Positions 1 through 64,000 of a stretch of DNA of 64,000 bases are shown in pieces. How positions within the stretch are numbered: position 1 is the stretch's first letter; the number at the start of each line of letters is the position of its first letter. Under the pieces are notes generated by a model. It had not been told where the DNA came from, made no database searches, and worked only from the letters and a program-made list of their open reading frames with translations. Source of the stretch: an uncultured Bacteroidaceae bacterium (lineage in GTDB: Bacteria > CAIWAD01); assembly GCA_964345075.1 (NCBI GenBank), contig CAYFPS010000007.1, positions 50,214 through 114,213 on the forward strand. The letters run 5' to 3'. The position numbers and the translations under genes are program-made.

Positions 1-1157
1 ATATACTGATCGTGGCCATCCATGTCCTGCAGAAGGGCCGCGCCGCCCACATGGCCGAAGCCCTGGGCATAAAGGCTGGCCAGATAAAGATCATCACCGC
101 CACCGTCCACCAGTGCGGCCTGTCCCATGATGGCCGCAGCCTGGCAGAAGAGTCCGGCCTGAAAGCTGTCCTGACCTTCGCTGTCCAGAAGCAGGGCCAC
201 ACCGCCCAGCGCAGCCGCCTGGGAGCGAAAATCGCCCAGGTACTGATCGTTACCCTTCAGGTCCAGCAAGACGGAAAGCCCGCCCAGGGTCTGGGCCGGC
301 CCGATTTCGCCGCTGGCGCGGTAGAGGTCGTTACCATCCAGATCCATCAGCAGGGAAAGGCGACCGCGACTGCTGGCCGCCCCGGAGCCGTAGATGTCAT
401 CCCCACCCAGATCAATCACAATCGGCGGCAGCGCGCCTTCGTAGCGATTGTCCGCCTGTGAACCCACCAGAAGCAGGCTGTCGGCATGATGCACGAGTCC
501 GTAGCGCGAGTCCTCAAAGACAGGTCTGGCAGCGAGCTCTTCCACCAGCTGTGGCAATTCCGTCCAGAGCTGATCGATTTGTTGAAGGCAGCTTGCCAGC
601 CGGGCTGGCTCCGGCAGACGGGCAACTTCGAGCCTGGCCTTGCGCTCCAGGGCTTCCCGGCGGCTGGCCCTTTCCAGACTGTCCTGAACAAACAGATCCG
701 CTCCGTCGTAGTCGGCCTCTTCCTGGATCAGGGGCAGCAGGTCGCGCTCCAGTGCCTGACAATCCTCCTCTTCCAGAAAGCGTATGGCGGCCAGCTGCTG
801 AAGATTTTTCAGGCGACGACGCCAGTGTGGCCTGCCCGGCGCTTCCCCTTCCTGCTCTTCAATGACACAGGCATCAGGCCTGCTGCCAAGCCTAAGCAGC
901 CCGGCATGGAGCTCGCCCAGGCGGCGCATTGCGGCAAAATCCCGGCAAAGCGAGTCGGCCAGCAGATCCAGCCGCCTGCCCTCCACCAGCACTTCATTCA
1001 CCAGCAGCAAGCGAAGACTGTCGGTCTCATCGGGCAGAAGGGGCTGGTTCAGATCGGAGAGCTGAAGATTGGCCGCGTCAAGCAAGCGCGTGACGCCATC
1101 GGCGAAGGCCGGGCCGCTTGAAAACAGCAGCAGAAAAAGCAGCAGAAAAAGCCTCAG
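1..1157 (-). CDS. Secreted repeat protein (partial, runs off window start). N-terminal signal peptide M/L-RLFLLLFLLLFSSGPAFA, then at least 6 tandem ~25-aa repeats of the form LLxDxxGxDxY...Q(A)xLGGxA
   Basis: Hand translation of minus strand 1157->1 is open throughout. Not in the ORF track because its stop lies beyond position 1. Plus-strand ORFs 12..461, 458..865 and 486..1121 are its antisense. Start is probably CTG at 1155-1157, preceded by GGGAGG. Confidence 0.55.
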   Translation of the reverse strand, partial: MRLFLLLFLLLFSSGPAFADGVTRLLDAANLQLSDLNQPLLPDETDSLRLLLVNEVLVEGRRLDLLADSLCRDFAAMRRLGELHAGLLRLGSRPDACVIEEQEGEAPGRPHWRRRLKNLQQLAAIRFLEEEDCQALERDLLPLIQEEADYDGADLFVQDSLERASRREALERKARLEVARLPEPARLASCLQQIDQLWTELPQLVEELAARPVFEDSRYGLVHHADSLLLVGSQADNRYEGALPPIVIDLGGDDIYGSGAASSRGRLSLLMDLDGNDLYRASGEIGPAQTLGGLSVLLDLKGNDQYLGDFRSQAAALGGVALLLDSEGQDSFQAGLFCQAAAIMGQAALVDGGGDDLYLASLYAQGFGHVGGAALLQDMDGHDQY

Positions 1158-1588
1158 CTGGCAGCCTCCCGCTTTTGCAGAAGCCAGCGCGTGGCGGCCC
1201 GGTAACCTTCCATACCCATGCCGCTGATGACGACATCGGCCGCATGGGCCGTAATCAACAATTGCCTGAAATCTTCCCTGGCATGAACTTGACTGATATG
1301 GACTTCCACAACCGGATTATTGGCATCAAGCAGGGCATCATGCAGACTGACACTGCTGTGCGCCAGCCCGCCAGGATTGATCAGGATCCCGTCCGTCTTC
1401 TCCCGCTGACGCTGAATTTCATCGATCAGTTCACCTTCGTGATTGCTCTGAAAGTGCTGCCAGTGAACTTCCGGAAAAGCCCTGGCCAACTCTTCTTCAA
1501 GCTCCTTCAGGGTAAAGGCGCCATAGTGCTTCGCCTCGCGCTGGCCCAGCAGGTTCAGGTTGGGGCCGTGCAGTACCAGGATTCTCAT
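1154..1588 (-). CDS. aroQ: Type II 3-dehydroquinate dehydratase
   Basis: MRILVLHGPNLNLLGQRE...HISQVHARE motifs. Start trimmed to MRIL, which overlaps the aroB stop by 4 nt. Track ORF 1154..1765. Confidence 0.85.
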   Translation of the reverse strand: MRILVLHGPNLNLLGQREAKHYGAFTLKELEEELARAFPEVHWQHFQSNHEGELIDEIQRQREKTDGILINPGGLAHSSVSLHDALLDANNPVVEVHISQVHAREDFRQLLITAHAADVVISGMGMEGYRAATRWLLQKREAAS

Positions 1589-2673
1589 GCAAACCTCGCC
1601 AGCAGATCCTGCCAAAGAGAGCGCAGTTCTCCCGTACCCAAACTGCCGGGCTGAACATGGCCGGGGCCCGCCAGCAGGATTAGCCTGAGTTCGCCCGCTT
1701 CGTTTTTCTTGTCCTGTTTCATCCATTCCATAAGGGAATCGACATCGTCGCATTCCGCCGGCCATTCAATTTCCAATTGACGAATGACACGCATCAGGCG
1801 CCGATCCAGCTCTTCCGCACGGCTGGCTGAAAGCAGGCCGGAACGGGCAGATGCCAGCACGGCCGCCAGCATGCCAATCAGCACCGCCTGCCCATGGGCG
1901 ATTTCCCCTTCCGACTCGGCCTCGAGCGCATGGGCGAAACTGTGTCCCAGATTCAGCAGACGGCGCGGGCCACGATCTTCCAGATCCAGACTGACCACAC
2001 GGGCTTTGCATTCAACAGCACGGCGAATGTGCTCTGAAAGTGCCGCATGCTCCACATCCAGCAGCTGGGGCAGGCTCTCCTCCAGTTCCTGCGCCCAGGC
2101 GTCATCATCCAGCCAGGCCATTTTCAGCAGTTCGCCAAAGCCGCTGGCCCATTCGCGCTGCGGGAGCGTCTTGAGGAAGCCGGTGTGGATCCAGACATGG
2201 CGGGCCGGATAGAAGCTGCCCACGCTGTTCTTGACACCCCCGAAATTGATGCCGGTTTTGCCGCCGACAGAAGCATCGACCATGGCAAGCAGGCTGGTCG
2301 GAACAAAATAGAAGGGCACGCCGCGCTTCCAGAGCGAAGCGGCCAGCGCGGAAAGGTCGCCGCACATGCCGCCGCCAAAGGCCACCAGCGGACAGTCTCG
2401 CCCCATGGCCAGACGATGCATTTCGGCAAGCATGGAAAGCAGGTTGGCGCTGTTTTTGGAAGTGTCCCCAGCCGGCAGAATCCAGCTGGCGTGCTCCCAG
2501 CTGTCGTGCAGGGAGTCCAGCCAGGCGCGCTGGGCACGGGCAACATGGGCGTCGCTGCACAGCAGGCGCGGCCCGGGGGCCTGGCCCAGTTCCTTCAGCA
2601 GTGCTTTCAGGGGTTCATCGGTAAAGCTTATGGTGGACGAAAGGGTTGAACGGTGCAGGCTCAGCTCTAGCAT
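1585..2673 (-). CDS. aroB: 3-dehydroquinate synthase
   Basis: GGGMCGDL...VPTSLLAMVDASVGGKTGINF nucleotide/metal-binding motifs. Confidence 0.85.
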   Translation of the reverse strand: MLELSLHRSTLSSTISFTDEPLKALLKELGQAPGPRLLCSDAHVARAQRAWLDSLHDSWEHASWILPAGDTSKNSANLLSMLAEMHRLAMGRDCPLVAFGGGMCGDLSALAASLWKRGVPFYFVPTSLLAMVDASVGGKTGINFGGVKNSVGSFYPARHVWIHTGFLKTLPQREWASGFGELLKMAWLDDDAWAQELEESLPQLLDVEHAALSEHIRRAVECKARVVSLDLEDRGPRRLLNLGHSFAHALEAESEGEIAHGQAVLIGMLAAVLASARSGLLSASRAEELDRRLMRVIRQLEIEWPAECDDVDSLMEWMKQDKKNEAGELRLILLAGPGHVQPGSLGTGELRSLWQDLLARFA

Positions 2674-2736
2674 TCGCAGGGGCTCGTTTTTTACAGGTTT
2701 CCAGAAAGTAAGAAGATGAAGCCGCTTTCCGGGCAG

Positions 2737-2768
2737 AAAGGCCCTTATGGGACAAGGCCTTTTTTCGG
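2737..2768 (+). terminator. Hairpin aaaggcc...ggccttt followed by TTTTTT, in the aroB/rpmB intergenic region
   Basis: 7-bp stem with T6 tract on the plus strand. No obvious upstream plus-strand gene. Confidence 0.3.
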
Positions 2769-3048
2769 CATGATTGCTGCAATCTGCCCCCCATGATCAA
2801 GCTGTCAAAAGCCAGGGCATCTTGTCAGCAGGCCCTTCAGCAAAAGGCAAGGCGCCTTGAGCAGGAGGTCCGGGAGCGCCATGGCAACAACTCTGCCTCC
2901 GCGGCAAAACTCTGTCGGCTTCTGGTGAATCGGCTTCGCCGTAAAGCTGCATTTCGAATGCCCTGATCCGGGCAAATGACTTGCACTTTCAAGTCGCAGT
3001 TGATACTTTTCCCGACTTGAAGCGAAAACAAAGACCAAGGATAGAACC

Positions 3049-3234
3049 ATGAGTCGAGTCTGCCAGATCTGCGGTAAGGGCCCCATGAGCGGCAACAAGG
3101 TCTCTCACGCCAACAACCATACCAAGAGGCGCTTCCTGCCCAACCTTCAGACCGTGCACGCCCGCGTGGATGGCGAACGCCGCAAGATGCGCGTCTGCAC
3201 CTCCTGCATTCAGGCAGGAAAGATCGAGAAGTAA
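3049..3234 (+). CDS. rpmB: 50S ribosomal protein L28
   Basis: [34 protein letters not shown]...; AAGGA RBS 7 nt upstream; TTGCAC-N17-TACTTT promoter-like element near 2981. Confidence 0.95.
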
Positions 3235-3250
3235 GGCGCTTTCAGCCATG

Positions 3251-3290
3251 AAAAAGGGCCCCGCCATGGTGGGGCCCTTTTCTTGTTTTC
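3251..3290. terminator. Bidirectional intrinsic terminator between convergent rpmB and the AAA+ gene
   Basis: aaaaAGGGCCCCgccatggtGGGGCCCTtttctt: 8-bp GC stem, A-tract before and T-tract after. Confidence 0.8.
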
Positions 3291-3300
3291 ACTTGCGGCT

Positions 3301-5541
3301 CTATTTGGCCGCCCGCTGCTCCACCTGGAACTGAATCGCATCGCCATCAAGCTGCACGCGAATGTTCAGGGCATGACCTTCAGCAGCCAGAATCTCTTCA
3401 TTGACCCTTTCGGCCACTTGTTCTTCAAATCCCTTGTCGACCAGTTTGGCACTGGCAATCCGGCCGCTGGTCCTGTGTGCCAGCCACTCGGCAACCCCTT
3501 CATCCAGCTGAAGCTCGTGGCCCAGCCGTCCCAGCTTTTCCTTGAAGGCGGGCACAATGCGCTCCTGCAGGATTTCCAGAAGATCCGCTTCGGACAAGGG
3601 CTGGAAGATGACCAGCTTGTCCACATTGGAAAGCAGGCCGGGCGAGAAGTATTCACGCAGGGCTTCCAGACTGGCTCCAGAAGCGGCGTCTGCCCCTCCC
3701 TGCTGGAAACCGATGCTACTTTTGTGCTCCATGCCGATCAGGTCTGAGAGCAGCACGACGGTCATGTCCGCCACGGGCAGCTGCTGGCCGGAAGCATCAC
3801 GCAGCATGCCTTCTTCAAAGCCTTTGAGGAAATAGCTGAGCACCTCGCCAGCGGCAAATTCGATGTTTTTCAGAATCAGCACGCGACGCGGATCACTTCG
3901 CAGGCGATCCAGCAGGCTGTGCGTGGGATAGCCTTCTTCCTGCCCGCCAAAACGGCCGACAATCCGCTGCAGGCTTTCCGCCTCCTGAAACTCGCTCAGC
4001 TCCACGAGAAAGGGTTCGTTGCCGTAGACAAGCCGGGAGAGTTCGGTGGCAAACAGCTGCTTGCCAACTCCCGATGGGCCGGCAAAGAGGAAAACACCGT
4101 CGGGACGCTCGGGATTCAGGTCCAGATCGCTCTTCATGAAGCGGATTGTGCGGCAAACCTCGGCAATGGCATTGTCCTGACCGATGATGCGCGCCTGCAG
4201 CGCCTCCTCCAGATGCTGCAGCTTCTCCTTGCGATCCGGAAAACGATCGTCACGCTTGCCCGTGATCCTGGCCAGCGCGGTGCGCAAAACGGACTCCCAG
4301 CTGGGCGGACAGCTACCCTCTTCCAGCGCCAGAATGGAAAGAGCCACATCCAGCAGGATCAGCGCCTTCTTGGGAAACTGCATGCCGCGAATGTGCTCGT
4401 CGGCCATTTCCACCACCTGCTCAAGCTGCGATTCGGATAGCTCGACGCCGTACTGCTCTTCAAAGCGCTCCTTGACGGTAGCGAGAATCTGCACAGCCTC
4501 GCCCCGGCCCAGCGATTTGATGTAGAGCGGACTCATCCACTCTTCAAATTGTGGATTGCCCTTGTAGACGCGATTGTAGAAGTCCACATCGGCCAGCAGC
4601 ACAAAGTGCAGCTTCTTCAGTTTGAGCATGCCCAGCAGGCGCTGCAAAAATTCCTGCAACATGGCATTGCCGCTGCCCAGCAGGTGCTGAATGCCATCGA
4701 CCACCATGATGATTTCCGTGTGTTGCTCGAGAAATCCCTGCAGCATGGCGAAGCGCTTGGCAAGATCCTGCGAACTCTGGAGATCACGCAGGAAGACTTC
4801 ATGATCGAATTCGAAAAAGCGTTTGCCGGCAAAGATCTGCGGGACCCTGCCCGCTGCCGTGTCCTCAATCAGTCGGCGCAAAACCGTGCTCTTGCCGCTG
4901 CCCGGCAGGCCGTACATCAGCAGATTCTGGCGATAGCGCCTGACCAGGACTTCCATGGCCGAGCGGCAATATTCGGGGTAATTCAACAGCCCCTGCATCG
5001 GTTCCGAACCGAAGCGGTGATTCAGGTCCTGATCCTGAGAAAAGAGCGCGCGCAGAAAGTGCTGCTCGCCCTCGCCCTCGCGCTCCAGTTCAATCCCCAG
5101 CTTCTCCAGCGGTACAGGATAGAGCTGCTGCCAGTTGTAAAGCACCAGATGCAGAAAGTCGTCCGCGTCCAGTTCGTCTTCGTCGCGGTCGCGCTGCCAG
5201 CTCATCAGCAGCTGACGGATCAGGTCGTCGGGCGGGGGCGCCATCAGCTCGGCCTGCTCCAGCAGCGCTTTAAGCTCCGGACTCAGTTCGACCGGCTCTT
5301 CATCATCCTTTTCGCCAGCCTCCTGGGCCGCAACAGCGCTGGAGGCCTGGGTGAAATGCTTGATCAGGGCATCGCGGTGCTCGTCATTCTTGATCAGGCC
5401 TTCCCAGAATTCCTCCAGTCCAGATTCCGGATCGAGGGCGGCAATCATGTATTCGGGCAGGCCCCAGGTGCTGCGGGTCAGCTTCAGGGCGGTGGTGGCG
5501 GCAGACTGAAAGACGTGAATCAGGGCGGCAGATAACTTCAT
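3301..5541 (-). CDS. ClpA/Hsp100-like double AAA+ ATPase with degenerate catalytic motifs
   Basis: D1 Walker A GLPGSGKST; D2 Walker A-like GPSGVGKQ (Q at the S/T position); Walker B-like VVDG and ILKNIE lack the DE pair. Layout matches ClpA D1/D2. Confidence 0.7.
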   Translation of the reverse strand: MKLSAALIHVFQSAATTALKLTRSTWGLPEYMIAALDPESGLEEFWEGLIKNDEHRDALIKHFTQASSAVAAQEAGEKDDEEPVELSPELKALLEQAELMAPPPDDLIRQLLMSWQRDRDEDELDADDFLHLVLYNWQQLYPVPLEKLGIELEREGEGEQHFLRALFSQDQDLNHRFGSEPMQGLLNYPEYCRSAMEVLVRRYRQNLLMYGLPGSGKSTVLRRLIEDTAAGRVPQIFAGKRFFEFDHEVFLRDLQSSQDLAKRFAMLQGFLEQHTEIIMVVDGIQHLLGSGNAMLQEFLQRLLGMLKLKKLHFVLLADVDFYNRVYKGNPQFEEWMSPLYIKSLGRGEAVQILATVKERFEEQYGVELSESQLEQVVEMADEHIRGMQFPKKALILLDVALSILALEEGSCPPSWESVLRTALARITGKRDDRFPDRKEKLQHLEEALQARIIGQDNAIAEVCRTIRFMKSDLDLNPERPDGVFLFAGPSGVGKQLFATELSRLVYGNEPFLVELSEFQEAESLQRIVGRFGGQEEGYPTHSLLDRLRSDPRRVLILKNIEFAAGEVLSYFLKGFEEGMLRDASGQQLPVADMTVVLLSDLIGMEHKSSIGFQQGGADAASGASLEALREYFSPGLLSNVDKLVIFQPLSEADLLEILQERIVPAFKEKLGRLGHELQLDEGVAEWLAHRTSGRIASAKLVDKGFEEQVAERVNEEILAAEGHALNIRVQLDGDAIQFQVEQRAAK

Positions 5542-5738
5542 GATAACCTCGTGAGAGTGTACGGGATGAAAGAAATGTCAAGGTAGCATGTTGGTTTGAA
5601 GGTTCGCTTTCGGGAACTCGATCGGGAACTGCTCCTCCCGATCTGTCTGCTGCGCCTGACGCTTTGACATTCCCCCCTGCCTTTGCGATTCTGAAAGGCT
5701 TTTTCAATCAAGGGCCAAAGGCCGGAAAAGGGAGTGTA

Positions 5739-8528
5739 ATGGCCGGAATCGATCATCCCTGGGCAGCCGTTCTGCCGCATGTGGAGAAACCCGCCCGCTA
5801 TCTGGGTGGCGAGTTCAATTCGGTCATCAAGGACTGGGGGGACGAGGCCATTGTCTGCCGTTTTGCGCTGGCCTTCCCCGACCTCTACGACATCGGCATG
5901 AGCCACCTGGGCACCAAGATCCTTTACAAGCTGATCAATCAGTGTCCGGATCTGCTGATGGAGCGCTCCTTCTGCCCCTGGATCGACATGGAAGAGCAGC
6001 TTCGCGCTGCCGGCCTGCCGCTAATCAGCCTGGAAAGCCATCGCCCGCTTGGGGAATTTGATGTGCTGGGCTTTTCGCTGCAATACGAAATGACCTACAG
6101 CAATGTCCTGACCATGCTGGATCTGGGCGGCGTGCCTCTGCGCACGGCGGAGCGCGCGGATCAGGACCCGATCGTGATTGCCGGCGGCCCCTGCGCCACC
6201 CATCCGGAAAGCATTGCGCCCTTCATTGACGCCTTTCTTGTTGGCGATGCCGAGGAAGCGCTGCCCGATCTTTTACGCCTTGTGGGCAGGTTGAAAAGCT
6301 CGGGTACGGCCAGAGCCGAAATCCTGCATCAGCTGGCACAGGTACCGGGCGTCTATGTGCCCTCGCTCTACTCGACGCGTATGGTGGAAGAGACCGGGCT
6401 GGAAGTGGTTGAAAAGCCGCTTCATCAGGACATTCCCGCCCGTGTGACACGCCGCCTGGTCGAGGATTTGAGCCAGTTTCCCTTTCCTGATGACTCTCCC
6501 ATCGCGCTGAACGAGGCGATTTTTGATCGCCTGAGCATCGAAATCTCGCGCGGCTGCACCGAGGGTTGTCGCTTCTGCCAGGCGGGCATGATCTACCGCC
6601 CGGTGCGCGAACGCAGTCCGGAAGACATCATTCAAACGCTGGAAAGCGCGCTGGACAAGGGTGGATTTGATGAGGCCAGCCTGACCAGCCTTTCCACAGC
6701 CGACTATTCCTGCATCTCGCCCCTGATCCGCGAGGTGATGAAAAAGCTTAGGCCAAAGAGGGTCGGTCTGGGCATTTCAAGCCTGCGCGCTTATGGCCTG
6801 GATGAGGGTCTGCTGGACGAGATCGCCACGGTCAAGGCAACGGGCCTGACCTTCGCGCCCGAGGCAGGCACTCAGCGCATGCGTGATGTGATCAACAAGA
6901 ACATTTCAGAAGAAGACATTCGGCGCACCTGCCACCGGGTTTTCGCCCGCGGCTGGCGCAAGATGAAGCTCTATTTCATCCTGGGCCTGCCGACGGAAAC
7001 CGAGGAAGATCTGGAAGGCATTATTGAGATGGGGCGGAAGGCCTACCGGATTGGCCGCGAGTTCCATCGCAATGTGACCGTTACCGTTTCCGTCTCCAGT
7101 CATGTTCCCAAGCCGCACACGCCCTTCCAGTGGTGCGCGATGGACAGCATGGAGACGATCGCCGAAAAACAGGAATACCTCTGGCAGCGGGCCAGGCGTG
7201 CCGGCTTTCGCCTTCGCAAGCACGACATGCGCGTGAGCCATCTGGAAGGCATTATCGGACGCGGTGATCGTCGCGTGGCCGATCTGCTTGAATTGGCCTG
7301 GCGAAAAGGCGCACGCTTCGACTCCTGGGACGAAAGACTGGACTGGGAAGCCTGGCAGGAAGCGCTTGCTGAGTGGGAAGGCAATACGGGCATTGACCGG
7401 CAGATCTTCCTGAAAACCCTGCCGCTGGATCCGCCCCTGCCCTGGGATCACATCGATGTGGGACTGGAAGAAGGCTTTCTGGCCGGTGAATACAGGCGCG
7501 CGCTGAACAACCGGCTCAGCCCGCCCTGCGGCAAGCCCAAAGGCGAGCAGGTGCATCACACCAACCTGGCCGATGCCAATGCCGATGAGCGCAAACTGGT
7601 CTGTTACCACTGCGGCATTGCCTGTGATCTTTCCGCCATGCGCCAGGAACGCAAGGATTTCCTCGAACAGCTGGGTGCCAGCGAGCCCTGGCAGGGCGGG
7701 AATCCTGGCTGGCGCGAGGCCGCCATGGAGCGTGTATCACGAGGCGAAGCGCCCCATGCCTTTGATCAGGGCAAGCCCATTCGCTTGAGGCTGCGCATGG
7801 AACGGCAGGGTATCGGACGCATGTTCAGCCAGCTCGACCTGGTGCGCGTGCTGCCGCAGGTCCTGCGCCGGGCGGGTTTGAATTTGTATTACAGTCAGGG
7901 CTACAACCCGCACCCTGTGATGAGTTTTGCGCCAGCGATTCCTTTCATGGCCGGCAGTCTGGCCGATCTGGTCGATGTACAGCTGGCCATGCCGGAACTT
8001 CCGCAGGACCTTGACGAAAGGCTTTTCCGGGCATCTTCTCCGGGCATGGTGATCTCTCAGGCCGAAGAACTGGCCGAGGGCGCAGCTCCGCTTTCCAAGA
8101 CCGTCGATTCCATGGACTGGCTGATTCAGCTGCCGGACACGGCCATGGGCCTGGATGCCGAGCAGGATCCCGCGCTGCTGCCCGAGCTTGTCAAAGCCTA
8201 TCATGCATCACTTGATACGCGACTGGCTGATCCGACACCCATCAAGGTTCTGCGCAAGAACCGTGTACGCGAGATTGATTTGAGCGAGCAGGTCATGTCT
8301 GCCCGTGTGATACAAATTGGCACGGAAGGCCCTTCGGGGGACCTTGAACCAGGGCAGCCGGCCCTGCTTTACAGGCAGAAGATTGTGGCCGGAGCCGGTA
8401 TCAAGCCGGAAGAACTAGTCCACGCACTCTTCGGCAACGAGCTTTCGGCCGTGGCCATTCTGCGGCTGGCCTGTTTGTGCGATGGTCAGGATGTGATGCA
8501 GGAGAGACCGGTGGCATGCCTGTCCTGA
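5739..8528 (+). CDS. B12-binding radical SAM protein fused to DUF2344 (TIGR03960/TIGR03936-type)
   Basis: CxxxCxxC-like CTEGCRFCQAG; long conserved C-terminal extension. Start set at MAGIDHPW with AAAAGGGAG RBS. Track ORF 5664..8528. Confidence 0.75.
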   Translation: MAGIDHPWAAVLPHVEKPARYLGGEFNSVIKDWGDEAIVCRFALAFPDLYDIGMSHLGTKILYKLINQCPDLLMERSFCPWIDMEEQLRAAGLPLISLESHRPLGEFDVLGFSLQYEMTYSNVLTMLDLGGVPLRTAERADQDPIVIAGGPCATHPESIAPFIDAFLVGDAEEALPDLLRLVGRLKSSGTARAEILHQLAQVPGVYVPSLYSTRMVEETGLEVVEKPLHQDIPARVTRRLVEDLSQFPFPDDSPIALNEAIFDRLSIEISRGCTEGCRFCQAGMIYRPVRERSPEDIIQTLESALDKGGFDEASLTSLSTADYSCISPLIREVMKKLRPKRVGLGISSLRAYGLDEGLLDEIATVKATGLTFAPEAGTQRMRDVINKNISEEDIRRTCHRVFARGWRKMKLYFILGLPTETEEDLEGIIEMGRKAYRIGREFHRNVTVTVSVSSHVPKPHTPFQWCAMDSMETIAEKQEYLWQRARRAGFRLRKHDMRVSHLEGIIGRGDRRVADLLELAWRKGARFDSWDERLDWEAWQEALAEWEGNTGIDRQIFLKTLPLDPPLPWDHIDVGLEEGFLAGEYRRALNNRLSPPCGKPKGEQVHHTNLADANADERKLVCYHCGIACDLSAMRQERKDFLEQLGASEPWQGGNPGWREAAMERVSRGEAPHAFDQGKPIRLRLRMERQGIGRMFSQLDLVRVLPQVLRRAGLNLYYSQGYNPHPVMSFAPAIPFMAGSLADLVDVQLAMPELPQDLDERLFRASSPGMVISQAEELAEGAAPLSKTVDSMDWLIQLPDTAMGLDAEQDPALLPELVKAYHASLDTRLADPTPIKVLRKNRVREIDLSEQVMSARVIQIGTEGPSGDLEPGQPALLYRQKIVAGAGIKPEELVHALFGNELSAVAILRLACLCDGQDVMQERPVACLS

Positions 8529-10333
8529 AGCGGCCACCCATTGTGCGCCAGACCTTCTGGGCGCTCTTTGGACTCAGCCTGCTGACGCTGCTGGTCATGA
8601 TCTGGATTGCTGCCCAGAGCGCGCGCGATCTCATCTATAACCAAAGCAGAAGCGAGCTCGAAGACCGGGCCAAACTGATTCGCAATCAGCTGGAACTGCT
8701 GTGTGAAGCGGACAGCCTCTTCCTTAAACAATCAATGCGCGCAGACCACTGGCTGAAAGCGCTGGCCAGTGGCCACCAATTGCGTATCACCTTGATCGAC
8801 AGTGCGGGAATTGTGCTGGGTGATACACACGAAAACCCGCTGCAGATGGACAACCATGCCAATCGACCGGAGGTGATGCGCGCGCTTGAAGGAGAACTCG
8901 GCTCCAGCGATCGCTACTCTTCCACCCTCGAGCATCCACTGCTTTACGTTGCGCTGCCCGTACTCAATACACGGCCGCCCGTGGTTCTGCGCACATCCAT
9001 GGCCCGCTCGGCGATCACAGAGGAGATCGGCCTGATCCAGCAGCGCCTGATGCAGGGGGGATTGCTCGCACTGGTGATTGCCGCTCTGCTTGGCTTATGG
9101 AGTGCCCGCCGCATCAGTCGCCCCCTTGAAACCATGCGTCTCTCGGCAGACAGGATTTCTGCTGGCGATCTGGATCATCGCCTTCCTGTCGAGCACAGAA
9201 GCATGGAGCTGGTTGCCCTGGCCACCTCGGTCAATCAGATGGCTCTCAAACTGGCCGACCAGATTCATCGGCTGGATCGCGAAAAGCGCGAGCGGGATGC
9301 TCTTCTGACCGGAATGGACGAAGGGGTGATCGCGCTGGATCGTGGAGGTCGAATTCAGTCCTGCAATCCAGCTGCGGAAAGACTGCTTGGGCTTGAGGAC
9401 TATCCGGTGGGTGCCCGCCTGAAGGACCTGCTGAGTGATCCCGAGCTGTCCTCCCTGCTCGAACAGGGCTGGGCCGGGCGCATCGAAATCGAGCACGCCT
9501 TCAGAGGACTAATGCTGCGCATCCATGCCCTGGTTCTCGAGGATGCTGGCAGCAGCGGAAAACTCCTTCTGGCCGTTTTCAGCGATGTGACACACATCCA
9601 TCAGGCCGAAGAGCAAAGAAAACAGTTCGTCTCCAATGTGAGTCACGAACTGAGAACACCCGTCACCGCCATTCAGGGCTTTGTCGAAACCCTTCTGGAC
9701 GGGGCCCTTGAAGACAGGCAAGTCGCACGGCGACATCTGCAGATCATTGAACGGCAGGCCATTCGCCTGAATGCAATCATTGAGGATCTGCTGACGCTGG
9801 CCCGTATGGAACGGCTTCAGGCGGAACAGGGCCTTCAGGTGCAGCCAGTCAACCTCTGCCAGCTTGTATCACAGATCATTCAGGATCACGCTCAAATGGC
9901 GCTGAAGGCTGGTGTGGATGTGCATTTCAACTGCGACTGCAATCGTGCCGTGGATCACCATGCAGAGCTCGATGCTCATCTCTACGAGCGTGCCGTGATC
10001 AACCTGCTGATCAATGCTCTGCGTTATGGTGGCGAAAAGAGCCGTGTGGAGCTACGTCTGCAGGCTGAAGAACAGGATGGACGAGCCGGCTACAGGCTTG
10101 ATGTCATCGATCAGGGCTGTGGCATCGCGGCCGAGAATCAACCCCGAATCTTTGAACGCTTTTTTGTGGTAGACAAGGCCCGCTCGCGTAGTGTTGGCGG
10201 AACCGGACTGGGCCTGGCCATCGTCAAACATTCAGCGATGGTTCATGGCGGTATGGTCGGGGTGGAAAGTGAAGTCGACAAAGGTAGCCGCTTCTGGATC
10301 TGGATCCCTGCCCGGCAGCCCGTTCGGACCTGA
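8516..10333 (+). CDS. Sensor histidine kinase (HAMP-PAS-HisKA-HATPase, PhoR-like)
   Basis: H-box SHELRTP; G-box GGTGLGLAIVKH; TM segments. Start MPVLKRPP overlaps the radical SAM stop. Track ORF 8477..10333. Confidence 0.85.
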   Translation: MPVLKRPPIVRQTFWALFGLSLLTLLVMIWIAAQSARDLIYNQSRSELEDRAKLIRNQLELLCEADSLFLKQSMRADHWLKALASGHQLRITLIDSAGIVLGDTHENPLQMDNHANRPEVMRALEGELGSSDRYSSTLEHPLLYVALPVLNTRPPVVLRTSMARSAITEEIGLIQQRLMQGGLLALVIAALLGLWSARRISRPLETMRLSADRISAGDLDHRLPVEHRSMELVALATSVNQMALKLADQIHRLDREKRERDALLTGMDEGVIALDRGGRIQSCNPAAERLLGLEDYPVGARLKDLLSDPELSSLLEQGWAGRIEIEHAFRGLMLRIHALVLEDAGSSGKLLLAVFSDVTHIHQAEEQRKQFVSNVSHELRTPVTAIQGFVETLLDGALEDRQVARRHLQIIERQAIRLNAIIEDLLTLARMERLQAEQGLQVQPVNLCQLVSQIIQDHAQMALKAGVDVHFNCDCNRAVDHHAELDAHLYERAVINLLINALRYGGEKSRVELRLQAEEQDGRAGYRLDVIDQGCGIAAENQPRIFERFFVVDKARSRSVGGTGLGLAIVKHSAMVHGGMVGVESEVDKGSRFWIWIPARQPVRT

Positions 10334-11298
10334 ATCGCCTCGACGCATGCTTGCCATCCCAGCGGAAGGCAGATCCGCGGCTCGCTGTGACCAAAAGGCA
10401 TTGAACGTATCACGGGCCTGCCCTCCTGCACAAGATGATCTGAAACAAGCTCATCAAGACTGAAAGTACTCTTGTCCGGGTCCGGCTCATCACAGTTCAT
10501 GAAGCTCCCCAGCAGCACGGCCCTGCATTCTTTCAACCAGCCACATGCGACCAGTTGCGCCAGATGACGATCCAGCCTGAAAGGATATTCACCGTGATCT
10601 TCCAGCAGCAGTGTCGATTCGCCCGGGGCGGCTCCGGCTACACCACATAGACTTGTCAGAACGCTTAGATTCCCGCCAAACAGCGGGGCTTCTCTTCTGC
10701 CTGGGGACAGCACGGATTCCTGTGGAAAAAAGAGCTCCAGCAAATAGCCACGCTGTGATACAAACACCCGGGCGGCATGATCCGGAACTTCGGTCCCTTC
10801 CAGGAGATTCCATTTTCCATCGTGAAGCACCGCCCGCAGGCTGCCAGAACCACTGTCCAGCCAATCGAAAAGGCTGGCAATGGATGCGGCACTTAGCGGA
10901 TCCATGGCTGTGTAATACTCGGTGGCGCCCATGGGACCATGCCAGCAGGGCCAGCCATGCTTTGCCAGCAGCAGATTCTGCAGGCTGGTCAGGTCGCTGT
11001 AACCAAGCAGAACCGGTCGCCGGGTACAGGCTGCGAGTTTTTCGTGATCCAGTGCAGGCAGCAGGCGCAGGCAACCGAAGCCGCCACGCAGCGCCCAGAC
11101 CAGATCACACTCGCTGTCACACAACGCCGCCATCAAATCAGCCAGGCGATCCTCATCACGGCCTGCAAGATGTCCATAGACCTGGCGAACACGTGCACCC
11201 TCGATCACCTGATGGCCTTCACTCTCAAGCCGCTTGACAAGCAACTCAATCCGCTCAGGCGCCACAGGACCGGCAGGGGCAACAAGTCGAATGCGCAT
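10243..11298 (-). CDS. ldcA: LD-carboxypeptidase (peptidase S66)
   Basis: LLGYSDLTSLQ nucleophile motif. Convergent ~90-nt overlap with the HK 3' end. Confidence 0.7.
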   Translation of the reverse strand: MRIRLVAPAGPVAPERIELLVKRLESEGHQVIEGARVRQVYGHLAGRDEDRLADLMAALCDSECDLVWALRGGFGCLRLLPALDHEKLAACTRRPVLLGYSDLTSLQNLLLAKHGWPCWHGPMGATEYYTAMDPLSAASIASLFDWLDSGSGSLRAVLHDGKWNLLEGTEVPDHAARVFVSQRGYLLELFFPQESVLSPGRREAPLFGGNLSVLTSLCGVAGAAPGESTLLLEDHGEYPFRLDRHLAQLVACGWLKECRAVLLGSFMNCDEPDPDKSTFSLDELVSDHLVQEGRPVIRSMPFGHSEPRICLPLGWQACVEAIQVRTGCRAGIQIQKRLPLSTSLSTPTIPP

Positions 11299-12621
11299 CT
11301 AGAATCCCGGATCCATAACCAGCTGGTAGTCGCCAAATCCAGCGCGATCGATGAAGAGGAATTCGCGACCAATGGACTCGTAGCTCCAGCGCTCCCAGGC
11401 CGGGTAGTCCATTGATCCTTCAAATCGCTCGACTTCATCCGGATCACCATGAATCATGTAGACACGGCCTCGATCACTGCGCCAGCCCGGAAAGCGGCTC
11501 CAGGAAAAGCGCTGGTCGGCGAATTCGGCCCTGCGGTAATACTCGCGCATCAGCTCGTTGTCTTCCGTTTCCGGGTCCGGGTCCACGGATTTCCAGAATT
11601 CCTCAAAGCCTTTCTTCTTCAGCTCCATCGGACTTTCGGCCAGATTCCGGTAGCGCTTGCCGGGAAGGATATAGCGCAGCTGTTCGATGCTGCGATCCAG
11701 ATCACTGGGCGTGCCGGGACTTCCCCGCCAGCGCAGCTGAAAGGTCGCCTCGGCAGCGTGGTGAACCCTCTCTGGCCCTCGTTTGGCAAGAAAACCGCTG
11801 CGACCAACATCCTCGACGGCAGGGTCAAGCACTTCAATCAGCATGCGGTAATCGCCGGAGGCAAGCCGGTCGAGGGGCACCTGCAACAGGTTGCGTGATA
11901 CACCGGCCGGATATTCCCGCTCAATTCGCCGATCATGCACCTGATTCTCCCTGCGATCCTCAATCAGGCTGTGCAGTGCCAGCTTGCGTGCCTCCCTGGA
12001 CCAAACCTCGTAATACACAACCAACTCTTCAGGATGTGCGCCACCGTGTCCGGTCACAAAGGGCTGGCTGTCCAGTCCAGATGGCTCCAGGCTGTCTGCA
12101 TCACAGATCAGCCATAGCCGCGAAATCGCCCAATCCCGCTCGCTTAAGTCAGGAACCAGAAATCGGCCTTCCCGCCGAAAAATGCGTCGACTGTTCAGAT
12201 CCTGCAGCTCGACCCACCAGGTGTATTCGCCGGGTTCCACGGCTGCTTGGAAGCGATGCAGTTGCAGTTCCAGATCCGCGGCCTGAGGAAAGCCGTCGAT
12301 CCTGAGTTCACGCCGCTCGTGGCGCGAAGCGACACTGCGCTGCTTGCGTCCCTTGCCCTGCAGGATTTCCAGAGTGACTTCCCAACCAGCTTCGTAGGCA
12401 CCCGATCCGGCCTCGCCGCGCCTGAACTGCAGGTCCTCGGCTGACAGCACACAGGTGAAGACCTGTGTCTCATGGGCAAGGTTCAAGGAATCCAACTGCA
12501 GGCTGGATGAGTGCAGCACATGAAAATCCGGCTCCCAGCGCCTGTTGGAAAACATGTCGCCGGCCGCTGAACTCACCTGTATCACAAGCAGCAGCAAGGC
12601 AAGCCGCATGATCCACTTCAT
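11299..12621 (-). CDS. GWxTD domain-containing secreted protein
   Basis: Signal peptide MKWIMRLALLLLVIQVSSAAG; C-terminal FPGWRSDRGRVYMIHGDPDEVERF (GWxTD signature). Confidence 0.7.
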   Translation of the reverse strand: MKWIMRLALLLLVIQVSSAAGDMFSNRRWEPDFHVLHSSSLQLDSLNLAHETQVFTCVLSAEDLQFRRGEAGSGAYEAGWEVTLEILQGKGRKQRSVASRHERRELRIDGFPQAADLELQLHRFQAAVEPGEYTWWVELQDLNSRRIFRREGRFLVPDLSERDWAISRLWLICDADSLEPSGLDSQPFVTGHGGAHPEELVVYYEVWSREARKLALHSLIEDRRENQVHDRRIEREYPAGVSRNLLQVPLDRLASGDYRMLIEVLDPAVEDVGRSGFLAKRGPERVHHAAEATFQLRWRGSPGTPSDLDRSIEQLRYILPGKRYRNLAESPMELKKKGFEEFWKSVDPDPETEDNELMREYYRRAEFADQRFSWSRFPGWRSDRGRVYMIHGDPDEVERFEGSMDYPAWERWSYESIGREFLFIDRAGFGDYQLVMDPGF

Positions 12622-13934
12622 GTGCTTTCTCCCTGCTCAAGGGGCTCTGCAAAGAGGTCGTACTCCATTGCTTCCGTGTAGCGGACACGCAGGAATTCAC
12701 CCAAGGGATGAATGCCGCGGACTTCAACCGAGTTGTCGATATCCAGCGCGTCTCGACGGGAACGGCCCAGACTTGTGCCGGTGGCCTCGTCAATTTCGTC
12801 GATCAGAATCAGGTCTTCTTCGCCAACAAGCGTTTGATTGGCAGCAAGACTGATCTCCGCCTGCTGGCTCATCAACCGGTCCATGCGCTCTTCGGCCACT
12901 TCGCGGGGAATCTGCTCATCAAGTTTGAGCGCGGGCGTGCCCTCTTCCTGACTGTAAAGAAACGCCCCCAGACGGTCGAAGGGCTCGCTTTTGCAGAAGT
13001 CGAGCAGTTCCTGGAATTCGGCCTCGCCTTCTCCGGGAAAACCAAGAATGATCGATGTGCGCAGGATCAGACCCGGCACTGTATTGCGCATCATGCGCAT
13101 GGTGCGTGAAAGGCTCTCCGCATCGCCGCGCCGGGCCATGCGCTTCAGCACACTCCCTGATACATGCTCGACCGGAAAATCCAGATAGGGCAGAACGTGA
13201 TCCAGATCGGCCATGCTCTGCGCGAAGCGCTCATCGACCAGGGGCGGATGGCTGTAAAGCAGACGGATCCACTGGACGCCACAACCATTTAACGCAGCGA
13301 GAAGCTCGTTGATATCCGGCCCCTGTGTATCACGGCCATAGGAGCTGATTTCCTGACCAATAATGTTCAGCTCCTTTACCCCTCGGGAAGCCAGATGGCT
13401 CGCTTCGGCAACCAGGTCTTCCACACTGCGACTGCGCATGCGACCGCGCATCAGGGGAATGCTGCAGTAGGTACAGCGCTGATCACAACCATCGGAGATG
13501 CGCAGGTAGGCGCTGTGTCTGGGGCTGAGCAGCGTGCGGCCGGTAAAGAGCTCCAGACTGTCCCGCCCGGCGGCTGCTGGTTTAAGCCCCATGTCTCGCA
13601 GCATCGTACCGAACTCACCCACGCCGTATACGCCATCCAGCTCAGGGATCTCGCGGCGAATCTCATCACGGTAGCGCTCGCTCAGGCAGCCCATCACAAC
13701 CACGCGGCGACCGGCATGCTCTTTTTTCAGCTCCACGGCCTCCATCACCGCATCGATGCTTTCGACCCGGGCCGCATCGATGAAGCCACAGGTATTGACC
13801 ACAAGCAGGTCCGCCTTGGCGCCTTCGTCCACAAGATGAACACGGCCAGCCAGCTGCCCCAGAAGGATCTCCGAGTCAACCAGATTCTTGGCACAGCCAA
13901 CCGTGTGCATGTATACTCTCAGTTCAGGACTCAC
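12618..13934 (-). CDS. rimO: Ribosomal protein S12 methylthiotransferase (MiaB-family radical SAM, RimO-like)
   Basis: N-terminal MTTase Cys triad (VGCAKN...); radical SAM CTYCSIP; TRAM-like C-terminus. Confidence 0.75.
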   Translation of the reverse strand: MSPELRVYMHTVGCAKNLVDSEILLGQLAGRVHLVDEGAKADLLVVNTCGFIDAARVESIDAVMEAVELKKEHAGRRVVVMGCLSERYRDEIRREIPELDGVYGVGEFGTMLRDMGLKPAAAGRDSLELFTGRTLLSPRHSAYLRISDGCDQRCTYCSIPLMRGRMRSRSVEDLVAEASHLASRGVKELNIIGQEISSYGRDTQGPDINELLAALNGCGVQWIRLLYSHPPLVDERFAQSMADLDHVLPYLDFPVEHVSGSVLKRMARRGDAESLSRTMRMMRNTVPGLILRTSIILGFPGEGEAEFQELLDFCKSEPFDRLGAFLYSQEEGTPALKLDEQIPREVAEERMDRLMSQQAEISLAANQTLVGEEDLILIDEIDEATGTSLGRSRRDALDIDNSVEVRGIHPLGEFLRVRYTEAMEYDLFAEPLEQGEST

Positions 13935-14869
13935 TGGTCCTCCTCGCCATTGCCTGCGCCCAGCCCTTCAAACAAGGCCCGCGCATAAAGTGTAGAGTCA
14001 AAAGGCTGCAGGTCATCGATGCCTTCGCCCACACCAATCCAGCGAATGGGAATCCCCAGCTCGCGATGGATGGCCAGAGCAATGCCGCCCCGCGCTGTGC
14101 CGTCGAGCTTGGTCAGGACCAGTCCGGACACGCCCGTGCTACTCGAAAAGAGGCGCGCCTGCTGCAAGGCATTCTGCCCGGTGGTACCATCCAGGACCAG
14201 CAGAACCTCATGAGGCGCGCCCGGCAGGCGCTTGTCCAGCACACGGCGAATCTTGTCCAGTTCCTGCATCAGGTTCTTCTTGTTGTGAAGGCGGCCGGCA
14301 GTATCCACCAGCAGCAGATCGTGTCCTCTGGCCTGCGCCCGTCCCAGAGCGTCAAAGGCCACAGCCGCTGGATCCGCACCCTGCGCGGCCTTGACGATTT
14401 CAACCTCCGCCCTGCCAGCCCAGGCTTCCAGCTGCTCGATGGCGGCTGCGCGAAAGGTGTCGGCCGCAGCCAGCAGCACCTTGTGGCCATCGGCCTTGTA
14501 ACGGGCGGCCAGCTTGCCGATGGTGGTGGTCTTGCCCGCGCCGTTGACACCAACCACCAGCACGACCTTTAATTCAGGGCCAGCTTCTGCCTGCTGCTGC
14601 TCATCCTTGTGATTAAGCGCCTTCAGCAACTGCTCCTCAATCAGCTGATCCAGTTCTGTCTCTGCATCGTGCTTGATTGTATCACGCAGACCCTGAACGA
14701 TTTCGTCAACCAGTTCCCAACCGAGATCGGCGCCCAGCAGAATCTCTTCCAGTTCTTCGAGCATGGCCTCATCCACTCGGCGGCCTGTGCCCATCAGTTC
14801 ACGTATACGACCACTCAGGTTTTCCCGCGTGCGGTTCATGGCGCCACTCAGGCGGCGGAAGAGATTCAT
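13931..14869 (-). CDS. ftsY: Signal recognition particle receptor FtsY
   Basis: GVNGAGKTTTIGKLA, DTAGR and TKLDG motifs. Start trimmed to MNLFRR to remove the 124-nt overlap with nadK. Track ORF 13931..14989. Confidence 0.85.
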   Translation of the reverse strand: MNLFRRLSGAMNRTRENLSGRIRELMGTGRRVDEAMLEELEEILLGADLGWELVDEIVQGLRDTIKHDAETELDQLIEEQLLKALNHKDEQQQAEAGPELKVVLVVGVNGAGKTTTIGKLAARYKADGHKVLLAAADTFRAAAIEQLEAWAGRAEVEIVKAAQGADPAAVAFDALGRAQARGHDLLLVDTAGRLHNKKNLMQELDKIRRVLDKRLPGAPHEVLLVLDGTTGQNALQQARLFSSSTGVSGLVLTKLDGTARGGIALAIHRELGIPIRWIGVGEGIDDLQPFDSTLYARALFEGLGAGNGEEDQ

Positions 14870-15783
14870 TCGTCCTCCAGATTCCAGTGCAGCTTGCTGC
14901 GCAGCACTCCAATAAAGCCCGGTCGGCTGAGTTTCAACAGGTGGGTTCTGCGGGGACTGCGTTCGACGATTACCGTGCAGCCCTCCCACAGGTCCAGATT
15001 GAGCTGTCCGTCCACGGAGAGCTGCATGCGGCCATGCCGACTGTGAATGCGTGTTTCAATGCGCGCATCCGGTGATACAACGATTGGCCTGACCGACACC
15101 GAGTGGGGCATCACGGGTGTCAGCACAATCGCCTCCATGCCCGGATCAAGAATCGGCCCACCACCGCCAAGATTGTAAGCTGTGGACCCGGTGGGTGTGG
15201 CGTGAATCAGTCCATCGCCAGTCAACCGGAACAGGTTTTCACCATTGATGCGGGTTGTCAGACGCACCACGCGTCCGGGAAGCCCGCTGGTCAGGACGAT
15301 ATCGTTCAGCGCGTCTGCCTGTATGTGGTCTTCGCCCCCTTCGACTGTAACACGCAGCATCATGCGTTTTTCCAGATGCAGGCCGCCCGTGACGAGTTCG
15401 TCCAGACAATTTTCCAGGCCCTCTGGCGTGGTGGCTGTCAGGTAGCCCATCGAGCCCATGTGCAGGCCCAGCACAGGCAGATCACGCTCTAGCTGTGATA
15501 CAGCGGCAAGCAGGCTGCCGTCGCCGCCCAAACTTAAAATCAGATCGCAGTGGGCGGACAGTCGATCTTCAGGCAGGGCCTGTGCCGCGGCCTTGCGAAC
15601 GCCCTCATCCAGATCCCCCAGCATTTCCGCGAAACTGCGCGAAATGCGGCAGGCAATTCCGCGAGCTTCCAGCCCCGCGAGCAGGCGGGGCAGGACCTCC
15701 AGCAGACCTTCCGGTCGGGCTGTTCCGCGCATACCGATGACTGCGTTTTCGGGCAACCGATATACCTCGGCTGCGTGACGCAT
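14866..15783 (-). CDS. nadK: NAD+ kinase
   Basis: GGDGSLL motif and NE/DD region. Start uncertain; trimmed to MRHAAEV just after the xseB stop. Track ORF 14866..15864. Confidence 0.75.
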   Translation of the reverse strand: MRHAAEVYRLPENAVIGMRGTARPEGLLEVLPRLLAGLEARGIACRISRSFAEMLGDLDEGVRKAAAQALPEDRLSAHCDLILSLGGDGSLLAAVSQLERDLPVLGLHMGSMGYLTATTPEGLENCLDELVTGGLHLEKRMMLRVTVEGGEDHIQADALNDIVLTSGLPGRVVRLTTRINGENLFRLTGDGLIHATPTGSTAYNLGGGGPILDPGMEAIVLTPVMPHSVSVRPIVVSPDARIETRIHSRHGRMQLSVDGQLNLDLWEGCTVIVERSPRRTHLLKLSRPGFIGVLRSKLHWNLEDE

Positions 15784-15793
15784 CACGGGAAGA

Positions 15794-16039
15794 TCAGGTG
15801 AAGAGGTCATCGGAGGCTTCTGCTTCGCTTTCATCCACGCCCGCAGTTTCATCGTCCAGCACACTCAGGACTTCTTCTTCCACCTTGCGCAGGCGTTCCT
15901 GACAGAGGCGATGAAGTTCCATGCCTTCCTTGTAGGCCTTCAGGCTGTCTTCCAGCCCGACCTCTCCGTCTTCCAGCTGTGTGACAAGTTCTTCGAGACG
16001 CGCCATGGCTTCTTCGAAACTGGGCTTCTTGTTTGCCAT
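15794..16039 (-). CDS. xseB: Exodeoxyribonuclease VII small subunit
   Basis: FEEAMARLEELVTQLEDGEV...LEDSLKAYKEGMEL. Confidence 0.9.
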   Translation of the reverse strand: MANKKPSFEEAMARLEELVTQLEDGEVGLEDSLKAYKEGMELHRLCQERLRKVEEEVLSVLDDETAGVDESEAEASDDLFT

Positions 16040-17520
16040 CAGTCCTTGCTCCCTGTGACACGGGCCGTCACGCGGCCGTCATGAAATGTAATCTGCAGTT
16101 TATCGTTTTCCTTCAGCTCCTGCGCAGAGGAAATTCGCCCTCCCGCCTGATCGCTGATTCGGGCCATACCCAGACGGAAGGCCGTGGCCTCAATCCGGCC
16201 AAGTTCCAGCTGAGTCAGTCGCTTTTCAAGCTGGGCGAGCGTGCGCGTCTGCTGCTTGAGCCTTGTCCGCATGGCGCGGGTCAGACCGTTTTCCAGCTGA
16301 CGCAGGCTGCTCTGTTCCTGCCTGAGGCGAGCCGCCAGCAGGCGGGCAAAACGCTGCTTCCAGCCAAGGGCACGATCCGCCCCATCCGCATGCATGCGCA
16401 TCAGGGCACGCACCAGCCGACGCTTAAGGCCGGGCAAGCGATCGTGTTCCGTCTGCTGTATACGCTTGAGTGACCGCTTCAGCGAAGTATAGAGCTGGTC
16501 CAGTCGTTGCGAGGCATCCCGCAGGCGGCGTCCGGGTTCGGCCAGAGCACGATGGCTGGCCAGCGCCTGCAACTCCTGCCGTGAGTGATGAATGCGCCGC
16601 CTCATCGCCAGCCGGAGTCTCTCCTTCTGGCTGTTCAAGTAGACAAGCTGTTCGGCTCGATCCGGAACAGCCAGCTCGGCTGCCGCGCTGGGGGTGGGTG
16701 CCCGCAGGTCGGCGGCCAGATCGCTCAGGCCGTGATCCACTTCATGTCCGACGGCGCTGATGACCGGAACCGGACAAGCCCGAATCGCCCTGACCAGATC
16801 TTCATTGTTGAAGCCGAAGAGATCTTCGAAACTGCCGCCGCCCCGCCCGAGAATGATCAGATCCAGCTTAAGCTCCCGGGCGCGCGCTGAAAGCAGCTTC
16901 AGATTCTTTGCCAGAGCCGGACCACTCTGCGGCCCCTGCACGGGTGTTGACTTCAGAAACAGTTTAAGCCCGCGTTGCCTGCGCCCCAGCACTTGCAGCA
17001 TATCCTGCAGGGCGGCGCCTTCACGGGCAGTCAGGAGACCGATGCGCTGAGGGCATGCGGGAATGGGGCGTTTCAGGTCGGCTGCAAAAAGCCCTTCACG
17101 CTGAAGGCGTTCTTTCAACTCCAGAAAATCCTGCATCAGGCGACCCTGACCGGCTTCCCTGAGGTCCTGAACGTCCAGCTGCAGTCGCCCGCCTTTACCG
17201 TAGTAGACGATGCGCACCAGGGCTTCAACCTGCAAGCCATCGGAGGGCAAAACGCTCATGCGCCCCGCGCGCCCGCTCCAGAGCACGGCGGAAAACTGGG
17301 CTTCCTGATCCTTGAGGGTAAAGTAGCGGTGCCCCGAGCTGCCATAGTGCTTCAGCCCGGAGACTTCACCCCGGACCCAGACAGGCAGCAGGTGCTCCTC
17401 CAGATGGGCCGAGAAGATGCGGGCCAGCTCGCCGATGCTGATGGCCTTGCCGCCCCGGGCTGAGTTTGAGAAAGACACGGGCTTTCCTGATGAACTGCAA
17501 AAGCCATGGACGCGAAGCAT
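16039..17520 (-). CDS. xseA: Exodeoxyribonuclease VII large subunit
   Basis: OB-fold N-terminus (VWVRGEVSGL...SGHRYFTLKD) plus catalytic core. Annotated ATG lies in a hairpin loop; an alternative GTG start at ~17479 has an AGGAAA RBS. Confidence 0.8.
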   Translation of the reverse strand: MLRVHGFCSSSGKPVSFSNSARGGKAISIGELARIFSAHLEEHLLPVWVRGEVSGLKHYGSSGHRYFTLKDQEAQFSAVLWSGRAGRMSVLPSDGLQVEALVRIVYYGKGGRLQLDVQDLREAGQGRLMQDFLELKERLQREGLFAADLKRPIPACPQRIGLLTAREGAALQDMLQVLGRRQRGLKLFLKSTPVQGPQSGPALAKNLKLLSARARELKLDLIILGRGGGSFEDLFGFNNEDLVRAIRACPVPVISAVGHEVDHGLSDLAADLRAPTPSAAAELAVPDRAEQLVYLNSQKERLRLAMRRRIHHSRQELQALASHRALAEPGRRLRDASQRLDQLYTSLKRSLKRIQQTEHDRLPGLKRRLVRALMRMHADGADRALGWKQRFARLLAARLRQEQSSLRQLENGLTRAMRTRLKQQTRTLAQLEKRLTQLELGRIEATAFRLGMARISDQAGGRISSAQELKENDKLQITFHDGRVTARVTGSKD

Positions 17521-17562
17521 GCGCCCATGGCTTTCCTATTCTGGCATGCGACCACAAGGTAG

Positions 17563-17581
17563 CCGCTTCATCATGAAGCGG
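17563..17581. terminator. Perfect hairpin CCGCTTCAt(c)atGAAGCGG immediately after the small-peptide stop codon
   Basis: 19-nt near-perfect palindrome. T-rich tract (ttacttcttctt) on the plus-strand side only. Confidence 0.4.
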
Positions 17582-17671
17582 TTACTTCTTCTTGTGACGG
17601 TTCTTGCGCAGACGCTTTTTCCGCTTGTGCGTGGAAATCTTGTGGCGTTTCCGCTTCCTTCCGCAAGGCAC
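17582..17671 (-). CDS. Unannotated 29-aa lysine/arginine-rich peptide MPCGRKRKRHKISTHKRKKRLRKNRHKKK (bS22/bL37-like small basic ribosomal-protein candidate)
   Basis: GGAGG at 17677-17681, 5-nt spacer, GTG start at 17669-17671, TAA stop, hairpin immediately downstream. Sits 15 nt after the HU stop on the same strand. Below the ORF-track size cut-off. Confidence 0.55.
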   Translation of the reverse strand: MPCGRKRKRHKISTHKRKKRLRKNRHKKK

Positions 17672-17686
17672 GGCAACCTCCAACGT

Positions 17687-17977
17687 TTACTGGTTGTTTT
17701 TAGTGTCCTGAATTCTCTGCTTGAGTCGCTGAGCTGGCTTGAAGACAGCCACCCGGCGGTTTTCCAGCCAGACCGTCTCACCGGAGCGTGGATTGCGCGC
17801 GGGCCGCGGACGGCGCTCCTGCGTGCCAAACACACCGAAGCCGCGAAGCTCGACACGACCACCCTTGCAGAGTTCGTCGGACACGGCCTTCAGTGTCTGC
17901 TCAAGAACCACCTTCACTTCTTCCCGTGAAAGGCCGCTTGCAGCGGACACTGCCTCAACGAGAGCTTCTCGGTTCAT
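17687..17977 (-). CDS. HU/IHF family DNA-binding protein
   Basis: MNREALVEAVSAASGLS...RGFGVFGTQERRPRPARNPRSGETV. Confidence 0.9.
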   Translation of the reverse strand: MNREALVEAVSAASGLSREEVKVVLEQTLKAVSDELCKGGRVELRGFGVFGTQERRPRPARNPRSGETVWLENRRVAVFKPAQRLKQRIQDTKNNQ

Positions 17978-20019
17978 CCTTCCTCCGATAGGTAGATCAC
18001 AAGCGTACTTCCGGGCTGAATACCATCCCCGGAAAGTGAGTTCCAGCGACGAAGATCATTAATGCTGACCTTGTACCGTCGCGACAGGTCCCATAAGGTG
18101 TCCCCGCGCTGCACCACATGGTTGATCGACCGGGTGGTGCCTGCCCCCGAACGAAGCTTCAGCTTCTGACCGGGATAAATCGTGGCGCGTGAGTCAAGTC
18201 CATTCAGCTCGATGAGTTCTTCGAGCGACAAGCCATGCCGTCGAGCAATCACGCCCGCGACATCGCCGGACCTGACAACATAATGATCTTCAGGCAACTT
18301 CGCATTGGTCATTGCCGACTTGTTTGCATTCGGCCCGGAAAGCACCAGACGCTGCCCGGCGTAGATGCGATTCTTGTTCTTGATATGATTCCACGCCATC
18401 AGATCCTGCATGCTGATCGAATAGCTGCGGGCGATCCCTTCCAGGTTTTCACCCTTGCGAACGCGATGGACGGGGCGACCATCTTCATCCACCTTTGCCG
18501 CGCTGCCAGAGGCCAGCTCGGCTCCCTTTGGTACAGGAATCAGCAGATGCTGCCCGGGACGAATAATGGAGCGGCTGCTAAGCTTGTTGGCGCGCAAAAG
18601 CTCGCGCAGGCTGACCCCGTAACCGGCAGCAATCTGGCTTAGTGTATCACCACGTTTGATCTTGTAGCGCTTCCAGTCCTGATAGGCCGTTGCTGGCAAA
18701 TCGGCGATTTTCGCGGCAAAGGCCTCGGCCATGTCCGCCGGGGCATAGACGTGAGCGCCATCGGGCGGCGTGCAGAAGCGCAGAATATGCGGATTCCTGC
18801 TGCGGAACTCTTCCTCTTCGAGCTTGAGCATATCCGCCAGCCGATCCACATTCAACGCACCCGGGACATCAACGGCAACCCAGGGCTGCCAGGCCTCTTC
18901 TCCGGGTAGCTGATCCTTGAACTCATCGAAGACCCGCCGGGCTGCCAGATAAGTGGGGACATAATTGCGTGTCTCCCGGGGCATGCGCGGCAGGGTCCAG
19001 TAATCCTTGTTGCCCTTGTTGCGCTTGATCGCCCGGTTGACGCGGCCCGGGCCCCAGTTATAGGCGGCAAAGGCCAGATACCAGTCACCATACTGGTCAT
19101 AAAGGCTGCGCAGATAGCGGCTGGCCGCGCGGGTGGCCAGCTCCAGATCCAGACGCTCATCCATCCAGTAGTCCACACGCAGCTTGAACACACGCGCCGT
19201 CCCGGCCATGAACTGCCAGGGTCCGGTGGCGCTTACACGACTGCGGGCATTCATCTTGAGACCGGATTCAATCATGGCCAGAAAAACAAGATCCTCCGGC
19301 AGGCCCTCTTCCCTTAGATAACTGCGGATTGTAGGGCCAATCAGCGCGTAGCGCTCCATCCAGATCTCGTAGTAGCCACGGCCCTTCCCGCTGGTGAAAT
19401 AGTCGACCATGTGGTCAACTTCCTTGCGGTCCGCATCGGGAATGCCCGGGTAGGCGCTCAGACTGTCCTCGGCGACCATGTCCAGCAGTTCTTCAACTTC
19501 GAGCCCAAGCAGACTGTCCGGCTCGATGGCAATCTCCAGCAGACTGTCCAGCTCATCGGCTTGAACACTGCTGTCAGCAAGCTGGTCCAGTTCAAAGCGT
19601 AGCGAATGAATACCCTCCGCCTCGCTGGAATCGGGCGGTAAGCCCTGAGTCAGGCGCAGCATGTCGCGAGCAATGTCCACGCGCAGCTCCTGGGCTTCCA
19701 GAGCATCCAGACTGTCTTCGGGCCTGGTGCTGATCAGCTGCTGAAAGGCCTGGCTAAGCAGGTTGAGTGCACTGTCCGCTTCCCCGTCCCGCTCCAGCTC
19801 CAGGGCGTCGGCGTAAAGCAACAGGGGATCGCGCTCATGAAGACTGTCGTCGGCAATCTGCAGAGTCGCATCGGGTGCTGGGTCTTGCTGGGCGGGATGA
19901 CGCAGGGGGACCTGCAGGCACGCAACGAAAAGCAGCGTGCTTGACAAGAAGAGCAGGACTCTCACGGGGCTCCTGAAACTGTAAAGAAAAAGCCCTCTGT
20001 TGAAGGCCCGTTGATGCAA
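17974..20019 (-). CDS. mltD: Membrane-bound lytic murein transglycosylase D-like (SLT domain plus multiple LysM), lipoprotein
   Basis: Lipobox LLFVAC; SLT motif ESGLKMNARSRVSATGPWQF; several LysM repeats (GDTLSQIAAGYGVS...). Confidence 0.8.
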   Translation of the reverse strand: MHQRAFNRGLFLYSFRSPVRVLLFLSSTLLFVACLQVPLRHPAQQDPAPDATLQIADDSLHERDPLLLYADALELERDGEADSALNLLSQAFQQLISTRPEDSLDALEAQELRVDIARDMLRLTQGLPPDSSEAEGIHSLRFELDQLADSSVQADELDSLLEIAIEPDSLLGLEVEELLDMVAEDSLSAYPGIPDADRKEVDHMVDYFTSGKGRGYYEIWMERYALIGPTIRSYLREEGLPEDLVFLAMIESGLKMNARSRVSATGPWQFMAGTARVFKLRVDYWMDERLDLELATRAASRYLRSLYDQYGDWYLAFAAYNWGPGRVNRAIKRNKGNKDYWTLPRMPRETRNYVPTYLAARRVFDEFKDQLPGEEAWQPWVAVDVPGALNVDRLADMLKLEEEEFRSRNPHILRFCTPPDGAHVYAPADMAEAFAAKIADLPATAYQDWKRYKIKRGDTLSQIAAGYGVSLRELLRANKLSSRSIIRPGQHLLIPVPKGAELASGSAAKVDEDGRPVHRVRKGENLEGIARSYSISMQDLMAWNHIKNKNRIYAGQRLVLSGPNANKSAMTNAKLPEDHYVVRSGDVAGVIARRHGLSLEELIELNGLDSRATIYPGQKLKLRSGAGTTRSINHVVQRGDTLWDLSRRYKVSINDLRRWNSLSGDGIQPGSTLVIYLSEEG

Positions 20020-20061
20020 AGCTCGATGGCTTTATCAAGAGTAGCGGATTTGTCGCTCAAA

Positions 20062-20748
20062 TCAAAAGCCCGCGCTGCGCTTCATGTCCGGTGGAGCTGT
20101 TCTAAGCAAGGTGATAAAGCCCTTGATAATGGCCCCTTCTGCCTCTAACACACGGGCACAGCCCTGAAGGGTCGCACCGCTGGTCGTCACATCATCGACA
20201 AGCAGTATCTGTTCTCCACCAAGCCTGTGTGCCCTTCCCTTTCTTGAAAGCTGCCAGACGCCACCATGCAGCCGCTCGCCCAGTGATTTCTCCTTCTGGC
20301 TGATTAGAGAGGAGGGGCGATGCAGCAGGCCCGCGACCTCAAGCCCCCAGCTGCGGCCAAGCTCACTGGCCATCACCTTGACAGGATCCCAGCCGCGAAG
20401 GCGACGTCTGGTCAGGTCCGGCGGAACCGGCACCAGCAGCCCACTGGCCCAGGGTGGACGCTCCAGCCTTCTCATCAGACGTCCAAGCAGGCTGCGGTCC
20501 GCTTCTTCTTTCATCTCCTTGAAGAGGCGGGCAAGCGCACCTTCGTACCAGCCGACACTAAAGCCCGGAATGCCCTCCAGCGTCCAGAAGGGAGCTTTTT
20601 CGTTGAGCAGCTGCGAGAGACAATCCTCGCAGATGCGGCTGATTGGGGCACTTCGCGCAAAGGGATCCAGCGCAAGCGACTCTCCACAGCTGGAGCATTC
20701 GGCTGGCAGGAGGAGGTTACAGATCAGGTGATGAAACAGATATCGCAT
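20062..20748 (-). CDS. comF: ComF family protein (phosphoribosyltransferase-fold competence protein ComFC)
   Basis: N-terminal Cys-rich region; PRTase motif ILLVDDVTTSGATL. Confidence 0.75.
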   Translation of the reverse strand: MRYLFHHLICNLLLPAECSSCGESLALDPFARSAPISRICEDCLSQLLNEKAPFWTLEGIPGFSVGWYEGALARLFKEMKEEADRSLLGRLMRRLERPPWASGLLVPVPPDLTRRRLRGWDPVKVMASELGRSWGLEVAGLLHRPSSLISQKEKSLGERLHGGVWQLSRKGRAHRLGGEQILLVDDVTTSGATLQGCARVLEAEGAIIKGFITLLRTAPPDMKRSAGF

Positions 20749-20850
20749 GGTCCGTGATACGCCTTCTGCCCACTTCAGGATTCAGCGGCTGGCCCAAAAT
20801 CGCCGGGAAATCGCAGCCCTGTAAGGCAGGCTTGACGAACTGCTCGCCAA

Positions 20851-22842
20851 GTGCCTGATTCAGCCATGCCCGCTTTACACAAGATTTTCATCCTGCTGCT
20901 GCTTGCCAATACCGGGCTGGCCCGAGTGCTTGGCTTTCTGGCGCGGCTGGACAATGCCGAACTGGCCGGTAACTTCCGTCCGGAACTGGACGAGCTTGTC
21001 CTTTCGGGCAGTTTCAATGGCTGGCAGGCCTCGGAAGCATTCAGCTTGAGTGACAGCATTTGGCAGCTCCAGATGGAAGTTCCAGACGCGGAGGCCGAAT
21101 GGAAGCTGCGCATCTTGCGGGCCGAGGGCGGCAGTCTGTGGGAAGAAGGCATCGGCAATCGTCAGCTGCCCGCAGGTAGTAGCGGCTGGCTCTGGCCGGT
21201 CTGGTTCAACAATGACAGCCTCGAGCATCTGCCAGCCGTGGATTGTGACTGGCATGTGAGCATCGATCTCTCGCTGCTTGTCACACAGGGACGCTTTGAC
21301 CCGCTGGTGGAGCAGGTCGCGCTCCTGGGCAGCCGGGCGGAGCTTGGCTGGTGGCAGGCGCCGGGAGCCCTGATCGATTGCGGTACCGATGGCCGCGCTG
21401 AGGGCTGGTTAAGCCTTGCAGGACTTAGTGACTTTCCATTTGAGTACAAGGCCGTCATTCTCGATTCCCTTGCTCAGCCGCGGCTCTGGGAAGGCGGAGC
21501 AAACCGCAGCATGCAGCGCCGGGGCGATGAACCGGACCTGCTGCCACCTGGTGGGGATGGCAGGCCCGAGCTGGACAGTCTCAGCTGCTGGTTTGATCAC
21601 GCCCCTGAATGGCAGCCCGGTGAACTGCAAACAGGATCGGACCTGAGCTTTCTGGCGCGGCTGGAAGATCTGGGTACCGTGTATCACGATGCCAATGGCA
21701 ATGCGACAAGTCCGCTTGAGACCTTTCATCAAGCAGGTCAGCGCACAGTCCGTCTGCGCCTCTGGGTAGATCCTGAGGAGGCCTGGCACGGTCTTGATTC
21801 AACCCTGGCCATGGCGCACCGGGTGGTGGATGCCGGCTTCGACTGGATGCTGGACTTCCACTATTCAGACAGTTGGGCCGACCCCGCTCATCAGACAACA
21901 CCCCTGCGCTGGCAAAGCCTGGAGCTGGCGGCACTGGGTGACAGCCTGGAGGCCTACACTGGCCGCGTACTGGAACGCTGCTGTGCTGAAGGGATTTCCC
22001 CGGCGTGGGTACAGGTGGGAAACGAGATCGACCCGGGTATGCTCTGGCCGCTGGGCCGAGTGAATGGCGACTGGGACACGCCCCAGCAGTGGGATCAGCT
22101 GGCCTGGCTGCTCGGCCGCGCAATGGCAGGCACGGAGCTGACTGACCCAGCATGTCGTCCCCAGCGCTTGATCCATCTGGCCTCCTCCGGCAACACAGCC
22201 TTTGTCACACGCTACCTGGACGAGCTGAACAGTCGGGGCATAGTGCCAGAAGGAATCGGGCTCTCCTATTATCCCTGGTGGCACGGTTCGCTGGCTGATC
22301 TTGAAGGAACCCTGCGCGCATTAGCTGTATCACAATCTGCCGAGCTCATGATCGTGGAAAGCGCCTATCCCTGGACGACCGCCTGGCAGGATAACGGGAA
22401 CAACATTGTTGGTCCGGCAACCCTCCTGCCCGACCCCTTTCCGGCAAGTCCAGCGGGACAGTTGGCCTTCAGGCAGGCACTTGAAGCCCTGCTTGTATCA
22501 CAGGGTGCAAGCCGACTCATCTGGTGGGAACCAGCCTGGGTGGCTCAGCCCGGTCTGGATTGCGCATGGGAAAACCTGGCCTTTTTTGATTTCTCCCACC
22601 GGGCCCTGCCTGCGCTTCAGCTTCCCCTTGTGCTGGAGAGCCCGCAACTTGTGATACAGGCAAGAGGCAGTGGCCTGATCGAGCTACTCTGGGATGCGAT
22701 TCCGGGCGCCAGCAGCTACCGGATTGATGAGCAGGATGCTGCCGGATTGTGGCAGCCCATCGGTCTTGCAAACGACACAGGCCTGCTACTCCCCGCCGAA
22801 AACGGCATCAGACTCTTTCGCGTAACGGCCATCAGCAACTGA
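20851..22842 (+). CDS. Arabinogalactan endo-beta-1,4-galactanase (GH53) with N-terminal and C-terminal beta-sandwich domains
   Basis: VQVGNEIDPGM and IVESAYPW catalytic regions; SYYPWWHG; signal peptide. Confidence 0.7.
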   Translation: MPDSAMPALHKIFILLLLANTGLARVLGFLARLDNAELAGNFRPELDELVLSGSFNGWQASEAFSLSDSIWQLQMEVPDAEAEWKLRILRAEGGSLWEEGIGNRQLPAGSSGWLWPVWFNNDSLEHLPAVDCDWHVSIDLSLLVTQGRFDPLVEQVALLGSRAELGWWQAPGALIDCGTDGRAEGWLSLAGLSDFPFEYKAVILDSLAQPRLWEGGANRSMQRRGDEPDLLPPGGDGRPELDSLSCWFDHAPEWQPGELQTGSDLSFLARLEDLGTVYHDANGNATSPLETFHQAGQRTVRLRLWVDPEEAWHGLDSTLAMAHRVVDAGFDWMLDFHYSDSWADPAHQTTPLRWQSLELAALGDSLEAYTGRVLERCCAEGISPAWVQVGNEIDPGMLWPLGRVNGDWDTPQQWDQLAWLLGRAMAGTELTDPACRPQRLIHLASSGNTAFVTRYLDELNSRGIVPEGIGLSYYPWWHGSLADLEGTLRALAVSQSAELMIVESAYPWTTAWQDNGNNIVGPATLLPDPFPASPAGQLAFRQALEALLVSQGASRLIWWEPAWVAQPGLDCAWENLAFFDFSHRALPALQLPLVLESPQLVIQARGSGLIELLWDAIPGASSYRIDEQDAAGLWQPIGLANDTGLLLPAENGIRLFRVTAISN

Positions 22843-22871
22843 AGAAAAAGCTTGACTCAGGCCCGGAAACT

Positions 22872-22903
22872 CTGTTATCATTGTGATATCACCTTGATAA
22901 CAG
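22872..22903. promoter_or_regulatory. 32-bp near-perfect palindrome CTGTTATCA-tt-GTGATATCAC-ct-TGATAACAG, 15 nt upstream of the SPFH start
   Basis: 14 of 16 positions are symmetric. The centre GTGATATCAC is two overlapping copies of the recurrent GTGATAC motif. Confidence 0.6.
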
Positions 22904-22917
22904 ACAAGGGAAATCAA

Positions 22918-23787
22918 ATGGTCAAGGACAAGCTCCTCAAGGGTCAGAATGGCTACCTGCATCTGACCGTCTACCTGCTGCTTTCGCTGGGATTTATCTG
23001 GGGCATCTACCTGGGTGTTCGTGAGGCCAGTCCGCTCTGGACTCTTTCAGCCATTGGAGGGCTGGCTGTTTCGCTCTTCCTGATGGGCGGCCTCTTCATT
23101 GTCAATCCCAATGAGGCCCGCGTGCTCCAGCTCTTTGGCGATTACACAGGCACCATCACACGACCGGGCCTGCTCTGGGCCAATCCCTTCTACACAAAGC
23201 GCAAGGTTTCGCTTCGCGTGCGCAACTTCGAGACAGGCAAGGTCAAGGTGAACGACCTGACCGGCAATCCGGTGGAAATTGCTGCCGTTGTTGTCTGGCA
23301 AGTAGTTGATGGTGCTGAGGCTCTGTTTGAGGTGGACAACTTCGAGGATTATGTGCGTGTCCAGAGTGAGGCGGCCGTGCGCAATCTGGCCACCAATTAC
23401 CCCTACGATGCCCATGATGAATTCAGTCTCTCGCTCTCGCACAACACGGCAGAAGTCAGCACCCGACTGCAGGAAGAGCTGCAGGAGCGCCTGGACAAGG
23501 CCGGTGTCAATGTGAAGGAAGCGCGGATCAGTCACCTGGCTTACGCCCAGGAAATTGCTGCCGCCATGTTGCAGCGCCAGCAGGCCGCGGCAGTGGTCGC
23601 CGCGCGCACCCAGATTGTGGAAGGCGCGGTGGGAATGGTGGAAATGGCGCTGGACAGGCTAGGCGAAAAGCAGATTGTCGACCTGGACGAAGAACGCAAG
23701 GCCGCCATGGTCAGCAACCTGCTGGTTGTGCTCTGCAGCGACCGTCACACGCAGCCGGTGGTCAACACGGGAACACTTCATAACTAG
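22918..23787 (+). CDS. SPFH/band-7 (stomatin/flotillin-like) membrane protein
   Basis: N-terminal TM then SPFH core. AAGGGA RBS. Start trimmed to MVKDKLL. Track ORF 22852..23787. Confidence 0.8.
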
Positions 23788-23795
23788 GGCTGTGA

Positions 23796-23963
23796 ATGTG
23801 TCACAGAAAAAAAGGCTATCTCCTCCGTCTGAATCCGGATCTTCACAAGGCCCTTCAGGCCTGGGCGGAAGACGAATTCAGAAGCCTCAATGGTCACCTG
23901 GAATACCTGCTTAAAAAGGCCTTGAAGGATGCTGGCAGGTTACCCAAAAACAAAGGCTCCTGA
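23796..23963 (+). CDS. Arc/MetJ-type ribbon-helix-helix DNA-binding protein, 55 aa (MCHRKKGYLLRLNPDLHKALQAWAEDEFRSLNGHLEYLLKKALKDAGRLPKNKGS)
   Basis: Not in ORF track (<60 aa). YLLRLNPDLHKALQAWAEDEFRSLNGHLEYLL matches the Arc-like RHH pattern. 8 nt after the SPFH stop, 3 nt before the next gene. Start ATG sits inside CTGTGA-N5-TCACAG. Confidence 0.65.
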   Translation: MCHRKKGYLLRLNPDLHKALQAWAEDEFRSLNGHLEYLLKKALKDAGRLPKNKGS

Positions 23964-23966
23964 ACC

Positions 23967-24260
23967 ATGACAGGTAGCTTCTGGATTGTAATCAGCCTGC
24001 TGCTGCTGGCAATCGTCGTTGCCATGCTTCGAATAAGCGGCCGCATGCCGGCCAATATGGCCTTTCAATCACCCGGACGCACTCACAGACCAGCGGCCCT
24101 TATTCTTGCGGGTTTGCCTGCCGCGGGCATGATTGTCTTTGAGAAGTCCGGTGGCAAGGGCGGATCGGAATCGATTCTGGCCATGGTCGTGATACCTGCA
24201 GTGCTGGTGCTCGTGGGACTTGGCATGCTCTGGTGGCGCTGGAAGAAAAGCCAGGAATAG
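23967..24260 (+). CDS. Small membrane protein (2-3 TM), third gene of the SPFH operon
   Basis: Hydrophobic segments FWIVISLLLLAIVVAM and LAMVVIPAVLVLVGLGMLWW. Confidence 0.6.
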   Translation: MTGSFWIVISLLLLAIVVAMLRISGRMPANMAFQSPGRTHRPAALILAGLPAAGMIVFEKSGGKGGSESILAMVVIPAVLVLVGLGMLWWRWKKSQE

Positions 24261-24269
24261 CGTTTCGGC

Positions 24270-25553
24270 CTAGTCCTGTGATACAAGTACCCGCCAGCCC
24301 CAGGCCGCGAGCAGCTGTGGGGAATGAATATCAACGGCCTGCTCTTCAGGACTAAAGGGCTCCATCCAGCATCCTTCGACCAGTGCTGTATCACGGAAGG
24401 AAAACTCCACAGGGCCGGATGTAAAGTTGAAAAGGCAGATAACACGGTCGCCCGGCAGCCTTCGCTGAAAGGCCGTCACACAGTTCGATGTGGTTGGGAC
24501 CTCTTCCATTCCAGCGCCCCAGCCCGGATTCCAGAGTGCCGGGTGCTCTTTGCGAAATGCAATCAGCTGGTAAATCAGCTCTCTCTGGGGATTTTCCCGC
24601 CAATGGATTTCGTCCTTCTCGAAGAAGGCCAGTCTCCGATTCAAGCCTGCTTCCTGTCCATTGTTGACGAGCGGAATCCCCTGACAGAGAAAGGTGAATG
24701 CGATGGCTGCAGGCAGCCCCTCGCCGAAGAGTTCCGTGTCCGTGCCTTCCCAGCTGTTTTTGTCATGGTTGCTGGTAAAGAGCATGCGCTGCGCATCCGC
24801 AGGCCAGGCCTTGACCTGCCAGTTGAAATAGACACCCAGAGATTCGGGGCTTTTTCGTTCCTGACACAGATCATGCAGGAGGTCAAACAGCGTCCACGAG
24901 TAGGTGGCGTCAAATCCTGCCGCATGCAGATCACGGTTTTCCCACTCTGCCAGGAGGTATACCTCGCGGATGGCTTCCAGGCGGGGACGCAGTTCCTCCC
25001 AGAAATCGACAGGCAGAAAGCCGGCAACATCACAGCGAAAACCGTCGAGCTGAACCTCCTTCAACCAGAACTCCATCGCCCTGATCATGGCTTCGCGCAG
25101 TTCCGGCACACTGTAATCCAGATCGAGCACATCATCCCAGTTGGTCCATGGGACAGTGCGAGCGCGGCCCAGACTGTCCTTGGCATACCAGTCGGGATGC
25201 TCCTCTACCCAGGCGTGATCGCAGGCCGTATGATTGGGCACCCAGTCAATGATCACGCGCATACCAAGTTCATGAGCTCGTGATACAAAATCACGCAGAT
25301 CATCAAGCGTGCCGTACTCGGGGTTCACACTGGTGTAATCGCGCACGGCGTAAGGGCTGCCCAGGCTGCCCTTGCGATTCAGCTGACCAATGGGGTTGAC
25401 GGGCATCAGCCAGAGGATTGTAACACCCAGATCCTTCAGGCGTGGCAGGTGTGCCATGGCGGCAGCAAAGGTGCCCTCTGGCGTAAAACAGCGCTGATTG
25501 AGCTGATAGATGACGGCATCGCGTGACCAGTCCGGATGGCGCGGCCTAGGCAT
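24270..25553 (-). CDS. Alpha-amylase family glycoside hydrolase (GH13)
   Basis: GFRCDVAGF, LLAEWE and NHD motifs. Start trimmed to MPRPRHPDW to clear the K-channel stop. Track ORF 24270..25595. Confidence 0.8.
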   Translation of the reverse strand: MPRPRHPDWSRDAVIYQLNQRCFTPEGTFAAAMAHLPRLKDLGVTILWLMPVNPIGQLNRKGSLGSPYAVRDYTSVNPEYGTLDDLRDFVSRAHELGMRVIIDWVPNHTACDHAWVEEHPDWYAKDSLGRARTVPWTNWDDVLDLDYSVPELREAMIRAMEFWLKEVQLDGFRCDVAGFLPVDFWEELRPRLEAIREVYLLAEWENRDLHAAGFDATYSWTLFDLLHDLCQERKSPESLGVYFNWQVKAWPADAQRMLFTSNHDKNSWEGTDTELFGEGLPAAIAFTFLCQGIPLVNNGQEAGLNRRLAFFEKDEIHWRENPQRELIYQLIAFRKEHPALWNPGWGAGMEEVPTTSNCVTAFQRRLPGDRVICLFNFTSGPVEFSFRDTALVEGCWMEPFSPEEQAVDIHSPQLLAAWGWRVLVSQD

Positions 25554-26574
25554 GACCTTCCTGCTGAAGTCGTTCGTGCATTTCCTGTGTTCCAAGAATC
25601 ATCAGAACATCGCCAGCCTGAAAACGGCTATCGGCAGTAGGCAGGGGAGTCAGGCCTGTATCACGCATGATGCCCAGCACCATGGCACCACCGCTTTTTT
25701 CGCGTAGCTTCGATTCAAGCAGGGTGCGCCCGACAAGCGAACTGCTCTCGGCAATCTGCAGCCGGTTCAGGCTGTATCCGACATCATCCTGCTTCATGAA
25801 AATATCCAGGAAGTCGACAATCTCGGGGTGCTCGAGCACTGCAGCCATGCGCTTGCCGCCAATGATGTAGGGGCTGACTACGTGGTTGGCCCCGGCCCTG
25901 ATCAGGCGCGCCTCGCTGGATGGTTCAAGCCCGCGTGCTACAATCTGGATCTTCGGACTCAGCTCCCGCGCGGTCAGTACTACAAAGAGATTGTCACTGT
26001 CTTTGGGCAGCGCCGTGGCCAGACCCTTGGCCTGATGGATGCCACAGCGCTCCAGCACGGTTTCATCCGTTGCATCACCATAGAGGGCCAGAAAGCCCTC
26101 CTGCAGCGCTTCTTCAATGGCGCGTTCGTCCTGATCGATTACACAAAGATCCACGCCCTCGCGCAGAAACTCACGCGCAATTTCGCGGCCGATCTTGCCG
26201 AATCCGCAGAGGATCATGTGTCCATTCAGACGTGTCAGGCGTTTTTCCATGCGTTGTCCTCGCATCAGATTGCGGATCTGTCCCGAAATGAGCAGGGCGG
26301 TGAAACTGGTTGCCAGATAGCCGATGGCACCGGCGCCCATCAGAATCAGCAGTACAGTCAGCACGCGGCCGGCGGGATGAAGCGGGTGAACTTCAGCAAA
26401 GCCGACGGTGAAAATCGTGATCACCGTCATGTAGAAGGCATCAAAGATCGACCACTCCTCCAGCAGGTGGAAGCCGATTGTGCCCAGGGCAATCACCAGC
26501 ACGCTGATCAGGGCCGCAATCTTCAGGCCGCTGCGCGCGCTGCCGGTATCACTGCTAAAGCGGAATGTTGCCAT
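25546..26574 (-). CDS. K+ channel with C-terminal RCK/TrkA-N domain (MthK-like); atypical filter TVGFAE
   Basis: Pore helix plus TVGFAEV; Rossmann motif [14 protein letters not shown]. Confidence 0.75.
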
Positions 26575-28096
26575 GCTTTTTGTTCGGGTTGCGATCAGCC
26601 TTGTTCTTCAAAAGCTGCAGCGACTGCCAGACACTGTGTCGTGTCTCCTCGGGCAGGATCACGGCATCGACATAGCCCTGTTCAGCGGCCTTGTAGGGGT
26701 TGGCAAAGTGCTCGGTGTATTCGTCTACCTTCTGCCGCTCGAGGCTGGCCGGATCGTCGGCAGCCTTGATGTCGCGGCTGAAGATGATCTCCACCGCGCC
26801 CTTTGGCCCCATTACCGCAATCTCGGCTGTGGGCCAGGCCAGATTGATGTCGCCGCGAATATGCTTCGAGCTCATCACATCGTAGGCACCGCCATAGGCC
26901 TTGCGCGTGATCACCGTGATCTTGGGTACGGTGGCCTCGCAATAGGCGTAGAGCAGCTTGGCACCGTGGGTGATGATGCCCTGCCACTCCTGATCCGTCC
27001 CTGGCAGGAAGCCCGGCACATCCACGAAGGTGAGGATGGGAATGTTGAAGGCGTCCAGAAAGCGCACAAAACGACCGGCCTTGCGGCTGGCATTGATATC
27101 CAGCACACCGGCCAGGACAGCGGGCTGATTGGCCACAATGCCGACGACTTCGCCGCCCACGCGCCCAAAACCCACCACGATATTGGCCGCGAAGTCCGCA
27201 TGGACTTCCAGGAAAGAATCACGGTCAAGCACGGGCAGAACCGCATCACGAATGTCGTAGGGCTTGTTGGGATTGTCCGGTATCACGGATTTGAGGCTCT
27301 CGTCGGCGCGCTCAACGGGATCCGTGATCTCCAGCCGGGGTGGCTCTTCCATGTTGTTCTGTGGCAGGTAGGCCAGCAGATCACGCACCTTTTGCATCGC
27401 GCGGCCTTCATTGGCCTCGGCAAAGTGTGCTACACCGCTGCGGGATGAATGAGACTTGGCGCCGCCCAGATCCTCGCTGCTTACATCCTCGTGTGTCACA
27501 GTCTTGACCACCTTGGGACCGGTCACGAACATGTAGCTCGTTTCTTCGGTCATGATGGTGAAGTCCGTGATGGCCGGGCTGTAGACGGCTCCGCCCGCGC
27601 AGGGGCCCAGGATGGCAGAGATCTGCGGAACCACGCCCGAGGCCAGTGTATTACGAAGGAAGATGTCAGCGTAGGCGCCCAGCGCCGTAACGCCCTCCTG
27701 CACACGCGCTCCGCCAGAGTCATTAAGGCCGATCACGGGAATACCGGCCTTCATTGCCAGATCCATGACCTTGCAAATCTTTGCGCCATGTGCAGCTGAT
27801 AGGGAGCCGCCAAAGGTCGTGAAGTCCTGACTGAAAACGGCCACATTCCTGCCATGGATACGACCCGTGCCCGTGATCACGCCATCACCTAATGGCCGGT
27901 TCTTCTCCAGTCCAAAGTCACTCGAGGAATGCCGCACCAGCATGTCCATTTCCGTAAAACTGCCCGGATCAAGTAGCAGATCAAGTCGCTCGCGCGCGGT
28001 AAGCTTGCCCGCGTCATGCTGGCGGCGAACCCGTTCTTCGCCCCCCAGCTCCTGCGCCTTGTCGATCAGTTTGAGCAGTTCGGTACGCTTGTCCAT
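26555..28096 (-). CDS. pccB: Acyl-CoA carboxylase carboxyltransferase subunit (propionyl-CoA carboxylase beta-like)
   Basis: Two crotonase-like halves. Start trimmed to [10 protein letters not shown]. The track ORF (to 28174) begins at a GTG inside the upstream repeat tract. Confidence 0.8.
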
Positions 28097-28141
28097 CCAG
28101 TGCTTCCTGTGATGTTTTTGGTTGATATCGCACGGTTGTCT

Positions 28142-28186
28142 TCCGACCAGTGGTCGGACCAAGGGTCGGACCACTGGTCGGACCAG
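28142..28186. repeat. Tandem direct repeats (G)GTCGGACCA x3 plus an inverted partial copy (tCCGACCagtgGGTCGGacc)
   Basis: ttCCGACCagtgGTCGGACCaaggGTCGGACCactgGTCGGACCag, about 45-90 nt upstream of the likely pccB ATG. Confidence 0.6.
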
Positions 28187-28195
28187 AAAAACCCG

Positions 28196-29137
28196 TCAGG
28201 GCAGCCTTACACTCAGCATGACCAGATGGCTGGCGCCGAGATCCTCATGGGGTCGCCAGGCATAATCGACAGCCACCCGCCCCAGAGACAGTCCGGCACC
28301 GGCCGCGGGATCGCCTTCGGACCAACCGGCACGCAGGCGGAATCGCTCAAGCAGGATCCACTCCAGCCCGCCTTGCGCGCTGACACTGCGCCAGCTTCCA
28401 TCGCGGCCTGGGCTTTTGCCCTCGAGTTCGGTAAGGAGATCGACTTCCAGCATCAGGCGGCTGCGCAGGCGGGGCAGGGCTGTTTGCCAGGCCGCGCCCA
28501 GCGAGGCTTCTGGCGCAATCCAATCCTGCTCGCCATCATCCCAGATGAGGATCGTGCCGGTCAGGTCACGCAGGCGCAGGGCCAGATCCAATCCCGGGCG
28601 GACGGTGCTTGTCAGCCCGGCATCCAGACCGATTCCCTGCCCCTTGAAGGCAACAAGGTCGCGGTGCACCAGCTTGACGGTCAGGCCCGCCCTGAAGCGC
28701 TCGCCCAGATCGAAAGAACTACCCAGGCCCAGCATCCAGTCCTGAGCGCTTTCAAACTCGGGCGCCGGGCGGCCTCCCGCCTCGAAACTGTCGCCGCCCT
28801 CCAGCGCATCAAGGATTGGAATGTCCTCGATCGATTGACGAATCAGATAGAGGCCTAGTGGCATTTCGCGCCAACGGCCTTCCCAGCCAATGAACTCCTG
28901 CTTCAGCTCTCCATCAAACAGTGTCTGATGCTGCAAAGCCAGGTGTCTTTCGGGTGAATCGGGAATGAGTGCGGGGTTCCACCAGGCGGCCGTCCCGGGA
29001 CTTGCCTGCAAAAGCCCGGCATTGCCCCGGCCCACTGCCGCGGCCCCGGTATCGATCCTGAGAAACTCGCCAGCATGACGATCCGCTGCAGGCAGCCGTG
29101 CTGCAAGCAGTAGCAGTATCAGCAGGCAGCCTCTCAC
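28196..29137 (-). CDS. Putative outer-membrane beta-barrel protein (PorV/PorQ-like?)
   Basis: Signal peptide MRGCLLILLLLAARLPAA; alternating amphipathic strands; C-terminal aromatic. Confidence 0.4.
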   Translation of the reverse strand: MRGCLLILLLLAARLPAADRHAGEFLRIDTGAAAVGRGNAGLLQASPGTAAWWNPALIPDSPERHLALQHQTLFDGELKQEFIGWEGRWREMPLGLYLIRQSIEDIPILDALEGGDSFEAGGRPAPEFESAQDWMLGLGSSFDLGERFRAGLTVKLVHRDLVAFKGQGIGLDAGLTSTVRPGLDLALRLRDLTGTILIWDDGEQDWIAPEASLGAAWQTALPRLRSRLMLEVDLLTELEGKSPGRDGSWRSVSAQGGLEWILLERFRLRAGWSEGDPAAGAGLSLGRVAVDYAWRPHEDLGASHLVMLSVRLP

Positions 29138-30180
29138 ACTGGCTCCTGTGTCAGGTGAACGCCATCCTGAGTCGGCTGATCGACCGCGCGCAGGAAGGCC
29201 GGAACCACGCTGCGACGAAAGAGCAGCCGGGCTTCCTCCAGCCCCATGCTGCCAGCAGCCAGCTGACCGCCCGCCATGTGTCGATGGCCGCCCGCGCTGC
29301 CATGTTCACTCATCAGGGCACGTGCCAGCCGCCCGGCGTGGGGGGTTTTACGGCTGTTGCGAATGGAAAAGACCACGCGGTCTTCCAGCCAGCCCCAGAC
29401 CAGCACCCAGTAGATGCCCTCGAGTCGCATGAAACTATCCGCTACTTCCGCCACGAAATCGGGATGACGGGTCGGTCCCAGATCCACGACCATGGCGCGG
29501 CCGAAGCGCTGGGCACGCTCCACGGCTTCCTTCATCAGGATGAAATAGGCTGCCGGAACCTTGGCGTGCACGATGCTGTGCATCAGGTCCCAGTCAATTT
29601 TGGGATGCAGTTTGAGATAGACCTGTCGGTCGGCCTTGCAGGCGCCTCGACCCATGTCATTGGTTTCCGTGCGAATCGCGTAATACAAGGCCGTTGCCAG
29701 CGGGACATCCACCTTCAGATTGCGCGCCAGCAGGTACTCGTAAGCAATGGTCGCAGTGGCTCCATAGGGCTCACGCAGGTCGAGAAATTCCGGCTCATGC
29801 GGCCAGGCTTCACCCTTGATATGATGATCCACGATGCCGTAGCGCGCGTTCTCAGGCAGCTTGCAGCTGTTGTTACCGCTGCCGGGCTGACTGTCCACAA
29901 AGAGGAAAAAGTCGTAGCTGGCAAGGTCTACTTCATGCAGCGGCTGTATCTCAAGATCCAGCATCTGCTGCATGCTGCGGTTCTCGGCACGACCCAGCTC
30001 CCCGCCGGAAGCCACGGTAGCCTCGCGATCCATGCTTTCCATCAGCAGCTTGAAGGCCATGGCAGAGGCCACGCAGTCCGGATCCGGATTGTCGTGTGTT
30101 ACAATCAGGACACGGCGAACCATCTGCAGAAGAGTTTTCATCTCCTGCAGTCGTCTCGTGCTTTCTTTCACCTGCGTCAT
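29134..30180 (-). CDS. nrnA: DHH/DHHA1 phosphoesterase (NrnA-like oligoribonuclease/pAp phosphatase)
   Basis: DHH motif IVDHHI; DHHA1 GGGHRHMAGG. Confidence 0.8.
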   Translation of the reverse strand: MTQVKESTRRLQEMKTLLQMVRRVLIVTHDNPDPDCVASAMAFKLLMESMDREATVASGGELGRAENRSMQQMLDLEIQPLHEVDLASYDFFLFVDSQPGSGNNSCKLPENARYGIVDHHIKGEAWPHEPEFLDLREPYGATATIAYEYLLARNLKVDVPLATALYYAIRTETNDMGRGACKADRQVYLKLHPKIDWDLMHSIVHAKVPAAYFILMKEAVERAQRFGRAMVVDLGPTRHPDFVAEVADSFMRLEGIYWVLVWGWLEDRVVFSIRNSRKTPHAGRLARALMSEHGSAGGHRHMAGGQLAAGSMGLEEARLLFRRSVVPAFLRAVDQPTQDGVHLTQEPV

Positions 30181-30258
30181 TCTGCCTTCTCCAAACAGGC
30201 CATTACCGCGACCTGAATTGCAGCCAAGGTAGCAATTCGCACTCGTCCTGCTTTGATT

Positions 30259-31206
30259 TCAAGGCTTCAGCACCCGCTCCAGACGAACGATTCGCCAGCC
30301 ATCCCGACCCTGGTCAAAATCAACCCGCCAGCGATAGCTGCCGCTGATATCCTCGAAGTAGGAAAAATCCCCAAGCGGCGGCGCTTTCAGTTCCAGCTTC
30401 CTGTCCAGCAGTTTGGGAAGGCTTGCCTTAAGGCTTGCCTTGAAATCAACCGAGCCACTCCCCGGCAGGGAAAAGAGTCGTGTGGGGTCAACCAGCGCCC
30501 GGGCCCGGCGCCAATGGCCTTTGCGTGCGTGATCAATGAACTGCCCGAGGCAGCGATAGGGGCTGTCCAGCGAATGGGCCTTCTCCAGATGCCACTCGCC
30601 CTCCTGCTGAAGGATAAAGCGCTCATTCTCCAGACGCCAACTGCCGGGGCTCTCCCGGAAAAGCGCCTTTTTCGAATCGTCCGCCCTGAGCAGGCTCAGC
30701 CTTTCAGCGTGACGAATTCGCCAGGAGCCGACAGGTCCTGAGTGGAGCTGCTTCCAGCTGCCGTCAAGTTTGAGTTCGCCGAGCTCGGCCAGATCCCCTG
30801 TAACACGGACAAGCAGCAGACGTGTATCACCGTCTGGTCCAGCCTTCTTTTCATCTTCGAGCTGATCCAGCAGACGCAGGCTGTCGACCTTTGCCAGAAA
30901 GACCAGGCGCCCGCCCTTCTCCCGATGATCCATCCACCAGAGGCGACGGGCATCGGTATCACGCACATCAAGCAGCCAGCCGCCGGCAAGCCGCCTTACT
31001 GTGTGACGAGCTGGATCCAGCAGGTTGATGCGGGACTGATCACGCTGGAGATCGCCGCTGAGCTGAGCTGCCAGTCGCTCCATGTCAGTCGCCCTTGCCT
31101 GCTCCTCAATGGCCTTCCAGCCTGGGCGGGGCGCACATACCTGAAAGACAAGCAGCGCTAACCCAGCAAGCCAGAGAAGGCCCCTCAGCCTGTTCGCTTG
31201 AGCCAT
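30259..31206 (-). CDS. Secreted hypothetical protein
   Basis: Signal peptide; no motif recognised. Confidence 0.5.
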   Translation of the reverse strand: MAQANRLRGLLWLAGLALLVFQVCAPRPGWKAIEEQARATDMERLAAQLSGDLQRDQSRINLLDPARHTVRRLAGGWLLDVRDTDARRLWWMDHREKGGRLVFLAKVDSLRLLDQLEDEKKAGPDGDTRLLLVRVTGDLAELGELKLDGSWKQLHSGPVGSWRIRHAERLSLLRADDSKKALFRESPGSWRLENERFILQQEGEWHLEKAHSLDSPYRCLGQFIDHARKGHWRRARALVDPTRLFSLPGSGSVDFKASLKASLPKLLDRKLELKAPPLGDFSYFEDISGSYRWRVDFDQGRDGWRIVRLERVLKP

Positions 31207-32702
31207 GCTCGAATGCCTTTCACAATGGCCCTTGCCTGTTTACGCTGCAGGGCTCGTGAGACAAGTTTATCCTCTTCCTTCGGGTGAATCAGGGTGCCCA
31301 GCTCCAGCAGAACTGCCGGGCGCTGGTGCTGGCGTATCACGGCCAGGCTCCGCCAGGAAAAACCCTGATCACGCAGTCGGGCCCCCGCCAGCAGTTCGTG
31401 ATGCAGATTGGCAGCCAGATTGCGCGACCAGGCGCTCCAGTAAAAAGTGGAAGAGCCCTCTTTGCTCCAGGGGTCATCGCGCTCGCTGACGCTGTCATAG
31501 TGCAGGCTGAGTAGCAGGTCCGCCTGCAGACTGTCGGCAAGACCCACGCGATCGTAAAGACCCACTTGCTGGTCCTGCTCGCGCGTAAGGTGCACGCGCG
31601 CACCCTTTGCTTCAAGCTCCGCCTTGAGCTTGCGGGCGAAGTCCAGCACCAGATCCTTCTCCATGATACCGCCCGCGGAAACGCAGCCGCTTTCCGGCCC
31701 GCCATGCCCCGGATCGAGAACAATCACCATGTCCTGAAGGCGCTTGGGACGACGCTTCAGGCGCAGTAGCAGGTTCTGGCCATCAAGGGCAAGTTCGTGT
31801 CCGCAAAAGGCGCCGGCCTCGAGATCCAGTGTGATCCACAAACTGCCGTCGCTTGCCGGTTCCCAGTCGAGATGTCGAATCCCGCATGCTTCATCCAGAC
31901 GAATCCAGTCAAGATGGGACTGTGTGTTCCACAGTTTCAGGTGAAGTTTACTGCCATCCACACTGGCTTCAGCCTGCCAAAGCACGGGCTGGCTGCCCCG
32001 CCAGGGAAGCCTGAGCACAGTATCACCCGCCTCGCTTAAGCTTGCTCTGCCCGTTGAACCAAGCAGCGTGGGCGCCTGTGCTTCGTCCTTTCTTTCCAGA
32101 CTCATGACTCGCGAGCGGCTTGTCCATGCTTCGTGACCGCTTCCCAGATCCAGTTTGAGCCAGTTGCCATATCCTTCGCTGACGGGAAAGCGACTGCCTG
32201 CCTGCGGAAAAAGCCAGTAGCTGCCGCCCATTGAAGCGCTGATCACAGCACCGTCATCCATAACAGCAATAAGCTCTTCACAGTTGACAGGAGCTTCGGG
32301 GGATGAACTGCTCAAAGGCTGCACAAGCTGCCAGGTTCTTGTTTCGACCTTTGCTCCCGGTCCGTGTATCACAAACTGGATTCGATCCTCGTCCGGCCAG
32401 GCAATGCGATCGGCAAAACGCCCGTCAGCCATGCCGCGCATCAGCTGCCCGTTAACCAGAACACGCGCCCCGGGAATCAAACTGCGACCATTGATCAAAA
32501 GCGAATCACGCCGTGAGACAATCAAGCCTCCTGATTCTGCGAGATTTCGCGGGTGTGAAAGCCAGCCCCCGCCAGGCAGCTCCGGGAGTCCGGCGCTTGC
32601 GAATCCATGGCAGGGCAGCAGGCAGAGGTATGCGATCAGCAGGCAGGCAAGGGGAAGCCGGGCCTTAGAGCTCACCACGAACACGCCCTCCATCCTCTGC
32701 AT
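31185..32702 (-). CDS. amiC: N-acetylmuramoyl-L-alanine amidase (Amidase_3, AmiC-like)
   Basis: VIVLDPGHGGPESGCVSAGG...ARVHLTR catalytic region; N-terminal signal. Confidence 0.8.
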   Translation of the reverse strand: MQRMEGVFVVSSKARLPLACLLIAYLCLLPCHGFASAGLPELPGGGWLSHPRNLAESGGLIVSRRDSLLINGRSLIPGARVLVNGQLMRGMADGRFADRIAWPDEDRIQFVIHGPGAKVETRTWQLVQPLSSSSPEAPVNCEELIAVMDDGAVISASMGGSYWLFPQAGSRFPVSEGYGNWLKLDLGSGHEAWTSRSRVMSLERKDEAQAPTLLGSTGRASLSEAGDTVLRLPWRGSQPVLWQAEASVDGSKLHLKLWNTQSHLDWIRLDEACGIRHLDWEPASDGSLWITLDLEAGAFCGHELALDGQNLLLRLKRRPKRLQDMVIVLDPGHGGPESGCVSAGGIMEKDLVLDFARKLKAELEAKGARVHLTREQDQQVGLYDRVGLADSLQADLLLSLHYDSVSERDDPWSKEGSSTFYWSAWSRNLAANLHHELLAGARLRDQGFSWRSLAVIRQHQRPAVLLELGTLIHPKEEDKLVSRALQRKQARAIVKGIRAWLKRTG

Positions 32703-33528
32703 CCAGCCTCATCTGCTCCACGGGTAGATTCCAGTTGCAGCCACGAGCTCTTGAAAAGAGCAGGCCCAGACCATAGAGCACGAGATAGGGAAGATGCTCG
32801 GTGATCTCGCGGCTATGCCTGCTGATAATCCGGCCGAAGCCACCCGTTGATAGGACACGCACATTAGGGTCAGCCAGTTCGTCGCGAATGGCCCGGACAA
32901 GTCCTTCAGCCTGCGCCACTGCTCCATTTAGCAGGCCCGACTGCATGGCTCGCTCGGTTGTTGTTCCAATGATGCTGGGGGGAAAGCTCAAGGCCACCTT
33001 GGGCAGCTTGGCTGCATTCTGGTGCAGGCTGCGCAGTGCGCTTTGCGGACCAGGCAGAATCAGACCACCCAGGAAAGCACCCTCCCGTGATACAACATCA
33101 AAGGTTGTGGCCGTACCAAAGTCGATCACAATGGCCGATCCCTGGCAGTAATGGTGGGCAGCGATCACATTGCAAATGCGATCGGCACCAACCGTGGATG
33201 GCTCATCAACCTTCAGCTCGGGCACGCCGCATGTTTCGTGATCCACAAGCAGGGCGTCCAGCTCCAGATAGTGCTCGCTCAGCTTGATCCATACGAAGTT
33301 CAAGTCAGGCACGACGCTGGAGAGCGCTACGCCCGTGATCTGGCGCGGTTCCAACTGAACACTGCGCAGAAGAGTTGAAAGCATCACCCAGCTTTCATCA
33401 ATGGTGCGTGCGTTGTTGGAACTAAGACGCCAGTGCGCCACCAGACGGGCCTCGCGAAAGAGACCCAGCACGATGTGTGTGTTACCGATATCAACAGCCA
33501 GCAGCAGTTCACAGGCTTGCATGCTCAC
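32665..33528 (-). CDS. coaX: Type III pantothenate kinase
   Basis: LLAVDIGNTHIVLGL and DFGTATTFDVV. Confidence 0.85.
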   Translation of the reverse strand: MSMQACELLLAVDIGNTHIVLGLFREARLVAHWRLSSNNARTIDESWVMLSTLLRSVQLEPRQITGVALSSVVPDLNFVWIKLSEHYLELDALLVDHETCGVPELKVDEPSTVGADRICNVIAAHHYCQGSAIVIDFGTATTFDVVSREGAFLGGLILPGPQSALRSLHQNAAKLPKVALSFPPSIIGTTTERAMQSGLLNGAVAQAEGLVRAIRDELADPNVRVLSTGGFGRIISRHSREITEHLPYLVLYGLGLLFSRARGCNWNLPVEQMRLDAEDGGRVRGEL

Positions 33529-34322
33529 TCCACCAGATTCAGTTCCATGCCATCTTCAGTAGCACGCTGACGCAGTTCACCCGAGGCGACAATCAGACTG
33601 CCTCCGCTCCAGCCAAGCTGCAGGCGACCATCGTCCAGCAGCCGGGATTGTGTCAGCACTTCGCTTCGTCCCTGCCAGTTAAGCTTGCAGGGCATGCGCC
33701 TGAGCAAATGCCAGGCTTCCAGCTCTTCGCGCAGCAATTTGCTGTCGTTGATCAGAAGCGGAAAGTGCCGTGCCCTGTCCAGGAGCGAATGCACAAGCTT
33801 CTCACGATCCGGCAGGAGTCCGGCCCCGGCCAGACTGATGGCGGGCTGATCAACCTCAGCGGGAAAACGTTGCTGATAGAGGTTGACACCAAAACCACAA
33901 ACAGCCTTGCACTTTTCGCCCTGAACCTGGGTCTGCACAAGGATTCCTGCCAGCTTGGAGGGCGCTCCGAAACCCAGCATCAGCAGATCGTTGGGCCACT
34001 TCCAGCAGATGGGCAGCTCTTCGCCACCGGCCTCGATAATGCACTTGCGCAGGGTGTCCAGCAGGGCCCAGCAGCAGGCAAGAGCAATCAGGCCCATTCC
34101 CTTTTGTGTTACAAAATCGAAACGCAGACTGATCAGGAGGCCTTCCCCGGGCGGACAGTACCAGCTGCGGCCGCGCCGTCCCTGTCCGCCGCTCTGGTAG
34201 TCCACCAGAAGCGCCGTGAAGTCACGATCCAGCTCATTGCCGCTGCCGATGGCGTCCAGCAGCTCGCGATTGCTGCTTTCCACCTCCTGTCGTCGATGGA
34301 GATTCCAGCTGAGTGGCTTCAC
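33525..34322 (-). CDS. birA: Biotin-[acetyl-CoA-carboxylase] ligase
   Basis: GQGRRGRSWYCPPGEGL...KWPNDL. Confidence 0.85.
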   Translation of the reverse strand: MKPLSWNLHRRQEVESSNRELLDAIGSGNELDRDFTALLVDYQSGGQGRRGRSWYCPPGEGLLISLRFDFVTQKGMGLIALACCWALLDTLRKCIIEAGGEELPICWKWPNDLLMLGFGAPSKLAGILVQTQVQGEKCKAVCGFGVNLYQQRFPAEVDQPAISLAGAGLLPDREKLVHSLLDRARHFPLLINDSKLLREELEAWHLLRRMPCKLNWQGRSEVLTQSRLLDDGRLQLGWSGGSLIVASGELRQRATEDGMELNLVE

Positions 34323-36952
34323 GACTTCAGTCCATTTTTCGATACATGTATCACAACCAGCGTCAAGTCATCTACTTGCTCGTTGCCTTTTTCCCAGGCC
34401 CTGACTTCTTCATGAATCTCGGCCTCCAGCTCTTCGGCCGTACTGGCCTGACTGCCTTCCAGCAGTTGCCGCAGACGATCTTCACCGAATTCTTCTTCCT
34501 GTCCGTTTTGAGCCTCCGTCAGGCCGTCGGTGTAGAAGATCAGCCAGTCTCCGGGCACAAGCTCCAGGTCTTCGGCGTCGTAGCCCACTCCGGCAAACAT
34601 GCCGAGTGCCATGCCACCGCAATCCAGCGTGCGACAGGTTCCCGCACGCAGCAGTAGTGGTGGATTGTGTCCGGCGTTGGAATAGTGCAGGCGAAAGCCC
34701 TCTGTCGTCCGCTCCAGCTGCCCCTGCACAAAGGTTACAAAGAGCTCGTCAGCCGTTGTCGCAGCCAGGCGGTCATTCAGGCGCACATTGCTCTCGGCAC
34801 TGTCCAGGTCAAGCTCCAGCATGCTGCGCCAAGCGGCCTGAAGGTTGCTCATCAGTAGCGCGGCGGCCACGCCCTTGCCGGAGACATCACCCAGTGCCAG
34901 AAAAACCGAGTCATTACTCTGTGATACAAAATCATAGTAATCGCCGCCGGTTTCAAGCGCCATCCGGCAACCACCGGCAATCTGCAAGCCTGGTATGCAG
35001 GGAGGCGCAGCGGGCAACAAGCCCTGTTGGATGTTGCGCGCAATGGTCAGTTCACGCTCAAGCCGCTCTTTGACGGCCAGATCCCGCATATTATCACGAA
35101 TCCGCGAGCTCATGGCATTGAAGGACCGGGCCAGTCTGCCCAGCTCGTCTTCCGTGCGAATTGGCAGGACAAGGTCCAGATTGCCACGGGCAAGCTCCTC
35201 GGTGCCTGCACGCAATTCTTCCGTGCTGCGCGTGATACGCAGATTGATCCGCCAGGCAATCCAGAAGCCTATCAGCAACAGAGGAATAAGATTCAGCAGC
35301 AGCACCACCAGCACAACGACATAGTGGACGATCACCACACGCTCGCTGTTCAGCAGCACGGGAAGAATCTTGCCGGGAAGTGCCTCAGCCTGCGCCAGGA
35401 TCTGTTCGCTGGCATCCGCCAGAGGAAAATCCCTGTCGCCGATCCGCGACAGACCCAGCGCAAAAAAGCGGCGCGAGAAGGGATCGGAGGGAACAGGATA
35501 ACCGCGTGTGCGCCCCAGTTCCCGCGCGCTGTAGGTTCCAAAGCCAAAGGTGCTGGTCAGAAAGGCCGGCAAATCCGCACCGCTGATGGAAACCAGCCTG
35601 ACCTCACTGCCGACGGCCTCTGCAATTCGATCGACTGCCTCTGCATCCAGCGGAAAGAAGCCCAGCGCCAGCAATCGTTCCCGCTCCACCATGGCCACCT
35701 GCCAGGCCTTGCTTCCAACGCGTATCACGCCCGTTGAACTGCGAGTACGCCAGTCAGCTGGAAGCTCGAGTTGGTCCAGTGGAAAATCACCCGGCATGCG
35801 CCAGCTGGAAATCAGCCGCCGCCAGCTCTCGGTAGATGTGCTGTCGGCAGGATCCGCTTCCCGCTGCCTCAAATAAAGGCTGTAATGGCCGCGCCCGGCG
35901 TCGTGTTCGCTGCCCAGACTGCGAATCTGTTGTTCAAACAGTTGTTGGGCCTGTCTGTCCAGCGGGTTTGAATATGCCTGTGCGAAAAGGGAAGTAATCA
36001 GGCGACCACTCTCCATGCGCGTATCCAGACCTCGTGATACAAGGTGTGCGCGGTAAGTGCCCAGAACGACAAAGGCCGCGGTTCCAATCAGAATGCCAAG
36101 CAGCAGCAGCGGCAGCAGGCCGGTAAGGAGAGCGTTGGTGGCCAGCTTGGTGCGAATGCGACTTTCCATCAGCAGGCGGCGAACCAGCAGAAAGCTCAAC
36201 AGCAGCAGCAGGATGCTGGTAAAGGCCAGGGCCGGACCGTGGGAAGGCGCAAACCAGGCTTCCAGCTGGCGGGCAGCATCAACAGGGGCTGTATCGAAAG
36301 TGCTGGCCTGAACCTGGCTACCGAAATTCCTGACGAAGTTCAAAATGGCCCAGAATCCTTGAACCACAAAAAGCAGCCAGGCCAGTGGAATCCAGCGGTG
36401 CAGGCTGGCCACGCTTAACCAGCGCCAGCCGGCCAGAAGGGCCAGAGGAATCAGGAAATTGGAATTCCCGAAAAGCAGGCCGGTAATGGTTAGCAGGGCC
36501 ACCAGCCAGCGACCTATGCGCCTTCGCCAGCGGAGATCGGATTCATCACACCACCATTTGACAGCCTGATCCAGAATCAGACCAGAAAGCAGGAGCTGCA
36601 CCAGAAAGGCAGGCAGGAGCCAGCCGATGGCTCCGCTGGAGCTGGCCAGAAAGGTAAAGGGGTAAATCAGTCCGGAAGCCGCCAGCAGAAGCCAGGAGGC
36701 AGGCTCAAACTCAACCTGCAAGCGTCTGACCAGCAGCCAGGCGGCAGCAATCAGCAGGAGTCCGGCAGCGGCAGGCAGCTCCTCCGATCCCTGTGAATAG
36801 GCCAGCCATGCCCAGCTGCAACCGCCAAGGGCAAAGCTCAGGGGCCAGCGCCACTGACGATCCAGATGGCGCAGCCAGCTTCGAAGAATGCGTGGTTGTG
36901 TTGTGTTGCTCATGAAACCCGCGGGCGCTTCAGAAAGGCGCCGGAAGCACAT
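34319..36952 (-). CDS. Multi-pass membrane sensor with HAMP and PP2C (SpoIIE/RsbU-type) phosphatase domain
   Basis: More than 10 TM segments; HAMP; PP2C motif LALGDVSGKGVAAALLMSNL. Confidence 0.75.
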   Translation of the reverse strand: MCFRRLSEAPAGFMSNTTQPRILRSWLRHLDRQWRWPLSFALGGCSWAWLAYSQGSEELPAAAGLLLIAAAWLLVRRLQVEFEPASWLLLAASGLIYPFTFLASSSGAIGWLLPAFLVQLLLSGLILDQAVKWWCDESDLRWRRRIGRWLVALLTITGLLFGNSNFLIPLALLAGWRWLSVASLHRWIPLAWLLFVVQGFWAILNFVRNFGSQVQASTFDTAPVDAARQLEAWFAPSHGPALAFTSILLLLLSFLLVRRLLMESRIRTKLATNALLTGLLPLLLLGILIGTAAFVVLGTYRAHLVSRGLDTRMESGRLITSLFAQAYSNPLDRQAQQLFEQQIRSLGSEHDAGRGHYSLYLRQREADPADSTSTESWRRLISSWRMPGDFPLDQLELPADWRTRSSTGVIRVGSKAWQVAMVERERLLALGFFPLDAEAVDRIAEAVGSEVRLVSISGADLPAFLTSTFGFGTYSARELGRTRGYPVPSDPFSRRFFALGLSRIGDRDFPLADASEQILAQAEALPGKILPVLLNSERVVIVHYVVVLVVLLLNLIPLLLIGFWIAWRINLRITRSTEELRAGTEELARGNLDLVLPIRTEDELGRLARSFNAMSSRIRDNMRDLAVKERLERELTIARNIQQGLLPAAPPCIPGLQIAGGCRMALETGGDYYDFVSQSNDSVFLALGDVSGKGVAAALLMSNLQAAWRSMLELDLDSAESNVRLNDRLAATTADELFVTFVQGQLERTTEGFRLHYSNAGHNPPLLLRAGTCRTLDCGGMALGMFAGVGYDAEDLELVPGDWLIFYTDGLTEAQNGQEEEFGEDRLRQLLEGSQASTAEELEAEIHEEVRAWEKGNEQVDDLTLVVIHVSKNGLKS

Positions 36953-37766
36953 CCAACCTGCTTAGCAGATGCAGCACGGGAACCGCGAAAATCCATGAAT
37001 CGAAGCGGTCCAGCACTCCACCATGTCCGGGGAGGAGATTTGCCGAGTCTTTCACCCCCGCGTCCCGCTTCAGCCGTGACTCCAGCAGGTCACCCATGGG
37101 TCCAAGCAGGCCCATGATCAGACCCAGCAGCAGACCGGCAGGCACCAGTTCCGGAGAAAAAAAGCGGGCAGCCAGCGAACCGGCAAACATGGCACCCAGC
37201 AGACCGGCCACAAAGCCCTCAATGGTCTTTTTGGGTGATACACGCTCGAATAGTTTGTGACGACCAAAAAAGCGGCCGCCAAAATAGGCAAAAGTGTCAG
37301 TGGCCCAGGTGCTGATCAGCAGCATGATCATCAGGGGCCCGGCGGGGGCATCGGCGGCAACCAGCTCCCGGTTCATGGCCGTCAGAGCAGCAAAGGGCAG
37401 GGTGCCGATCAGGGCCGCCGTCATGGCACCGCCGATTCCGGCCAGCACTTCGCTGCGGGAGCTGAACAGCTCGCGGGCCAGCAGCGCCAGCATCCAGATA
37501 GCTGTCAGCGTTCCGAACAGGGCATGGAAATCCAGCGTGGAAAAGCCAGCGGCCAGCGGAAGAACCACGACATAAGGCATAACCCAACCGCGGGAATGTC
37601 CGATGCCCTTTTCCTTGAGCAGGTTGCACATTTCCAGAAAGGCCAACAGACTCAGCAGGGTACAAAGCAGGGTAAGGCCTGCTCCGCCCAACCAGAAAAG
37701 GAGCCCCAGAATCGGGACTCCAACGAGGGATGTGAGTACGCGGGATTGTAGATCGCTCAGCTGCAT
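36930..37766 (-). CDS. cdsA: Phosphatidate cytidylyltransferase
   Basis: CTP-transferase signature region near the C-terminus. Start trimmed to MQLSDLQ. Track ORF 36930..37880. Confidence 0.8.
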   Translation of the reverse strand: MQLSDLQSRVLTSLVGVPILGLLFWLGGAGLTLLCTLLSLLAFLEMCNLLKEKGIGHSRGWVMPYVVVLPLAAGFSTLDFHALFGTLTAIWMLALLARELFSSRSEVLAGIGGAMTAALIGTLPFAALTAMNRELVAADAPAGPLMIMLLISTWATDTFAYFGGRFFGRHKLFERVSPKKTIEGFVAGLLGAMFAGSLAARFFSPELVPAGLLLGLIMGLLGPMGDLLESRLKRDAGVKDSANLLPGHGGVLDRFDSWIFAVPVLHLLSRLDVLPAPF

Positions 37767-37963
37767 GTCGCAAGGTAAGGCTTTTCCGCCAAGGCACCTT
37801 GACTGGAAGTCCGGTTTGCAAAGATTTCGCCCCTTGGTGTAGAGCCAGGTAGAGATTTCCTTCAGCCGGCCGCAAAACAAGGATCCTCTTGCGGCCTAGC
37901 ACTTGAAAAAACCCGCATATTCACCTATTATGAGCGGTTTGAGCATTTGGGAGAAACAGCCTT

Positions 37964-39787
37964 ATGATGCGGACACTCCGCGACAACACCAAGGTCATCC
38001 TCTGGATTCTGATCCTTGTCTTCGTGGCCACCATTGTTTTCAGCTGGGGTATGGGCGGTTTTGATACCGTATCCGGACCCACCGGCACGGTAGTGGCCAA
38101 CGTGGACGGCGAGGAGATCGATTTTCGCGAATACGAGCGGCTGGTCTCCAACCGCCTGCAGCAGACGGGCGACCGCGCAGACAATGCGCAGGTGCTGAAT
38201 GCGCGCAAGAACGGCTGGAACGATCTGGTCAATCTCGCGCTGGAGCGGCAGGCCTGTGCCGAGCTGGGCATCAACGCCAGTGACGGCGAAGTGGCTGACA
38301 TGATTCAGTACATGCCACCGGCAAGTGTCACCAGCGACACCACTTTTATGAGCAATGGCGTCTTTGATACGCTCAAGTGGCACGACATTCTGCGCAGCGA
38401 GAACCTTAAAGGTTATCTGCTGGCCATGGAAGCCCAGTATCGCCAGAGTCTGCCCTACCAGAAGCTGCGCAGCCGCATCAACAGTTTTGCGCTGGCTTCC
38501 GATGCGGACCTCGAAGAAGACTTCCTGGTGAAGAACCAGACGGCTCAGGGCCGTTACATGGTCTTCCCTTACAACACCTTTGATGTGGACTCGGCCAGTG
38601 TGACCGAGGCGGATCTGAAGGCCTGGTACGACAGCAAGCGCGACGATTTCAAGAGCGACGAAGAGCGCGAGATCGATTATGTGCAGTTTGAGGTCAAGCC
38701 TTCGGCCGAAGACACGCTGGACGCGCAGGACCAGATTGCCTACATCAAGCGCCAGCTGGATCGTGGCGAATCCTTTGAGGACATGGCCCGCACCTACTCC
38801 ACCGATGCATCCAACGCGGATCGCGGTGGTGATCTTGGCTGGTTCGGCCCCGGTCGCATGGTGCCGGCTTTTGAAGAAGCTGCCTTTGCCGCTGAAATTG
38901 GCTCGATTGTCGGCCCCGTGGAAACCCGCTTCGGCCTGCACCTGATCAAGGTCAATGATCACGAGGAGCGCGACAAGGGCGATGGCGAAAAGGAAGAGCA
39001 GGTTTCGGCCCAGCACATCCTGATCAAGTACGAAGCCAGCTCGATGACTCACAGCGATCTGCGCGCCAAGGCTGATGCGCTTTACGAGGATGCCCAGAAC
39101 GGTAATTTCGAAGTGCTTTGTGCCGAGCGCGGTTTCGAGATCAAGGAGGGCCGTCCCTTTGCCAAGGGTGGAAACGTCCCGGGTGTGGGTCGTAGCGCAC
39201 GCGCTTCGGATCTTGTCTATGCTGCGCAGGAAGGCAGCGTGATCAGCCCCGTATACGACGCCCGTGGTGGCTGGTTCGTGATGCGACTGAAGAAGGTCAT
39301 GCCTGAAGGTCTGAAGCCCCTGAGCGAAGTCCGCGATCGAGTCTACGGCGAGGTCTACAAGCAGAAGCAGCAGGACAAGGCTCTGGCCGCCGCCGAAGCC
39401 TGGCTCGCCGCCAACCCCGTGGCCAGTCTGGACAGCAGCCTTGCCGCCAGCAAGATCGAGTTCGGACAACTGGCCGAGCCCATCAAGATCAACCAGTTCA
39501 TTCGTGGCTCAATCGGCCGCGATCTGGCCTTCTCCACCAGTCTCTTCACGCAGCCTGTGGGCGAAATCGGCAAGCCCTTCGCCGGCGTACGCGGCGCTTA
39601 CATTGTTGAGTGCACGGCCCGTGACGATGCAGGCGAACTGCTGGCCTCACTGGAAAAGGACCTGCCCACACGCCGCTCCGATGCGATCAACACGCAGAGC
39701 AGTGGTGCTTATGGCAGCTGGTCTCGTTTTGCCAAGGACAAGGCCCTCATTGAGGACAACCGTGTCCGCTTCGGAATCGATTACTGA
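37964..39787 (+). CDS. ppiD: Periplasmic chaperone/peptidyl-prolyl isomerase PpiD (SurA-like, parvulin domain)
   Basis: N-terminal TM, parvulin region HILIKYEASS... Confidence 0.75.
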   Translation: MMRTLRDNTKVILWILILVFVATIVFSWGMGGFDTVSGPTGTVVANVDGEEIDFREYERLVSNRLQQTGDRADNAQVLNARKNGWNDLVNLALERQACAELGINASDGEVADMIQYMPPASVTSDTTFMSNGVFDTLKWHDILRSENLKGYLLAMEAQYRQSLPYQKLRSRINSFALASDADLEEDFLVKNQTAQGRYMVFPYNTFDVDSASVTEADLKAWYDSKRDDFKSDEEREIDYVQFEVKPSAEDTLDAQDQIAYIKRQLDRGESFEDMARTYSTDASNADRGGDLGWFGPGRMVPAFEEAAFAAEIGSIVGPVETRFGLHLIKVNDHEERDKGDGEKEEQVSAQHILIKYEASSMTHSDLRAKADALYEDAQNGNFEVLCAERGFEIKEGRPFAKGGNVPGVGRSARASDLVYAAQEGSVISPVYDARGGWFVMRLKKVMPEGLKPLSEVRDRVYGEVYKQKQQDKALAAAEAWLAANPVASLDSSLAASKIEFGQLAEPIKINQFIRGSIGRDLAFSTSLFTQPVGEIGKPFAGVRGAYIVECTARDDAGELLASLEKDLPTRRSDAINTQSSGAYGSWSRFAKDKALIEDNRVRFGIDY

Positions 39788-39810
39788 TTCCATTTGCAGC
39801 CAACAAGAAG

Positions 39811-39838
39811 GGTCCCGAACGATCGGGACGCTTTTTAT
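39811..39838. terminator. Intrinsic terminator after ppiD (GTCCCGAacgaTCGGGACgcttttta); overlaps the convergent M23 stop
   Basis: 7-bp stem, 4-nt loop, T-tract. Confidence 0.75.
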
Positions 39839-41055
39839 CTCTGCCAGAATAGCCGCCAGCGATCATCATAAGCATCTCGGCAATCGGCAGGCAGCGGCTC
39901 GGCGGGATCATTTTGAATACCCAGCGGATCGACGATCCTGCCCCGGTCGTGGAATTCGTAGTGAAGATGCGGGCCTGTAGCGCGGCCAGTAGCGCCAACA
40001 TAGCCGATCACCTGATTCTGTTCGACCTGCGAGCCCAGCTTGAGGCCTTTGGCAATACCGCTTAAATGGCCGTATACGGTGGTAAAGCGTTCATTGTGGC
40101 GGATTCTCAGGACACGGCCATAAAAGGGCTCGGTACCGGCTGTGGTGATAGTTCCGGCGGCCGGAGCAACAATGGGTGTTCCGGAAGGGGCGGCAAAATC
40201 CACACCGGGATGATTGCTGATTTTGCGTGTTACAGGATGTCGGCGTGATCCAAACCGCGAGGATATGCGGCGGTAGTTCAGCGGGCTTTTCAGAAAGGTC
40301 TTCTGAAAGCTGCTGCCGGTTTCATCAAAATAACCGCGTGTATCACAGCCTTCAAACCAGCAGGCGCGCAGGGTATCGCTGGCGCTGATGTAGCTGGCCG
40401 CCAGAATACGTCCTTCCTCGACAATGGTTGAGTCCAGCCAGCGACCCGTGTAGTGCTTCTCTTCCATGACCAGACGAAAGCGGTCACCACTGCGAGGTTC
40501 AATAAAGAAGTCGATATCCCACTGAAAGATGTCTGTAAAGGCCAGTACGGCTGCAGGGTCGCCACCGGCTTCAAGCATGGCCTCGTAGAGGCTGCCGTCA
40601 ATCCTGCCATTGATCACGCGCCAGGCCAGAGCGACATCCAGACTGTCTATGGCATGAGCCCAGTGTGGATCCGCCAGCTGTTGGCTCCTCTCAGTCTGGC
40701 TGGGAAGATTCACACGGACTCGCTTCCAGTCGTTGATCCAGCAGGCAAAGGCCAGCTGACCTGTATCACGATGAGCCAGCAGGCCCACACTTTGTCCGGG
40801 TCGAATGCGGCGATGATCGTGCACCAGATCAAATTCCCGAACCAGACCGGCCAGCATCTCCCGCTCGAGACCAAGTGCCAGCATCAGGCTCTCGATTGTA
40901 TCACCGCTGCGAATCTGCTGACGTTTAAGAATGGTCCATTCCGGATGCCGTGCGTCGGCCAGCGATGGTGTTGGGTCGGTGGGTGCAGGATCACTTTCAG
41001 GTGTCTGCCCGCAGGAAAGCGCAAGCAGTAGCAGGGAAAGCAGCAGGCCTCTCAC
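39835..41055 (-). CDS. M23 family metallopeptidase (peptidoglycan DD-endopeptidase-like)
   Basis: HPGVDFAAPSGTPI...GPHLHYEF. Confidence 0.85.
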   Translation of the reverse strand: MRGLLLSLLLLALSCGQTPESDPAPTDPTPSLADARHPEWTILKRQQIRSGDTIESLMLALGLEREMLAGLVREFDLVHDHRRIRPGQSVGLLAHRDTGQLAFACWINDWKRVRVNLPSQTERSQQLADPHWAHAIDSLDVALAWRVINGRIDGSLYEAMLEAGGDPAAVLAFTDIFQWDIDFFIEPRSGDRFRLVMEEKHYTGRWLDSTIVEEGRILAASYISASDTLRACWFEGCDTRGYFDETGSSFQKTFLKSPLNYRRISSRFGSRRHPVTRKISNHPGVDFAAPSGTPIVAPAAGTITTAGTEPFYGRVLRIRHNERFTTVYGHLSGIAKGLKLGSQVEQNQVIGYVGATGRATGPHLHYEFHDRGRIVDPLGIQNDPAEPLPADCRDAYDDRWRLFWQR

Positions 41056-42209
41056 GCGCGGGCCTCCTTCAATGCAAAGATCCTTTCAAAGGCATCGATG
41101 CGGTTTTCCCAGCCATGGTCGCGGGCTGCGTCCAGCGCGGCCTGACGGCCAATCGAATTACGCAGTCCGGCATCCCTGGCCAGCTGAATGATTGCGGCCT
41201 CAAGACCCGCTGTGCCCTGATAGAGCATGGCATTTTCCTGATGTCGCATGACCTCGCGCACAGCGGGCGTGTCCTCTACCAGAATGGCCGCACCCATGGC
41301 CATGTATTCAAAGACTTTCATCGGAAAACCAATATCCGACCAGTCGTCGGAGTAGCTGATGTCACCGTAGCCGATCCAGGCCGGCAGCTCGGCGTGTGGC
41401 ACAAAGCCTGCAAAATGGACACGATCCTCCAGGCCCAGTTCGCGGGTCCTCGCCTGATAGAAATCATGAAAGGGCCCGTCGCCCACAATCAGCAGCCTGA
41501 GCCCGGGCAGCTCCTTCATCAGTGCGGGAAGCACGTGATACAAATCATCCAGACGACGATTGGAGATCTTTCCCACAAAAAGCAGATCGATCGTATTCGA
41601 TTCCTTTGCGGGAAGTCTGGCTGGCGGAACCTCACCACTGAATTCGGCGGCATCACGGATTACGGAAACAGGCCTGTTCGTCCACTTCTCCAGCAATTCG
41701 CGATGCGCGTCATTGACGGTTGTCACACAGCTGGCAGACCAGAGCGTCAGGTGTTCCAGCAGGCCATACATGGGGGCGAGCAGATAATGCCTGAGCAGGC
41801 TGCTGTTGTTCTTGCGCACCTGGTAATAGTGGATGCCCATCACATCGTAGACAATGTGTTCAGCCGAATAAAGAATCCGGAGCAGGGCCGTTCCAAAGGC
41901 AACAAAGAGCTCGTCCACAAACCAGGCATCAGGCTTCAGCTCGCGCCGCGCTTTCAGCATCACGGGCAGTAGCAAGAGCGCGAAAAAGAGCATGTCCAGG
42001 CTTTTGATCCCGCTGCCGGGCGTGGGAACCAGCAATTGCCGGACTCCGCGAAAGCTGCGCTCAGCAAAGGCAAAACGGTCGTTGGGTCCGATCGTAATCA
42101 GTTGGTGTCCCCGGTCGCGCAGGCGGTCGTGGATCACAACCCAGCGCAGAATAGCGGCAGGGATTTTCGCTTCATCCACCGGATGCTGCTGAACCATGCA
42201 GATCTTCAT
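41052..42209 (-). CDS. Glycosyltransferase family 4
   Basis: GT-B fold, EX7E-like C-terminal region. Confidence 0.7.
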   Translation of the reverse strand: MKICMVQQHPVDEAKIPAAILRWVVIHDRLRDRGHQLITIGPNDRFAFAERSFRGVRQLLVPTPGSGIKSLDMLFFALLLLPVMLKARRELKPDAWFVDELFVAFGTALLRILYSAEHIVYDVMGIHYYQVRKNNSSLLRHYLLAPMYGLLEHLTLWSASCVTTVNDAHRELLEKWTNRPVSVIRDAAEFSGEVPPARLPAKESNTIDLLFVGKISNRRLDDLYHVLPALMKELPGLRLLIVGDGPFHDFYQARTRELGLEDRVHFAGFVPHAELPAWIGYGDISYSDDWSDIGFPMKVFEYMAMGAAILVEDTPAVREVMRHQENAMLYQGTAGLEAAIIQLARDAGLRNSIGRQAALDAARDHGWENRIDAFERIFALKEARA

Positions 42210-43477
42210 TCCGCAAGCTTCTCCTTGATCAGGCTCGTGAAGACACTCTCGTAGCGCTCGGCAACAGCCTGCCAGTTGAGCTCCTTTTCAATCAAGGCCC
42301 TGCCGGCAAGGCCCCACGTCCTGAGGCGGGCCGGATCTGACAGAGCATGCTTGAGTGCAGCAGCCAGTGCCGAAGCATTTGCCGGTTCTACCAGCAAACC
42401 GGTTTGTTGATCCTTTACCGCCAGCGGAATGCCGGCGATTCTGCTGGCAATCACGGGCCGTGAGGCTGCCATGGCCTCCAGAATCACATTGGGCAGGCCA
42501 TCCACATTTCCCGCGCTGTCATGCACGCTCGGCATCAGGAAGAGATCACAGGCGGCCATGGCCGGGCCGATCTGGTCGCGAAGCAGTCTGCCGGCAAAGT
42601 GAACGCTTGCTTCGATCTTCAGTCGACTGACTTGCTGCTTCAGCTCGGCCTCAAGGTCACCTTCTCCGGCGATCACGAGCTTAAGTTCAGGGTGCTCCTC
42701 AAGAACCTTCGGCAGGGCATCCAGCAGAAAGTTGAAGCCTTTCTTGTAGACAAGTCGTCCCAGCACGAGCAGGAGCGGCCCCTCACCGCCTTTCAAGTAG
42801 TGATCACGAAAGGCTTCAACAGAAGCAGGATCAGGACTGGCTTCAAGCAGGTCGGGGTCGACCGCATAAGGAATCACGTGCGAGCGCTCACGATCCAGCC
42901 CAAGCTTGCAAATGCGATCACGCAGCTCGGGCGAGCAACTTGTCAGACGGCCAAGGCGGGCCAGAGCCAGTTTGCTCATCAGGTTGAAGGGAAAGCCCTT
43001 TTCAGCCACAAAAACATCACTGCCATGCAGGGTAGCCACCAGCGGAATGCCCGTCAGGCGTGATACATGTGAAGCCGTGAAGGCGTTGGGCAGAAACCAG
43101 TGCGCCTGAATCAGATCCGGCTTGAAGCGCCTGGCTTCCCGCCAGAGGGCAAAGAAACCGGCGACTATCAGCAGTGGCGCCAGGAGCAGCATGTGCGCCT
43201 TCAGGCGAATATCTGCCTTGATGGTTCGTGAATATCCCAGCTGATGCCATGAGGCAAAGGGCGCGTAGCGGAAGGTTCTGAGCCTGGCGCGAGTCCGGCC
43301 CTTTGTATCACGATCTGTCTCGAGCTCTTCGGGTGCATAGGCAGCGTCCCAGGCCGCCAGCACAAGCACATCGTGTCCGCGGTTGGCTAGCTCATCCATC
43401 AAAAAGCGGACAAAAGGCCCGTTTGTATCACCCGGATAACGCGGGTAGGTGTGGGTCAGCGCCAGAATGCGCATCAT
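42206..43477 (-). CDS. Glycosyltransferase family 4
   Basis: GT4 fold; 4-nt overlaps with neighbours. Confidence 0.7.
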
Positions 43478-43893
43478 TCTCCAATGATCTTGATCAGGAC
43501 CCGCTTGGGGCGGTTACCATCGAATTCACCGTAGAAGATCTGCTCCCAGGGACCGAAGTCCAGTCGTCCGCCCGATACAGCCACGACGACCTCGCGACCC
43601 ATGACCTGCCGCTTGAGATGTGCATCACCGTTGTCTTCTCCGGTCAGATTATGGCGATAACGTGATACAGGTTCGTGGGGGGCCAGCTCTTCCAGCCAGC
43701 GCTCGTAATCCGCATGAAGCCCACCCTCATCGTCATTGATGAAGACGCTGGCGGTAATGTGCATGGCATTCACCAACAGCAGGCCTTCACGAATTCCGCT
43801 CTCAGCCAGCGCCTGCTGCACATCGGGCGTAATATTGACGAAGGCACGCCGGCTTGGCACCTTCAGAAGCAGTTCCCTGCGATGGTGCTTCAC
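43474..43893 (-). CDS. yjbQ: YjbQ/UPF0047 family protein (secondary thiamine-phosphate synthase-like)
   Basis: [11 protein letters not shown]...[15 protein letters not shown]... Start trimmed to a GTG that overlaps the phosphatase stop (GTGA). Track ORF 43474..44037. Confidence 0.65.
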
Positions 43894-44675
43894 TTTGCCT
43901 CCGGACTCCACGCATTCAGAGCGGCCTTGCGCAGGGCTTCCTTTTCTTCCGCGCTGCGCGACCAGTTGTGATCGTAGGTCGCGGCTTCCCAGTCTCCATA
44001 CATGGGGTTCGGCAGCATAATGAAGCGCTTGCCCCACTCCCCGGCCAGTTGACTCACGGCATTGTTCCGCTCTGCGCAGCTCTTCTTGTCAAAGAGATCG
44101 CTGAAGTCACTCAGGTTGTCACCCATAAAAAGCAGAATATCGTGGCTGGCCAGAACCTGCTGACGGCGTGGTTCCTTGCCCGAATCCTTGTCGCGCAACA
44201 GTACATGCTGCCTGTCGGCATCGGGAAATCCAGCCGCGATCAGGTTGTCGATGGTGGCCTCCAGCACATTCAATTTGCGGTTCGAGATGTAATACACATC
44301 CACTCCACGTCCGGCAGCCCAGTTGAGAAATTCATGCGCTCCGGGAAGGGCCCGTGCACTGCGCGCCTCGCACCATTCCTTCCAGCTGTCGGGATAAGCC
44401 GTGTCGTTGACAATGATGTAAGCCTGATAGGGGCTGTTGTCCAGCACGGTTTCGTCAATGTCCACCACGAGGGCCGGGGGTCGTGCATCGGGGCGCTTAA
44501 GGGCGAGTGCCGCATCCAGTTGCAGGCGTGCCAGTTCAAAGGCCTGCAAACGCAGCGCATGACTTTCAGCGGATTTCTGTGTCCAGAGCACGGCGCTCTG
44601 CGAATAGTCCATGGGTGCGGCCTGACTGCTCAGCGATAGCAGCAGCAGAATGATGACAGGCTTAAGCAATTTCAT
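43890..44675 (-). CDS. Class B acid phosphatase / 5'-nucleotidase lipoprotein e(P4) family
   Basis: [12 protein letters not shown] and YISNR motifs; signal peptide [17 protein letters not shown]. Start trimmed. Track ORF 43890..44861. Confidence 0.75.
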
Positions 44676-45793
44676 TCCCGATTCTCCATGCTTGCTCGTC
44701 CGGAACCTGCCAGCGCCGCGCCCTTGATCAGGGCAAGCAGCTTCAGGCCCGGTTGAATGTTCATTTCCCTTGCACTTGACTGATTGATTCTTGCCAGCAA
44801 AGGCAGCCCGGGAGCAAGTTCCAGCTGCACCAGAACATGTCCCATTTCCCGTGACACACAATCAAGCACCGTCACGGGCAGTCGATTCAGGATCGAACAG
44901 GGGCCGGGATCCCGCAAACTCAGGCTGATATCCCGGGCCTGCAATCGCAGACGAAAGCGTCCTGTATGCGGCGCGCGCTCTCCGGCCATGATGACACTGA
45001 CTGGCTGTGACGCTTCGTTTGATCCCGCCACTGCCAGCAGACTGACCTTAAGCAGACCCTCTTCCAGAGCTGACTCCAGACGCGCATCAAAGACAATGCC
45101 TGTATCACGCCTGTGTGCAAAGGGCCCATCAAGGCGGGCACTCCACTCGCCCGGTGATGCCGGTTCAAGCGTATGGCCCGCTTCCATTGGAATAATCTCG
45201 TCGGCCAGCTGATCGGCCTCATCCAGACTGTGTGTCACATGAATCACCAGTGAATCAGCCGCAACACGACGTATCACAGGTATCAGCAGTTGGCGACTGG
45301 CTTCATCGAGCGAGGCCAGTGGTTCATCCAGCAGAATCAGTTCCGGATTGGACAGGAGCGCCCGTCCAAGCGCAACCCGCTGGGCTTCTCCACCGCTCAG
45401 GCCGTATACGGGGCGATCAAGCAGCGCACTCAGCTGCAATTCCTCAAGCAGCCGATCATACAAGGCAGGATCCACGCCACCCCGCCGCCGGGCGCCAAAG
45501 ACAAGATTGCTTTCCACACTCAGGTGCTCAAACAGGCGCGACCCCTGCATGACCAGTCCGACCCGCCGCATGTTGGCCGGCAGATTGCAGCCATCATCCA
45601 GCCAGATCTCGTGATTCATTTCAATCCTGCCACGGACAGCAGGCTCCAATCCGGCCAGCGACCTAAGCAAGGTGCTTTTCCCGGAGCCAGAGGGCCCAAA
45701 GAGCACGCGCAGACCGGTGCCTTCAGTAGCAAGCCGCGCCCTCAGGGCAAAGCCCGGCCTTTCCAGCGAAAGCTGCGCGCTAAGGCCTGTCAC
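44672..45793 (-). CDS. modC: Molybdate ABC transporter ATP-binding protein with TOBE domain
   Basis: Walker A GPSGSGKST; LSGGE; C-terminal TOBE. Confidence 0.85.
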   Translation of the reverse strand: MTGLSAQLSLERPGFALRARLATEGTGLRVLFGPSGSGKSTLLRSLAGLEPAVRGRIEMNHEIWLDDGCNLPANMRRVGLVMQGSRLFEHLSVESNLVFGARRRGGVDPALYDRLLEELQLSALLDRPVYGLSGGEAQRVALGRALLSNPELILLDEPLASLDEASRQLLIPVIRRVAADSLVIHVTHSLDEADQLADEIIPMEAGHTLEPASPGEWSARLDGPFAHRRDTGIVFDARLESALEEGLLKVSLLAVAGSNEASQPVSVIMAGERAPHTGRFRLRLQARDISLSLRDPGPCSILNRLPVTVLDCVSREMGHVLVQLELAPGLPLLARINQSSAREMNIQPGLKLLALIKGAALAGSGRASMENRE

Positions 45794-46476
45794 GACTGCG
45801 CCTCCCGCCTCGACTCACGATGAGAGCGCCCGTAAACAAGCAGTAGAACCAGCAGGCTGAAGGCCAGCAGCATGCCGCTTAGCAGATGCGCGGTTCCGTA
45901 ATTCATCAATTCCACGTGTTGAAAAATGGCGATGGACAGTACGCGCGTTTCGCCCGGAATATTGCCACCGATCATCAGGACAACGCCGAATTCACCCAGG
46001 GTATGTGCAAATCCAAGGATGCCTGCCCTGAGCAGTCCTGGTCTGGCCAGCGGCAGGCCCACATGCAGCAGGCGATCCACTGGACCGGCGCCCAGGCTGG
46101 CAGCCATCTCATCAATCTGGCGAGGCTGGCTGCGAAAGGCCGTAATCAGCGGCTGTACGACAAAGGGCAGTGAATAGAACAGACTGCCAATGACCAGACC
46201 GGAAAAATGAAATGACGGGCTATGGCCCAGCAGGTCCCAGAAGGAAGCGAGTGGGCCAGCTCCCCCCAGTAGCAGAAGCAGATAGAAACCAATGACCGTG
46301 GGCGGAAGCACCAGCGGCAGTGCCACCAGAGCCTCAATCGGGCCGGTCAGACGGCTCCTGCCCCTGGCAAGCCACCAGGCCAGCGGTATACCCGCAAGCA
46401 GCAGCAGAAGGGTGGAGACAAGGGCCAGCCGCATGCTGAGCCATAGAGGTGGCAGGGCCTGCATGACTTCGCTCAA
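45790..46476 (-). CDS. modB: Molybdate ABC transporter permease
   Basis: EAA-like loop; 5-6 TM. Confidence 0.85.
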   Translation of the reverse strand: MSEVMQALPPLWLSMRLALVSTLLLLLAGIPLAWWLARGRSRLTGPIEALVALPLVLPPTVIGFYLLLLLGGAGPLASFWDLLGHSPSFHFSGLVIGSLFYSLPFVVQPLITAFRSQPRQIDEMAASLGAGPVDRLLHVGLPLARPGLLRAGILGFAHTLGEFGVVLMIGGNIPGETRVLSIAIFQHVELMNYGTAHLLSGMLLAFSLLVLLLVYGRSHRESRREAQS

Positions 46477-47210
46477 GGCGCAAGCTCCCGGCCCGGCACA
46501 TAGCCATCTTCCCTGATGATCTTCAAGGCTGTTTCGTCTTCCAGCATCCAGTGCCAGAATGCTTTTAGCTCTGCGCTATCAGAGAGGCGCAGGGCGGCCT
46601 GCACAATGGGCTCCTCAAGCTCAGCTGGCAGCTCCTGAATGGACCCACCGCCCTCACGTGCAGCCTGGGCCTGACTGGCAGCAATCAGCGCGCCGTCCAG
46701 ACCACCCAGCTGCGCGAGCTGCAGAGTCTGCGAAATGTTCTCACCCCGCACCAGGCCCGGCAGCTGCAAGTCCCAGACATTCAGCTCTTCCAGCAGGCGG
46801 CGGGCAGCCGCACCATACGGGGCCGTTTGCGGATTGGCAATGGCCAGCCGCCTGGGAGTTTCCAGAAACTGGCGGAGTGATTCGGGCTCTGCGGCAGCCT
46901 GCCAGCAAAGAAGCTTGCCGCCTGCATAGACGGCCACTTCGCTCCCAAAGCCCTCCTGCAGCAGCTTGCGCGGGCGAAGGCTGTCGGCGGCCAACAGCAA
47001 ATCGAAAGGCGCGCCCTGCCGAATCTGGGCCGCGAGCGCGCCGGTGGATGCCGTAATCAGCTCCAGCCTGATTTCCGGGTGATCCTGCTGGTAGCGTGAT
47101 ACAAGTTCCCGGGCCGTGGCGTGGAAGTTGGCGGCCACTGCCAGCCGCAGGTCCTGCTGCCTGGTGGAGCAGCCGAGAGCAAAAAGCAGCAGGAGCAGAA
47201 TGGTCCTCAT
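46473..47210 (-). CDS. modA: Molybdate-binding periplasmic protein
   Basis: MRTILLLLLFALGCS...LRLAVAANF... Confidence 0.85.
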   Translation of the reverse strand: MRTILLLLLFALGCSTRQQDLRLAVAANFHATARELVSRYQQDHPEIRLELITASTGALAAQIRQGAPFDLLLAADSLRPRKLLQEGFGSEVAVYAGGKLLCWQAAAEPESLRQFLETPRRLAIANPQTAPYGAAARRLLEELNVWDLQLPGLVRGENISQTLQLAQLGGLDGALIAASQAQAAREGGGSIQELPAELEEPIVQAALRLSDSAELKAFWHWMLEDETALKIIREDGYVPGRELAP

Positions 47211-47899
47211 GCTTCAAGCTCCCGAAAAGCCTGACGGGCTTCGGCAAGGAACGCTCGCAGCAGGGCCGGGGCCTTGGCACCCTCAGCATCTTCCACTCCC
47301 GTGTGAGCATCCACTGCCAGTGGCCTGACAGATCGAATTGCCTCCGCCACATTCCCGGGCTTCAGACCACCGGCCAGAATCAGCGGCGCTTTGGCACTTT
47401 CGGCAAGCAGCCTGCTCGCATTCCAGTCGTGACACAAACCCGTCGCGCCACGCGCTCCACTGGCGGGATCAAGCGTATCGGTGATCCATGCATCCACAAG
47501 GCCATGGCGTTCTGCGACAAGTGCCAGGTGCTCGGCCTGACTGCATTCGCCAATGACCAGCGCCTGTATCACACCCAGTTCCGGCGTGGCTCGGCGCAGC
47601 TCTTCAAGTTCTTCCAGAGCCATGCCGCCATGCAGCTGCACCCAGGCGCAACCAAGGCTTTTGCTCAGTTCGACAACATCGCCGGCCTGCTGCAGATAGG
47701 TGATGAGGACGGATTGTGAGCCAATTCCCAGCTGGCGAATGATCCAGGCAGCTTCATCCTCATGCAGATCCGGGCTGTGCACATCCAGTCTGAAGGGCCA
47801 GCCGAAATAATCGACTCCCGCATCCAGCAGCAGGCGCGCCTCTTCGAGTGAGGCGACGCCCGCAATTTGCACGCTATGCTTTTTTAAAACCGGTCTCAC
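47207..47899 (-). CDS. Phosphoribosylanthranilate isomerase-like (TrpF family)
   Basis: VQIAGV...DAGVDYFGW and C-terminal LILAGGLKPGNVAEAIRSVRPLAVDAHTGVE. No other trp genes nearby. Confidence 0.55.
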   Translation of the reverse strand: MRPVLKKHSVQIAGVASLEEARLLLDAGVDYFGWPFRLDVHSPDLHEDEAAWIIRQLGIGSQSVLITYLQQAGDVVELSKSLGCAWVQLHGGMALEELEELRRATPELGVIQALVIGECSQAEHLALVAERHGLVDAWITDTLDPASGARGATGLCHDWNASRLLAESAKAPLILAGGLKPGNVAEAIRSVRPLAVDAHTGVEDAEGAKAPALLRAFLAEARQAFRELEA

Positions 47900-48690
47900 A
47901 GCACAAAGAGCAGGCTGGCAAGAACTTCGCGTACACTTTCGCTTTCAAGCCTGACTCGATAGGCATCCAGCTGGGTGGCACCCGGAAAGAAGCCGGCACG
48001 CGTTGCCTGCGCGGTCTCACGAAAACGCAGATCCAGCTGGTAATGAGCCTCCCGGGGCGCGGGTGCTGGCAGATGAGCAAGGTCCAAGGCAGCCACTGCG
48101 GCCGCAATCTCTTCGCGGACTTCCTGCGGATGCTTAAGCTCTACGCGGTGGCCGAAGGCCCGCTGTGTGACAACCGTGGAGATGCCAGGGATCCATTCGG
48201 CGGCTTCTTCACAGATCCCTGCATCGCCTGCCACAAAAAGCAGAGGAATGCCCATTTCCGATGCAGCCAGGCCGTGCAGACGCATTTCCGAGGCCGGCTT
48301 GCCATTCAGGCGCGCGTCCACAAGCTGCGTGCTCATGCTGTGAGCGAGCGGGCTGCCACCTTCCCCGGCGCTGGAATGATAGCCCAGCATCAGGAGGCCG
48401 GCTGTGTCTTCTTCAATGCCGGCAATCATGCAAAGTGGCTCAGGCGCCCAGCCACGAATCAGGCGACAACCTCTGGGGAGGCCTTCCGGATCCAGATTGC
48501 GTGCCGTGTCGTGCGCATCACGCACCATGACTTCACGCGCTCCCTTTTTCAGGAGTGCAGATGCAAGCAGGCTTGTATCACGGTTCATGCGTTCGCGCAG
48601 CAGGTCGTAGCCCGGCTTGCCAACGCTGACTTGATCCCAGTGCTGGGCGCCCGTGATCCCTTCCATATCCACGCTGATGAAGAATTTCAT
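47896..48690 (-). CDS. M55 family metallopeptidase (D-aminopeptidase DppA-like)
   Basis: MKFFISVDMEGITGA. Confidence 0.8.
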   Translation of the reverse strand: MKFFISVDMEGITGAQHWDQVSVGKPGYDLLRERMNRDTSLLASALLKKGAREVMVRDAHDTARNLDPEGLPRGCRLIRGWAPEPLCMIAGIEEDTAGLLMLGYHSSAGEGGSPLAHSMSTQLVDARLNGKPASEMRLHGLAASEMGIPLLFVAGDAGICEEAAEWIPGISTVVTQRAFGHRVELKHPQEVREEIAAAVAALDLAHLPAPAPREAHYQLDLRFRETAQATRAGFFPGATQLDAYRVRLESESVREVLASLLFVL

Positions 48691-49142
48691 GCCTTGCCTC
48701 CTGTGGCTTGAAAGGCCAGCGCATAGAGCTTGATCTGCTTCAGCATGGCCGCCAGACCATTGGCTCTGGTTGGCGAAAGATGGGCTCCCAGACCGATCGC
48801 TTCCACGAAATCAGGCTTCAGGGTGAGCAGTTCAGCGGGTGTACGATCGCTGTAGACTTCCAGGACAAGTGCCACAATGCCCTTGACGATCAAGGCATCG
48901 GAATCGGCACTGAAGGTGACTTTTCCCGCTTCCAAACGGGGCTTGAGCCAGACCTGTGACTGGCAACCCTTGAGCTTGAAGCGCTCGTCCCTCTCGGCTT
49001 CTGCCATCCCCTGAAGTGCGCTGCCCATTCGGATCAGTTCTTCATAGCGGGCTTCCCAGTCTTCCAGGGCCGTAAAACGATCGACGATCGCCTGCTGTCG
49101 AGTATCCATGAGATTCCTTTTCTGATCCTTGGAATATGGCAA
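48687..49142 (-). CDS. sufE: SufE-like sulfur acceptor protein
   Basis: ...RFKLKGCQSQVWL... conserved Cys context. Confidence 0.75.
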   Translation of the reverse strand: MPYSKDQKRNLMDTRQQAIVDRFTALEDWEARYEELIRMGSALQGMAEAERDERFKLKGCQSQVWLKPRLEAGKVTFSADSDALIVKGIVALVLEVYSDRTPAELLTLKPDFVEAIGLGAHLSPTRANGLAAMLKQIKLYALAFQATGGKA

Positions 49143-49213
49143 TTGAAGCCGGCGGCCGGCAGCTTGCTGCTGGCAATTGCTACACTCGAAAGCTTGAAAA
49201 AGATGGAGTCAGC

Positions 49214-49603
49214 ATGAGTGGACTGGAACACCTGAAGGTCATTGGCGACCGTGTCCTGATTCTGCCCGACAGCGGTCAACAGCGGACCAGTTCGGGCCTT
49301 TACCTGCCGCCAAGTGTCAGCGAACGGGAGAAAGTGCAGGGCGGGACGGTTGTGGCAGTCGGCCCGGGAACGGCCCTGCCCGAACCGGATGGTGACAGTG
49401 AACCCTGGCAACAGAACCGCCGGGCCATCCGCTACCTGCCGATGGAAGTGGAGGTGGGCGACTACGCTCTATTCCTGAAGAAGTCGGCCATCGAAATCAA
49501 ATACGGTGAGCAGCTCTATCAGATTGTCCCGCTGGCGGGCATCCTTGTTGTCGAGCGCGATGAGCAGGATCCGGGCATCGAAGACCTGCTGAAATCCAGC
49601 TGA
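49214..49603 (+). CDS. GroES/Cpn10-family protein with ~20-aa insertion and acidic C-terminal tail; no adjacent groEL
   Basis: LKVIGDRVLILP...SSGLYLP...GTVVAVGPG...VEVGDYALF. Start trimmed from track ORF 49136..49603. Confidence 0.65.
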   Translation: MSGLEHLKVIGDRVLILPDSGQQRTSSGLYLPPSVSEREKVQGGTVVAVGPGTALPEPDGDSEPWQQNRRAIRYLPMEVEVGDYALFLKKSAIEIKYGEQLYQIVPLAGILVVERDEQDPGIEDLLKSS

Positions 49604-49605
49604 AT

Positions 49606-50604
49606 TCAGACTAGCTGGTCCAGACTGCCGCCGTCCATTTCGTCTTCATGGAAAATCGCGATCCCGTAGCGCCCACTAGCCGGATCGATCCAGCCGCGAT
49701 ACATGCCCTCCGTATCCGCAGCCAGCAGGCCTTCACCCTTATGGTTGATGCAGACCACTCCGCCGTGTCCGCCGCGCTCCTCCAGAATGGCAAAGGCCGC
49801 GTCAACCGCCTCCGGAAGGGACTGGCCAAGCAGGCGTACGCGCGCTTCAACCTCGTGGGCCAGCGCCGCTCGAATGATGTTTTCACCATCGCCGGTTGCT
49901 GACAGGGCAAGGCTGCGGCTGTCCGCCCAGGTGCCGGCCCCGATACAGGGTGAATCACCAATTCTGCCGGGCCGCTTGAAGTTCATTCCACCAGTAGAAG
50001 TTGCTGCAGCCAGTGCGCCATTTGTATCACGGGCAACGGCTCCGACGGTACCCTTCTCCAGACCCAGTTCGGCCTCGGCTTCGTGATCCAGTCTGGCACG
50101 GCCCTTTTTAAGCGCTGCCACATGCTGGGCGAGACGATCGGGTGTGTGGAACCAGTCGTTCTCACAAAGCTCGTGTCCTTTTGAGGCAAGCCATTCTTCA
50201 ACAGCTGACCCTTCCGCAAAGACACGCCCCTCGTCCATCAGACGGCGGGCGGCCAGAATCGGATTGCGCAGGCGACGACTACAACACAGCGCGCCACTGG
50301 CCCGTGTATCACCGTCCATGATCGAGGCATCCATCTCTACATGGCCTTCGCTGTTCAGCACGCTGCCGCGACCGGCGTTAAACAGCGGGTACTCCTCCAG
50401 CGCCTCTACGGCGGAACAGATCGCATTTACCGCTGTGCCCCCGGCAGCCAGGACTTTCCAGCCTGCAGCCAGCGAGCGGCGAATACCCTCAACCCTGCCC
50501 AGCCGCAGTTCCTCGCTCAGGACATCTGCCCGGATTGCGCCCGCACCACCATGAACCAGCAGGAGGGGCCCACCGGCTGCCATCACTTCCTTGCGCAATT
50601 TCAC
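49606..50604 (-). CDS. Isoaspartyl peptidase / plant-type L-asparaginase (Ntn hydrolase)
   Basis: LLVHGGAG...GTVGAVARD... Confidence 0.8.
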   Translation of the reverse strand: MKLRKEVMAAGGPLLLVHGGAGAIRADVLSEELRLGRVEGIRRSLAAGWKVLAAGGTAVNAICSAVEALEEYPLFNAGRGSVLNSEGHVEMDASIMDGDTRASGALCCSRRLRNPILAARRLMDEGRVFAEGSAVEEWLASKGHELCENDWFHTPDRLAQHVAALKKGRARLDHEAEAELGLEKGTVGAVARDTNGALAAATSTGGMNFKRPGRIGDSPCIGAGTWADSRSLALSATGDGENIIRAALAHEVEARVRLLGQSLPEAVDAAFAILEERGGHGGVVCINHKGEGLLAADTEGMYRGWIDPASGRYGIAIFHEDEMDGGSLDQLV

Positions 50605-51776
50605 TCGCTTGATCCTTTCCGGGAAGCGTCCACAAGATTGACCACAAGCTCTTCCAGCAGGCGTGTGGCATAGCTGCCGGCAGGGAGCTCAAAGGCCAAC
50701 AGCAGTTGATCCTCACATTGCCATTCATGCATGGCATTCAAGGGCCGCACACGCAGTGGACGGTGTGAGCCCGGAGCCTTTTTCCCCAGACGGGAAAAGG
50801 CCTCATGCTCCAGGCCAAAATCCTGGAGAGCGCGCTCCTCAAGCGCATGGGCATAGCTGCCTGCCTGTTTGCGCGTTTTACTGCCAGGCAGGGTGGCTGT
50901 CAGTTCGACTTCGCCAGCATTCAACCTGGCCTGCTCAGCAGCTTCGTCTTCGCAGCAGAAAAGGCCACTTGTATCACGGCGCCTGAGCCAGTCGCCCTGC
51001 CTGACGGTCTGCTCCAGACCATCATCGCGCCTTTTGAGCACCTGCAAATTGAAAATCGCCGACTGCAAGGCACTGAGCATCAGGTCGCCGGGTCGCAGGC
51101 GCTTTGGCTGGGCCAGCCGGGCAAGCCCGCGCCGCACATTGTCTCCCTGGTAACCGAAGCGCTGGCTACCAAAGACATTGGCAAAACCTGATTGGGCAAG
51201 CTCATCAAATCGCGCAGCAAAGGCCTTCCTGTCCGGACAGTCCACCCCGCGCAGCAACAGGCGAAAGGCATTGCCCTTCAGATGGCCGCGCCTGAGCTTG
51301 TGACTGTGCGCCTGGGCAGGGCCCAGTTCGATGGCCTCATGCTGAAAACCGGCAAGTGCAGCCTGACAGGAAGCCGGAAGACTGATTGTCTGCTCGGTAA
51401 TGGCGTGCCTGTCCTTCAGGCCCGCACTGCCAATCTCGCGCGCATCGATCCCGAGTCCTGCCGCCACCTGTCTGATAGCCCAGTCCGTGTTACAATCCAC
51501 CAGTCGCATTCGTAGCAGCAGGTGGCCATCAGCCACACCATCGGCTTCATAGGCAGGAATCTCATCCACCATGAAATCAGCGGACTGATCGCGGTAATGC
51601 GCCTGCAATAAAGGCTGCGCGCCAGCCGCACCGGGTGATGTCGCCCGGATCAGGACTTCTTCAACAGGCTGTTCGTCGTGATTCATGGGCTTCCCTTCGT
51701 TGAACAGGCAAAGGTAAGGATTCCTGTCTTGCTTCATTTCGAGAATATTTGCATATTTTGCGAAATGTCTAAACAA
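50601..51776 (-). CDS. truD: tRNA pseudouridine(13) synthase
   Basis: TruD-family motifs (GLKDRHA...). N-terminal boundary uncertain. Confidence 0.75.
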   Translation of the reverse strand: MFRHFAKYANILEMKQDRNPYLCLFNEGKPMNHDEQPVEEVLIRATSPGAAGAQPLLQAHYRDQSADFMVDEIPAYEADGVADGHLLLRMRLVDCNTDWAIRQVAAGLGIDAREIGSAGLKDRHAITEQTISLPASCQAALAGFQHEAIELGPAQAHSHKLRRGHLKGNAFRLLLRGVDCPDRKAFAARFDELAQSGFANVFGSQRFGYQGDNVRRGLARLAQPKRLRPGDLMLSALQSAIFNLQVLKRRDDGLEQTVRQGDWLRRRDTSGLFCCEDEAAEQARLNAGEVELTATLPGSKTRKQAGSYAHALEERALQDFGLEHEAFSRLGKKAPGSHRPLRVRPLNAMHEWQCEDQLLLAFELPAGSYATRLLEELVVNLVDASRKGSSE

Positions 51777-51786
51777 GGAGCCGCCG

Positions 51787-52119
51787 ATGGACCTTCTCAG
51801 AAAGCGCTTTCTCGCACTGGCCGATGGCTCAAGACTGCTGGCTCTCCTGCTGCTTGAGGCCGAAGGCGAGCTCTGCCTCTGTCAGTTGCAGGAAGTCCTC
51901 GACCTGGCCCCCTCTACGGTATCACGCCACATGCAGCTGCTCAAGGACACGGGCTTTGTCAGCAGCAGGAAGGACGGCCGCTGGGTCCATTTTCGCCTGC
52001 AGCCGGAGCTTGATCAGCGCTGGCTGGAGCTGATTCACGACGACAAGGCCGCAAGGCGATTGCTCAAGGAAAAGCGTCTGGCCCTGAAGGCTGGCACATG
52101 TATCACGGGAGTATCCTGA
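51787..52119 (+). CDS. arsR: ArsR family metalloregulator
   Basis: ELCLCQL metal-binding motif in the HTH. Confidence 0.85.
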   Translation: MDLLRKRFLALADGSRLLALLLLEAEGELCLCQLQEVLDLAPSTVSRHMQLLKDTGFVSSRKDGRWVHFRLQPELDQRWLELIHDDKAARRLLKEKRLALKAGTCITGVS

Positions 52120-53384
52120 TGACAAAAGCACGTATTCTCGTTCTCTGCACAGGGAACTCTTGCAGAAGCCTTATGGCGGAAAGCTGGCTCAAGCGACTTT
52201 TGGGCGATGCCGCCCATGTGGAGTCGGCAGGCATTCTGGCAAAGGGGCCGGATCCGCTTGCCTTAAGAGTGCTTGAGGAAGCCGGCTTTGAGACAAAAAA
52301 CCTTGCAAGCACGCGAGTGGCCGAGATTGATCAGGCGGGAATCGATCTCGTCCTGACCGTGTGTGACAATGCCCGCGAGACCTGTCCTGTCTTGCCCGGG
52401 ACACCAAAGGCGCTCCATCACGCATTTGATGACCCGCCAGCACTAACCAGGGGCATGCCTGAAGATGAAGCCATAGGCGTGTACCGACGTGTCCGCGATG
52501 AGATCGGCGAATTCTGCAAAACACTCAGTCAATCCCGGGAGATGACCTATCTGCTGGGGCTTAAGGCCGACAAGCAGGATGTGGAGCTGCTGGCAGCCGA
52601 CGAACTGCGGGATCGCGTGCGACAGGCCTATGCGGGTGCGCTGGCCAGGACGCTGGGCGGCAGCTGCTGTGGAGATGGCCCTGCCGTGTCCAGCTGCTGT
52701 GGTAACAGTCAGCCGGCCGATGCCAGTCTGGCCATGGGCTACAGTCAGGAAGAACTGGCGGGGATGGAGGATGCCAACCTTGGATTCGGTTGCGGCAATC
52801 CGCAGGCCATTGCCGAGCTGAAGTCCGGTGAAGTTGTGCTGGATCTGGGCAGCGGTGCCGGTTTCGATTGCTTTCTGGCAGCCCGGCAGGTGGGTGATAC
52901 AGGTCGTGTCATCGGTGTGGACATGACACCGGACATGATCAGTCGCGCCCGGCAGACTGCCCGCGAAGGCGGTTGGGCCAACACGGAGTTCCGCCTGGGC
53001 GAAATCGAGCATATTCCGGCGGCGGACAATTCCGTGGATGTGATCATGTCCAACTGCGTGATCAATCTGAGCCCGGACAAGGCGGCGGTCTTTCGCGAGG
53101 CCTGGCGTGTGCTGAAGCCCGGTGGCCGTCTGGCCATTTCCGATATCGTTGCGCTGAATGCGCTGCCGCAGGAGCTTAAGGAAAACCTCGATGCCTGGTG
53201 CGGGTGCGTCTCCGGTGCTACACAGATGGATGAGCTGGGCGAACTGATGGAAGCAGCGGGCTTTCAGGATGTGCTGATCCTGCCCAGGGCCGAGAGCCGC
53301 GAGATGATCGCTCAGTGGTTCCCTGGCAGCGGTGCCGAAGGCCATGTGGCCAGTGCAATCATCAAGGCGAGGAAGGCAGAATGA
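52119..53384 (+). CDS. Fusion: LMW-PTP-type arsenate reductase (ArsC) plus As(III) S-adenosylmethionine methyltransferase (ArsM)
   Basis: N-terminal [11 protein letters not shown]; linker [15 protein letters not shown]; SAM-MTase [16 protein letters not shown] stop/start overlap with arsR. Confidence 0.75.
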
Positions 53385-54397
53385 AACGGTTGGCTTTTCT
53401 TGATCGCTTTCTGACCCTCTGGATTTTTGCCGCCATGCTGGCCGGCCTGCTGCTTGGTCTGGTCTTCCCCGGCTTTGGCGACTGGCTCAACACAATGAGC
53501 ATCGGTAGCACCAATCTGCCCATTGCCATCGGCCTGATCCTGATGATGTATCCGCCACTGGCCCGTGTCCGCTATGAACGGCTGCCGGATATCTTCCGCG
53601 AGCCGCGCCTGCTGGGCCTTAGCCTTCTGCAGAACTGGTTGATCGGCCCAGTGCTGATGTTCGCGCTGGCCCTGCTCTTTTTGCGTGATACACCCGAGTA
53701 CATGATCGGACTGATTCTGATTGGTCTGGCCCGCTGCATCGCCATGGTCATTGTCTGGAATGATCTGGCCGACGGCGATCCTGAAACCTGCGCGGGCCTG
53801 GTGGCCTTCAACAGTCTGTTTCAGGTGGTGAGCTACTCTTTCTTCGCCTGGGTTTTTCTGGCTGTCCTGCCGCCGATCTTCGGGATGAAAGCCGTGCTGG
53901 TGGACATTTCCATCGGCGATATTGCCTTGAGCGTCTTCATCTACCTCGGCATTCCCTTCCTTGCAGGGCTTGTAACACGGGCTGGCCTGATTCGTGTCAA
54001 GGGAGAAGCCTGGTTTCTCAGCCAGTTCATGCCCCGCATCAGCCCCCTGACGCTGATCGCCCTGCTGTTCACGATTGTGATGATGTTCAGCCTGAAGGGC
54101 GGCGAGATGCTCAGGCTGCCGCTGGACGTGCTACGCATTGCCCTGCCGCTTCTGATCTATTTCGTCCTGATGTTCTTCCTCTCGCTCTTTCTTTCGAAGC
54201 AGCTGGGGATTGAGCGCAGCAGGACGATTTCCTTGAGCTTCACCGCAGCCTCCAACAATTTCGAGCTGGCCATCGCGGTAGCCATCGGCTCCTTTGGCCT
54301 GGCTCATGGCGCGTCCTTTGCCGCCGTGATCGGACCCTTGGTGGAAGTGCCTGTGCTCATTCTGCTGGTCTCGATTGTCAGACGCATGCGCTTCTAG
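53381..54397 (+). CDS. ACR3 family arsenite efflux transporter
   Basis: 10 TM, ACR3-like. ATGA overlap with the preceding stop. Confidence 0.8.
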
Positions 54398-54425
54398 TTT
54401 GTAGACGGACACGCATCGACCAAGC

Positions 54426-54457
54426 AAAAACCCCGCCAAATTGGCGGGGTTTTCTTT
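54426..54457. terminator. Bidirectional terminator between ACR3 and prpD (aaaaaCCCCGCCaaattGGCGGGGttttcttt)
   Basis: GC stem flanked by A- and T-tracts. Confidence 0.8.
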
Positions 54458-54471
54458 GAATCCGGATACGA

Positions 54472-55851
54472 CTAGAAGCGCAGCGCTTCCATGAAGTCGC
54501 GACAGCTCATTGTATCACAACTGAAGATTGCCTGCTTGACCCGGGCACGAGCAGCATCGTCCAGAAGGCCTGCAGAAAGGCCACCGAACTTGGCGTCGAG
54601 GTCCTCTTCGGTCATGGGCTCACGGGGATCGCCCTTGGGATATTCCAGGTATTCCTCGACTTCACGGCCGTCCCTGGCCTTGATGCGAACACGACTGGGC
54701 TGCTTGGCCGGGAACATCTGCTCGAACTCAAGGCTCGCCTCGCCCTTGATGCGGTCAATCACTTCACGAATCGCCGGATCCTGAATCTTCTCATCGGCGA
54801 AACTTGCCGTGGTGATCTTGCCGTCAACGATGGCTGCAGCAATGCAGTAGGGCAGGCTGTGATCGGCGGTTTCCCGGCTTTCAGGCCGGTACTTGTGCGG
54901 ATCAAACAGGATGTCGCAGGCGCGTGCGATGGTCGTGACCGTCACTTCTTCCACATCCTGCCAGACAAGCCCGCCCTTTTTCATGCACTTGAGCGTAGCC
55001 GAGAGATGGGTGTGCGTCAGGGCTTCCGTCGGGAAGGCCTTCATGCCGCATTCCAGAATCTTCCAGGGGCGTCCGCCTTCCGTTCCCGGAAAAGCACCCA
55101 GCAGGGCGTCTTCATCCCAGCCTTCACCAAAGCAGTGCTGGAAACCCTCCTTGCCCTCGAAGACGGCCTCGGTTCCCGTGTAGCCGTGGCTGGCCATCAT
55201 GGCGGCAAAGACGCCTGCCTGCGTGGCCATGGGATCCACCGTGTTCTTCATCATGGTGAGCTTGCCAGCTGTCGGGCAACCAATGGTGTGACTGTGGCAG
55301 CCGGAAATACCAATAGCATTGACCAGCTGATCCTCATTAAGACCAAGCAGAACGCCGGCCGCAATCGGGCTGACGAACTGGGTCAGAGTGGCATGATGCC
55401 ATCCGCGCTCGCGCACGCCGGGAGTGGCAAAGAGGCAGAGGCGCATTTCGAATTCGTAGGCCAGAGCAATGGCCACGATCACGTCCTTCATGGAAGCACC
55501 GGCCATTTCACCAGCTGCCAGAGCGGCGGGAATCAAATCGGAAGGATGACTGGGATCTTCCTTCCAGTAGATATCATTGAAGTCCAGCGCGCGAATCATC
55601 AGGCTGTTGACCAGACTCGCGTTGACACCTGGCATGCGATCGCCAAAACCGATCAGGGTTGCCTCTTCCTTGCCACCCAGATCGCAGTAAATGCCCTTGA
55701 GTGCCGTGACGTCCTTTGTCTTGACGCTGCCATAGGCGCATCCCACACTGTCGTAGAGATAGCGCTTGACTTCGTGTACGACCTCGGCGGGAAGGTCTTC
55801 GTAGCGCACGCCAAGTGCAAAGCGGGCAATCTGCCTCGAAAAACTGCTCAT
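54472..55851 (-). CDS. prpD: MmgE/PrpD family protein (2-methylcitrate dehydratase-like)
   Basis: Full-length PrpD fold similarity. Confidence 0.75.
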   Translation of the reverse strand: MSSFSRQIARFALGVRYEDLPAEVVHEVKRYLYDSVGCAYGSVKTKDVTALKGIYCDLGGKEEATLIGFGDRMPGVNASLVNSLMIRALDFNDIYWKEDPSHPSDLIPAALAAGEMAGASMKDVIVAIALAYEFEMRLCLFATPGVRERGWHHATLTQFVSPIAAGVLLGLNEDQLVNAIGISGCHSHTIGCPTAGKLTMMKNTVDPMATQAGVFAAMMASHGYTGTEAVFEGKEGFQHCFGEGWDEDALLGAFPGTEGGRPWKILECGMKAFPTEALTHTHLSATLKCMKKGGLVWQDVEEVTVTTIARACDILFDPHKYRPESRETADHSLPYCIAAAIVDGKITTASFADEKIQDPAIREVIDRIKGEASLEFEQMFPAKQPSRVRIKARDGREVEEYLEYPKGDPREPMTEEDLDAKFGGLSAGLLDDAARARVKQAIFSCDTMSCRDFMEALRF

Positions 55852-55929
55852 GAATGCTCACCCATTTTGTCTGTTGTTGACCGGATCAAGGTAGCAAAGG
55901 GGCTTTCTATGAAAAGCCGCCGTGATACA

Positions 55930-57345
55930 TCAGGGAAGAAAGAGCGCCCTGCCAACGCGCGATTCCGCTTTGCCGCGGGCTTCCAGCAGATAGGTTCCGC
56001 CTGCCCGCTCGCCTGCCTGCCATTGCCAGCTGGCGCGACCATCGGCCTTGAGCAGGTCCACCAATTGTCCCTGCAGATTGTAGACGCGCAGATCACGGGC
56101 AAAGTCAGGTTGCTCCACGTGGAGGCTGCCATTGAAGGGGTTGGGCCAGACGGCCAGCAGATTGCGCGATTCTGGCAGCAGGCCGGGTGCTTCGCCCAGA
56201 TCCAGATCCAGCTGGTAAAGGAAGGCAAGAGCTTCGTCAATGGTGGCTCGCCACAGGCCCCAGGAATGTCCCTCGTGATACATGCGGGCAAAGGTGTTGA
56301 ACTCCTTCTCCTCAAACAGCCCTTCCGCCTCTTCTATCAGTGGCAGCAGCGTTGGAATATCGTAGCTGCCCCAGTTCATGTAGATCTCAAGTGAAGCCTG
56401 CTCCAGCCCGGCAAGCCCGGCAAGCTGTTCCTCAGGCAGATAAGGACTCATCAGAATCAGCCGGTTAAAGTACTGCGGATAGTTGTGCGCGAGCCAGGCC
56501 GAGATATTGCCACCATTGGAGGCACCCATCGAAATCATGTCGGCTGGAATAGCCGGCAAATCCAGACTGTCCACGACCATCGGCAGCACCGTCTCGATCA
56601 GGAACTCGCCAAAAGCCTGCTGCTGCGCGCCCGCGTACTCGGCCGTGCGGTTGACCGGCGGCACACAGACAAAAACCGGCAGTTCCTGATCCGGAGCTTC
56701 ATGTGCAACCCAGGCTGCAACACGGGCGAGCATGGCCAGCTGCAGGTAGTCCTGACCGTCGTGAACCAGACAGAGCTCGCGGTTCTGGCCGAATTCGTAA
56801 TCGGGGGGCAAGAGGATGCGAATGGTCCTGGAATTGTTCAGCTGCGGGCTGTAGACGGAAGTCCAGACCAGAAGATCACCTTCCGGATAGTCGTGATTGC
56901 CAATCTCCACCGGCTGGACATAAGCGCTCATCGCCAGTTCGCTGTTGGGTCCAAAGCCACCGGCACAGGTCGCGGGATTAAGCGGGTCCAGCAGCCAGTC
57001 GCTGCCATTGCGCACGATCTTGTAATCCAGCCGGGCATCGTCTTCACACAGAAGGCGCTTGTACCAGAGCTCGGTGCCGCCAATCTGCACAAAGGCAAGA
57101 TTCGGTTCCCATCCTGTCATATCACCAGCCAGCTGTAATACAGATGCGCTGCCGTGATACAAAAACCAGGCCCGTCCCTGCTCCACTATGGGCGCGCGGT
57201 CGCCAGGCAGATTAGCCAGCAGACTGTCCACCAGAGCCGGACGCTCGGCCATGGGTGTCAGATTGATTTGGCTAAGAAAGTCTTCGAAACCATCGGCCGC
57301 TGCCTGAGCGGCAAGAAAAAGCAATGGAAGGATCAGGCCACGCAT
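55930..57345 (-). CDS. Esterase (enterochelin-esterase-like alpha/beta hydrolase) with type IX secretion C-terminal sorting domain
   Basis: Signal peptide; N-terminal Ig-like; hydrolase core; C-terminal ...YNLQGQLV...GTYLLEARG... (T9SS CTD pattern). Confidence 0.65.
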   Translation of the reverse strand: MRGLILPLLFLAAQAAADGFEDFLSQINLTPMAERPALVDSLLANLPGDRAPIVEQGRAWFLYHGSASVLQLAGDMTGWEPNLAFVQIGGTELWYKRLLCEDDARLDYKIVRNGSDWLLDPLNPATCAGGFGPNSELAMSAYVQPVEIGNHDYPEGDLLVWTSVYSPQLNNSRTIRILLPPDYEFGQNRELCLVHDGQDYLQLAMLARVAAWVAHEAPDQELPVFVCVPPVNRTAEYAGAQQQAFGEFLIETVLPMVVDSLDLPAIPADMISMGASNGGNISAWLAHNYPQYFNRLILMSPYLPEEQLAGLAGLEQASLEIYMNWGSYDIPTLLPLIEEAEGLFEEKEFNTFARMYHEGHSWGLWRATIDEALAFLYQLDLDLGEAPGLLPESRNLLAVWPNPFNGSLHVEQPDFARDLRVYNLQGQLVDLLKADGRASWQWQAGERAGGTYLLEARGKAESRVGRALFLP

Positions 57346-57378
57346 GGTGACTCCCGGGTTGGATTCGGGGGGATTAAC

Positions 57379-58548
57379 TCAAGCGAGATGGATATTAAGC
57401 CGGCGCTGACTCTCGCTACCTTCTGCTCCTTGTATCACGGCAATCCCGGACTCCCTGCTGATGCTGACCACACTGGATGAGCAGTCTTCCGTCGGCAGAA
57501 CGCCATTGCTGAAAACAGGCAGGGGTACTCCATCCGCGGCATGAAACTGGGCCACGCCGATCTGCACAAAGTCCATGTGTCCGTGATCCAGATGAATCAG
57601 TCCGAGAGCCAGGCCCTTGATTGCATCCTTGAAGGTGGCAATCCAGCCTTCGCTCTGCCCGGCGGCATAAGCGGCCAGCAGCCTGTCCAAGATGGTGGAG
57701 GGATTGGCATGCCCGGCCGCCTGCTGTAGAAAGAGGCCGCGCAGCAACAGGAGGTGATTGATGCTGTCCAGCTGCTGGTCCTGCATTTCAATCGCCATCA
57801 GAAAGAACTTGTCACTCTGGCGGGGCCAAAGGTTGATCAGGCGCGCGGCCGGCCCCTGTGAAGGGTGGTGGTCCAGCGCAAGCCTGCCCGGGGCGGGATT
57901 GTCATGCACATCCAGCAAGCGCGCCAGCTGATTCATTCCGCTCAGATTCGACTCGATGGACGGCTGCCCGGAATCCTTGAACTGACGGGCGAGATCAAAG
58001 GCATCACTCAGGCGCAGCTGCAGCTCCACACGCTGCGTGATCGCATGCAGCTTTTCCAGAAGTTCCTTGCCGAAAAAGCGCGGAACATTGGCAGAGAAGT
58101 ACAGCACACCCTTGCGATCCAGGCTGAACCAGGGAATGCGCGCGTTGCTCTTGACGCCTTCGCGCAGGGCGACCTGTGACGAGAGGCTCTGCCCGCGTCT
58201 GGCAAGGTGCTCGGCCATATCGGGAATTGTATCACCGTGTCCGGCCGCGAAAAGCTCGCCCAGACTGGTTTTGTCAAGGGGCATGGCATGAAACTGGTCG
58301 ACAAAAAGGGAAGGGCTGCTGCGGCGGAAACGCACGGGCAGCACAAGACCGTCGGTGCTCAGGTAGCTGATGCCGATGCGAAAGACATGGCCCCCATCCG
58401 GACGTTCTCCCTGCATGATTCGGGCAACTTCGTTGACATGCAGCAGCAGGGCCTGCACAAAATCACCAAGATCCGCTGCTGTGGCCTGTGCGCGATCAAA
58501 GCGCTCGAGTGATGCGCGAATGAGTTCCGTCTTGCGAGTCGAATTCAT
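57379..58548 (-). CDS. Hypothetical protein
   Basis: Long ORF, coding-like composition, terminator upstream; no motif recognised. Confidence 0.5.
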   Translation of the reverse strand: MNSTRKTELIRASLERFDRAQATAADLGDFVQALLLHVNEVARIMQGERPDGGHVFRIGISYLSTDGLVLPVRFRRSSPSLFVDQFHAMPLDKTSLGELFAAGHGDTIPDMAEHLARRGQSLSSQVALREGVKSNARIPWFSLDRKGVLYFSANVPRFFGKELLEKLHAITQRVELQLRLSDAFDLARQFKDSGQPSIESNLSGMNQLARLLDVHDNPAPGRLALDHHPSQGPAARLINLWPRQSDKFFLMAIEMQDQQLDSINHLLLLRGLFLQQAAGHANPSTILDRLLAAYAAGQSEGWIATFKDAIKGLALGLIHLDHGHMDFVQIGVAQFHAADGVPLPVFSNGVLPTEDCSSSVVSISRESGIAVIQGAEGSESQRRLNIHLA

Positions 58549-58549
58549 T

Positions 58550-58573
58550 AAAAAAGGGCCGCCGGAGCGGCCC
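58550..58573 (-). terminator. Intrinsic terminator after the cytochrome c gene (GGGCCGCcggagGCGGCCC + T5 on minus strand)
   Basis: 7-bp GC stem, T-tract on the minus strand. Confidence 0.7.
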
Positions 58574-58581
58574 GCTCCTGA

Positions 58582-58998
58582 TCAGTAGGTGGGCTTGACG
58601 CCAGCCTGCGACATCATGTAATGAATGGCATCGTAGAGGTCGGACTTTTCGCAGTCCATGCACGTGCCCTTGGCAGGCAGCACGCCATAGTTACCCGTGT
58701 AACCATCCCAGGCATGTGTCACAAGCAGGTCCATCTTCTTGGTGGCATTGGCTTCCCAGCGTGCCTTGTCCGTCAGCGCCGCGGCGCCGGCAACACCTGT
58801 CATGTGGCAGGCAAAGCAGTACTTGTCGTAAATGGCCTTGCCGTTGTCCAGGTTCGCCGGAGTGGCCTGAACAGCCGGGGCAGTGGCTTCCGGAGCCTTG
58901 GTGGCGGGCTTGCTTTCGGCAGCAGGCTTGTCACCGCCACCACAACCAACAGCCAGCAAGAGGCTGGCGCACAGGATCAGATTCAGATGCTTGTTCAT
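58582..58998 (-). CDS. c-type cytochrome lipoprotein (class I, c5-like), two haem-binding sites
   Basis: Lipobox LLAVGC; CFACH and CMDCE motifs. Start trimmed to MNKHLNL with AAAGGAAAAG RBS. Track ORF 58582..59028. Confidence 0.7.
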   Translation of the reverse strand: MNKHLNLILCASLLLAVGCGGGDKPAAESKPATKAPEATAPAVQATPANLDNGKAIYDKYCFACHMTGVAGAAALTDKARWEANATKKMDLLVTHAWDGYTGNYGVLPAKGTCMDCEKSDLYDAIHYMMSQAGVKPTY

Positions 58999-59100
58999 TG
59001 CTTTTCCTTTCATGGACGACAAGGTCAAAAGCTAAGAAAAACAAGTCCCCACGACCAGTTTCCAGGCAATTCTGTGCAGAATAGCCTGAACCTTGCTTCT

Positions 59101-59155
59101 GGTTCACTACGAACCACCCGTTTCATCATGAACTTGTGAAGTTTCTTTTTGAAAC
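59101..59155. promoter_or_regulatory. Two 15-bp palindromes GGTTCactacGAACC and GTTTCtttttGAAAC, 40 bp apart (candidate enhancer/UAS)
   Basis: Centres about 74 and 114 nt upstream of the predicted sigma54 TSS. Confidence 0.45.
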
Positions 59156-59195
59156 GATTTATATCTCTTGACGGGGCATTTCCCAAGTAATAAAC

Positions 59196-59211
59196 TGGCA
59201 AGGAGTTTGCA
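59196..59211 (+). promoter_or_regulatory. Sigma54 (-24/-12) promoter TGGCAAG-gagt-TTGCA
   Basis: Matches TGGCACG-N4-TTGCW with correct spacing. A sigma54-dependent activator gene is adjacent. Confidence 0.6.
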
Positions 59212-59221
59212 GTGTGTCTGA

Positions 59222-59356
59222 CATGGCCGCGACCCACTCAGGGCACAACGAGTGATAGCGACCCGCTGGAAGTGCCCCCCCACTTCCAGCGATTACGGAT
59301 GGGAGACTATCCGATTCCCCCTACAGGCAGCCGGCTCGTCCGGCTGCCCCTTTTTT
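59222..59356 (+). ncRNA. Candidate sigma54-dependent small RNA / leader (~135 nt), structured, ending in an intrinsic terminator
   Basis: 10-bp perfect stem GCTGGAAGTG-cccccc-CACTTCCAGC (59265-59290). Terminator GCAGCCGG-ctcgt-CCGGCTGC-ccc-TTTTTT (59327-59356). Only a 10-codon ORF without RBS. Confidence 0.45.
59327..59356 (+). terminator. Rho-independent terminator immediately upstream of the RBS of the NtrC-like gene
   Basis: 8-bp GC stem, 5-nt loop, T6. No upstream plus-strand gene to terminate. Confidence 0.75.
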
Positions 59357-59366
59357 GGAGGCCTTC

Positions 59367-60839
59367 ATGGCGAGTCCGTTGATCTGGGTACTGGACGATG
59401 ACCTGCAGCAGATTCGGATTCTGTCCTTTCTGCTGGAGGAAGCCGGCTATCGATGCCGCTGCTTCGACCGGGCCGAGGATCTGCTGGCTCGTCTGAGCGA
59501 GATAGAAGAAGCCTCTGCCCTGCTGCTGGATCTGCGCATGCCCGGTCTGGGCGGAGAGGAAGCCTTAAGCGAGATCCGCAAGCAGGAGCCCGGCCTGCCC
59601 GTCCTGATCACCAGTGGACAGCAGAATGTCGATACCGCCATCCAGATTCTGCAGGCCGGTGCCTGGGACTACCTGACCAAGCCCATTGACGACGAAAAGC
59701 TGCTGCTTTCACTAAGCCGCGCCGTCCGGCAGCGAGAGCTTGAGCAGCAGGTGCGCGAGCTCAAGCACAGCAATCAGCGCGGCATGGATCGTCTGATTGG
59801 CCAGAGCGAGGGCATGCGTAAGGTTTACGATCTGATTCGCCGCTCGGCCGAATCGCGCATCCCTGTCTTGATTCAGGGTGAAAGCGGAACCGGCAAGGAG
59901 CTTGTCGCACAGGCCATCCACAATCTCGATCAGCATTTCAAGGGCGAGTTCATCAGCATCAACTGTGCGGCCATTCCCCGCGAACTGGTTGAGAGTGAGC
60001 TCTTTGGCCATGAAAAGGGCTCCTTCACCGGCGCGCACCAGCAACGACTGGGTGCATTTGAAAGAGCTAATGGCGGCACGCTCTTTCTGGACGAGATCGG
60101 CGAGCTGAGTCCCGGCGTGCAGGCCAAACTGCTGCGTGTGCTACAGGAATGGAGCGTGCGCCGTGTTGGTGGCGATCGCGAGATCCGGCTCAACCTGCGT
60201 CTGATCACGGCAACCAAGCAGCAGCTTTCCAGCATGGTGCAGGCGGGAAAGTTTCGCGATGATTTGTATTACAGAATCAACCACATCACCATGCAGCTCC
60301 CACCCTTAAGGGAGCGCAGGCAGGACATGGGTCTCCTGATCAACCACTTCCTTAGCAAGCACAGTCAGAGCTTCGGCAAGGACAACATGATTTCGCCCGA
60401 TGGGGAACTGCTTGACTTCTGTAAAGCCTACACCTGGCCGGGCAATGTCAGACAGCTGGAAAACGCCATCTGCCGCGCTCTGGCTGTATCACAGTCCAGT
60501 TCCATCAGCGTTCAGGACTTCCCGGAAGAGCTGCTCGCCGAATGGAAAGCCATGCAGGAGAGTCCGCCCGGCATCACCGGTAGCCAGCAAACAGCAAGTC
60601 CAACGGGAGTGGAGCTGCGTGTTACAAATCAGGGCAGCGGCCTGCTCCAGCGTCGTGAGACAGACTGGCTGAGTGTTTTCAAGACGAAATCGGAGTTATT
60701 GACTCTGGAACGCGTGCGCGAGCTGTACATCAACCACGCGCTCAAGCTGCACAATGGGGCCTTGCAGGAAACGGCCAAAAGTCTGGGAATCGGCAGGACG
60801 ACTCTCTATCGTCAGCTCAAGGATCCTGCCGGCGATTGA
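59367..60839 (+). CDS. Sigma54-dependent response regulator (NtrC/LuxO family: REC-AAA+-HTH)
   Basis: GESGTGKE; ESELFGHEKGSFTGA; C-terminal HTH; GGAGG RBS. Track ORF from TTG at 59355. Confidence 0.85.
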   Translation: MASPLIWVLDDDLQQIRILSFLLEEAGYRCRCFDRAEDLLARLSEIEEASALLLDLRMPGLGGEEALSEIRKQEPGLPVLITSGQQNVDTAIQILQAGAWDYLTKPIDDEKLLLSLSRAVRQRELEQQVRELKHSNQRGMDRLIGQSEGMRKVYDLIRRSAESRIPVLIQGESGTGKELVAQAIHNLDQHFKGEFISINCAAIPRELVESELFGHEKGSFTGAHQQRLGAFERANGGTLFLDEIGELSPGVQAKLLRVLQEWSVRRVGGDREIRLNLRLITATKQQLSSMVQAGKFRDDLYYRINHITMQLPPLRERRQDMGLLINHFLSKHSQSFGKDNMISPDGELLDFCKAYTWPGNVRQLENAICRALAVSQSSSISVQDFPEELLAEWKAMQESPPGITGSQQTASPTGVELRVTNQGSGLLQRRETDWLSVFKTKSELLTLERVRELYINHALKLHNGALQETAKSLGIGRTTLYRQLKDPAGD

Positions 60840-61257
60840 GGGCGTGCGCCACTTCCAGCATCTGGGCGAGCGTCTGATACCTGCGATTAATCCGGAAAGC
60901 ATTTCGTATACGGGCCCGCAGTTCAATCGGGTCATAGGGCTTGGTAATATAGTCCAGCGCACCTTCGTCGATGGCAGCAGCAATGCGAATTGGCTTGTTG
61001 GTGGCGCTGATGAAAACAACGGGGATGGCACTGGTTGCCGGGTCATCTTTCAGACGACGCATGATTTCAAGGCCGGTCAATCCGGGCAGATCCAGATCCA
61101 GCAGAATGCACGAGGGCCGATCGGCCTTGACCTGCAACAAGCCCTTTTCACCGTCCTCCGCATAAATGATGCGACAGTCCACACCATCCAAATGAAATTC
61201 GATAACGGCCCGCATTGCGGGGTCATCATCCACGATAAGCAGTACATCCTGTGACAT
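60817..61257 (-). CDS. Single-domain response regulator (CheY-like REC)
   Basis: DDD...K receiver motifs. Confidence 0.75.
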   Translation of the reverse strand: MSQDVLLIVDDDPAMRAVIEFHLDGVDCRIIYAEDGEKGLLQVKADRPSCILLDLDLPGLTGLEIMRRLKDDPATSAIPVVFISATNKPIRIAAAIDEGALDYITKPYDPIELRARIRNAFRINRRYQTLAQMLEVAHALNRRQDP

Positions 61258-61265
61258 GGGGGTTC

Positions 61266-63377
61266 CTATTGCCTCTTCAACATGACCAGTGAGTTGATCG
61301 CCGCTTGCATCTCCCGGACAAGCAGCGCCAGTTCAGCCTCCAGTGCCTGTCCCGACTCGCCTTCGCGCGCCAGGTTTTCACAGGACTCGGCCAGCTTCGA
61401 CAATTTTTCAAATCCATAACTGCCGCCACTGCCCTTCAGTTGATGCAGCAGCGACACCAGTGCTTCTTCCTCCTTGTGCTGTGCAGCCAGCATCAGCTCA
61501 TCCACCTGCACTTGCAGATGTTCCAGATAGGCAACCAGAATCGGCAAAAAGCGCGGATTGTCGGCGCGGCTACTGGTACTGATCTCAACCAGATCCTGCA
61601 GGTCCTTCGACTGCGGCAGATCCACCTCTGTCTGCTGCTCCACAACCGAATCACCGCTGGCTACACGTCTGCAACGCTCGATCAGCAGCCTCTCATCAAC
61701 CGGTTTGGTCAGGACTTCGTCAAAACCTGCTTCCAGGCAGCGCTCGCGATCCTGCACCATCGCGTAGGCGGTGAGCGCCACAACCGGACCGGCAAGGCCG
61801 GCTTCCCGCATGCGGCGAACGGCCGTGTAACCATCCATCTGCGGCATGCGTACGTCCATCAGAATCAGATCGAAAGGCTGGCCCTGCGAAAGCGCGCCTA
61901 ATGCGGCGGCCAATCCCTGCGCTCCATCGACAGCCATGCGAACCTTTGCTCCCTGCTCTTCCAGCAGAAAGCGAATGATGCGGCGATTATCCAGACTGTC
62001 ATCCACCAGCAGGATCGATGTATCACGGAGCATTTCCTCGCTTCCAGCTGCAAGCCCTGCCAGCTGGCCGTCCTGCTGATGCGCAGCCGGATCAAGTTTC
62101 ATCGGAACTTCCAGCGTGAATATGCTGCCCACACCCAGCTTGGAACTTACCGTCAGATCGCCCCCCAGCATGCGAGCCAGCCGGCGACTGATAAAGAGCC
62201 CGAGCCCCGAGCCTTCCGTTCCGAAATCGGGCTGATTGCCCGCCTGCCTGAAGGGTTCAAAAATGCGTTCCAGGCGTGAAGCGGGAATGCCCGGACCTGT
62301 ATCACAGACCCGCACATAAAGAATGCGTCGATCTTCTTCACCTGTCGGCTCCAGACTGGCCTTGACGGTAACCGAGCCAGTTGGCGTGAATTTGAGCGCA
62401 TTGGAAATCAGGTTGATCAGAATCTGGCGTATGCGCAGGCGATCGCTGATGCAGGCCTGCTCCAGCCCTCCGCCCTGCTCCAGCCCGAGCACCAGGCCGC
62501 GTTCACGAGCAAAGCTGGCCAGCAGTTCCTGCACTTCAACAAGCAGATTGGCCGGAACCAGCGAGTCCTCATGCAGTTCGACACGATCCGCCTCGATCCG
62601 GCTCAAATCAAGCACATCATTGATCAGCTCGAGCATATGCTGGCCACTGCGCAGAATCTGTCTTGACCAGCTGGCACTTTCCCGCAAACTGATTCCCGAG
62701 CGCTGCATCAAGCGTGCATAGCCGATGATGGCTGTCATGGGCGTACGAATCTCGTGACTCATTCGCGCAAGGAATTCGCTCTTGGCCCGGTTCGCCTCTT
62801 CAGCCTGCTCCTTCAGCAGCATTAATTCATGCTGCATGCGCTCGCGCCGGCGCACTTCACGCTGCATCAGGTCGTGTGACAAACAGCTTTCAACCGTGCG
62901 GGCAAAACGGCCCAGCACACCGTGCAGCATGCGGGCCACCTGAGCGGGCGCATCCTGCTGGGGTTCTGTCAGAAAGAGCTCGATGTGACCCAGCTTGTGA
63001 ATGTGATGGACGAGCATCACGCCGCTATGCGTGGGCTTGAAAGAGAAAAGCTTTTCAAAATCGGCTTCATCGCTGGAACGGATGAAGGGGCAACCCTTTT
63101 CCTCAAGTGCAAGAATAAGCGGGTGATCGTGTTCAAGCACGTTCAGCGAATCCGGGTAGCGCGGCCTGCTGTAGACAAGCCGTGATTCATCCTCGCTGTT
63201 CAGGCGGCGAATGCCATCAAGGCGTGATGCACGAATCCAGAGAGCACACTGTCCCACATTGAAGCGGGTCATCAGGCTGCGGAAAAAGCCCTCGCAGTTC
63301 TCCTTCAGAATCAGCGAGCTGCCAATGGACTGGGAGACCTCAAACAGGGAGGCAAGATGAGCGCTTAGCTGACTCAT
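61266..63377 (-). CDS. Hybrid sensor histidine kinase with REC and C-terminal Hpt domain
   Basis: HEIRTP H-box, HATPase, REC ([11 protein letters not shown]), Hpt ([11 protein letters not shown]). Confidence 0.8.
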
Positions 63378-64000
63378 TAGCGAAGATGCAAGGCGGCAAC
63401 AACCAGTGTCTTGTTGAGGACTTCAATGCACAGGCGGCCGGCGGACGCAATTTCACCCAGAGTCAGAACGCCAAGCGAGACACCCGCCGGGTCAAGTTTG
63501 CTGACTTCCGCCTGTATGCCTTCCAGCTCCCGCGTGTAGTCGTCCTTGAGGTAAAGGATGCGTGATACACAGTCAAAGATCAGCCAGCCGGCCGCCGGCT
63601 TCTCAAGCGGGCTCAGATCGCGCACGACCTCAATTCCCGCCTCGATCAGACTGTCGGGACTGCCGCACAGGATTTGCAGGACCGAGTTTTCCGGCACATC
63701 CCCCACACAAACCAGGCTGCCGTCTTCCAGCAGGGTCAGGGGATCACGCACAATGTCTTCACGACCTGTACGACCCATGCCAAAGGGGAAACCCTGAGCG
63801 TCCTCAAAGAAGTGTGTGGTCCGCACGGTGTAACTGGTTTGCTGGCGAATGCTCTCGCGATAGACCTCAAAGGCGGGCTGCCAGTTCAGTTCGTGAAGGA
63901 CATTAGCGGAGGTTCGTGTTGCAATGAAGGGTCCATCCAGTGGTTGCCAGCCGTGTCTCACACTGTAACTGGAATCCAGTGGCAGAAAAACCAGCAGGGC
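63377..64000 (-). CDS. FIST domain sensor protein (partial, continues beyond window end)
   Basis: FIST-C-like region; 1-nt overlap with the hybrid HK start. Confidence 0.55.

What the first reader, a model, noticed from the sequence alone, without database searches (positions are those of the whole stretch)
7733..63568. Octamer TGTATCAC / GTGATACA recurs about once per kb in both orientations, inside coding sequence and across frames
Counted by eye, about 64 copies of the heptamer GTATCAC/GTGATAC lie between 7.7 and 63.6 kb. About 41 read GTATCAC on the given strand and about 23 read GTGATAC. The -1 position is T in most copies and the +1 position is never T. For an A/T-rich 7-mer in a roughly 62%-GC sequence I would expect only about 5 (rough composition estimate, not computed). 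Copies sit in many unrelated genes and on either coding strand. They often read in the frame GTA-TCA-C (Val-Ser). GTA and TCA are rare codons for a genome whose codons mostly end in G/C. For example ...AVSQ... is encoded by gTATCACag in GH53, nadK, the HK and the NtrC-like gene. This points to selection on the DNA word rather than on protein sequence. A density near 1/kb in both orientations matches DNA uptake signal sequences (Neisseria DUS, Pasteurellaceae USS). A comF competence gene is present in the window. The alternative is a Chi-like or other architecture-imparting word; the mild 41:23 orientation bias would fit that.
Basis: partly seen in the sequence, partly recalled or inferred. Interest (0 to 1): 0.8.

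Follow-up and report, generated by a model that had tools for sequence, protein, structure and literature searches.

The report
Genus-specific hyper-abundant DNA octamer TGTATCAC
A short DNA word, TGTATCAC, occurs about once per kilobase on both strands and in every usable reading frame of an uncultivated bacterium and its sister species. It is kept in place by selection on the DNA itself, and it looks most like the "uptake signal" tags that a few transformable bacteria use to recognise their own DNA, though that function is not shown.

Summary
GTATCAC/GTGATAC occurs 68 times (42 +, 26 -) between 7734 and 63568, against 1.8 expected from dinucleotide shuffles or 6.2 from an order-3 Markov model. 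The octamer TGTATCAC occurs 55 times against 1.9. It is a free-standing word, T-GTATCAC followed by two non-T positions, with no longer repeat around it.

It sits in 36 of 48 genes, on either coding strand, in all five stop-free frames, and is as dense in coding as in non-coding DNA. It holds a third of all ATA codons.

A sister species (about 83-85% nucleotide identity; independent NCBI and JGI assemblies) has the same word at the same density. There, 21 of 26 sites are conserved in place, against 31% for matched 7-mers. The next relatives (71-76% protein identity) and 160 loci from other lineages lack it.

The best reading is a genus-specific self-tag of the USS/DUS type (confidence about 0.45). 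Rivals are a HIP1-like selected word and a Chi-like site.

Not shown: uptake, a receptor, or competence genes. The "comF" match is weak. The 42:26 orientation bias is not significant. A 7.7-kb desert at the window start is unexplained.

The parts
7734..7740 (+). word copy TGTATCACGA; radical SAM/DUF2344 gene, sense, codons GTATCACGA=VSR
8307..8313 (-). word copy TGTATCACAC; radical SAM/DUF2344 gene, antisense, codons GTGATACAA=VIQ
8784..8790 (+). word copy CGTATCACCT; HAMP-PAS histidine kinase gene, sense, codons CGTATCACC=RIT
8820..8826 (-). word copy TGTATCACCC; HAMP-PAS histidine kinase gene, antisense, codons GGTGATACA=GDT
9866..9872 (+). word copy TGTATCACAG; HAMP-PAS histidine kinase gene, sense, codons GTATCACAG=VSQ
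10407..10413 (+). word copy CGTATCACGG; LD-carboxypeptidase S66 gene, antisense, codons GTGATACGT=VIR
10755..10761 (-). word copy TGTATCACAG; LD-carboxypeptidase S66 gene, sense, codons GTATCACAG=VSQ
11895..11901 (-). word copy TGTATCACGC; GWxTD protein gene, sense, codons GTATCACGC=VSR
12579..12585 (+). word copy TGTATCACAA; GWxTD protein gene, antisense, codons GTGATACAG=VIQ
13327..13333 (+). word copy TGTATCACGG; MiaB-like radical SAM gene, antisense, codons CGTGATACA=RDT
14679..14685 (+). word copy TGTATCACGC; FtsY gene, antisense, codons CGTGATACA=RDT
15072..15078 (-). word copy TGTATCACCG; NAD kinase gene, sense, codons GTATCACCG=VSP
15495..15501 (-). word copy TGTATCACAG; NAD kinase gene, sense, codons GTATCACAG=VSQ
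18644..18650 (+). word copy TGTATCACCA; SLT-LysM transglycosylase gene, antisense, codons GGTGATACA=GDT
20754..20760 (-). word copy CGTATCACGG; intergenic
21681..21687 (+). word copy TGTATCACGA; GH53-CBM20 gene, sense, codons GTGTATCAC=VYH
22327..22333 (+). word copy TGTATCACAA; GH53-CBM20 gene, sense, codons GTATCACAA=VSQ
22495..22501 (+). word copy TGTATCACAG; GH53-CBM20 gene, sense, codons GTATCACAG=VSQ
22651..22657 (-). word copy TGTATCACAA; GH53-CBM20 gene, antisense, codons GTGATACAG=VIQ
24189..24195 (-). word copy GGTATCACGA; intergenic
24278..24284 (-). word copy TGTATCACAG; alpha-amylase family gene, sense, codons GTATCACAG=VSQ
24388..24394 (+). word copy TGTATCACGG; alpha-amylase family gene, antisense, codons CGTGATACA=RDT
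25280..25286 (-). word copy TGTATCACGA; alpha-amylase family gene, sense, codons GTATCACGA=VSR
25658..25664 (+). word copy TGTATCACGC; TrkA-type K channel gene, antisense, codons CGTGATACA=RDT
26546..26552 (+). word copy GGTATCACTG; TrkA-type K channel gene, antisense, codons AGTGATACC=SDT
27280..27286 (+). word copy GGTATCACGG; carboxyltransferase gene, antisense, codons GTGATACCG=VIP
30824..30830 (+). word copy TGTATCACCG; hypothetical gene, antisense, codons GGTGATACA=GDT
30956..30962 (+). word copy GGTATCACGC; hypothetical gene, antisense, codons CGTGATACC=RDT
31334..31340 (+). word copy CGTATCACGG; amidase_3 gene, antisense, codons GTGATACGC=VIR
32020..32026 (+). word copy AGTATCACCC; amidase_3 gene, antisense, codons GGTGATACT=GDT
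32366..32372 (+). word copy TGTATCACAA; amidase_3 gene, antisense, codons GTGATACAC=VIH
33087..33093 (-). word copy TGTATCACGG; CoaX gene, sense, codons GTATCACGG=VSR
34348..34354 (+). word copy TGTATCACAA; HAMP-SpoIIE phosphatase gene, antisense, codons GTGATACAT=VIH
34921..34927 (-). word copy TGTATCACAG; HAMP-SpoIIE phosphatase gene, sense, codons GTATCACAG=VSQ
35232..35238 (-). word copy CGTATCACGC; HAMP-SpoIIE phosphatase gene, sense, codons CGTATCACG=RIT
35722..35728 (+). word copy CGTATCACGC; HAMP-SpoIIE phosphatase gene, antisense, codons GTGATACGC=VIR
36034..36040 (-). word copy TGTATCACGA; HAMP-SpoIIE phosphatase gene, sense, codons GTATCACGA=VSR
37235..37241 (-). word copy TGTATCACCC; CdsA gene, sense, codons GTATCACCC=VSP
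40340..40346 (+). word copy TGTATCACAG; M23 peptidase gene, antisense, codons TGTGATACA=CDT
40763..40769 (+). word copy TGTATCACGA; M23 peptidase gene, antisense, codons CGTGATACA=RDT
40898..40904 (+). word copy TGTATCACCG; M23 peptidase gene, antisense, codons GGTGATACA=GDT
41535..41541 (-). word copy TGTATCACGT; GT4 (b) gene, sense, codons TTGTATCAC=LYH
43060..43066 (-). word copy TGTATCACGC; GT4 (a) gene, sense, codons GTATCACGC=VSR
43305..43311 (+). word copy TGTATCACGA; GT4 (a) gene, antisense, codons CGTGATACA=RDT
43425..43431 (+). word copy TGTATCACCC; GT4 (a) gene, antisense, codons GGTGATACA=GDT
43662..43668 (-). word copy TGTATCACGT; YjbQ/UPF0047 gene, sense, codons GTATCACGT=VSR; also kept in the 71%-identity relative L083
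45102..45108 (+). word copy TGTATCACGC; ABC ATPase-TOBE gene, antisense, codons CGTGATACA=RDT
45271..45277 (+). word copy CGTATCACAG; ABC ATPase-TOBE gene, antisense, codons GTGATACGT=VIR
47096..47102 (-). word copy TGTATCACGC; solute-binding protein gene, sense, codons GTATCACGC=VSR
47566..47572 (+). word copy TGTATCACAC; PRAI gene, antisense, codons GTGATACAG=VIQ
48575..48581 (+). word copy TGTATCACGG; M55 peptidase gene, antisense, codons CGTGATACA=RDT
50024..50030 (+). word copy TGTATCACGG; asparaginase_2 gene, antisense, codons CGTGATACA=RDT
50306..50312 (+). word copy TGTATCACCG; asparaginase_2 gene, antisense, codons GGTGATACA=GDT
50971..50977 (+). word copy TGTATCACGG; TruD gene, antisense, codons CGTGATACA=RDT
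51919..51925 (+). word copy GGTATCACGC; intergenic
52100..52106 (+). word copy TGTATCACGG; start of ArsC-ArsM fusion gene, sense, codons ATGTATCAC=MYH
52894..52900 (-). word copy TGTATCACCC; ArsC-ArsM fusion gene, antisense, codons GGTGATACA=GDT
53685..53691 (-). word copy TGTATCACGC; SBF/ACR3-type transporter gene, antisense, codons CGTGATACA=RDT
54512..54518 (+). word copy TGTATCACAA; MmgE/PrpD gene, antisense, codons TGTGATACA=CDT
55922..55928 (-). word copy TGTATCACGG; intergenic
56275..56281 (-). word copy TGTATCACGA; esterase with T9SS tail gene, sense, codons ATGTATCAC=MYH
57154..57160 (-). word copy TGTATCACGG; esterase with T9SS tail gene, sense, codons TTGTATCAC=LYH
57432..57438 (+). 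word copy TGTATCACGG; hypothetical gene, antisense, codons GTGATACAA=VIQ
58229..58235 (+). word copy TGTATCACCG; hypothetical gene, antisense, codons GGTGATACA=GDT
60486..60492 (+). word copy TGTATCACAG; NtrC-like gene, sense, codons GTATCACAG=VSQ
62020..62026 (+). word copy TGTATCACGG; hybrid histidine kinase gene, antisense, codons CGTGATACA=RDT
62299..62305 (+). word copy TGTATCACAG; hybrid histidine kinase gene, antisense, codons TGTGATACA=CDT
63562..63568 (-). word copy TGTATCACGC; FIST gene, sense, codons GTATCACGC=VSR
1..7733 (.). stretch with no copy of the word and only background numbers of one-mismatch copies; shared with the sister species

Best explanation
TGTATCAC (fuller form T-GTATCAC followed by two non-T positions) is a genus-specific self-tag written into double-stranded chromosomal DNA. 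Most likely it is an uptake-signal sequence of the USS/DUS kind. Under this reading, a surface DNA receptor of a competence or type IV pilus apparatus binds the word, so DNA from the cell's own genus is taken up preferentially. Recombination of such fragments then spreads alleles that carry the word (a molecular drive). The word accumulates wherever the encoded protein tolerates it and is restored when lost. SHOWN: about 30-40-fold excess at about 1.2 copies per kb. Both orientations. A free-standing 8-10-mer. Use of every stop-free frame, including rare codons. Creation of sites both by synonymous changes and by amino-acid replacements at variable positions. Equal density in coding and non-coding DNA. 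Excess of one-mismatch variants. Retention at orthologous positions across about 16% nucleotide divergence. Restriction to two sister species. INFERRED, not shown: that DNA uptake is the process, that a receptor exists, and that the organism is transformable.
For: Excess: 68 against 1.76; octamer 55 against 1.9; up to one mismatch 128 against 21. Free-standing: no information outside -1..+8. Not a peptide: frames GTA-TCA 19, xGT-GAT-ACA 26, GTG-ATA 12, TAT-CAC 5, ATC-AC 2, and only the frame that would read TGA is empty. 12 of 37 ATA, 19 of 99 GTA and 19 of 122 TCA codons lie in the word. Against distant orthologs, about half of the sites are synonymous recodings (GAC-ACC/ACG to GAT-ACA, GTC-TCC to GTA-TCA). 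About half are amino-acid replacements, for example HSSSD/RSVGD to HRDTG and FRHRA to FVSQS. The same pattern was reported for USS/DUS in PMC2817400. Conservation: 21 of 26 sites are identical in the sister species against 31% for 7-mers matched by gene and phase (0 of 200,000 simulations reached 21). Third positions are 89% identical inside the word and 64% outside. The conserved footprint is exactly -1..+6. Turnover: 5 sites are private to the window and 4 to the sister species. Lineage specificity: 1.2-1.5 per kb in L081/L082 and 0.63 per kb in L168; 3 copies in 26 kb in the next relative (L083+L169); 0 in L084-L087; no enrichment in 160 other loci. Orientation 42:26 is not different from 1:1 (p=0.068) and differs from 0.75 (p=0.017). 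Enriched one-off variants (TGTAACAC 9, TGTATTAC 7, TGTGTCAC 7, CGTATCAC 7) fit the graded drive described for uptake sequences (PMC1939737). Density tends to fall with protein conservation (Spearman -0.44, p=0.08).
Against: There is no functional evidence of uptake. No competence or pilus gene lies in the window, and the ComF-like protein is a weak match (43 bits against a cut-off of 233). Known uptake sequences are relatively enriched outside ORFs: 65%, 49% and 34.5% of copies are in ORFs in H. influenzae, A. pleuropneumoniae and N. meningitidis (PMC2817400). DUS also often forms inverted pairs in terminators (own knowledge). Here 64 of 68 copies are in ORFs, exactly as expected from the 94% coding fraction, and there is only one close inverted pair (8784/8820). 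Known USS frames follow preferred codons (PMC2817400); here two of the three main frames use rare codons. No sequence-specific uptake is known outside Pasteurellaceae and Neisseriaceae (own knowledge). The desert at 1-7733 is compositionally native, so it is not the 'recent island' that the model would predict. All of the shown features fit a HIP1-like selected word equally well.
Confidence: 0.45

Rival explanations
1. A HIP1-like word. This would be a hyper-abundant octamer kept by selection for a chromosome-level role such as nucleoid or domain structure, or generated and kept by a sequence-specific methyltransferase with an associated repair bias, with no role in DNA uptake.
For: Its properties match those reported for HIP1 in cyanobacteria: 15-300-fold excess, about one copy per gene, sites conserved within and between ORFs, and no peptide, RNA or expression role (PMC5861425; PMC4390886). 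Here the excess is about 30-40-fold. Density is equal in coding and non-coding DNA. 21 of 26 sites are conserved against 31% expected. Density is locally uneven, with a desert that composition does not explain.
Against: The word is not a palindrome, and all described HIPs are. The C-to-T variant TGTATTAC is enriched (7 against 0.1-0.4), whereas a very-short-patch type repair drive acting on m5C should deplete it. No DNA methyltransferase lies in the window; the only methyltransferase is an arsenite methyltransferase. The window is too short to test for periodicity.
Confidence: 0.25
2. A Chi-like site. Here the word would be read on one strand by RecBCD or AddAB to switch from degradation to recombinational repair, marking self DNA.
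For: It is an over-represented, non-palindromic, lineage-specific octamer. 62% of copies read GTGATACA on the - strand. The - strand is probably the leading strand, given third-position GC skew r=-0.034 for the + strand and most genes on -. The same excess direction is seen in genes of both orientations (33:18 and 8:5).
Against: The bias is not significant (p=0.068) and is below the roughly 75% typical of Chi (p=0.017 against 0.75). The density (1.2 per kb) and the 30-40-fold excess are far above known Chi sites, for example E. coli with about 1 per 4.5 kb and a few-fold excess (own knowledge). No recBCD or addAB gene lies in the window.
Confidence: 0.12
3. Binding sites of an abundant sequence-specific DNA-binding protein. 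This could be a nucleoid-associated or occlusion-type factor, or a polar architecture word such as KOPS.
For: The footprint is a conserved 8-bp stretch of duplex DNA. Regional density is uneven, with a 7.7-10 kb desert shared by two species. The word resembles a parS half-site, TGTTTCAC (own knowledge), at 7 of 8 positions.
Against: KOPS-type words are more than 80-90% skewed (own knowledge); this one is at 62%. No full palindromic parS-like site is formed, since position +2 is T in only 3 of 68 copies. Known occlusion or partition sites number tens per genome (own knowledge), not about 1 per kb inside genes.
Confidence: 0.08
4. Not a DNA-level signal at all. The alternatives are a recurrent peptide or codon-context effect, remnants of a mobile repeat, or an assembly artefact.
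For: Another over-represented word in the same window, GACAGTCT, is such a case: 16 of 17 copies are sense, in the frame GAC-AGT-CTG = Asp-Ser-Leu.
Against: TGTATCAC uses five frames on both coding strands and also occurs between genes. Its flanks carry no information. It is found at orthologous positions in independent NCBI and JGI assemblies from several samples.
Confidence: 0.02

Closest known systems
Uptake signal sequences of Pasteurellaceae (USS, core AAGTGCGGT or ACAAGCGGT) and DNA uptake sequences of Neisseriaceae (DUS, ATGCCGTCTGAA and dialects)
   Same: A short non-palindromic word at about 1 per kb, in both orientations, shared only by close relatives. It is imposed on coding sequence in several frames, sits at poorly conserved amino-acid positions, and has an excess of one-mismatch variants (PMC2817400, PMC1939737, PMC3630211).
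   Different: The sequence is different and the host is an uncultivated FCB-type lineage, not a proteobacterium. There is no relative excess in intergenic DNA or terminators (94% of copies in ORFs, against 34-65% for the known ones). Rare codons are used. There are no extended AT-rich flanks. Uptake, receptor (ComP-type minor pilin) and competence are all unknown.
HIP1 (GCGATCGC) and other highly iterated palindromes of cyanobacteria
   Same: An octamer with hyper-abundance of the same order and about one copy per gene. It is found inside and between ORFs alike, is conserved at orthologous sites beyond matched controls, and has no peptide or RNA explanation (PMC5861425).
   Different: It is not palindromic. 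No cognate methyltransferase has been identified. It is restricted to a genus rather than a phylum. Periodicity could not be tested.
Chi sites and polar architecture words (KOPS/AIMS)
   Same: Over-represented, non-palindromic, lineage-specific octamers that act on chromosomal DNA.
   Different: Those are strongly strand-skewed with replication and only a few-fold enriched (own knowledge). This word is 62:38 (not significant) and 30-40-fold enriched.

Membership tests
DNA uptake sequences (USS/DUS) | Short non-palindromic word, hundreds-fold to tens-fold over-represented, about 1 per kb, both orientations | tested here: met
   68 against 1.76 expected. 1.2 per kb over 7.7-63.6 kb. 42:26, p=0.068 against 1:1.
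DNA uptake sequences (USS/DUS) | Word shared by close relatives and absent or different in more distant ones | tested here: met
   The sister species has 14 copies in 11.3 kb and 14 in 22.2 kb. The relative at 71-76% protein identity has 3 in 26 kb. More distant syntenic relatives have 0. 160 other loci show no enrichment.
DNA uptake sequences (USS/DUS) | Competent cells preferentially take up DNA carrying the word | not testable with these tools
   Needs uptake or transformation assays. The organism is uncultivated.
DNA uptake sequences (USS/DUS) | Competence machinery and a DNA receptor (type IV pilus, ComEA, ComEC, DprA; ComP-type minor pilin) | tested here: inconclusive
   None found among 48 window genes. 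Only a weak ComF-family match, 43 bits against a cut-off of 233. The rest of the genome could not be fetched.
DNA uptake sequences (USS/DUS) | Relative excess outside ORFs, with inverted pairs in terminators | tested here: not met
   4 of 68 copies lie in the 5.8% of non-coding DNA, exactly proportional. There is one inverted pair, 8784/8820, and it is inside a gene.
DNA uptake sequences (USS/DUS) | Sites preferentially in weakly conserved genes and residues; graded excess of mismatched variants | tested here: inconclusive
   Spearman -0.44, p=0.08 across 17 genes. About half of the sites sit at residues that vary in distant orthologs. One-mismatch copies number 73 against about 19 expected.
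HIP1-like highly iterated palindromes | Palindromic octamer | tested here: not met
   The reverse complement of TGTATCAC is GTGATACA.
HIP1-like highly iterated palindromes | Hyper-abundant, in and between ORFs, conserved at orthologous sites beyond controls | tested here: met
   (21 of 26 against 31%).
HIP1-like highly iterated palindromes | Cognate orphan DNA methyltransferase(s) | not testable with these tools
   No DNA methyltransferase lies in the window. A whole genome and methylome are needed.
Chi / KOPS-type polar words | Strong strand skew co-oriented with replication | tested here: not met
   62% on one strand, which differs from 75% (p=0.017) but not from 50% (p=0.068). This rests on one window, with the replication direction only inferred.
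REP/MITE-type dispersed repeats | Copies share longer flanks or a hairpin and lie mostly between genes | tested here: not met
   No information outside -1..+8. 94% of copies are in ORFs.
Peptide or codon-context motif | One strand and one frame relative to the gene | tested here: not met
   Five frames on both strands. Contrast GACAGTCT, with 16 of 17 copies in one sense frame.

The most novel reading that the evidence does not exclude
This would be the first uptake-signal sequence outside the Proteobacteria. An uncultivated FCB-type genus (its nearest named relatives are Candidatus Delongbacteria MAGs) would practise sequence-specific natural transformation, using TGTATCAC as its self-recognition tag. 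That implies an independently evolved DNA receptor.
Probability: 0.4. Interest if true: 0.8.

Novelty: new member of a known kind. Interest (0 to 1): 0.68.

Why it matters
Sequence-specific DNA uptake is known from only two proteobacterial families, and the function of the one other hyper-abundant genomic word (HIP1) is still debated. A third, independent case in an uncultivated lineage would have several uses. It would show that such words evolve repeatedly. It would give a genomic marker that predicts natural transformation in organisms that cannot be grown. It would also give a clean comparison (two species with the word, a close relative without) for finding the protein that reads it. In practice, the word is a sharp marker for binning contigs of this genus and for spotting foreign DNA in it.

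Tried and rejected
1. Source genome. Exact look-ups of window proteins failed. The two proteins identical to window genes (P0152, P0156, on a 131-kb NCBI contig) could not be fetched. Genome-wide counts, replichore mapping and a competence-gene inventory were therefore impossible.

2. GTDB genome scan with the SpoIIE protein found nothing. The scan with the carboxyltransferase returned 80 loci from many phyla at 61-69% identity, none enriched for the word. The metagenome scan with the radical-SAM protein returned 80 loci with best-segment identities of 36-62%, none enriched.

3. Literature. No paper holds either octamer as a word, and none mentions the MAG accessions.

4. Rfam. No RNA family is present in the window.

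5. Peptide motif: rejected (five frames).

6. MITE or REP: rejected.

7. Assembly artefact: rejected (independent assemblies).

8. parS-like palindrome: the half-site resemblance was recalled from memory, but no full site exists.

9. Foreign origin of the desert at 1-7733: rejected by tetranucleotide signature (r=0.95) and by its presence in the sister species at normal divergence.

10. Protein constraint as the full explanation of the desert: rejected, because an 82%-identical hypothetical gene there also has no copy.

11. Even spacing: not significant (CV 0.88, P=0.17). Bias towards gene ends: none (KS p=0.86).

12. GACAGTCT as a candidate Chi or KOPS word (15:2 skew): rejected. It is the codon string GAC-AGT-CTG.

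13. Apparent depletion of TGTATCA[A/G/T]: an artefact of an order-3 expectation inflated by the word itself. It disappears with order 1.

14. Within-species polymorphism (five MAGs, 99.5% identical): all 14 sites are fixed, but there is too little variation to be informative.

Full report
OBSERVATION. The heptamer GTATCAC occurs 68 times on the two strands of the window (42 on +, 26 on -). The first copy is at 7734 and the last at 63562-63568. One hundred dinucleotide-preserving shuffles give a mean of 1.76 and a maximum of 7. Under an order-3 Markov model the expectation is 6.2 for the heptamer. For the octamer TGTATCAC it is 1.9, against 55 observed, which makes it the most deviant 8-mer in the window with z=38. 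The window is 59.0% G+C. Aligning all copies shows information only from -1 to +8. Position -1 is T in 55 of 68 copies, the seven core bases are fixed, +1 is G/A/C in 67 of 68, and +2 is rarely T. Twenty-five bases on either side are at background. The word is therefore free-standing and not the core of a longer dispersed repeat.

WHERE THE COPIES LIE. The window encodes ordinary housekeeping and envelope genes: FtsY, NAD kinase, XseA, CoaX, CdsA, a SurA-like protein, TruD, a carboxyltransferase, glycosyltransferases, two-component systems, T9SS-related proteins and a GWxTD protein. Sixty-four copies lie in 36 of 48 genes. Four lie in the 5.8% of non-coding DNA beyond 7.7 kb, which is exactly proportional. 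Within genes, 26 copies are sense and 38 antisense. Every frame that does not create a stop is used: GTA-TCA (Val-Ser) 19, xGT-GAT-ACA (Asp-Thr) 26, GTG-ATA (Val-Ile) 12, TAT-CAC (Tyr-His) 5, ATC-AC (Ile-Thr) 2. Only the frame that would read TGA is empty. The word accounts for 12 of 37 ATA codons, 19 of 99 GTA codons and 19 of 122 TCA codons. Position within genes is uniform (KS p=0.86). Spacing is close to random (CV 0.88). By contrast, another over-represented word, GACAGTCT, sits in one sense frame in 16 of 17 copies (GAC-AGT-CTG, Asp-Ser-Leu). That is what a coding-level word looks like.

RELATIVES. The source genome could not be fetched. Two proteins identical to window genes sit on a 131-kb NCBI contig that the look-up does not hold. 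A sister species was recovered from independent assemblies: NCBI MAGs GCA_0467661xx-4xx (L168, L170-L174, 99.5% identical to each other) and JGI metagenomes 33000729xx (L081, L082, L175). These are colinear with the window at 84.6% and 82.5% nucleotide identity and carry the same word: 14 copies in 11.3 kb, 7 in 4.7 kb and 14 in 22.2 kb. The next relative (SRR31146644; 71-76% protein identity, 61-64% G+C) has 3 copies in 26 kb. One of these is orthologous to the window copy in yjbQ. Syntenic relatives at 64-66% protein identity (71% G+C) have none. One hundred and sixty loci from many phyla show no enrichment. The nearest named organisms are Candidatus Delongbacteria MAGs at about 61% identity for one protein. 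The T9SS and GWxTD genes fit an FCB-type lineage.

SELECTION ON THE WORD. Of 26 window copies with an aligned ortholog in the sister species, 21 are identical. Among 7-mers matched for gene and codon phase, 31% are conserved, and none of 200,000 simulations reached 21. Third-codon positions inside the word are identical in 89% of cases, against 64% outside. The conserved footprint runs exactly from -1 to +6, while immediate flanks vary. There is also turnover: five copies are private to the window and four to the sister species, and the counterpart usually differs by one to three bases. Against more distant orthologs, about half of the sites keep the amino acids and were made by synonymous recoding to rarer codons (GAC-ACC/ACG to GAT-ACA, GTC-TCC to GTA-TCA, ATC to ATA). 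About half replaced amino acids at variable positions, for example HSSSD/RSVGD to HRDTG, GCGTE to GCDTR and FRHRA to FVSQS. One-mismatch variants are enriched as a class (128 copies with up to one mismatch, against 21 expected). The enrichment is concentrated at positions 1, 4, 5 and 6 (TGTAACAC 9, TGTATTAC 7, TGTGTCAC 7, CGTATCAC 7). No variant at G2, A7 or C8 is enriched.

ORIENTATION. The 42:26 split is not significantly different from 1:1 (p=0.068), but it does differ from 0.75 (p=0.017). The excess has the same direction in genes on + (8:5) and on - (33:18), so it follows the chromosome strand rather than transcription. Third-position GC skew suggests that the - strand is the leading strand. 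This evidence is weak and comes from a single window.

INTERPRETATION. A peptide motif, a mobile repeat and an artefact are excluded. What remains is a duplex-DNA word that is specific to a genus, enriched 30-40-fold, imposed on coding sequence at a cost in codon choice and sometimes in amino acids, and held in place across about 16% divergence.

The closest known kind is the uptake signal sequence of Pasteurellaceae and Neisseriaceae. Those show the same density, both orientations, lineage-specific 'dialects', multi-frame occupancy, preference for weakly constrained residues and graded excess of mismatched forms (PMC2817400, PMC1939737, PMC3630211). I take this as the best explanation, with confidence about 0.45. 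Under it, a surface receptor binds the word, DNA from the same genus is taken up preferentially, and recombination spreads and restores word-bearing alleles.

Three things count against membership. Nothing in the window shows competence, and the 'comF' match scores 43 bits against a cut-off of 233. Known uptake sequences are relatively enriched outside ORFs, and this word is not. Known USS frames follow preferred codons, and two of the three main frames here use rare ones.

The main rival, at 0.25, is a HIP1-like word. The cyanobacterial HIP1 shares the hyper-abundance, equal presence in and between ORFs, and site conservation (PMC5861425), and its function is still unsettled. However, every described HIP is palindromic. 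The enrichment of the C-to-T variant also argues against a deamination-repair drive. A Chi-like site (0.12) fits the mild skew, but not the density or the fold excess. A nucleoid-protein site is possible (0.08).

UNEXPLAINED. The first 7.7 kb of the window has no copy and only background numbers of near-copies (P about 9e-5). The orthologous stretch plus a further few kb in the sister species (10 kb in all) has one copy. The stretch has the native tetranucleotide signature (r=0.95) and normal divergence. It contains very conserved proteins (ClpA-like 96% identity, DHQ synthase 94%), but also an 82%-identical hypothetical gene with no copy. Across 17 genes, word density falls with protein identity, but only as a trend (Spearman -0.44, p=0.08).

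VERDICT. This is a real, strong and previously unreported genomic word; no paper in the searched library contains it. It belongs to the known class of lineage-specific hyper-abundant words. It is most plausibly an uptake-type self-tag in a phylum where none is known. The decisive evidence is out of reach here: the whole-genome distribution, the competence and receptor genes, the methylome and uptake assays.

Noticed in passing
window 1-7733; L168 7670-17679: A desert for the word. There are 0 exact copies and only 2 one-mismatch copies in 7.7 kb (P about 9e-5). Species B has only one copy across the orthologous stretch plus about 2 kb beyond the window's left end (10 kb in all). Composition is native, and the genes are ClpA-like, L28, DHQ synthase, DHQase II and a hypothetical. 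Neither foreign origin nor protein constraint fully explains it.
   Followed up: partly
window 676, 1015, 2391, 13555, 19460-19841 (5 copies), 21574, 25171, 31528, 40640, 56564, 57221, 61993, 63648: GACAGTCT occurs 17 times against 1.5 expected, with a 15:2 strand skew. 16 of 17 copies are sense in the frame GAC-AGT-CTG (Asp-Ser-Leu). It is therefore a codon-context or peptide effect and not a polar DNA word. Five copies lie in one region (19460-19841) of the SLT-LysM gene. L085-L087 also have 3 copies each.
   Followed up: yes
window 13625, 14802, 39250, 40071, 45403, 60905: The palindromic octamer CGTATACG occurs at 6 sites, against about 0.13 expected per strand. Four of the five genic copies are in the frame C-GTA-TAC-G (Val-Tyr). 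There is one copy each in L168, L081 and L169. The count is too low to interpret.
   Followed up: partly
window, 15 sites from 12143 to 60305: CTTAAG occurs at 15 sites, against about 4 expected under order 3. It mostly reads CTT-AAG (Leu-Lys) or C-TTA-AG. There is none in the first 12 kb.
   Followed up: partly
window 15346, 25419, 30096, 30799, 34106, 40227, 51487, 53971, 60619: The one-mismatch variant TGTAACAC occurs 9 times against 0.3-0.5 expected, on both strands. It may be a tolerated second form of the word (TGTAWCAC).
   Followed up: partly
window 8784-8826: This is the only close inverted pair of the word (GTATCAC, 29 nt, GTGATAC). It lies inside the histidine kinase gene and is conserved in the sister species (L168 6584/6620).
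   Followed up: no
window 52098-53384: A fusion of an arsenate reductase (LMWPc/ArsC) domain with an arsenite methyltransferase (ArsM) domain, next to an SBF/ACR3-type transporter gene (53315-54397). The word overlaps the start codon (ATG-TAT-CAC).
   Followed up: no
It carries no copy of the word.
   Followed up: yes
L083 (yjbQ, 2116-2532): The relative that otherwise lacks the word keeps GTA-TCA-CAG at the position orthologous to window 43662. Whether this is a remnant or a chance match is undecided.
   Followed up: no
L168 19525-22241: Flagellar export genes (fliM, fliN, fliO, fliP) lie about 4-7 kb beyond the left end of the window in the sister species.
   Followed up: no

Follow-up and report, generated by a model that had tools for sequence, protein, structure and literature searches.

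A 29-codon gene, very probably for ribosomal protein bS22, left unannotated behind an HU-family gene in an uncultured FCB-group lineage

In the ribosomes for which its structure has been solved, protein bS22 sits between h44 and h45 of the small-subunit rRNA and contacts H68/H70 (PMC7797042, PMC10618245, PMC12123416). The actinobacterial form of bS22, together with mS38 (AURKAIP1/COX24) and eL41, fills an equivalent rRNA pocket with a similar short basic helix (PMC7797042, PMC10618245, PMC12123416), and whether the different forms of bS22 reflect homology or convergence is debated (PMC12123416). In Mycobacterium smegmatis, deletion of bS22 raises susceptibility to kanamycin through an altered h44 pocket (PMC10081302). 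In Flavobacterium johnsoniae, 70S complexes contain bS22 whereas isolated 30S subunits lack it, and IF3 is a proposed contact partner; given its absence from 30S subunits, bS22 is only doubtfully a constitutive component of the subunit, even in model organisms (PMC13000457). The Borrelia burgdorferi gene, which has a GUG start and is among the essential-gene candidates, remained unannotated until the protein was found in cryo-EM density (PMC10618245). In a 2026 paper, bS22 is still said to occur in "Mycobacteria and Bacteroidia" (PMC13000457). The Borrelia study predicted a wider distribution (PMC10618245).

We analyzed a stretch of DNA of 64,000 nucleotides (the window; all positions are counted from its first letter), in which a first-pass annotation had proposed an unannotated, lysine- and arginine-rich frame of 29 codons on the minus strand, directly downstream of a gene for HU. 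Direct reading of the minus strand confirmed this frame: it starts with GTG (17671..17669), runs for 29 codons (17671..17582, peptide MPCGRKRKRHKISTHKRKKRLRKNRHKKK), and ends with TAA (17584..17582). The Shine-Dalgarno motif GGAGG is present as described (17677..17681, minus strand), with a spacer of 5 nt to the GTG. A distance of 15 nt had been given between the HU stop and GGAGG; this figure holds for the gap between the HU stop and the GTG (ACGTTGGAGGTTGCC, minus strand), whereas GGAGG itself lies 5 nt past the HU stop. The encoded peptide contains 10 K, 7 R, and 3 H (59% K+R) and no D or E, with a computed pI of 12.0 and a mass of about 3.7 kDa, and thereby shows the traits of the bS22 family, whose members have about 28-33 residues, are extremely basic, and lack acidic residues.

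The program-made list of ORFs contains this frame only as an ORF of 33 amino acids extended to a TTG (17582..17683). This TTG at 17683 was rejected as the start codon, as the homologues all start at MP and the Shine-Dalgarno motif would fall inside the extension. On the opposite strand, the ORF 17417..17929 contains MKRLLLLVTVL... precisely opposite the peptide. This ORF, which had been called spurious, is a shadow of both the peptide gene and the HU gene, because it also runs antisense through the latter, which has Pfam support (PF00216). Gene finders likely miss the frame owing to its length of 90 nt and its GTG start.

To place the peptide among proteins of solved structure, we compared it by phmmer with 177,635 PDB sequences, reporting matches to E<=10. 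Only three chains were returned, all of them of the bS22 type and all matched over their full length (residues 1-29 or 1-28): 7jil_5, the bS22 of F. johnsoniae (E 6.4e-9, 79% identity); 9i5v_10, a 30-amino-acid "AURKAIP1/COX24 domain-containing protein" (E 9.8e-9, 83% identity); and 8fmw_V, the bS22 of B. burgdorferi (E 1.9e-8, 86% identity). A strong K/R bias generally inflates similarity scores, and these E-values already include the HMMER bias term. Chain 9i5v_10 is likely the bS22 of Porphyromonas gingivalis, because a bS22 of 30 amino acids has been described for that organism (PMC12123416). In an alignment of five sequences with the solved proteins, 18 of 29 columns are invariant, including a non-basic signature (P2, G4, T14, H15, N24, and H26, in addition to M1) that is also kept in the relatives of the window lineage. 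Searches of Pfam and NCBIfam gave no match to the peptide even at E<=1.

The first-pass annotation had likened the peptide to the tiny basic ribosomal proteins bS22 and bL37, known mainly from Actinobacteria. The bS22 half of this comparison is borne out by the cryo-EM chains of three ribosomes, whereas the bL37 half is not: no bL37 chain appears among the PDB matches at E<=10, either for the peptide or for a profile of its family. The actinobacterial likeness also fails, as the closest forms are those of Bacteroidota and Borrelia. The family profile did not reach actinobacterial bS22, mS38, or eL41 in the PDB, and BLASTP of the window peptide against a sequence that we take to be M. smegmatis bS22 gave no alignment at E<=100. 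That sequence, whose identity as bS22 is confirmed by its own PDB matches, hits only actinobacterial bS22 and, weakly, mS38, so that its list of matches does not overlap with that of the window peptide. Since the two peptides do not align and their PDB lists are disjoint, we assign the window peptide to the Bacteroidota/spirochaete type. Judged by these matches, the ORF 17671..17582 (minus strand) very probably encodes a ribosomal protein bS22 of this sequence type, and we hold this reading with high confidence.

The gene lies in a block of ten genes on the minus strand (12618-20748), encoding a ComF-like protein, MltD, HU, bS22, XseA, XseB, NadK, FtsY, RimO, and a GWxTD-domain protein. Upstream of bS22 are an MltD-like lytic transglycosylase with LysM repeats (17974..20019; PF01464 SLT and PF01476 LysM in the equivalent protein of relatives) and, overlapping its stop by 4 nt (17974-17977), an HU/IHF-family DNA-binding protein of 96 amino acids (17687..17977, stop TAA at 17689-17687; PF00216, E 3.6e-26). 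The latter scores below the NCBIfam equivalog cut-offs for both IHF and HU and is named "integration host factor subunit beta" in one source. The next gene downstream is xseA, encoding the large subunit of exodeoxyribonuclease VII (16039..17477, identified through the Pfam families of its orthologues). Its true start is probably GTG 17477 rather than the ATG 17520 of the mechanical ORF, since a 1-nt insertion just 5' of this GTG in the closest relatives would break the longer frame. AGGAAAG lies upstream of the GTG, and the longer extension overlaps a terminator-like hairpin; the xseA gene calls of relatives are likely over-extended too. The window as a whole has 59% GC and ordinary chromosomal content, and it contains no 16S rRNA. 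Its peak of AT skew (0.16, at 36000-40000) coincides with a plus-strand gene for a PpiD/SurA-like protein of 607 amino acids (37964..39787), overlapped by a minus-strand ORF of 513 amino acids that has no Pfam match and is its shadow; the peak is a mere strand switch and nothing unusual.

To follow the frame through related genomes, we used three sets of relatives: L001-L010, with about 85% DNA identity over 8.3 kb, one true relative found through XseA (L011, 49% XseA identity), and five found through RimO, which is encoded 3.7 kb away (L211, L212, L214, L216, and L215, with 72, 70, 62, 60, and 49% RimO identity, respectively). The ten-gene block is kept in all of these relatives, down to 49% RimO identity. 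Among named organisms, the nearest by RimO are Candidatus Cloacimonetes (62%) and Candidatus Delongbacteria (47-49%), followed by Zixibacteria, Marinimicrobia, and "FCB group bacterium"; by sequence, the window belongs to an uncultured lineage of the FCB group. Among the papers listed in our search of the literature, none combines bS22 with these phylum names.

The bS22 ORF was present in every gap between HU and xseA for which DNA was available (L001-L010, L011, L211, L212, L214, L215, and L216), which makes six separate relatives, reaching as far as 49% RimO identity, in addition to L001-L010, which encode a peptide identical to that of the window. No relative examined has a gene call in this gap, and among about 15 billion collected proteins none is identical to the window peptide. 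L011, L211, L212, L214, L215, and L216 keep an (A)GGAGG motif upstream of the start, at a distance of 4-6 nt, so that frame, Shine-Dalgarno motif, and position after HU are retained in every relative examined. The start codon is GTG in the window, L001-L010, L011, L211, and L212, TTG in L214 and L216, and ATG in L215; this prevalence of GTG and TTG starts is a lesser point of note. In L214 ("Ca. Cloacimonetes", 5160-5180), the two genes are coupled much more closely than in the window: the Shine-Dalgarno motif AAGGAGG overlaps the final codons and the stop codon of HU, and only 1 nt separates that stop from the TTG start.

Across the seven 29-codon sequences of the lineage, the variable sites number 3, 2, and 21 at the first, second, and third codon positions. 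The window and L212 differ by 12 synonymous and no non-synonymous codon changes, their peptides being identical at 70% RimO identity, and the window and L011 differ by 12 synonymous and 2 non-synonymous changes (R5K and H10A); of the 16 nucleotides that differ between the window and L011, 13 are third positions of codons, while the flanking intergenic DNA cannot be aligned. Pairwise ratios of synonymous to non-synonymous codon changes within the lineage range from 12:0 to 7:3. Because the changes are mostly synonymous and at third positions while the surrounding intergenic DNA is unalignable, the frame evolves as expected of a gene that is translated and strongly constrained by purifying selection.

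The 3' flank of the gene contains two hairpins. The first, which had been described as a 19-nt hairpin immediately after the stop codon, is a perfect 9+1+9 palindrome (17563..17581, minus strand; CCGCTTCAT-G-ATGAAGCGG) that as RNA forms a stem of 8 bp with a loop of 3 nt, and no U-tract follows it. A segment of 61 nt that spans the last codons and this hairpin has a folding energy of -21.7 kcal/mol (z = -3.3); none of 200 shuffles was as stable. The second (17499..17535, minus strand) has a 15-bp stem (GAAAGCCAUGGGCGC / GCGUCCAUGGCUUUU), in which UUUU stands at the end of the 3' arm, base-paired to the G/A-tract upstream; the segment with both hairpins (17590..17485) folds at -46.7 kcal/mol (z = -4.6). 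Our scan for promoters and terminators on the minus strand called neither hairpin, under a rule that needs at least five T. Folding shows no hairpin between HU and bS22. Since no terminator separates the genes, the gap is only 15 nt, and the Shine-Dalgarno motif is strong, mltD, HU, and bS22 are probably co-transcribed; hairpin 2 is a probable intrinsic terminator of this transcript, which probably ends, at least in part, before xseA. The inclusion of xseAB in the same operon, as had been suggested, is therefore doubtful, with two strong hairpins between the bS22 stop and the probable xseA start.

Hairpin 2 is 100% identical in L001-L010, which are 85% identical to the window overall. It lies within an island of 236 nt (17479-17715) that differs from these relatives by a single synonymous substitution (AAC>AAT) against a background divergence of 15%; about 105 nt of the island are non-coding and hold both hairpins. 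The two best of 162 segments of 200 nt in the 8.3-kb comparison (99% identity, against a median of 84.5%) cover bS22 and its 3' flank. The island may reflect either an RNA element with a function or a tract left by recombination. No Rfam family reaches its gathering score within the window, where a sub-threshold match to SNORD31 near the locus is a chance match, and therefore no known ribosomal-protein leader or riboswitch lies at the locus. In each of the more distant relatives of the lineage, a strong GC-rich hairpin of a different sequence follows the bS22 stop, kept as structure only. Over 81 loci, the fold after the stop has z < -2 in 43%. The scenario in which the hairpin alone would be the conserved element is thereby defeated, as it is the sequence of the ORF that is kept while that of the hairpin differs from relative to relative.

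To estimate the breadth of the family, we scanned metagenomes for the degenerate back-translation of PCG[RK]KRKxxKISTHKRKK as a DNA pattern, which matched at least 120 stretches. All 80 loci listed contain an intact ORF of 28-33 amino acids with a start codon directly before PCG (ATG in 78, GTG in 2). In a first class (12 of these 80), an HU-family gene ends 12-132 nt upstream; mltD precedes HU in 5 of the 12, and xseA-xseB-nadK follow in 2, as in the window. A second class (32 of the 80) has low GC and an A-rich leader without a Shine-Dalgarno motif, and shows the order HU, a gene of about 270 codons, bS22, and an RNase E/G-like gene, with HU 0.6-1.6 kb upstream of bS22. The intervening gene encodes a membrane protein (for example, L091 4039-7050 and L092 7940-11072). 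By sequence identity this second class is assigned to Bacteroidota, because an identical 29-amino-acid peptide comes from Reichenbachiella, and Sediminibacterium provides a 30-amino-acid peptide that clusters with it at 90% identity. The third class, made up of the remaining loci with enough flanking DNA (L094, L095, L109-L112, L117, L121, L123, L134, L136, L146, L153, L168, and others), encodes a 33-amino-acid variant ending in RAWG (for example, MPCGRKRKRRKIRTHKRKKMRRRLRHLKKRAWG) that has a Shine-Dalgarno motif and lies between hisG-like and ispE-like genes, with no HU.

In addition, we searched 1.84 billion representative proteins exhaustively by phmmer, with the 33-amino-acid TTG-extended reading as the query, and obtained 245 matches. 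The best 150 of these are all longer than the true peptide, and carry bS22 mostly at the extreme C-terminus of over-extended calls or as residues 1-29 of run-ons; the N-terminally over-extended calls among the matches listed have 34-152 amino acids. The sources name the family "hypothetical protein", "AURKAIP1/COX24 domain-containing protein" (Sediminibacterium), or "bS22" (the Borrelia PDB chain). In this collection, bS22 is seen almost exclusively in the form of faulty gene calls.

The position of the ORF, immediately 5' of xseA throughout the lineage, with two strong hairpins between them in the window and a hairpin after the stop in every lineage relative, suggests a regulatory leader peptide for xseAB, whose translation would control the hairpins and read-through while the peptide itself has no function. 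We consider this highly improbable: it is the amino acid sequence that is conserved (12 synonymous against 0-2 non-synonymous changes), whereas the hairpin sequences vary, and close homologues have been seen bound in ribosomes. The peptide is also encoded before RNase E/G in the Bacteroidota-type loci and beside hisG and ispE in the RAWG class. Moreover, our XseA search of genome contigs yielded, besides the one true relative L011, 79 other loci from unrelated phyla, and none of these 79 has a bS22 ORF within 4 kb of xseA.

An HU-family gene lies on the same strand within 1.6 kb upstream of bS22 in 44 of the 80 loci listed (L091-L170). It adjoins bS22 directly in the window lineage and in 12 of the metagenome loci, and is found at a distance of 0.6-1.6 kb in another 32. 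Given this position and a composition (59% K+R, no acidic residue) that would bind any polyanion, the peptide could be imagined as a general nucleic-acid-binding polycation that acts with HU on DNA, or in some other non-ribosomal role. This too is very unlikely, as the peptide has 79-86% full-length identity to peptides seen in the ribosome density of three species, the invariant non-basic residues P2, G4, T14, H15, N24, and H26 would be needless for a mere polycation, and the RAWG class shows no linkage to HU. Finally, a chance open frame in an intergenic stretch rich in K/R codons, with the hairpin alone functional, might be suspected from the 90-nt length, the GTG start, the absence of gene calls in the relatives examined, and the lack of a Pfam or NCBIfam match, but has next to no probability left, being already refuted by the codon pattern (3/2/21), the identical peptide at 70% RimO identity, the conservation of the ORF where hairpin sequences differ, and PDB matches at E of about 1e-8.

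On the preferred reading, that of a ribosomal protein bS22, translation would begin at GTG 17671, from a transcript shared with mltD and HU that would end at the two hairpins before xseA. By analogy with the solved homologues, the peptide would form a short basic helix lodged in the 16S rRNA between h44 and h45, beside the decoding center, and its C-terminal lysines would contact H68/H70 of the 23S rRNA, adding an intersubunit bridge comparable to eukaryotic eL41. Expression and ribosome binding in the window organism would be expected on the same grounds.

The window bS22 is a genuine but ordinary addition to a known family, and it mainly exposes an annotation gap; its biology is not new. It fills in a ribosomal protein gene missing from the annotation of an uncultured FCB-group lineage and extends the range of bS22 beyond Mycobacteria/Actinobacteria, Bacteroidia, and Borrelia, a broadening that the Borrelia study had predicted. 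The blind spot is systematic, as the gene has only 90 nt, its start codon is often GTG or TTG, and neither Pfam nor NCBIfam offers a model that works; with a dedicated bS22 profile, the gene would be recovered from many genomes. Because bS22 adjoins the aminoglycoside site in h44, its distribution among bacteria matters to some extent for antibiotic susceptibility. The recurrent proximity of HU suggests an old linkage with bS22, which may be ancestral, the two genes being adjacent in the window and one gene apart in Bacteroidota. A broader proposal, which we regard as unlikely, is that bS22 is ancient and near-universal in the FCB superphylum and in other uncultured lineages, was ancestrally linked to HU, and has a regulatory 3' hairpin region. 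If this were true, the 3' hairpin (for example, through autoregulation or transcript stabilization) would couple the expression of nucleoid and ribosomal proteins, and bS22 would be a protein hidden by automated annotation rather than a curiosity of two or three phyla.

Among the known systems, mycobacterial bL37 resembles the window peptide in being a very short, basic, and recently discovered ribosomal peptide, but belongs to another subunit and site than bS22 (PMC10081302). Actinobacterial bS22 (M. smegmatis, e.g., 5O61) is comparable in size and charge, but has no detectable sequence similarity to the window peptide. Profile similarity to actinobacterial bS22 and mS38 (Pfam COX24_C) is likewise absent, no Pfam family being matched at E<=1; the name "AURKAIP1/COX24" is nevertheless given to family members by some sources. 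The equivalence of the window peptide to actinobacterial bS22, mS38, and eL41 rests on published structural superpositions (PMC7797042, PMC10618245, PMC12123416), not on sequence.

The bS22 of B. burgdorferi (bb0822, 8FMW) is much closer (86% identity), with an identical N-terminus (MPCGRKRK) and core (KISTHKRKK), and the window gene resembles it in its non-ATG (GTG) start and in having been left unannotated. It differs in being from another phylum, in its length of 28 amino acids, and in having LKK at positions 9-11 and KRRK at positions 20-23. The Bacteroidota proteins, F. johnsoniae Fjoh_1533 (7JIL) and the P. gingivalis hypothetical protein AAQ66340.1 (likely 9I5V), have 29-30 amino acids and 79-83% identity to the window peptide, with which they share the motif MPxG(K/R)KRKRHK..THKRKKR..NRHKKK. 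Residue 3 is Cys in the window and Ser or Asn in these two solved proteins, although many Bacteroidota-type metagenome copies carry PCG like the window. The window gene starts with GTG behind a strong Shine-Dalgarno motif; in the low-GC Bacteroidota-type loci, by contrast, the start codon is ATG and the leader is A-rich and lacks this motif. HU adjoins bS22 in the window, whereas in the Bacteroidota-type loci the gene of about 270 codons lies between them and RNase E/G follows. Most of these loci nonetheless have an HU-family gene upstream on the same strand, as in the window.

Follow-up and report, generated by a model that had tools for sequence, protein, structure and literature searches.

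The operon considered here lies on the forward strand of the window, by which we mean the whole 64-kb stretch of DNA that was analysed. It opens with a gene for an SPFH/Band 7 membrane protein of 289 residues (22918..23787), which is followed by a gene for an Arc-like ribbon-helix-helix (RHH) protein of 55 residues (23796..23963) and by an ORF for a small membrane protein of 97 residues (23967..24260). A putative operator, a 34-bp palindrome without assigned strand, precedes the first gene (22871..22904).

The SPFH protein combines an N-terminal two-helix membrane hairpin, an SPFH domain and a strongly conserved C-terminus. Residues 60-231 match Pfam PF01145 (Band_7) with E=2.1e-25 and 90 bits (cut-off 23.6); this is the sole Pfam match, and no toxin domain was found in the protein. 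Its homologues form at least 8000 clusters, mostly of 288-293 aa, with a mean column identity of 71% over 50 homologues; across phyla the protein is about 60-70% identical, and its extreme C-terminus is almost invariant. An AlphaFold2 model built with 50 homologues is poor overall (mean pLDDT 55); it shows two hydrophobic helices, 13-35 and 39-60, at pLDDT of about 92 and, in the C-terminal region, a long helix (211-250), consistent with a membrane anchor at the N-terminus and a helical oligomerisation region at the C-terminus. From the N-terminal two-helix hairpin and the lysine-rich N-terminus, a cytoplasmic location of the SPFH domain is predicted. HflK and QmcA resemble the protein only marginally in sequence (E about 5e-4), and the hflK model TIGR01933 gives it 33.5 bits (cut-off 159). 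PHROGs returned generic matches only, 'lipoprotein' for the SPFH protein and 'Arc-like repressor' for the RHH protein (E=0.0014), and PADLOC returned no defence-model match for any of the three operon proteins.

The RHH cistron begins 8 nt past the SPFH stop. The initial annotation had assigned an Arc/MetJ RHH signature to this 55-aa ORF, and the assignment is supported by 96 homologues, a Pfam HicB match of 21.9 bits (cut-off 21) that covers the generic RHH region only, a weak RHH_5 match, and an hhalign comparison with phage P22 Arc (90% probability, E=1.5e-6) in which the two proteins align over their full length, including the β-strand arginine. The family profile also matches the Arc, Mnt and AmrZ chains in the PDB. 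The Pfam Arc model PF03869 is absent among the matches of the 55-aa protein at E≤0.1; a few RHH homologues carry a precomputed PF03869 match. The family shares an N-terminal β-strand with alternating residues, a helix, an R-S-x-N turn and a second helix, with K6, L10, R11, W23, R29, S30, N32 and G33 invariant, while the C-terminal tails that follow this core are disordered and charged and vary in both length and sequence. AlphaFold2 gave a single helix (14-46, pLDDT 77) and no β-α-α fold; as a monomer model of an obligate dimer, it is uninformative and does not confirm the RHH fold. An identical protein is present in NCBI and in ENA-derived collections. By its homologues and profile matches, the ORF is a real gene.

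The third ORF starts 3 nt past the RHH stop and is therefore probably co-transcribed with the RHH gene. By comparison among relatives, it is lineage-specific and lies outside the conserved module: its product has no family match, is 37% identical to that of the equivalent gene in the syntenic closest relative (L083), and has no homologue in 80 other related loci. The genes downstream of the SPFH and RHH genes differ in size and strand among related loci. An alpha/beta hydrolase gene stands there in about 9 of 70 loci and is not a general companion. A second inverted repeat, CTGTGA-N5-TCACAG (23790..23806, + strand), is present as initially described with the RHH ATG in its loop, but the regulatory meaning attached to it did not hold up. 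The window contains 21 perfect 6-bp inverted repeats whose spacer is 5 nt long, and 119 whose spacer is 3-8 nt long, and the left arm CTGTGA is not conserved in L083 or in another relative, L084. Given this chance frequency and lack of conservation, we judge the repeat fortuitous.

The 32-bp palindrome reported upstream of the SPFH gene, CTGTTATCAttGTGATATCACctTGATAACAG at 22872-22903, has the 14 of 16 symmetric pairs claimed for it and can be extended to 34 bp (22871-22904), although its distance from the SPFH ATG at 22918 is 14 nt rather than 15. Only two 32-bp palindromes with at least 14 of 16 pairs occur in the 64-kb window, the second being a terminator-like hairpin at 3251-3282; 0.025 would be expected per window in Markov-simulated sequence. 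As read from its sequence, the palindrome consists of three 8-bp boxes of the TGATATCA type at 11-bp spacing, namely TGTTATCA (box 1, 22873-22880), TGATATCA itself (box 2, central, 22884-22891) and TGATAACA (box 3, 22895-22902), and overlaps a predicted extended -10 promoter. In the promoter scan, the hexamers TTGACT (predicted -35, 22852..22857, + strand) and TATCAT are separated by 18 nt, agree with the consensus at 10 of 12 positions and have a TG upstream of the second; the resulting predicted extended -10 element, TGtTATCAT (22873..22881, + strand), coincides with box 1. The predicted -35 hexamer is unchanged in L083 and L084. A Shine-Dalgarno-like AAGGGA (22906..22911, + strand) lies 6 nt before the SPFH start codon. 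Rfam returned no match at the operator or anywhere else in the operon, and an RNA-hairpin role for the palindrome is unlikely because the predicted transcription start falls within it and because the boxes are conserved as sequence, with no compensatory changes.

The initial annotation had further derived this operator from an octamer that recurs in the genome. The recurrent motif is real (GTGATACA/TGTATCAC, 55 copies against about 1.9 expected), and the second 12-bp palindrome reported with it, GATACATGTATC, is present at 34341. The derivation itself fails, however: GTGATACA is absent from the operator, whose centre reads GTGATATCAC and shares with the octamer only the hexamer GTGATA, and the same TGATATCA boxes occur in unrelated phyla.

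Conservation of operon and operator in related genomes, which the initial annotation had named as a check, is extensive. We compared the SPFH neighbourhood in 80 related GTDB loci from Acidobacteriota, Gemmatimonadota, Gammaproteobacteria, Actinomycetota, Bacteroidota, Bacillota, Planctomycetota, Myxococcota, Chloroflexota and Fibrobacterota. In 79 of them the SPFH gene is followed by an RHH homologue, immediately in 75 and after inserted genes in the other four; at the sole exception (L079), the contig ends within genes that are inserted before the RHH gene in its relatives L076 and L078. Boxes with at most one mismatch are present in 75 of 77 upstream regions, and of the two others, L061 has boxes once its start codon is corrected and L069 has them with two mismatches. 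The density of TGATATCA boxes is 12.9 per kb upstream of SPFH starts and 0.2 per kb elsewhere (about 65-fold), and 43 of 44 neighbouring box pairs are spaced by 11 bp. Of 78 aligned loci, 54 have a perfect central box; the flanking boxes at ±11 bp are degenerate. A promoter-like match is present at 49 related loci; at 34 of them the -10 hexamer and a box overlap, in 26 cases in the arrangement TGaTATCAT. By these comparisons, the same pair and the same boxes recur in bacteria of more than 10 phyla. Pairwise identities of the SPFH and RHH proteins correlate with r=0.32, a value reached by none of 500 Mantel permutations. Both the RHH gene and the boxes are also found in Bosea, Prevotella, Bacillus thuringiensis, Deinococcus, Acetoanaerobium, Parabacteroides, Rhizobium and Qipengyuania, and neither is found with the SPFH relatives of a Listeria-like (L088), an Enterococcus-like (L213) and a Vibrio (L089) genome, so that pair and boxes are kept together across phyla and were lost together in three relatives. 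The genomic context of the cassette varies, and its neighbours are mostly housekeeping genes; a defence-island or mobile-element setting was considered as a general feature and rejected on this survey.

A reverse search gave a second view of the box. In 80 metagenome loci selected solely by an exact TGATATCA-N3-TGATATCA, this same SPFH gene follows directly downstream in 37; the RHH gene is present as well in 31 of these 37, the other six being truncated contigs. Six further loci adjoin genes for FitA-like RHH antitoxins, with a confirmed PIN toxin gene behind three of the six, and one additional locus adjoins an Arc-like RHH gene. The box is not exclusive to the SPFH-RHH cassette, since about 26 of the 80 loci have neither SPFH nor RHH nearby; some of these double boxes may be chance occurrences and some may belong to other regulators. 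Judged from their placement directly beside the double box, the FitA-like genes provide an independent link of RHH proteins to it. Neisseria FitA recognises TGCTATCA half-sites, which are very similar to the SPFH box. Apart from the common fold, no relationship between the two RHH families was detected (hhalign probability 2.6%), and the FitA C-terminal half is conserved and toxin-binding, whereas the SPFH-linked RHH protein has only a short variable tail. In FitAB, moreover, whose assembly on DNA proceeds via RHH dimers (PMC3920265), the partner is a PIN nuclease and not an SPFH scaffold.

We infer a self-repressing cassette from what the sequences show: both genes and their boxes, the regular box spacing, the overlap of boxes and predicted promoter, and the joint conservation and loss. 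We think it likely that the RHH protein binds the boxes and thereby represses its own SPFH operon. The three-gene autoregulated module of the initial annotation shrinks to two genes, with autoregulation retained as a reading that the shared conservation and loss of pair and boxes strongly support. In this circuit, a sigma-70-type promoter (TTGACT, 18 nt, TGtTATCAT) would yield an mRNA that encodes the membrane-anchored SPFH scaffold and then the RHH protein. One RHH dimer would occupy each palindromic 8-bp TGATATCA box, and the 11-bp spacing, about one helical turn, would align all dimers along the same face of the helix. Binding probably starts at the perfect central box, with the degenerate flanking boxes filling cooperatively. 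Because the boxes lie over the -10 element and the predicted transcription start, their occupancy would block RNA polymerase. Since repressor and scaffold would come from the same mRNA, the loop may serve to keep SPFH expression at a set level in any host, and such a host-independent set point would suit a cassette whose genomic surroundings and host phyla are so diverse. Conservation of the boxes could be due in part to their second role as an extended -10 element, and the absence of any sensor domain from the bare RHH protein is a point against self-repression.

Known RHH repressors share parts of this architecture. Two dimers of phage P22 Arc bind operator subsites about one helical turn apart that overlap a promoter, and Arc represses its own operon; the arrangement proposed for the SPFH-linked RHH protein matches this one. 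The resemblance to Arc and Mnt extends to a small size (about 53 aa, all of it RHH), with full-length alignment and a conserved β-strand arginine. Unlike those phage repressors, however, the SPFH-linked protein is only about 23% identical to Arc and does not match the Pfam Arc model, its box TGATATCA is a different one and is present in up to three copies, and its partner is a chromosomal membrane scaffold rather than phage genes. MetJ binds arrays of palindromic 8-bp met boxes, one RHH dimer each, with degenerate boxes filled cooperatively beside good ones. An array of palindromic 8-bp boxes is present here too, although met boxes abut with an 8-bp period and the SPFH boxes stand 11 bp apart, and MetJ requires its co-repressor S-adenosylmethionine and controls a regulon, whereas neither a ligand site nor a regulon is evident for the SPFH-linked protein.

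An elaboration of autoregulation, which we hold to be unlikely, is that the activity or stability of the RHH protein is under the control of the cytoplasmic SPFH assembly, which would either sequester this repressor at the membrane or modulate how FtsH degrades it, so that the operon responds to the state of the membrane or of proteostasis and not to a mere set point. Other SPFH proteins, HflKC and QmcA, are partners of FtsH (PMC8656257, PMC2636767), a disordered charged tail such as that of the RHH protein is of the kind recognised by proteases, and the predicted hairpin topology would put the SPFH domain and the RHH protein in the same compartment. The near-invariant extreme C-terminus of the SPFH protein, and a linkage of the pair across phyla far tighter than a plain repressor and its target require, also speak for such a sensor. 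The RHH tails, however, are unconserved in sequence and length while the SPFH protein remains about 60-70% identical across phyla, the SPFH C-terminal motif is kept in the clades that lack the RHH gene, and some lineages have genes inserted between the two. In a stronger form, to which we give quite a low probability, the two proteins would constitute a membrane-to-DNA signalling pair in which the state of the SPFH cage (its assembly, its cargo load or its control of a protease, FtsH for example) sets the availability or half-life of the RHH protein. If this were true, a nearly universal, host-independent cassette would be a membrane-proteostasis sensor with its own transcriptional output, and the pair would give a very widespread but uncharacterised SPFH subfamily its first defined input-output function.

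The initial annotation had also likened the operon to a toxin-antitoxin module, in which the SPFH protein would be a membrane-damaging effector, as in abortive infection, and the RHH protein a labile antitoxin and operon repressor. In hicAB and higBA the effector gene comes first, as the SPFH gene does here; NCBI labels some of the RHH proteins 'HicB family antitoxin', FitA-like RHH/PIN modules use the same double-box operator, cassette contexts vary, and on a Deinococcus plasmid the SPFH-RHH pair lies amid toxin-antitoxin genes and an IS element. We nevertheless regard this reading as very improbable. The SPFH protein has the canonical Band 7 make-up and no toxin domain, PADLOC found no defence system among the three operon proteins, and no HicA match was found in the operon. 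Intact SPFH genes of the same family stand without an RHH gene in L088 and L213, which a toxin would not tolerate; the RHH tail, the would-be neutralising segment, is unconserved, whereas the SPFH protein is conserved to a very high degree, unlike fast-evolving toxins; and the neighbours are mostly housekeeping genes and not defence islands. Of the hallmarks of type II systems, a recognised toxin partner, a conserved toxin-binding segment and an indispensable antitoxin were all missing.

Finally, the boxes might be mere promoter elements, or be bound by another host factor while the RHH protein acts elsewhere, and the facts that the box TGATATCAT doubles as a TG-extended -10 in many loci and that double boxes also occur with no RHH gene nearby are compatible with this; yet it is barely credible, as a promoter works with one -10 element and has no need of a palindrome repeated two or three times in exact 11-bp register, no host factor is common to more than 10 phyla, an RHH gene always accompanies the boxes at the compared SPFH loci and is lost with them, and unrelated RHH antitoxin genes adjoin the same boxes.

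The kind of partner gene sets the pair apart from the established SPFH operons. QmcA-YbbJ, FloA/FloT-NfeD and HflK-HflC likewise have a Band 7 domain, an N-terminal anchor and a C-terminal helical region, and form small conserved operons with a partner gene (PMC2636767), but where these have NfeD or a second SPFH protein as partner, the operon described here has a putative DNA-binding protein. Neither the 97-aa nor the 55-aa neighbouring product matches NfeD at E≤0.1, and the operon has a single SPFH gene, whose hflK score falls below the cut-off. Hinderhofer et al. (2009) found no NfeD homologue for subfamilies SPFH3, 4 and 6-12 (PMC2636767). In the literature that we searched, no description of the SPFH-RHH pairing or of its boxes was found.

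Together these comparisons point to a widespread SPFH-RHH cassette that, as far as sequence can suggest, regulates itself: an SPFH subfamily of at least 8000 clusters and near-fixed length, with a tiny repressor gene proposed as its own and a nearly invariant operator. Operators conserved in sequence over more than 10 phyla are rare, and this one offers a handle: a defined protein-DNA pair, and what would be a portable, host-independent autoregulated promoter. Deletion of the RHH gene would be a genetic switch for SPFH over-expression and for the search for SPFH function. Many of these small RHH genes are either uncalled or carry the 'HicB family antitoxin' label, which may mislead toxin-antitoxin surveys. 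Cultivable carriers of the cassette include Bacillus thuringiensis, Parabacteroides, Prevotella, Pseudoalteromonas, Rhodanobacter and Streptomyces.

The 32-bp palindrome CTGTTATCAttGTGATATCACctTGATAACAG (22872–22903), with 14 of 16 symmetric pairs, is present as initially annotated and lies 14 nt, rather than the 15 nt first reported, upstream of the SPFH ATG at 22918. Only two 32-bp palindromes of this quality occur in the 64-kb window, the other being a terminator-like hairpin, compared with 0.025 expected per window in simulated sequence, indicating that the palindrome is not a chance occurrence. That second palindrome, AAAAAGGGCCCCGCCATGGTGGGGCCCTTTTC (3251–3282), looks like a bidirectional intrinsic terminator. 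The SPFH ORF ends at 23787 and encodes a Band 7/SPFH protein (PF01145, E = 2e-25); a 55-aa ORF (23796–23963) follows 8 nt beyond it, and a 97-aa hydrophobic ORF (23967–24260), for which a family search returned zero matches, begins 3 nt further on. A GH53 galactanase gene lies upstream of the operon and a convergent alpha-amylase gene downstream.

To determine how widely this arrangement is conserved, as the initial annotation had proposed, we searched for SPFH relatives in one genome per species and analyzed the best 80 of at least 584 loci (54–70% identity). These 80 span Acidobacteriota, Gemmatimonadota, Gammaproteobacteria, Actinomycetota, Bacteroidota, Bacillota, Planctomycetota, Myxococcota, Chloroflexota, and Fibrobacterota, together with one cyanobacterial and one Candidatus Eisenbacteria genome. 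Of these loci, 79 encode a homologue of the 55-aa ribbon-helix-helix (RHH) protein downstream of SPFH. It lies directly behind the SPFH gene in 75, usually 10–100 nt and at most ~350 nt after the stop codon, while four loci (L020, L058, L076, and L078) carry at least one long ORF between the two genes. The single exception, L079, is a Flavobacteriaceae contig that breaks off within two genes; in the related L076 and L078 these genes separate SPFH and RHH. Across loci, SPFH identity correlates with RHH identity (r = 0.32), a value reached in none of 500 permutations. The SPFH family itself comprises at least 8000 protein-database clusters, nearly all of 288–293 aa, and its small partner is variously labelled 'Arc family DNA-binding protein', 'HicB family antitoxin', or 'hypothetical', or is omitted. 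One such overlooked gene lies behind the SPFH gene of Bosea plasmid NZ_AP022849.1 (2157–2453 of locus L090, E = 4.5e-18), where the gene table lists no gene.

The third gene of the proposed three-gene module does not share this conservation. None of the 80 related loci encodes a homologue of the 97-aa protein, the gene after RHH varies in size and strand (38 minus, 36 plus), and an equivalent third gene (37% identity) was found only in the syntenic close relative L083. Hence, the conserved unit consists of two genes.

The best palindromes upstream of related SPFH starts are variants of one pattern, GATATCA-N3-TGATATC. Within 120 nt upstream of the SPFH start, an 8-bp box, TGATATCA with at most one mismatch, is found in 75 of 77 loci, at a density of 12.9/kb compared with 0.2/kb in the remainder of the loci. 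Neither exception is a true one: the start codon of L061 is miscalled, and L069 retains a box with two mismatches in conserved context. Adjacent boxes are spaced exactly 11 bp apart in 43 of 44 pairs, and 78 aligned regions share a nearly perfect central box, without any mismatch in 54 of them, flanked by weaker boxes at −11 and +11. The window palindrome has the same three-box layout, comprising box 1 (TGTTATCA, 22873–22880), box 2 (TGATATCA, 22884–22891), and box 3 (TGATAACA, 22895–22902). Of the palindrome, L083 conserves the boxes but not its CTGT/ACAG outer ends. Four consecutive perfect TGATATCA boxes with an 11-bp period occupy positions 2013–2053 of L145, a 3.8-kb contig in which no SPFH or RHH gene was detected nearby.

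A promoter scan predicts a −35 element, TTGACT (22852–22857), followed after an 18-nt spacer by a −10 element, TATCAT (22876–22881), with TG two bases upstream, placing the extended −10 element within box 1; box 2 would cover the predicted transcription start. Promoter-like matches were obtained at 49 related loci, and in 34 of them the −10 hexamer also overlaps a box, 26 of these in the same TGaTATCAT register as the window, suggesting that the box doubles as a −10 element and a putative binding site. Overlap of this kind is the textbook arrangement when a repressor acts by occlusion.

The boxes are distinct from the recurrent octamer on which the operator was initially thought to be built. 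Over-representation of GTGATACA/TGTATCAC is real, with 55 copies on both strands of the window (e.g., at 22651, 24278, and 34348) compared with ~1.9 expected under an order-3 Markov model (z ~34), and the 7-mer GTGATAC/GTATCAC occurs 68 times compared with 6.2 expected (26 and 42 copies, respectively, on the plus strand). The operator, however, lacks the octamer, having only the hexamer GTGATA in common with it, and identical boxes occur in phyla unrelated to the host. Likewise, the palindrome at 34341, GATACATGTATC, overlaps an octamer copy, TGTATCAC, but contains no TGATATCA box. The octamer is a genome-wide over-represented word, perhaps an uptake sequence or related to architecture or methylation. 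The palindromic octamer CGTATACG (12 compared with 0.3 expected) and AGACTGTC/GACAGTCT (17 compared with 1.5) are also over-represented in the window. The inverted repeat spanning the RHH start codon, previously considered regulatory, lacks conservation, and the window contains 21 repeats of this kind, including this one. At this start (23796–23816, ATG TGT CAC AGA AAA AAA GGC) the window has a run of seven A, while L083 (~3995–4015) has six A and begins at a GTG that lies in the alternative register of the same GTGTCACAG string; a homopolymer indel was thus compensated by a start-codon shift.

Four lines of sequence evidence converge on RHH as the putative binder of the boxes. RHH and the upstream boxes are absent together at same-family SPFH genes of Listeria-like L088 and Enterococcus-like L213 and at L089, a distant Vibrio relative, and both are present in the more distant Bosea, Rhizobium, Qipengyuania, Prevotella, Parabacteroides, Acetoanaerobium, Bacillus thuringiensis, and Deinococcus. 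In the reverse direction, this SPFH gene starts just behind the double box in 37 of 80 metagenome loci containing exact TGATATCA-N3-TGATATCA, with RHH also present in 31 of these 37 and the other six being truncated contigs. At six remaining double-box loci (L095 at 3639–3910, L146, L155, L153, L147, and L107), a FitA-like RHH antitoxin gene (PF22513) begins beside the double box, followed in three (L095, L155, and L147) by a Pfam-confirmed PIN toxin gene; one further locus carries an Arc-like RHH gene. Because FitA-like and SPFH-linked RHH align with an hhalign probability of just 2.6%, at least two unrelated RHH lineages are encoded beside the box. Neisseria FitA recognizes TGCTATCA half-sites. 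A summary of the FitAB-DNA complex is given in PMC3920265. The SPFH-linked family resembles DNA-binding RHH proteins: its alignment with P22 Arc spans the full length (hhalign 90%, E = 1.5e-6), its profile matches Arc, Mnt, and AmrZ in the PDB, and its invariant features are a beta-strand L-R and an R-S-x-N-G turn, pairing a near-invariant recognition strand with a near-invariant box. Together with a match to the RHH part of Pfam HicB that marginally exceeds the curated cut-off (21.9 versus 21 bits), the Arc alignment bears out the original identification of the 55-aa ORF.

We propose that one RHH dimer would occupy each palindromic box, and the 11-bp spacing would place two or three dimers on one DNA helix face. 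Binding would start at the perfect central box and spread cooperatively to the weaker flanking boxes, occluding the −10 element and start site. Since the controlled mRNA would encode its own repressor in the distal cistron, the loop would be homeostatic, fixing SPFH dosage independently of host regulators. Such a self-contained loop fits a cassette lying amid unrelated, mostly housekeeping neighbors in very different bacteria, and would also fit a protein that builds large membrane assemblies and may be harmful in excess. Of the autoregulated module first suggested, the pair and its boxes, kept or lost together, endure while the third gene does not, and autoregulation itself is deduced. That the SPFH protein acts as a feedback sensor controlling RHH availability or proteolysis seems improbable: the predicted cytoplasmic orientation and invariant C-terminus of SPFH and the disordered RHH tail would permit it, but none of our tests supported SPFH-RHH contact. 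The likeness to a toxin-antitoxin module, raised initially, is weak, as a search for toxin or defence matches returned none, RHH-less SPFH family members exist, RHH tails show no conservation, in contrast to the highly conserved SPFH protein, and the neighbors are not defence islands. With the predicted transcription start falling within the palindrome, and with no compensatory changes among the conserved boxes, action of the palindrome at the RNA level is unlikely.

RHH autorepression at phased boxes is a well-known type of mechanism. A 2009 survey of prokaryotic SPFH operons found no NfeD homologue for subfamilies SPFH3, 4, and 6–12 and describes no RHH partner (PMC2636767). Within incomplete literature coverage, we found no paper linking SPFH proteins to an RHH partner or to the TGATATCA operator; what appears to be undescribed is the partner of SPFH, how broadly the pair occurs, and an operator that is invariant across phyla.

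Three records deserve caution. L088 (OR846799.1) and L213 (OR846655.1) are labelled Listeria or Enterococcus 'phage' and L092 (NZ_CP151545.1), with a frameshifted SPFH copy, a P. aeruginosa 'plasmid'; their SPFH, ABC transporter, and purine genes look like chromosomal Firmicute genes, and the records may be mislabelled or contaminated. In Flavobacteriaceae, the operon order is SPFH, 169-aa membrane protein, alpha/beta hydrolase, and RHH (L076 3855–5781, L078 3861–5777, and L079 1610–2792), and a Saprospiraceae locus (L058 3890–4393) has a 167-aa membrane protein inserted. In ~9 of 70 other loci, RHH is followed by a related alpha/beta hydrolase (Hydrolase_4, frequently together with DUF3887), possibly a recurring accessory gene.

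Follow-up and report, generated by a model that had tools for sequence, protein, structure and literature searches.

A candidate sigma-54-dependent small RNA with C-rich motifs upstream of an NtrC-family activator gene in an uncultured Bacteroidaceae bacterium

In a 64-kb stretch of DNA from an uncultured Bacteroidaceae bacterium (the window, here meaning the whole 64,000 nt analyzed), we recovered a compact element on the plus strand, directly upstream of a gene for an NtrC-family activator, that most likely specifies a new regulatory small RNA. With somewhat better than even confidence, we read the locus as a sigma-54-dependent small RNA (sRNA) with C-rich seeds, whose read-through transcripts feed the activator gene. 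This reading draws on the individual elements, the thermodynamic fold, the selective conservation of the promoter and the RNA body, and the recurrence of the module at a nonsyntenic locus. In the mechanism that we infer, from transcription and its dependence on sigma-54 and the activator to the efficiency of termination, the action in trans, and the nature of the targets, the phosphorylated activator encoded next door would bind an inverted repeat at positions 59120 to 59155 and from there open a sigma-54 promoter at 59196 to 59211. A terminator at 59326 to 59356 would stop most transcripts, leaving a stable RNA of ~135 nt that would act in trans by pairing its C-rich motifs with G-rich sequences at or near the ribosome-binding sites (RBSs) of target mRNAs. 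The read-through fraction would be the activator mRNA, since the T-tract touches the RBS and we see no other promoter, and this would amount to positive autoregulation coupled to the sRNA output.

The candidate sRNA (59222 to 59356, plus strand), which would also serve any read-through transcript as its 5′ leader, was delineated by its fold and its conservation. Its minimum free energy is −60.8 kcal/mol (z = −5.2), and none of 200 shuffled sequences folds equally well. From 5′ to 3′ on the plus strand, the prediction comprises a 5′ domain (59225 to 59263), a hairpin with a C6 loop (59264 to 59291), a GAGA-tetraloop hairpin (59296 to 59313), an unpaired AUUCCCCCUACA stretch (59314 to 59325), and an intrinsic terminator (59326 to 59356) recovered by a terminator scan. 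An earlier reading of this DNA from the sequence alone (the sequence-only reading) had described a C6 loop on a 10-bp stem; the loop (GUGCCCCCCCAC) is as described, but its perfectly complementary arms (CGCTGGAAGTG, 59264 to 59274, and CACTTCCAGCG, 59281 to 59291) form 11 bp. Similarly, the T6 tract of the terminator does abut the GGAGG of the downstream gene, but the stem (59326 to 59348) has 9 bp, 8 of them GC pairs, rather than 8 bp. It carries a 5-nt loop and is separated from the U-tract by a 2-nt CC, a spacer that may weaken termination. The terminator is assigned to the plus strand because the opposite strand lacks a T-run. Neither the minimum-free-energy fold nor the centroid fold pairs the AUUCCCCCUACA stretch just 5′ of the terminator, and the stretch is invariant in the relatives. 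We propose, on the strength of the modeled fold, that the RNA exposes two C-rich motifs, namely, the C6 hairpin loop and the single-stranded UUCCCCCUA before the terminator, and that GUGCCCCCCCAC and AUUCCCCCUA are candidate seeds (the proposed seeds 1 and 2, respectively) for target pairing.

The terminator is immediately followed by a GGAGG RBS (59357 to 59361) and the activator gene (59357 to 60839 with the RBS, plus strand; Pfam scan and protein alignment). The latter has its ATG at 59367 and encodes a 490-aa protein with REC, sigma-54 AAA+, and HTH_8 domains, in which the REC Asp55, the AAA+ domain, and the GSFTGA loop are intact. Sequence and consensus scans recovered no promoter-like site between the terminator and the activator RBS. 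With the terminator directly against the RBS and no room for a promoter between them, expression of the activator must read through the terminator, and in the clade of the window, where the gene lacks a separate promoter, the RNA element must consequently also act as a leader. On the other side lies a divergent cytochrome c gene (138 aa; 58582 to 58998, minus strand), which is syntenic in the close relative and absent from the locus of the distant clade described below; alignments of the relatives revealed no conserved sigma-54 motif facing it. Convergent to the activator gene, on the minus strand, are genes for a stand-alone REC protein (60817 to 61257), a hybrid kinase with a HisKA-HATPase-REC-Hpt architecture (61266 to 63377), and a FIST protein (from 63377, cut by the window end at 64000), which occur in the same order in the relative and are absent from the distant locus. 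The Pfam scan thus agrees with the domains that had been ascribed to these neighbors (cytochrome c, activator, REC, hybrid kinase-Hpt, and FIST). By their adjacency, the REC, hybrid kinase-Hpt, and FIST proteins are candidates for a phosphorelay feeding the activator.

Promoters of the sigma-54 type have a GG-N10-GC core close to TGGCAC-N5-TTGCW upstream of the transcription unit, and the sites of their activators lie roughly 70 to 150 bp upstream, in helical phase with the promoter. The −24/−12 element reported by the sequence-only reading, TGGCAAGGAGTTTGCA (59196 to 59211, plus strand), is present and departs from this consensus by one mismatch; it predicts a transcription start at ~59221 to 59225. 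The motif by itself is not significant, there being 2 such matches in the window against 4.35 expected. It is, however, unchanged in 8 of 8 related sequences, and the DNA on both sides of it varies among them; at 59220 to 59224, just past the motif, GTGTC is found versus ACCCG, and the DNA 5′ of it also differs. Further upstream, we identified an enhancer-like (UAS) inverted repeat, GTTTCA-N24-TGAAAC (59120 to 59155; no strand assigned), which occurs once in the 64 kb against 0.045 expected and is centered 58 nt before the TGGCA. It can alternatively be parsed as GTTTC-N5-GAACt plus GTTTC-N5-GAAAC, with centers 21 bp apart. Its conserved form in the window clade is GTTYCA-N24-TGRAAC, which contains a half-site that the earlier reading had not listed, and the outer half-sites covary in one sequence (L014; GTTCCA...TGGAAC). 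This repeat is presumed to be the binding site of the adjacent activator. Two UAS palindromes had been proposed originally, a proximal GTTTC-N5-GAAAC (59141 to 59155) and a distal GGTTC-N5-GAACC (59101 to 59115; no strand assigned), centered 74 and 114 nt from 59222, respectively. Both are present in the window, but the distal one is not conserved, the relative species reading GATTCATTCCGGCAC, and hence it probably lies outside the functional unit.

Only one close relative species was found, with an activator 88% identical in amino acids and a locus 85% identical in nucleotides overall. Its alignment with the window, a comparison that had been suggested at the outset, showed the promoter and the RNA body to be conserved well above the flanking intergenic DNA. 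Identity is 94% in the RNA body, 81.5% in the activator gene, and 64% in the upstream intergenic DNA, with a sharp fall to this last value just 5′ of the conserved block. The 94% level is also reached by ~4.7% of windows of equal size across the syntenic 10 kb, all of them within or adjoining prpD. In the RNA, 2 of the 76 paired columns versus 9 of the 61 unpaired ones are variable (Fisher P = 0.012). The terminator is unchanged in the relatives except for the length of its T-tract (T6 in the window and T5 in the relatives). The sole variable pair, located in the C-loop hairpin, is U-A in the window; L068 has C-G at this place, and the remaining relatives have C.A. With this one pair varying, 410 of 500 shuffles score equally well, the variation being too small for the covariation test to be statistically informative. 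The C-run loop has six C's in the window and is 8 nt long in the relatives, one of which (L066) has an A in place of a C. This 2-nt indel rules out coding, and the claim that no credible ORF is present therefore holds: the ORFs at 59212 to 59382 and 59252 to 59401 (both plus strand) and at 59107 to 59283 (minus strand) were all rejected as spanning the indel, and that at 59025 to 59237 (minus strand) was rejected as spanning unconserved DNA.

The same type of module recurs in a distant clade, at a locus where the activator is 45% identical to that of the window and the neighboring genes are different. One member of this clade (L020) has GTTTCA-N25-TGAAAC centered 58.5 nt before the TGGCA of a sigma-54-like promoter, and in the second species (L069) the repeat lies ~69 nt before the promoter, i.e., one helical turn more, because of a 10-nt insertion seen in the alignment. 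The clade has two tandem RNA units, and TGGCA-N7-TGC is kept by all four of the independent units that adjoin homologous activators. The distant-clade promoters and RNA units form islands of 75 to 81% conservation, with the remaining spacer only 30 to 39% identical. The short RNA of unit 2 presents an unpaired GUGCCCCCCCA, a motif that it has in common with the C-loop hairpin of the window, just 5′ of a strong 16-bp terminator. Within this terminator, a U-A pair in one species of the clade corresponds to C-G in the other, a compensatory change. In unit 1, GAUUCAUCCCCCCAA, just before the terminal hairpin, resembles AUUCCCCCUACA in position and sequence. The RNA unit is freestanding and lies ~380 nt away from the activator gene; the latter has a sigma-54-like promoter to itself, ~165 nt before the ATG. 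A covariance model built from seven window-type sequences recovered those alone, with the distant-clade units undetected and no second copy of the RNA in the 64-kb window; hence, homology between the window and distant-clade RNAs rests on the enhancer, its spacing, and the 11-nt motif. A comparison of the HTH regions of the two activators recovered a generic Fis-type pattern and nothing more, and we accordingly draw no DNA-binding specificity from it. Taken together, the conserved promoter and body, the concentration of substitutions in unpaired positions, and the recurrence in the distant clade lend comparative backing to the original proposal of a sigma-54-driven, activator-linked small RNA.

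The phyletic range of the module is narrow, each of its versions being carried by only two species-level clades. A scan of the genome collection with the activator protein gave a best match of 41% identity and no useful orthologue, and two of the loci in that scan (L001 and L002) are without a comparable upstream element. Activator homologues of 43 to 46% identity (L019, L022, L024, and L025) are likewise without the promoter and C-run unit, indicating that the module is not general to this group of activators. A pattern scan of metagenomes for a sigma-54 promoter followed, after N30-60, by GCCCCCCCA returned 39 loci; no homologue of the RNA is among them, and near none of them is a relative of the activator encoded. 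Rfam was searched with the region itself, with the window in full, and with short pieces of the region, and in none of these searches did any family reach its gathering score. No match was obtained to the Qrr model, even at E values of up to 10 (148- to 181-nt search), to the GlmY or GlmZ models, or to any riboswitch, leader, or aptamer family; thus, the family check that accompanied the original Qrr analogy returned nothing significant for Qrr or any other family. The Pxr model (RF01812) aligned with the window RNA at 12.6 bits, the gathering threshold being 80 (E = 3.9; 148-nt search), and did not match unit 2 of the distant clade. The sX13 hairpin aligned weakly with the C-loop hairpin of the window (10.8 bits). 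We take both of these weak alignments as no more than leads.

Of the competing explanations, a purely cis-acting leader or attenuator, in which regulated termination would set the level of the activator mRNA and the terminated product would be functionless, is a possibility of modest weight. The position of the terminator against the RBS at 59357, through which activator expression has to pass, speaks for it, as does the ability of GGCCGC (59225 to 59230) to pair in riboswitch-like fashion with one of two partners, 59258 to 59263 (helix P1) or the terminator 5′ arm. However, this alternative pairing is weak (6 pairs), and the fold that contains it is 15 kcal/mol weaker than the minimum (−45.9 versus −60.8 kcal/mol); all of its bases are invariant among the relatives, which places it beyond covariation testing. 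The lack of an Rfam riboswitch or leader match also argues against an attenuator. Moreover, between the RNA unit and the activator gene of the distant clade lie another promoter and ~210 nt of spacer that is not conserved, and a leader role therefore cannot explain the conservation of that unit. Rather doubtful is the idea of a two-way switch, in which a single sigma-54 transcript would end up either as a C-rich sRNA acting in trans or as the mRNA for its own activator. Here, a regulated choice at the RBS-touching terminator would decide the fate of the transcript. The 5′ segment would make this choice by pairing within helix P1 in one case and with the terminator 5′ arm in the other, and the sRNA output and the positive feedback on the activator would be inversely coupled in one molecule.

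The preferred reading of an sRNA under sigma-54 control also has to be weighed against an RNA that is real but driven from a sigma-70-like promoter, with TGGCA...TTGCA being merely the conserved 5′ end of its transcript. A consensus scan did recover such a promoter, TTGACG-17-TAAACT (59168 to 59196, plus strand), overlapping the −24 element; both of its hexamers are conserved in the relatives, and the −24/−12 motif is, as noted above, not above chance by itself. Nevertheless, we consider this explanation unlikely: the sigma-70-like site matches the consensus at only 9 of 12 positions (1 site against 0.5 expected by chance), the retention of TGGCA-N7-TGC in four independent units next to homologous activators points to sigma-54, and one of these units keeps an equal distance between the promoter and the same inverted repeat. 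Furthermore, conservation within the block is lowest just 3′ of the −12 element, which fits a start site there rather than the body of an RNA. The sigma-70-like sequence may instead be a basal promoter, for which it is, taken alone, weak evidence.

A sigma-54-dependent RNA might also bind or sequester a protein that recognizes C-rich RNA, or act by some other route than pairing with mRNAs. We consider this to be of similarly low probability. Each molecule would present two to three exposed C-rich motifs, no convincing G-runs or G-rich RBS-like targets were found within the 64-kb window, and the targets of the architecturally similar Pxr are reported to be still unknown (PMC11928866). Against it, no candidate protein partner is evident, the target search covered 64 kb only, and the pairing of C-rich loops with G-rich sites near RBSs is a documented mechanism (PMC3771888). 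Finally, that there is no functional RNA and that the conservation stems from control sites in the DNA, or from a recent local exchange between the two species, is very improbable, for although prpD stretches in the syntenic region are more similar still (96 to 98%), identity drops abruptly just upstream of the block, substitutions avoid the stems, the terminator and the hairpins are kept intact, and an analogous unit recurs in the distant clade.

If confirmed, the RNA reported here would represent a new family of sigma-54-dependent small RNAs, unmatched in Rfam and from a poorly known uncultured lineage, and would extend the design of an activator encoded next to its sRNA beyond Proteobacteria and Myxococcota. 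For one enzyme of this lineage, the nearest relatives that bear a name are MAGs labeled Candidatus Delongbacteria, KSB1, and Calditrichota. Its practical value is limited, the organisms being uncultured and the clades that carry the module few; its parts are nonetheless amenable to testing, namely, the enhancer repeat with conserved phasing, the promoter, the two candidate C-rich seeds, and the terminator.

GlmY, Pxr, and Qrr are earlier examples of an sRNA whose gene adjoins that of a sigma-54 activator. The sequence-only reading had likened the layout to the Qrr/LuxO system of Vibrionaceae. There, a phosphorelay with a hybrid kinase, an Hpt, and an NtrC-type regulator controls Qrr, a domain set that also adjoins the activator of the window, and one copy, qrr1, likewise adjoins the regulator gene. 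However, qrr1 is divergent from and immediately upstream of luxO, some species having several qrr copies (PMC8043402), and the analogy of layout fails on this point, as the window RNA is on the strand of the activator and abuts its RBS. In addition, the Rfam Qrr match is absent, the enhancer repeat differs in sequence, the window has its Hpt as part of the kinase and encodes an additional stand-alone REC, and the connection between the relay and the activator is one of adjacency only.

The same-strand layout of the window is closer to that of glmY-glrK-glrR than to that of qrr1/luxO. The glmY gene is located immediately 5′ of glrK-yfhG-glrR and shares their strand (PMC3045617, PMC8745638); it precedes the genes of its own activator system (GlrK/GlrR, also QseE/QseF), as the candidate sRNA gene of the window precedes its presumed activator gene. 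In Enterobacteriaceae, the activator sites are upstream of a sigma-54 promoter that overlaps a sigma-70 promoter (PMC3045617), an arrangement that the predicted elements of the window share, and the glmY-qseE-qseG-qseF genes of Proteus mirabilis form one operon from the glmY promoter, with none in between (PMC8745638), which matches the read-through requirement of the window. The two systems differ in several respects. The RNAs have no similarity in sequence or structure (no Rfam match); the sites of GlrR are three TGTC-N10-GACA sequences accompanied by IHF sites (PMC3045617), unlike the GTTYCA-N24-TGRAAC of the window; and the two promoters of Escherichia coli glmY share one start, whereas the sigma-70-like start of the window would be ~18 nt upstream. 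Moreover, GlmY is a decoy for RapZ and does not act through a C-rich seed, and in the window the activator gene directly follows the RNA, with the kinase genes convergent.

We know of no sigma-54 dependence of sX13, nor of any linkage of it to an activator gene. The likeness of the window RNA to sX13, which consists in stable stem-loops with C-rich loops, is limited to the likely mode of target recognition, and the similarity in Rfam is not significant (10.8 bits). In Xanthomonas, the sX13 stem-loops recognize G-rich motifs close to translation starts through their apical C-rich loops, a pairing that does not depend on Hfq (PMC3771888).

Pxr of myxobacteria, the only group from which it is reported (PMC5684412), is known as an activator-adjacent sigma-54 sRNA (PMC5568312, PMC5684412). 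The window, in contrast, appears to belong to an uncultured lineage of the FCB group. Its score against the window RNA is far under the gathering threshold (12.6 bits versus 80), and the gene order is different, with pxr downstream of pxrR and the window RNA upstream of its activator gene. In other respects, Pxr/PxrR (Nla19) resembles the predicted window module: it combines a sigma-54-type promoter, an sRNA of ~108 nt with multiple stem-loops, and an adjoining gene for an NtrC-like regulator. The first stem-loop of Pxr is the functional one, and a C-to-A change in its loop inactivates the RNA (PMC5684412); the Rfam consensus of this loop is C-rich, and the weak full-length Rfam alignment places the C-loop hairpin of the window on this very stem-loop (SL1). 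Cystobacter further has tandem Pxr paralogues, each with its own sigma-54 promoter (PMC5568312), comparable to the two tandem units of the distant clade. It is tempting to speculate that the activator and C-rich-sRNA module of these uncultured bacteria shares ancestry with Pxr/PxrR of myxobacteria.

The 368-nt gap between the cytochrome c gene (58582 to 58998, minus strand) and the ATG of the divergent NtrC-family activator gene (59367) was inspected, and every element listed in the sequence-only reading was found there. The sigma-54 motif (TGGCAAGGAGTTTGCA; 59196 to 59211) has one mismatch to the consensus and is by itself not above chance (two in 64 kb versus 4.35 expected); a sigma-70-like TTGACG-17-TAAACT overlaps its -24 element. 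Two elements needed remeasuring: the hairpin with the CCCCCC loop has a perfect stem of 11 bp, not 10 (arms, 59264 to 59274 and 59281 to 59291), and the stem of the intrinsic terminator (59326 to 59348) is 9 bp (8 of them GC), not 8 bp, and encloses a 5-nt loop; CC and T6 follow, with GGAGG and the activator ATG directly 3' of the T6. The stretch from 59222 to 59357 has a minimum free energy of -60.8 kcal/mol (shuffled sequences, -40.4 ± 3.9; z = -5.2), and its predicted fold comprises, 5' to 3', a two-helix domain, the C-loop hairpin, a GAGA-tetraloop hairpin, an unpaired 12-nt stretch (AUUCCCCCUACA), and the terminator. Within the spacer of the sigma-70-like promoter, GGGGCATTTCC (59173 to 59183) is 91% complementary to GGAAGTGCCCC 84 nt downstream (59268 to 59278), which covers the 5' arm and loop of the C-loop hairpin; the match is probably fortuitous, since both predicted start sites lie 3' of the GGGGCATTTCC arm.

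Searches of 5.8 billion proteins with the activator recovered only one close relative cluster (88% identity), the next matches being 46% identical. The close relative locus is fully syntenic, with 85% DNA identity over 10.6 kb, and identity to the window is 94% in the body of the candidate RNA, 87% in the promoter block, 64% in the upstream intergenic DNA, 81.5% in the activator gene, and 88% in the cytochrome c gene. The value for the RNA is not unique, as about 4.7% of equal-sized windows reach 94%, all of them in or next to prpD. Stretches of this prpD-like gene (54600 to 55150) are 96 to 98% identical, and nothing else in the syntenic 10 kb surpasses the RNA in conservation; this could reflect strong constraint or recent DNA exchange. 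The close relatives show no substitution in the -24/-12 element or its flanks; they differ at 59220 to 59224, the 5 nt where transcription is predicted to start, and conservation resumes from 59225. In an alignment of seven RNA sequences (six distinct), 11 columns vary, 9 of the 61 unpaired and 2 of the 76 paired (Fisher p = 0.012), and the latter two are the partners of a single base pair, which is U-A in the window, C-G in one relative (L068), and C.A in the others. Formal covariation in this alignment is not significant (410 of 500 shuffles do equally well), so the structure rests on thermodynamics and the placement of substitutions. The C6 loop of the window corresponds to an 8-nt loop in the relatives, and in L066 one C is replaced by A. 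Counted as a run (59275 to 59281 and matching positions), it has seven C residues in the window and nine in L014 and reads CCCACCCCC in L066, with the surrounding stem kept; the homopolymer is therefore mutable. Small open reading frames crossing the run were rejected as candidates, every one being broken by a 2-nt indel between the window and the relatives.

Of the paired palindromes proposed as upstream activating sequences, the distal one (GGTTC-N5-GAACC) is not conserved in the close relatives, and the proximal one is part of a longer conserved repeat, GTTYCA-N24-TGRAAC (59120 to 59155), which includes a half-site absent from the earlier list. A single copy of this repeat is present in the window (0.045 expected), centered 58 nt before TGGCA, and in L014 both outer half-sites have changed together (GTTCCA...TGGAAC).

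A comparable module was recovered in a distant clade, whose activators (P0007 and P0003) are 45% identical to that of the window and whose neighboring genes are entirely different. There about 900 nt of intergenic DNA precede the activator gene. In the L020 locus this DNA carries three TGGCA-N7-TGC motifs (4210, 4503, and 4835), of which the first two each lead into a short candidate RNA whose C6 or C7 run is left unpaired immediately 5' of a strong terminal hairpin and the third lies about 165 nt before the activator ATG (units, 4207 to 4320 and 4500 to 4622; third promoter, 4832 to 4851; also in L021, L069, L070, and L023). Both terminal hairpins end in a U-tract in L020; unit 1 of the second species, L069, lacks one. 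Between these two species the activator genes share 86% DNA identity and the intergenic regions 30 to 39% outside conserved islands. The islands are promoter 1 with unit 1, at 80% identity; the 3' half of unit 2, at 81%; promoter 3, at 75%, and a block 5' of it, at 71%; and the ribosome-binding site, at 88%. In the unit 2 terminator, a U-A pair of one species is C-G in the other, a compensatory change. The most telling feature is GTTTCA-N25-TGAAAC upstream of promoter 2, which is the window's repeat at the window's spacing (center 58.5 nt before TGGCA, versus 58 nt); the second species has 10 inserted nucleotides that place the repeat about 69 nt away, one helical turn more. Unit 2 contains GUGCCCCCCCA, the same 11-mer as the window hairpin loop and flanks, and unit 1 contains GAUUCAUCCCCCC, resembling GAUUCCCCC 5' of the window terminator. 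Since a covariance model built from the window-type sequences did not detect the distant-clade units, we regard the relationship as one of architecture and motif, short of demonstrated homology. The activator gene is the sole gene common to both kinds of loci, which ties the RNA unit to the activator protein.

The other activator homologues inspected (43 to 46% identity) lack the module. Upstream of one of them (P0009; L024, 4835 to 4905) a sequence of about 40 nt (CTGCGCGGGAGTGAGATCTATGTGACGTTCTGATACAGT) is directly repeated, in two copies, and the homologue's gene diverges from that of another sigma-54 activator, one containing a PAS domain. A genome-collection scan with the activator, a metagenome pattern scan (promoter plus C-run), and a search for G-rich targets within the 64-kb window gave nothing usable, and the covariance model found no second copy of the RNA in the window. 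Four unrelated metagenome contigs carry TGGCATGCCTTATGCA (L047, 5224, minus strand; L049, 2586; L062, 4242; L065, 229, minus strand), followed by about 75 nt ending in a terminator hairpin with a C7 loop and then GGAG and an ATG, with no activator homologue nearby; as the scan pattern required the promoter and C-run, the terminator and open reading frame are their sole independent features.

The activator combines REC, sigma-54 AAA+, and HTH_8 domains, and genes on the other strand encode a stand-alone REC, a HisKA-HATPase-REC-Hpt kinase, and a FIST protein, all as originally described. The convergent stand-alone REC (minus strand) and activator genes overlap by 23 nt at their 3' ends (60817 to 60839), as they do in L014 (7451 to 7473). 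Neighboring proteins bear T9SS sorting domains, and the best named matches of one conserved window enzyme are in metagenome-assembled genomes labeled Candidatus Delongbacteria (78%), Hatepunaea, KSB1, and Calditrichota. These features hint at, but fall short of establishing, an origin in an uncultured FCB-group lineage.

From these sequence comparisons we lean, with moderate confidence, toward a small RNA combined with read-through. The phosphorylated activator would probably bind the inverted repeat and open the sigma-54 promoter, and most transcripts would end at the terminator, giving an RNA of about 135 nt whose exposed C-rich motifs may recognize, by base pairing, G-rich sites close to translation starts in target mRNAs, the mechanism shown for sX13 (PMC3771888). 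Because inspection and a promoter scan showed that no promoter fits between terminator and ribosome-binding site in the window clade, read-through would have to supply the activator mRNA, which would imply autoregulation. A purely cis-acting leader or attenuator is less likely: the 5' GGCCGC has two possible partners, one within helix P1 (59225 to 59230 with 59258 to 59263) and the other in the 5' arm of the terminator, but the alternative pairing is 15 kcal/mol weaker, and the distant clade's unit is free-standing, which argues that the RNA is more than a leader. Other readings rank below both.

An Rfam search of the whole window gave no match at gathering score anywhere; sub-threshold alignments covered short stretches only (Pxr, 12.6 bits against a gathering score of 80; sX13, 10.8 bits). 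The Pxr alignment, full-length but nonsignificant (59256 to 59356; E about 4), places the C-loop hairpin on Pxr stem-loop 1. The Qrr/LuxO-like layout first suggested fits less well than the GlmY system, whose order glmY-glrK-yfhG-glrR is the best match, because qrr1 and luxO are divergently oriented (PMC8043402). Pxr resembles the window system in its sigma-54 promoter, adjoining NtrC-like regulator gene, functional first stem-loop, and tandem paralogues (PMC5568312, PMC5684412); the Rfam consensus of the Pxr loop is C-rich, and the distant clade's tandem units recall the tandem pxr of Cystobacter. By its score, the window RNA falls outside the Pxr model. It most likely represents a new RNA family within a kind of system that is already known.
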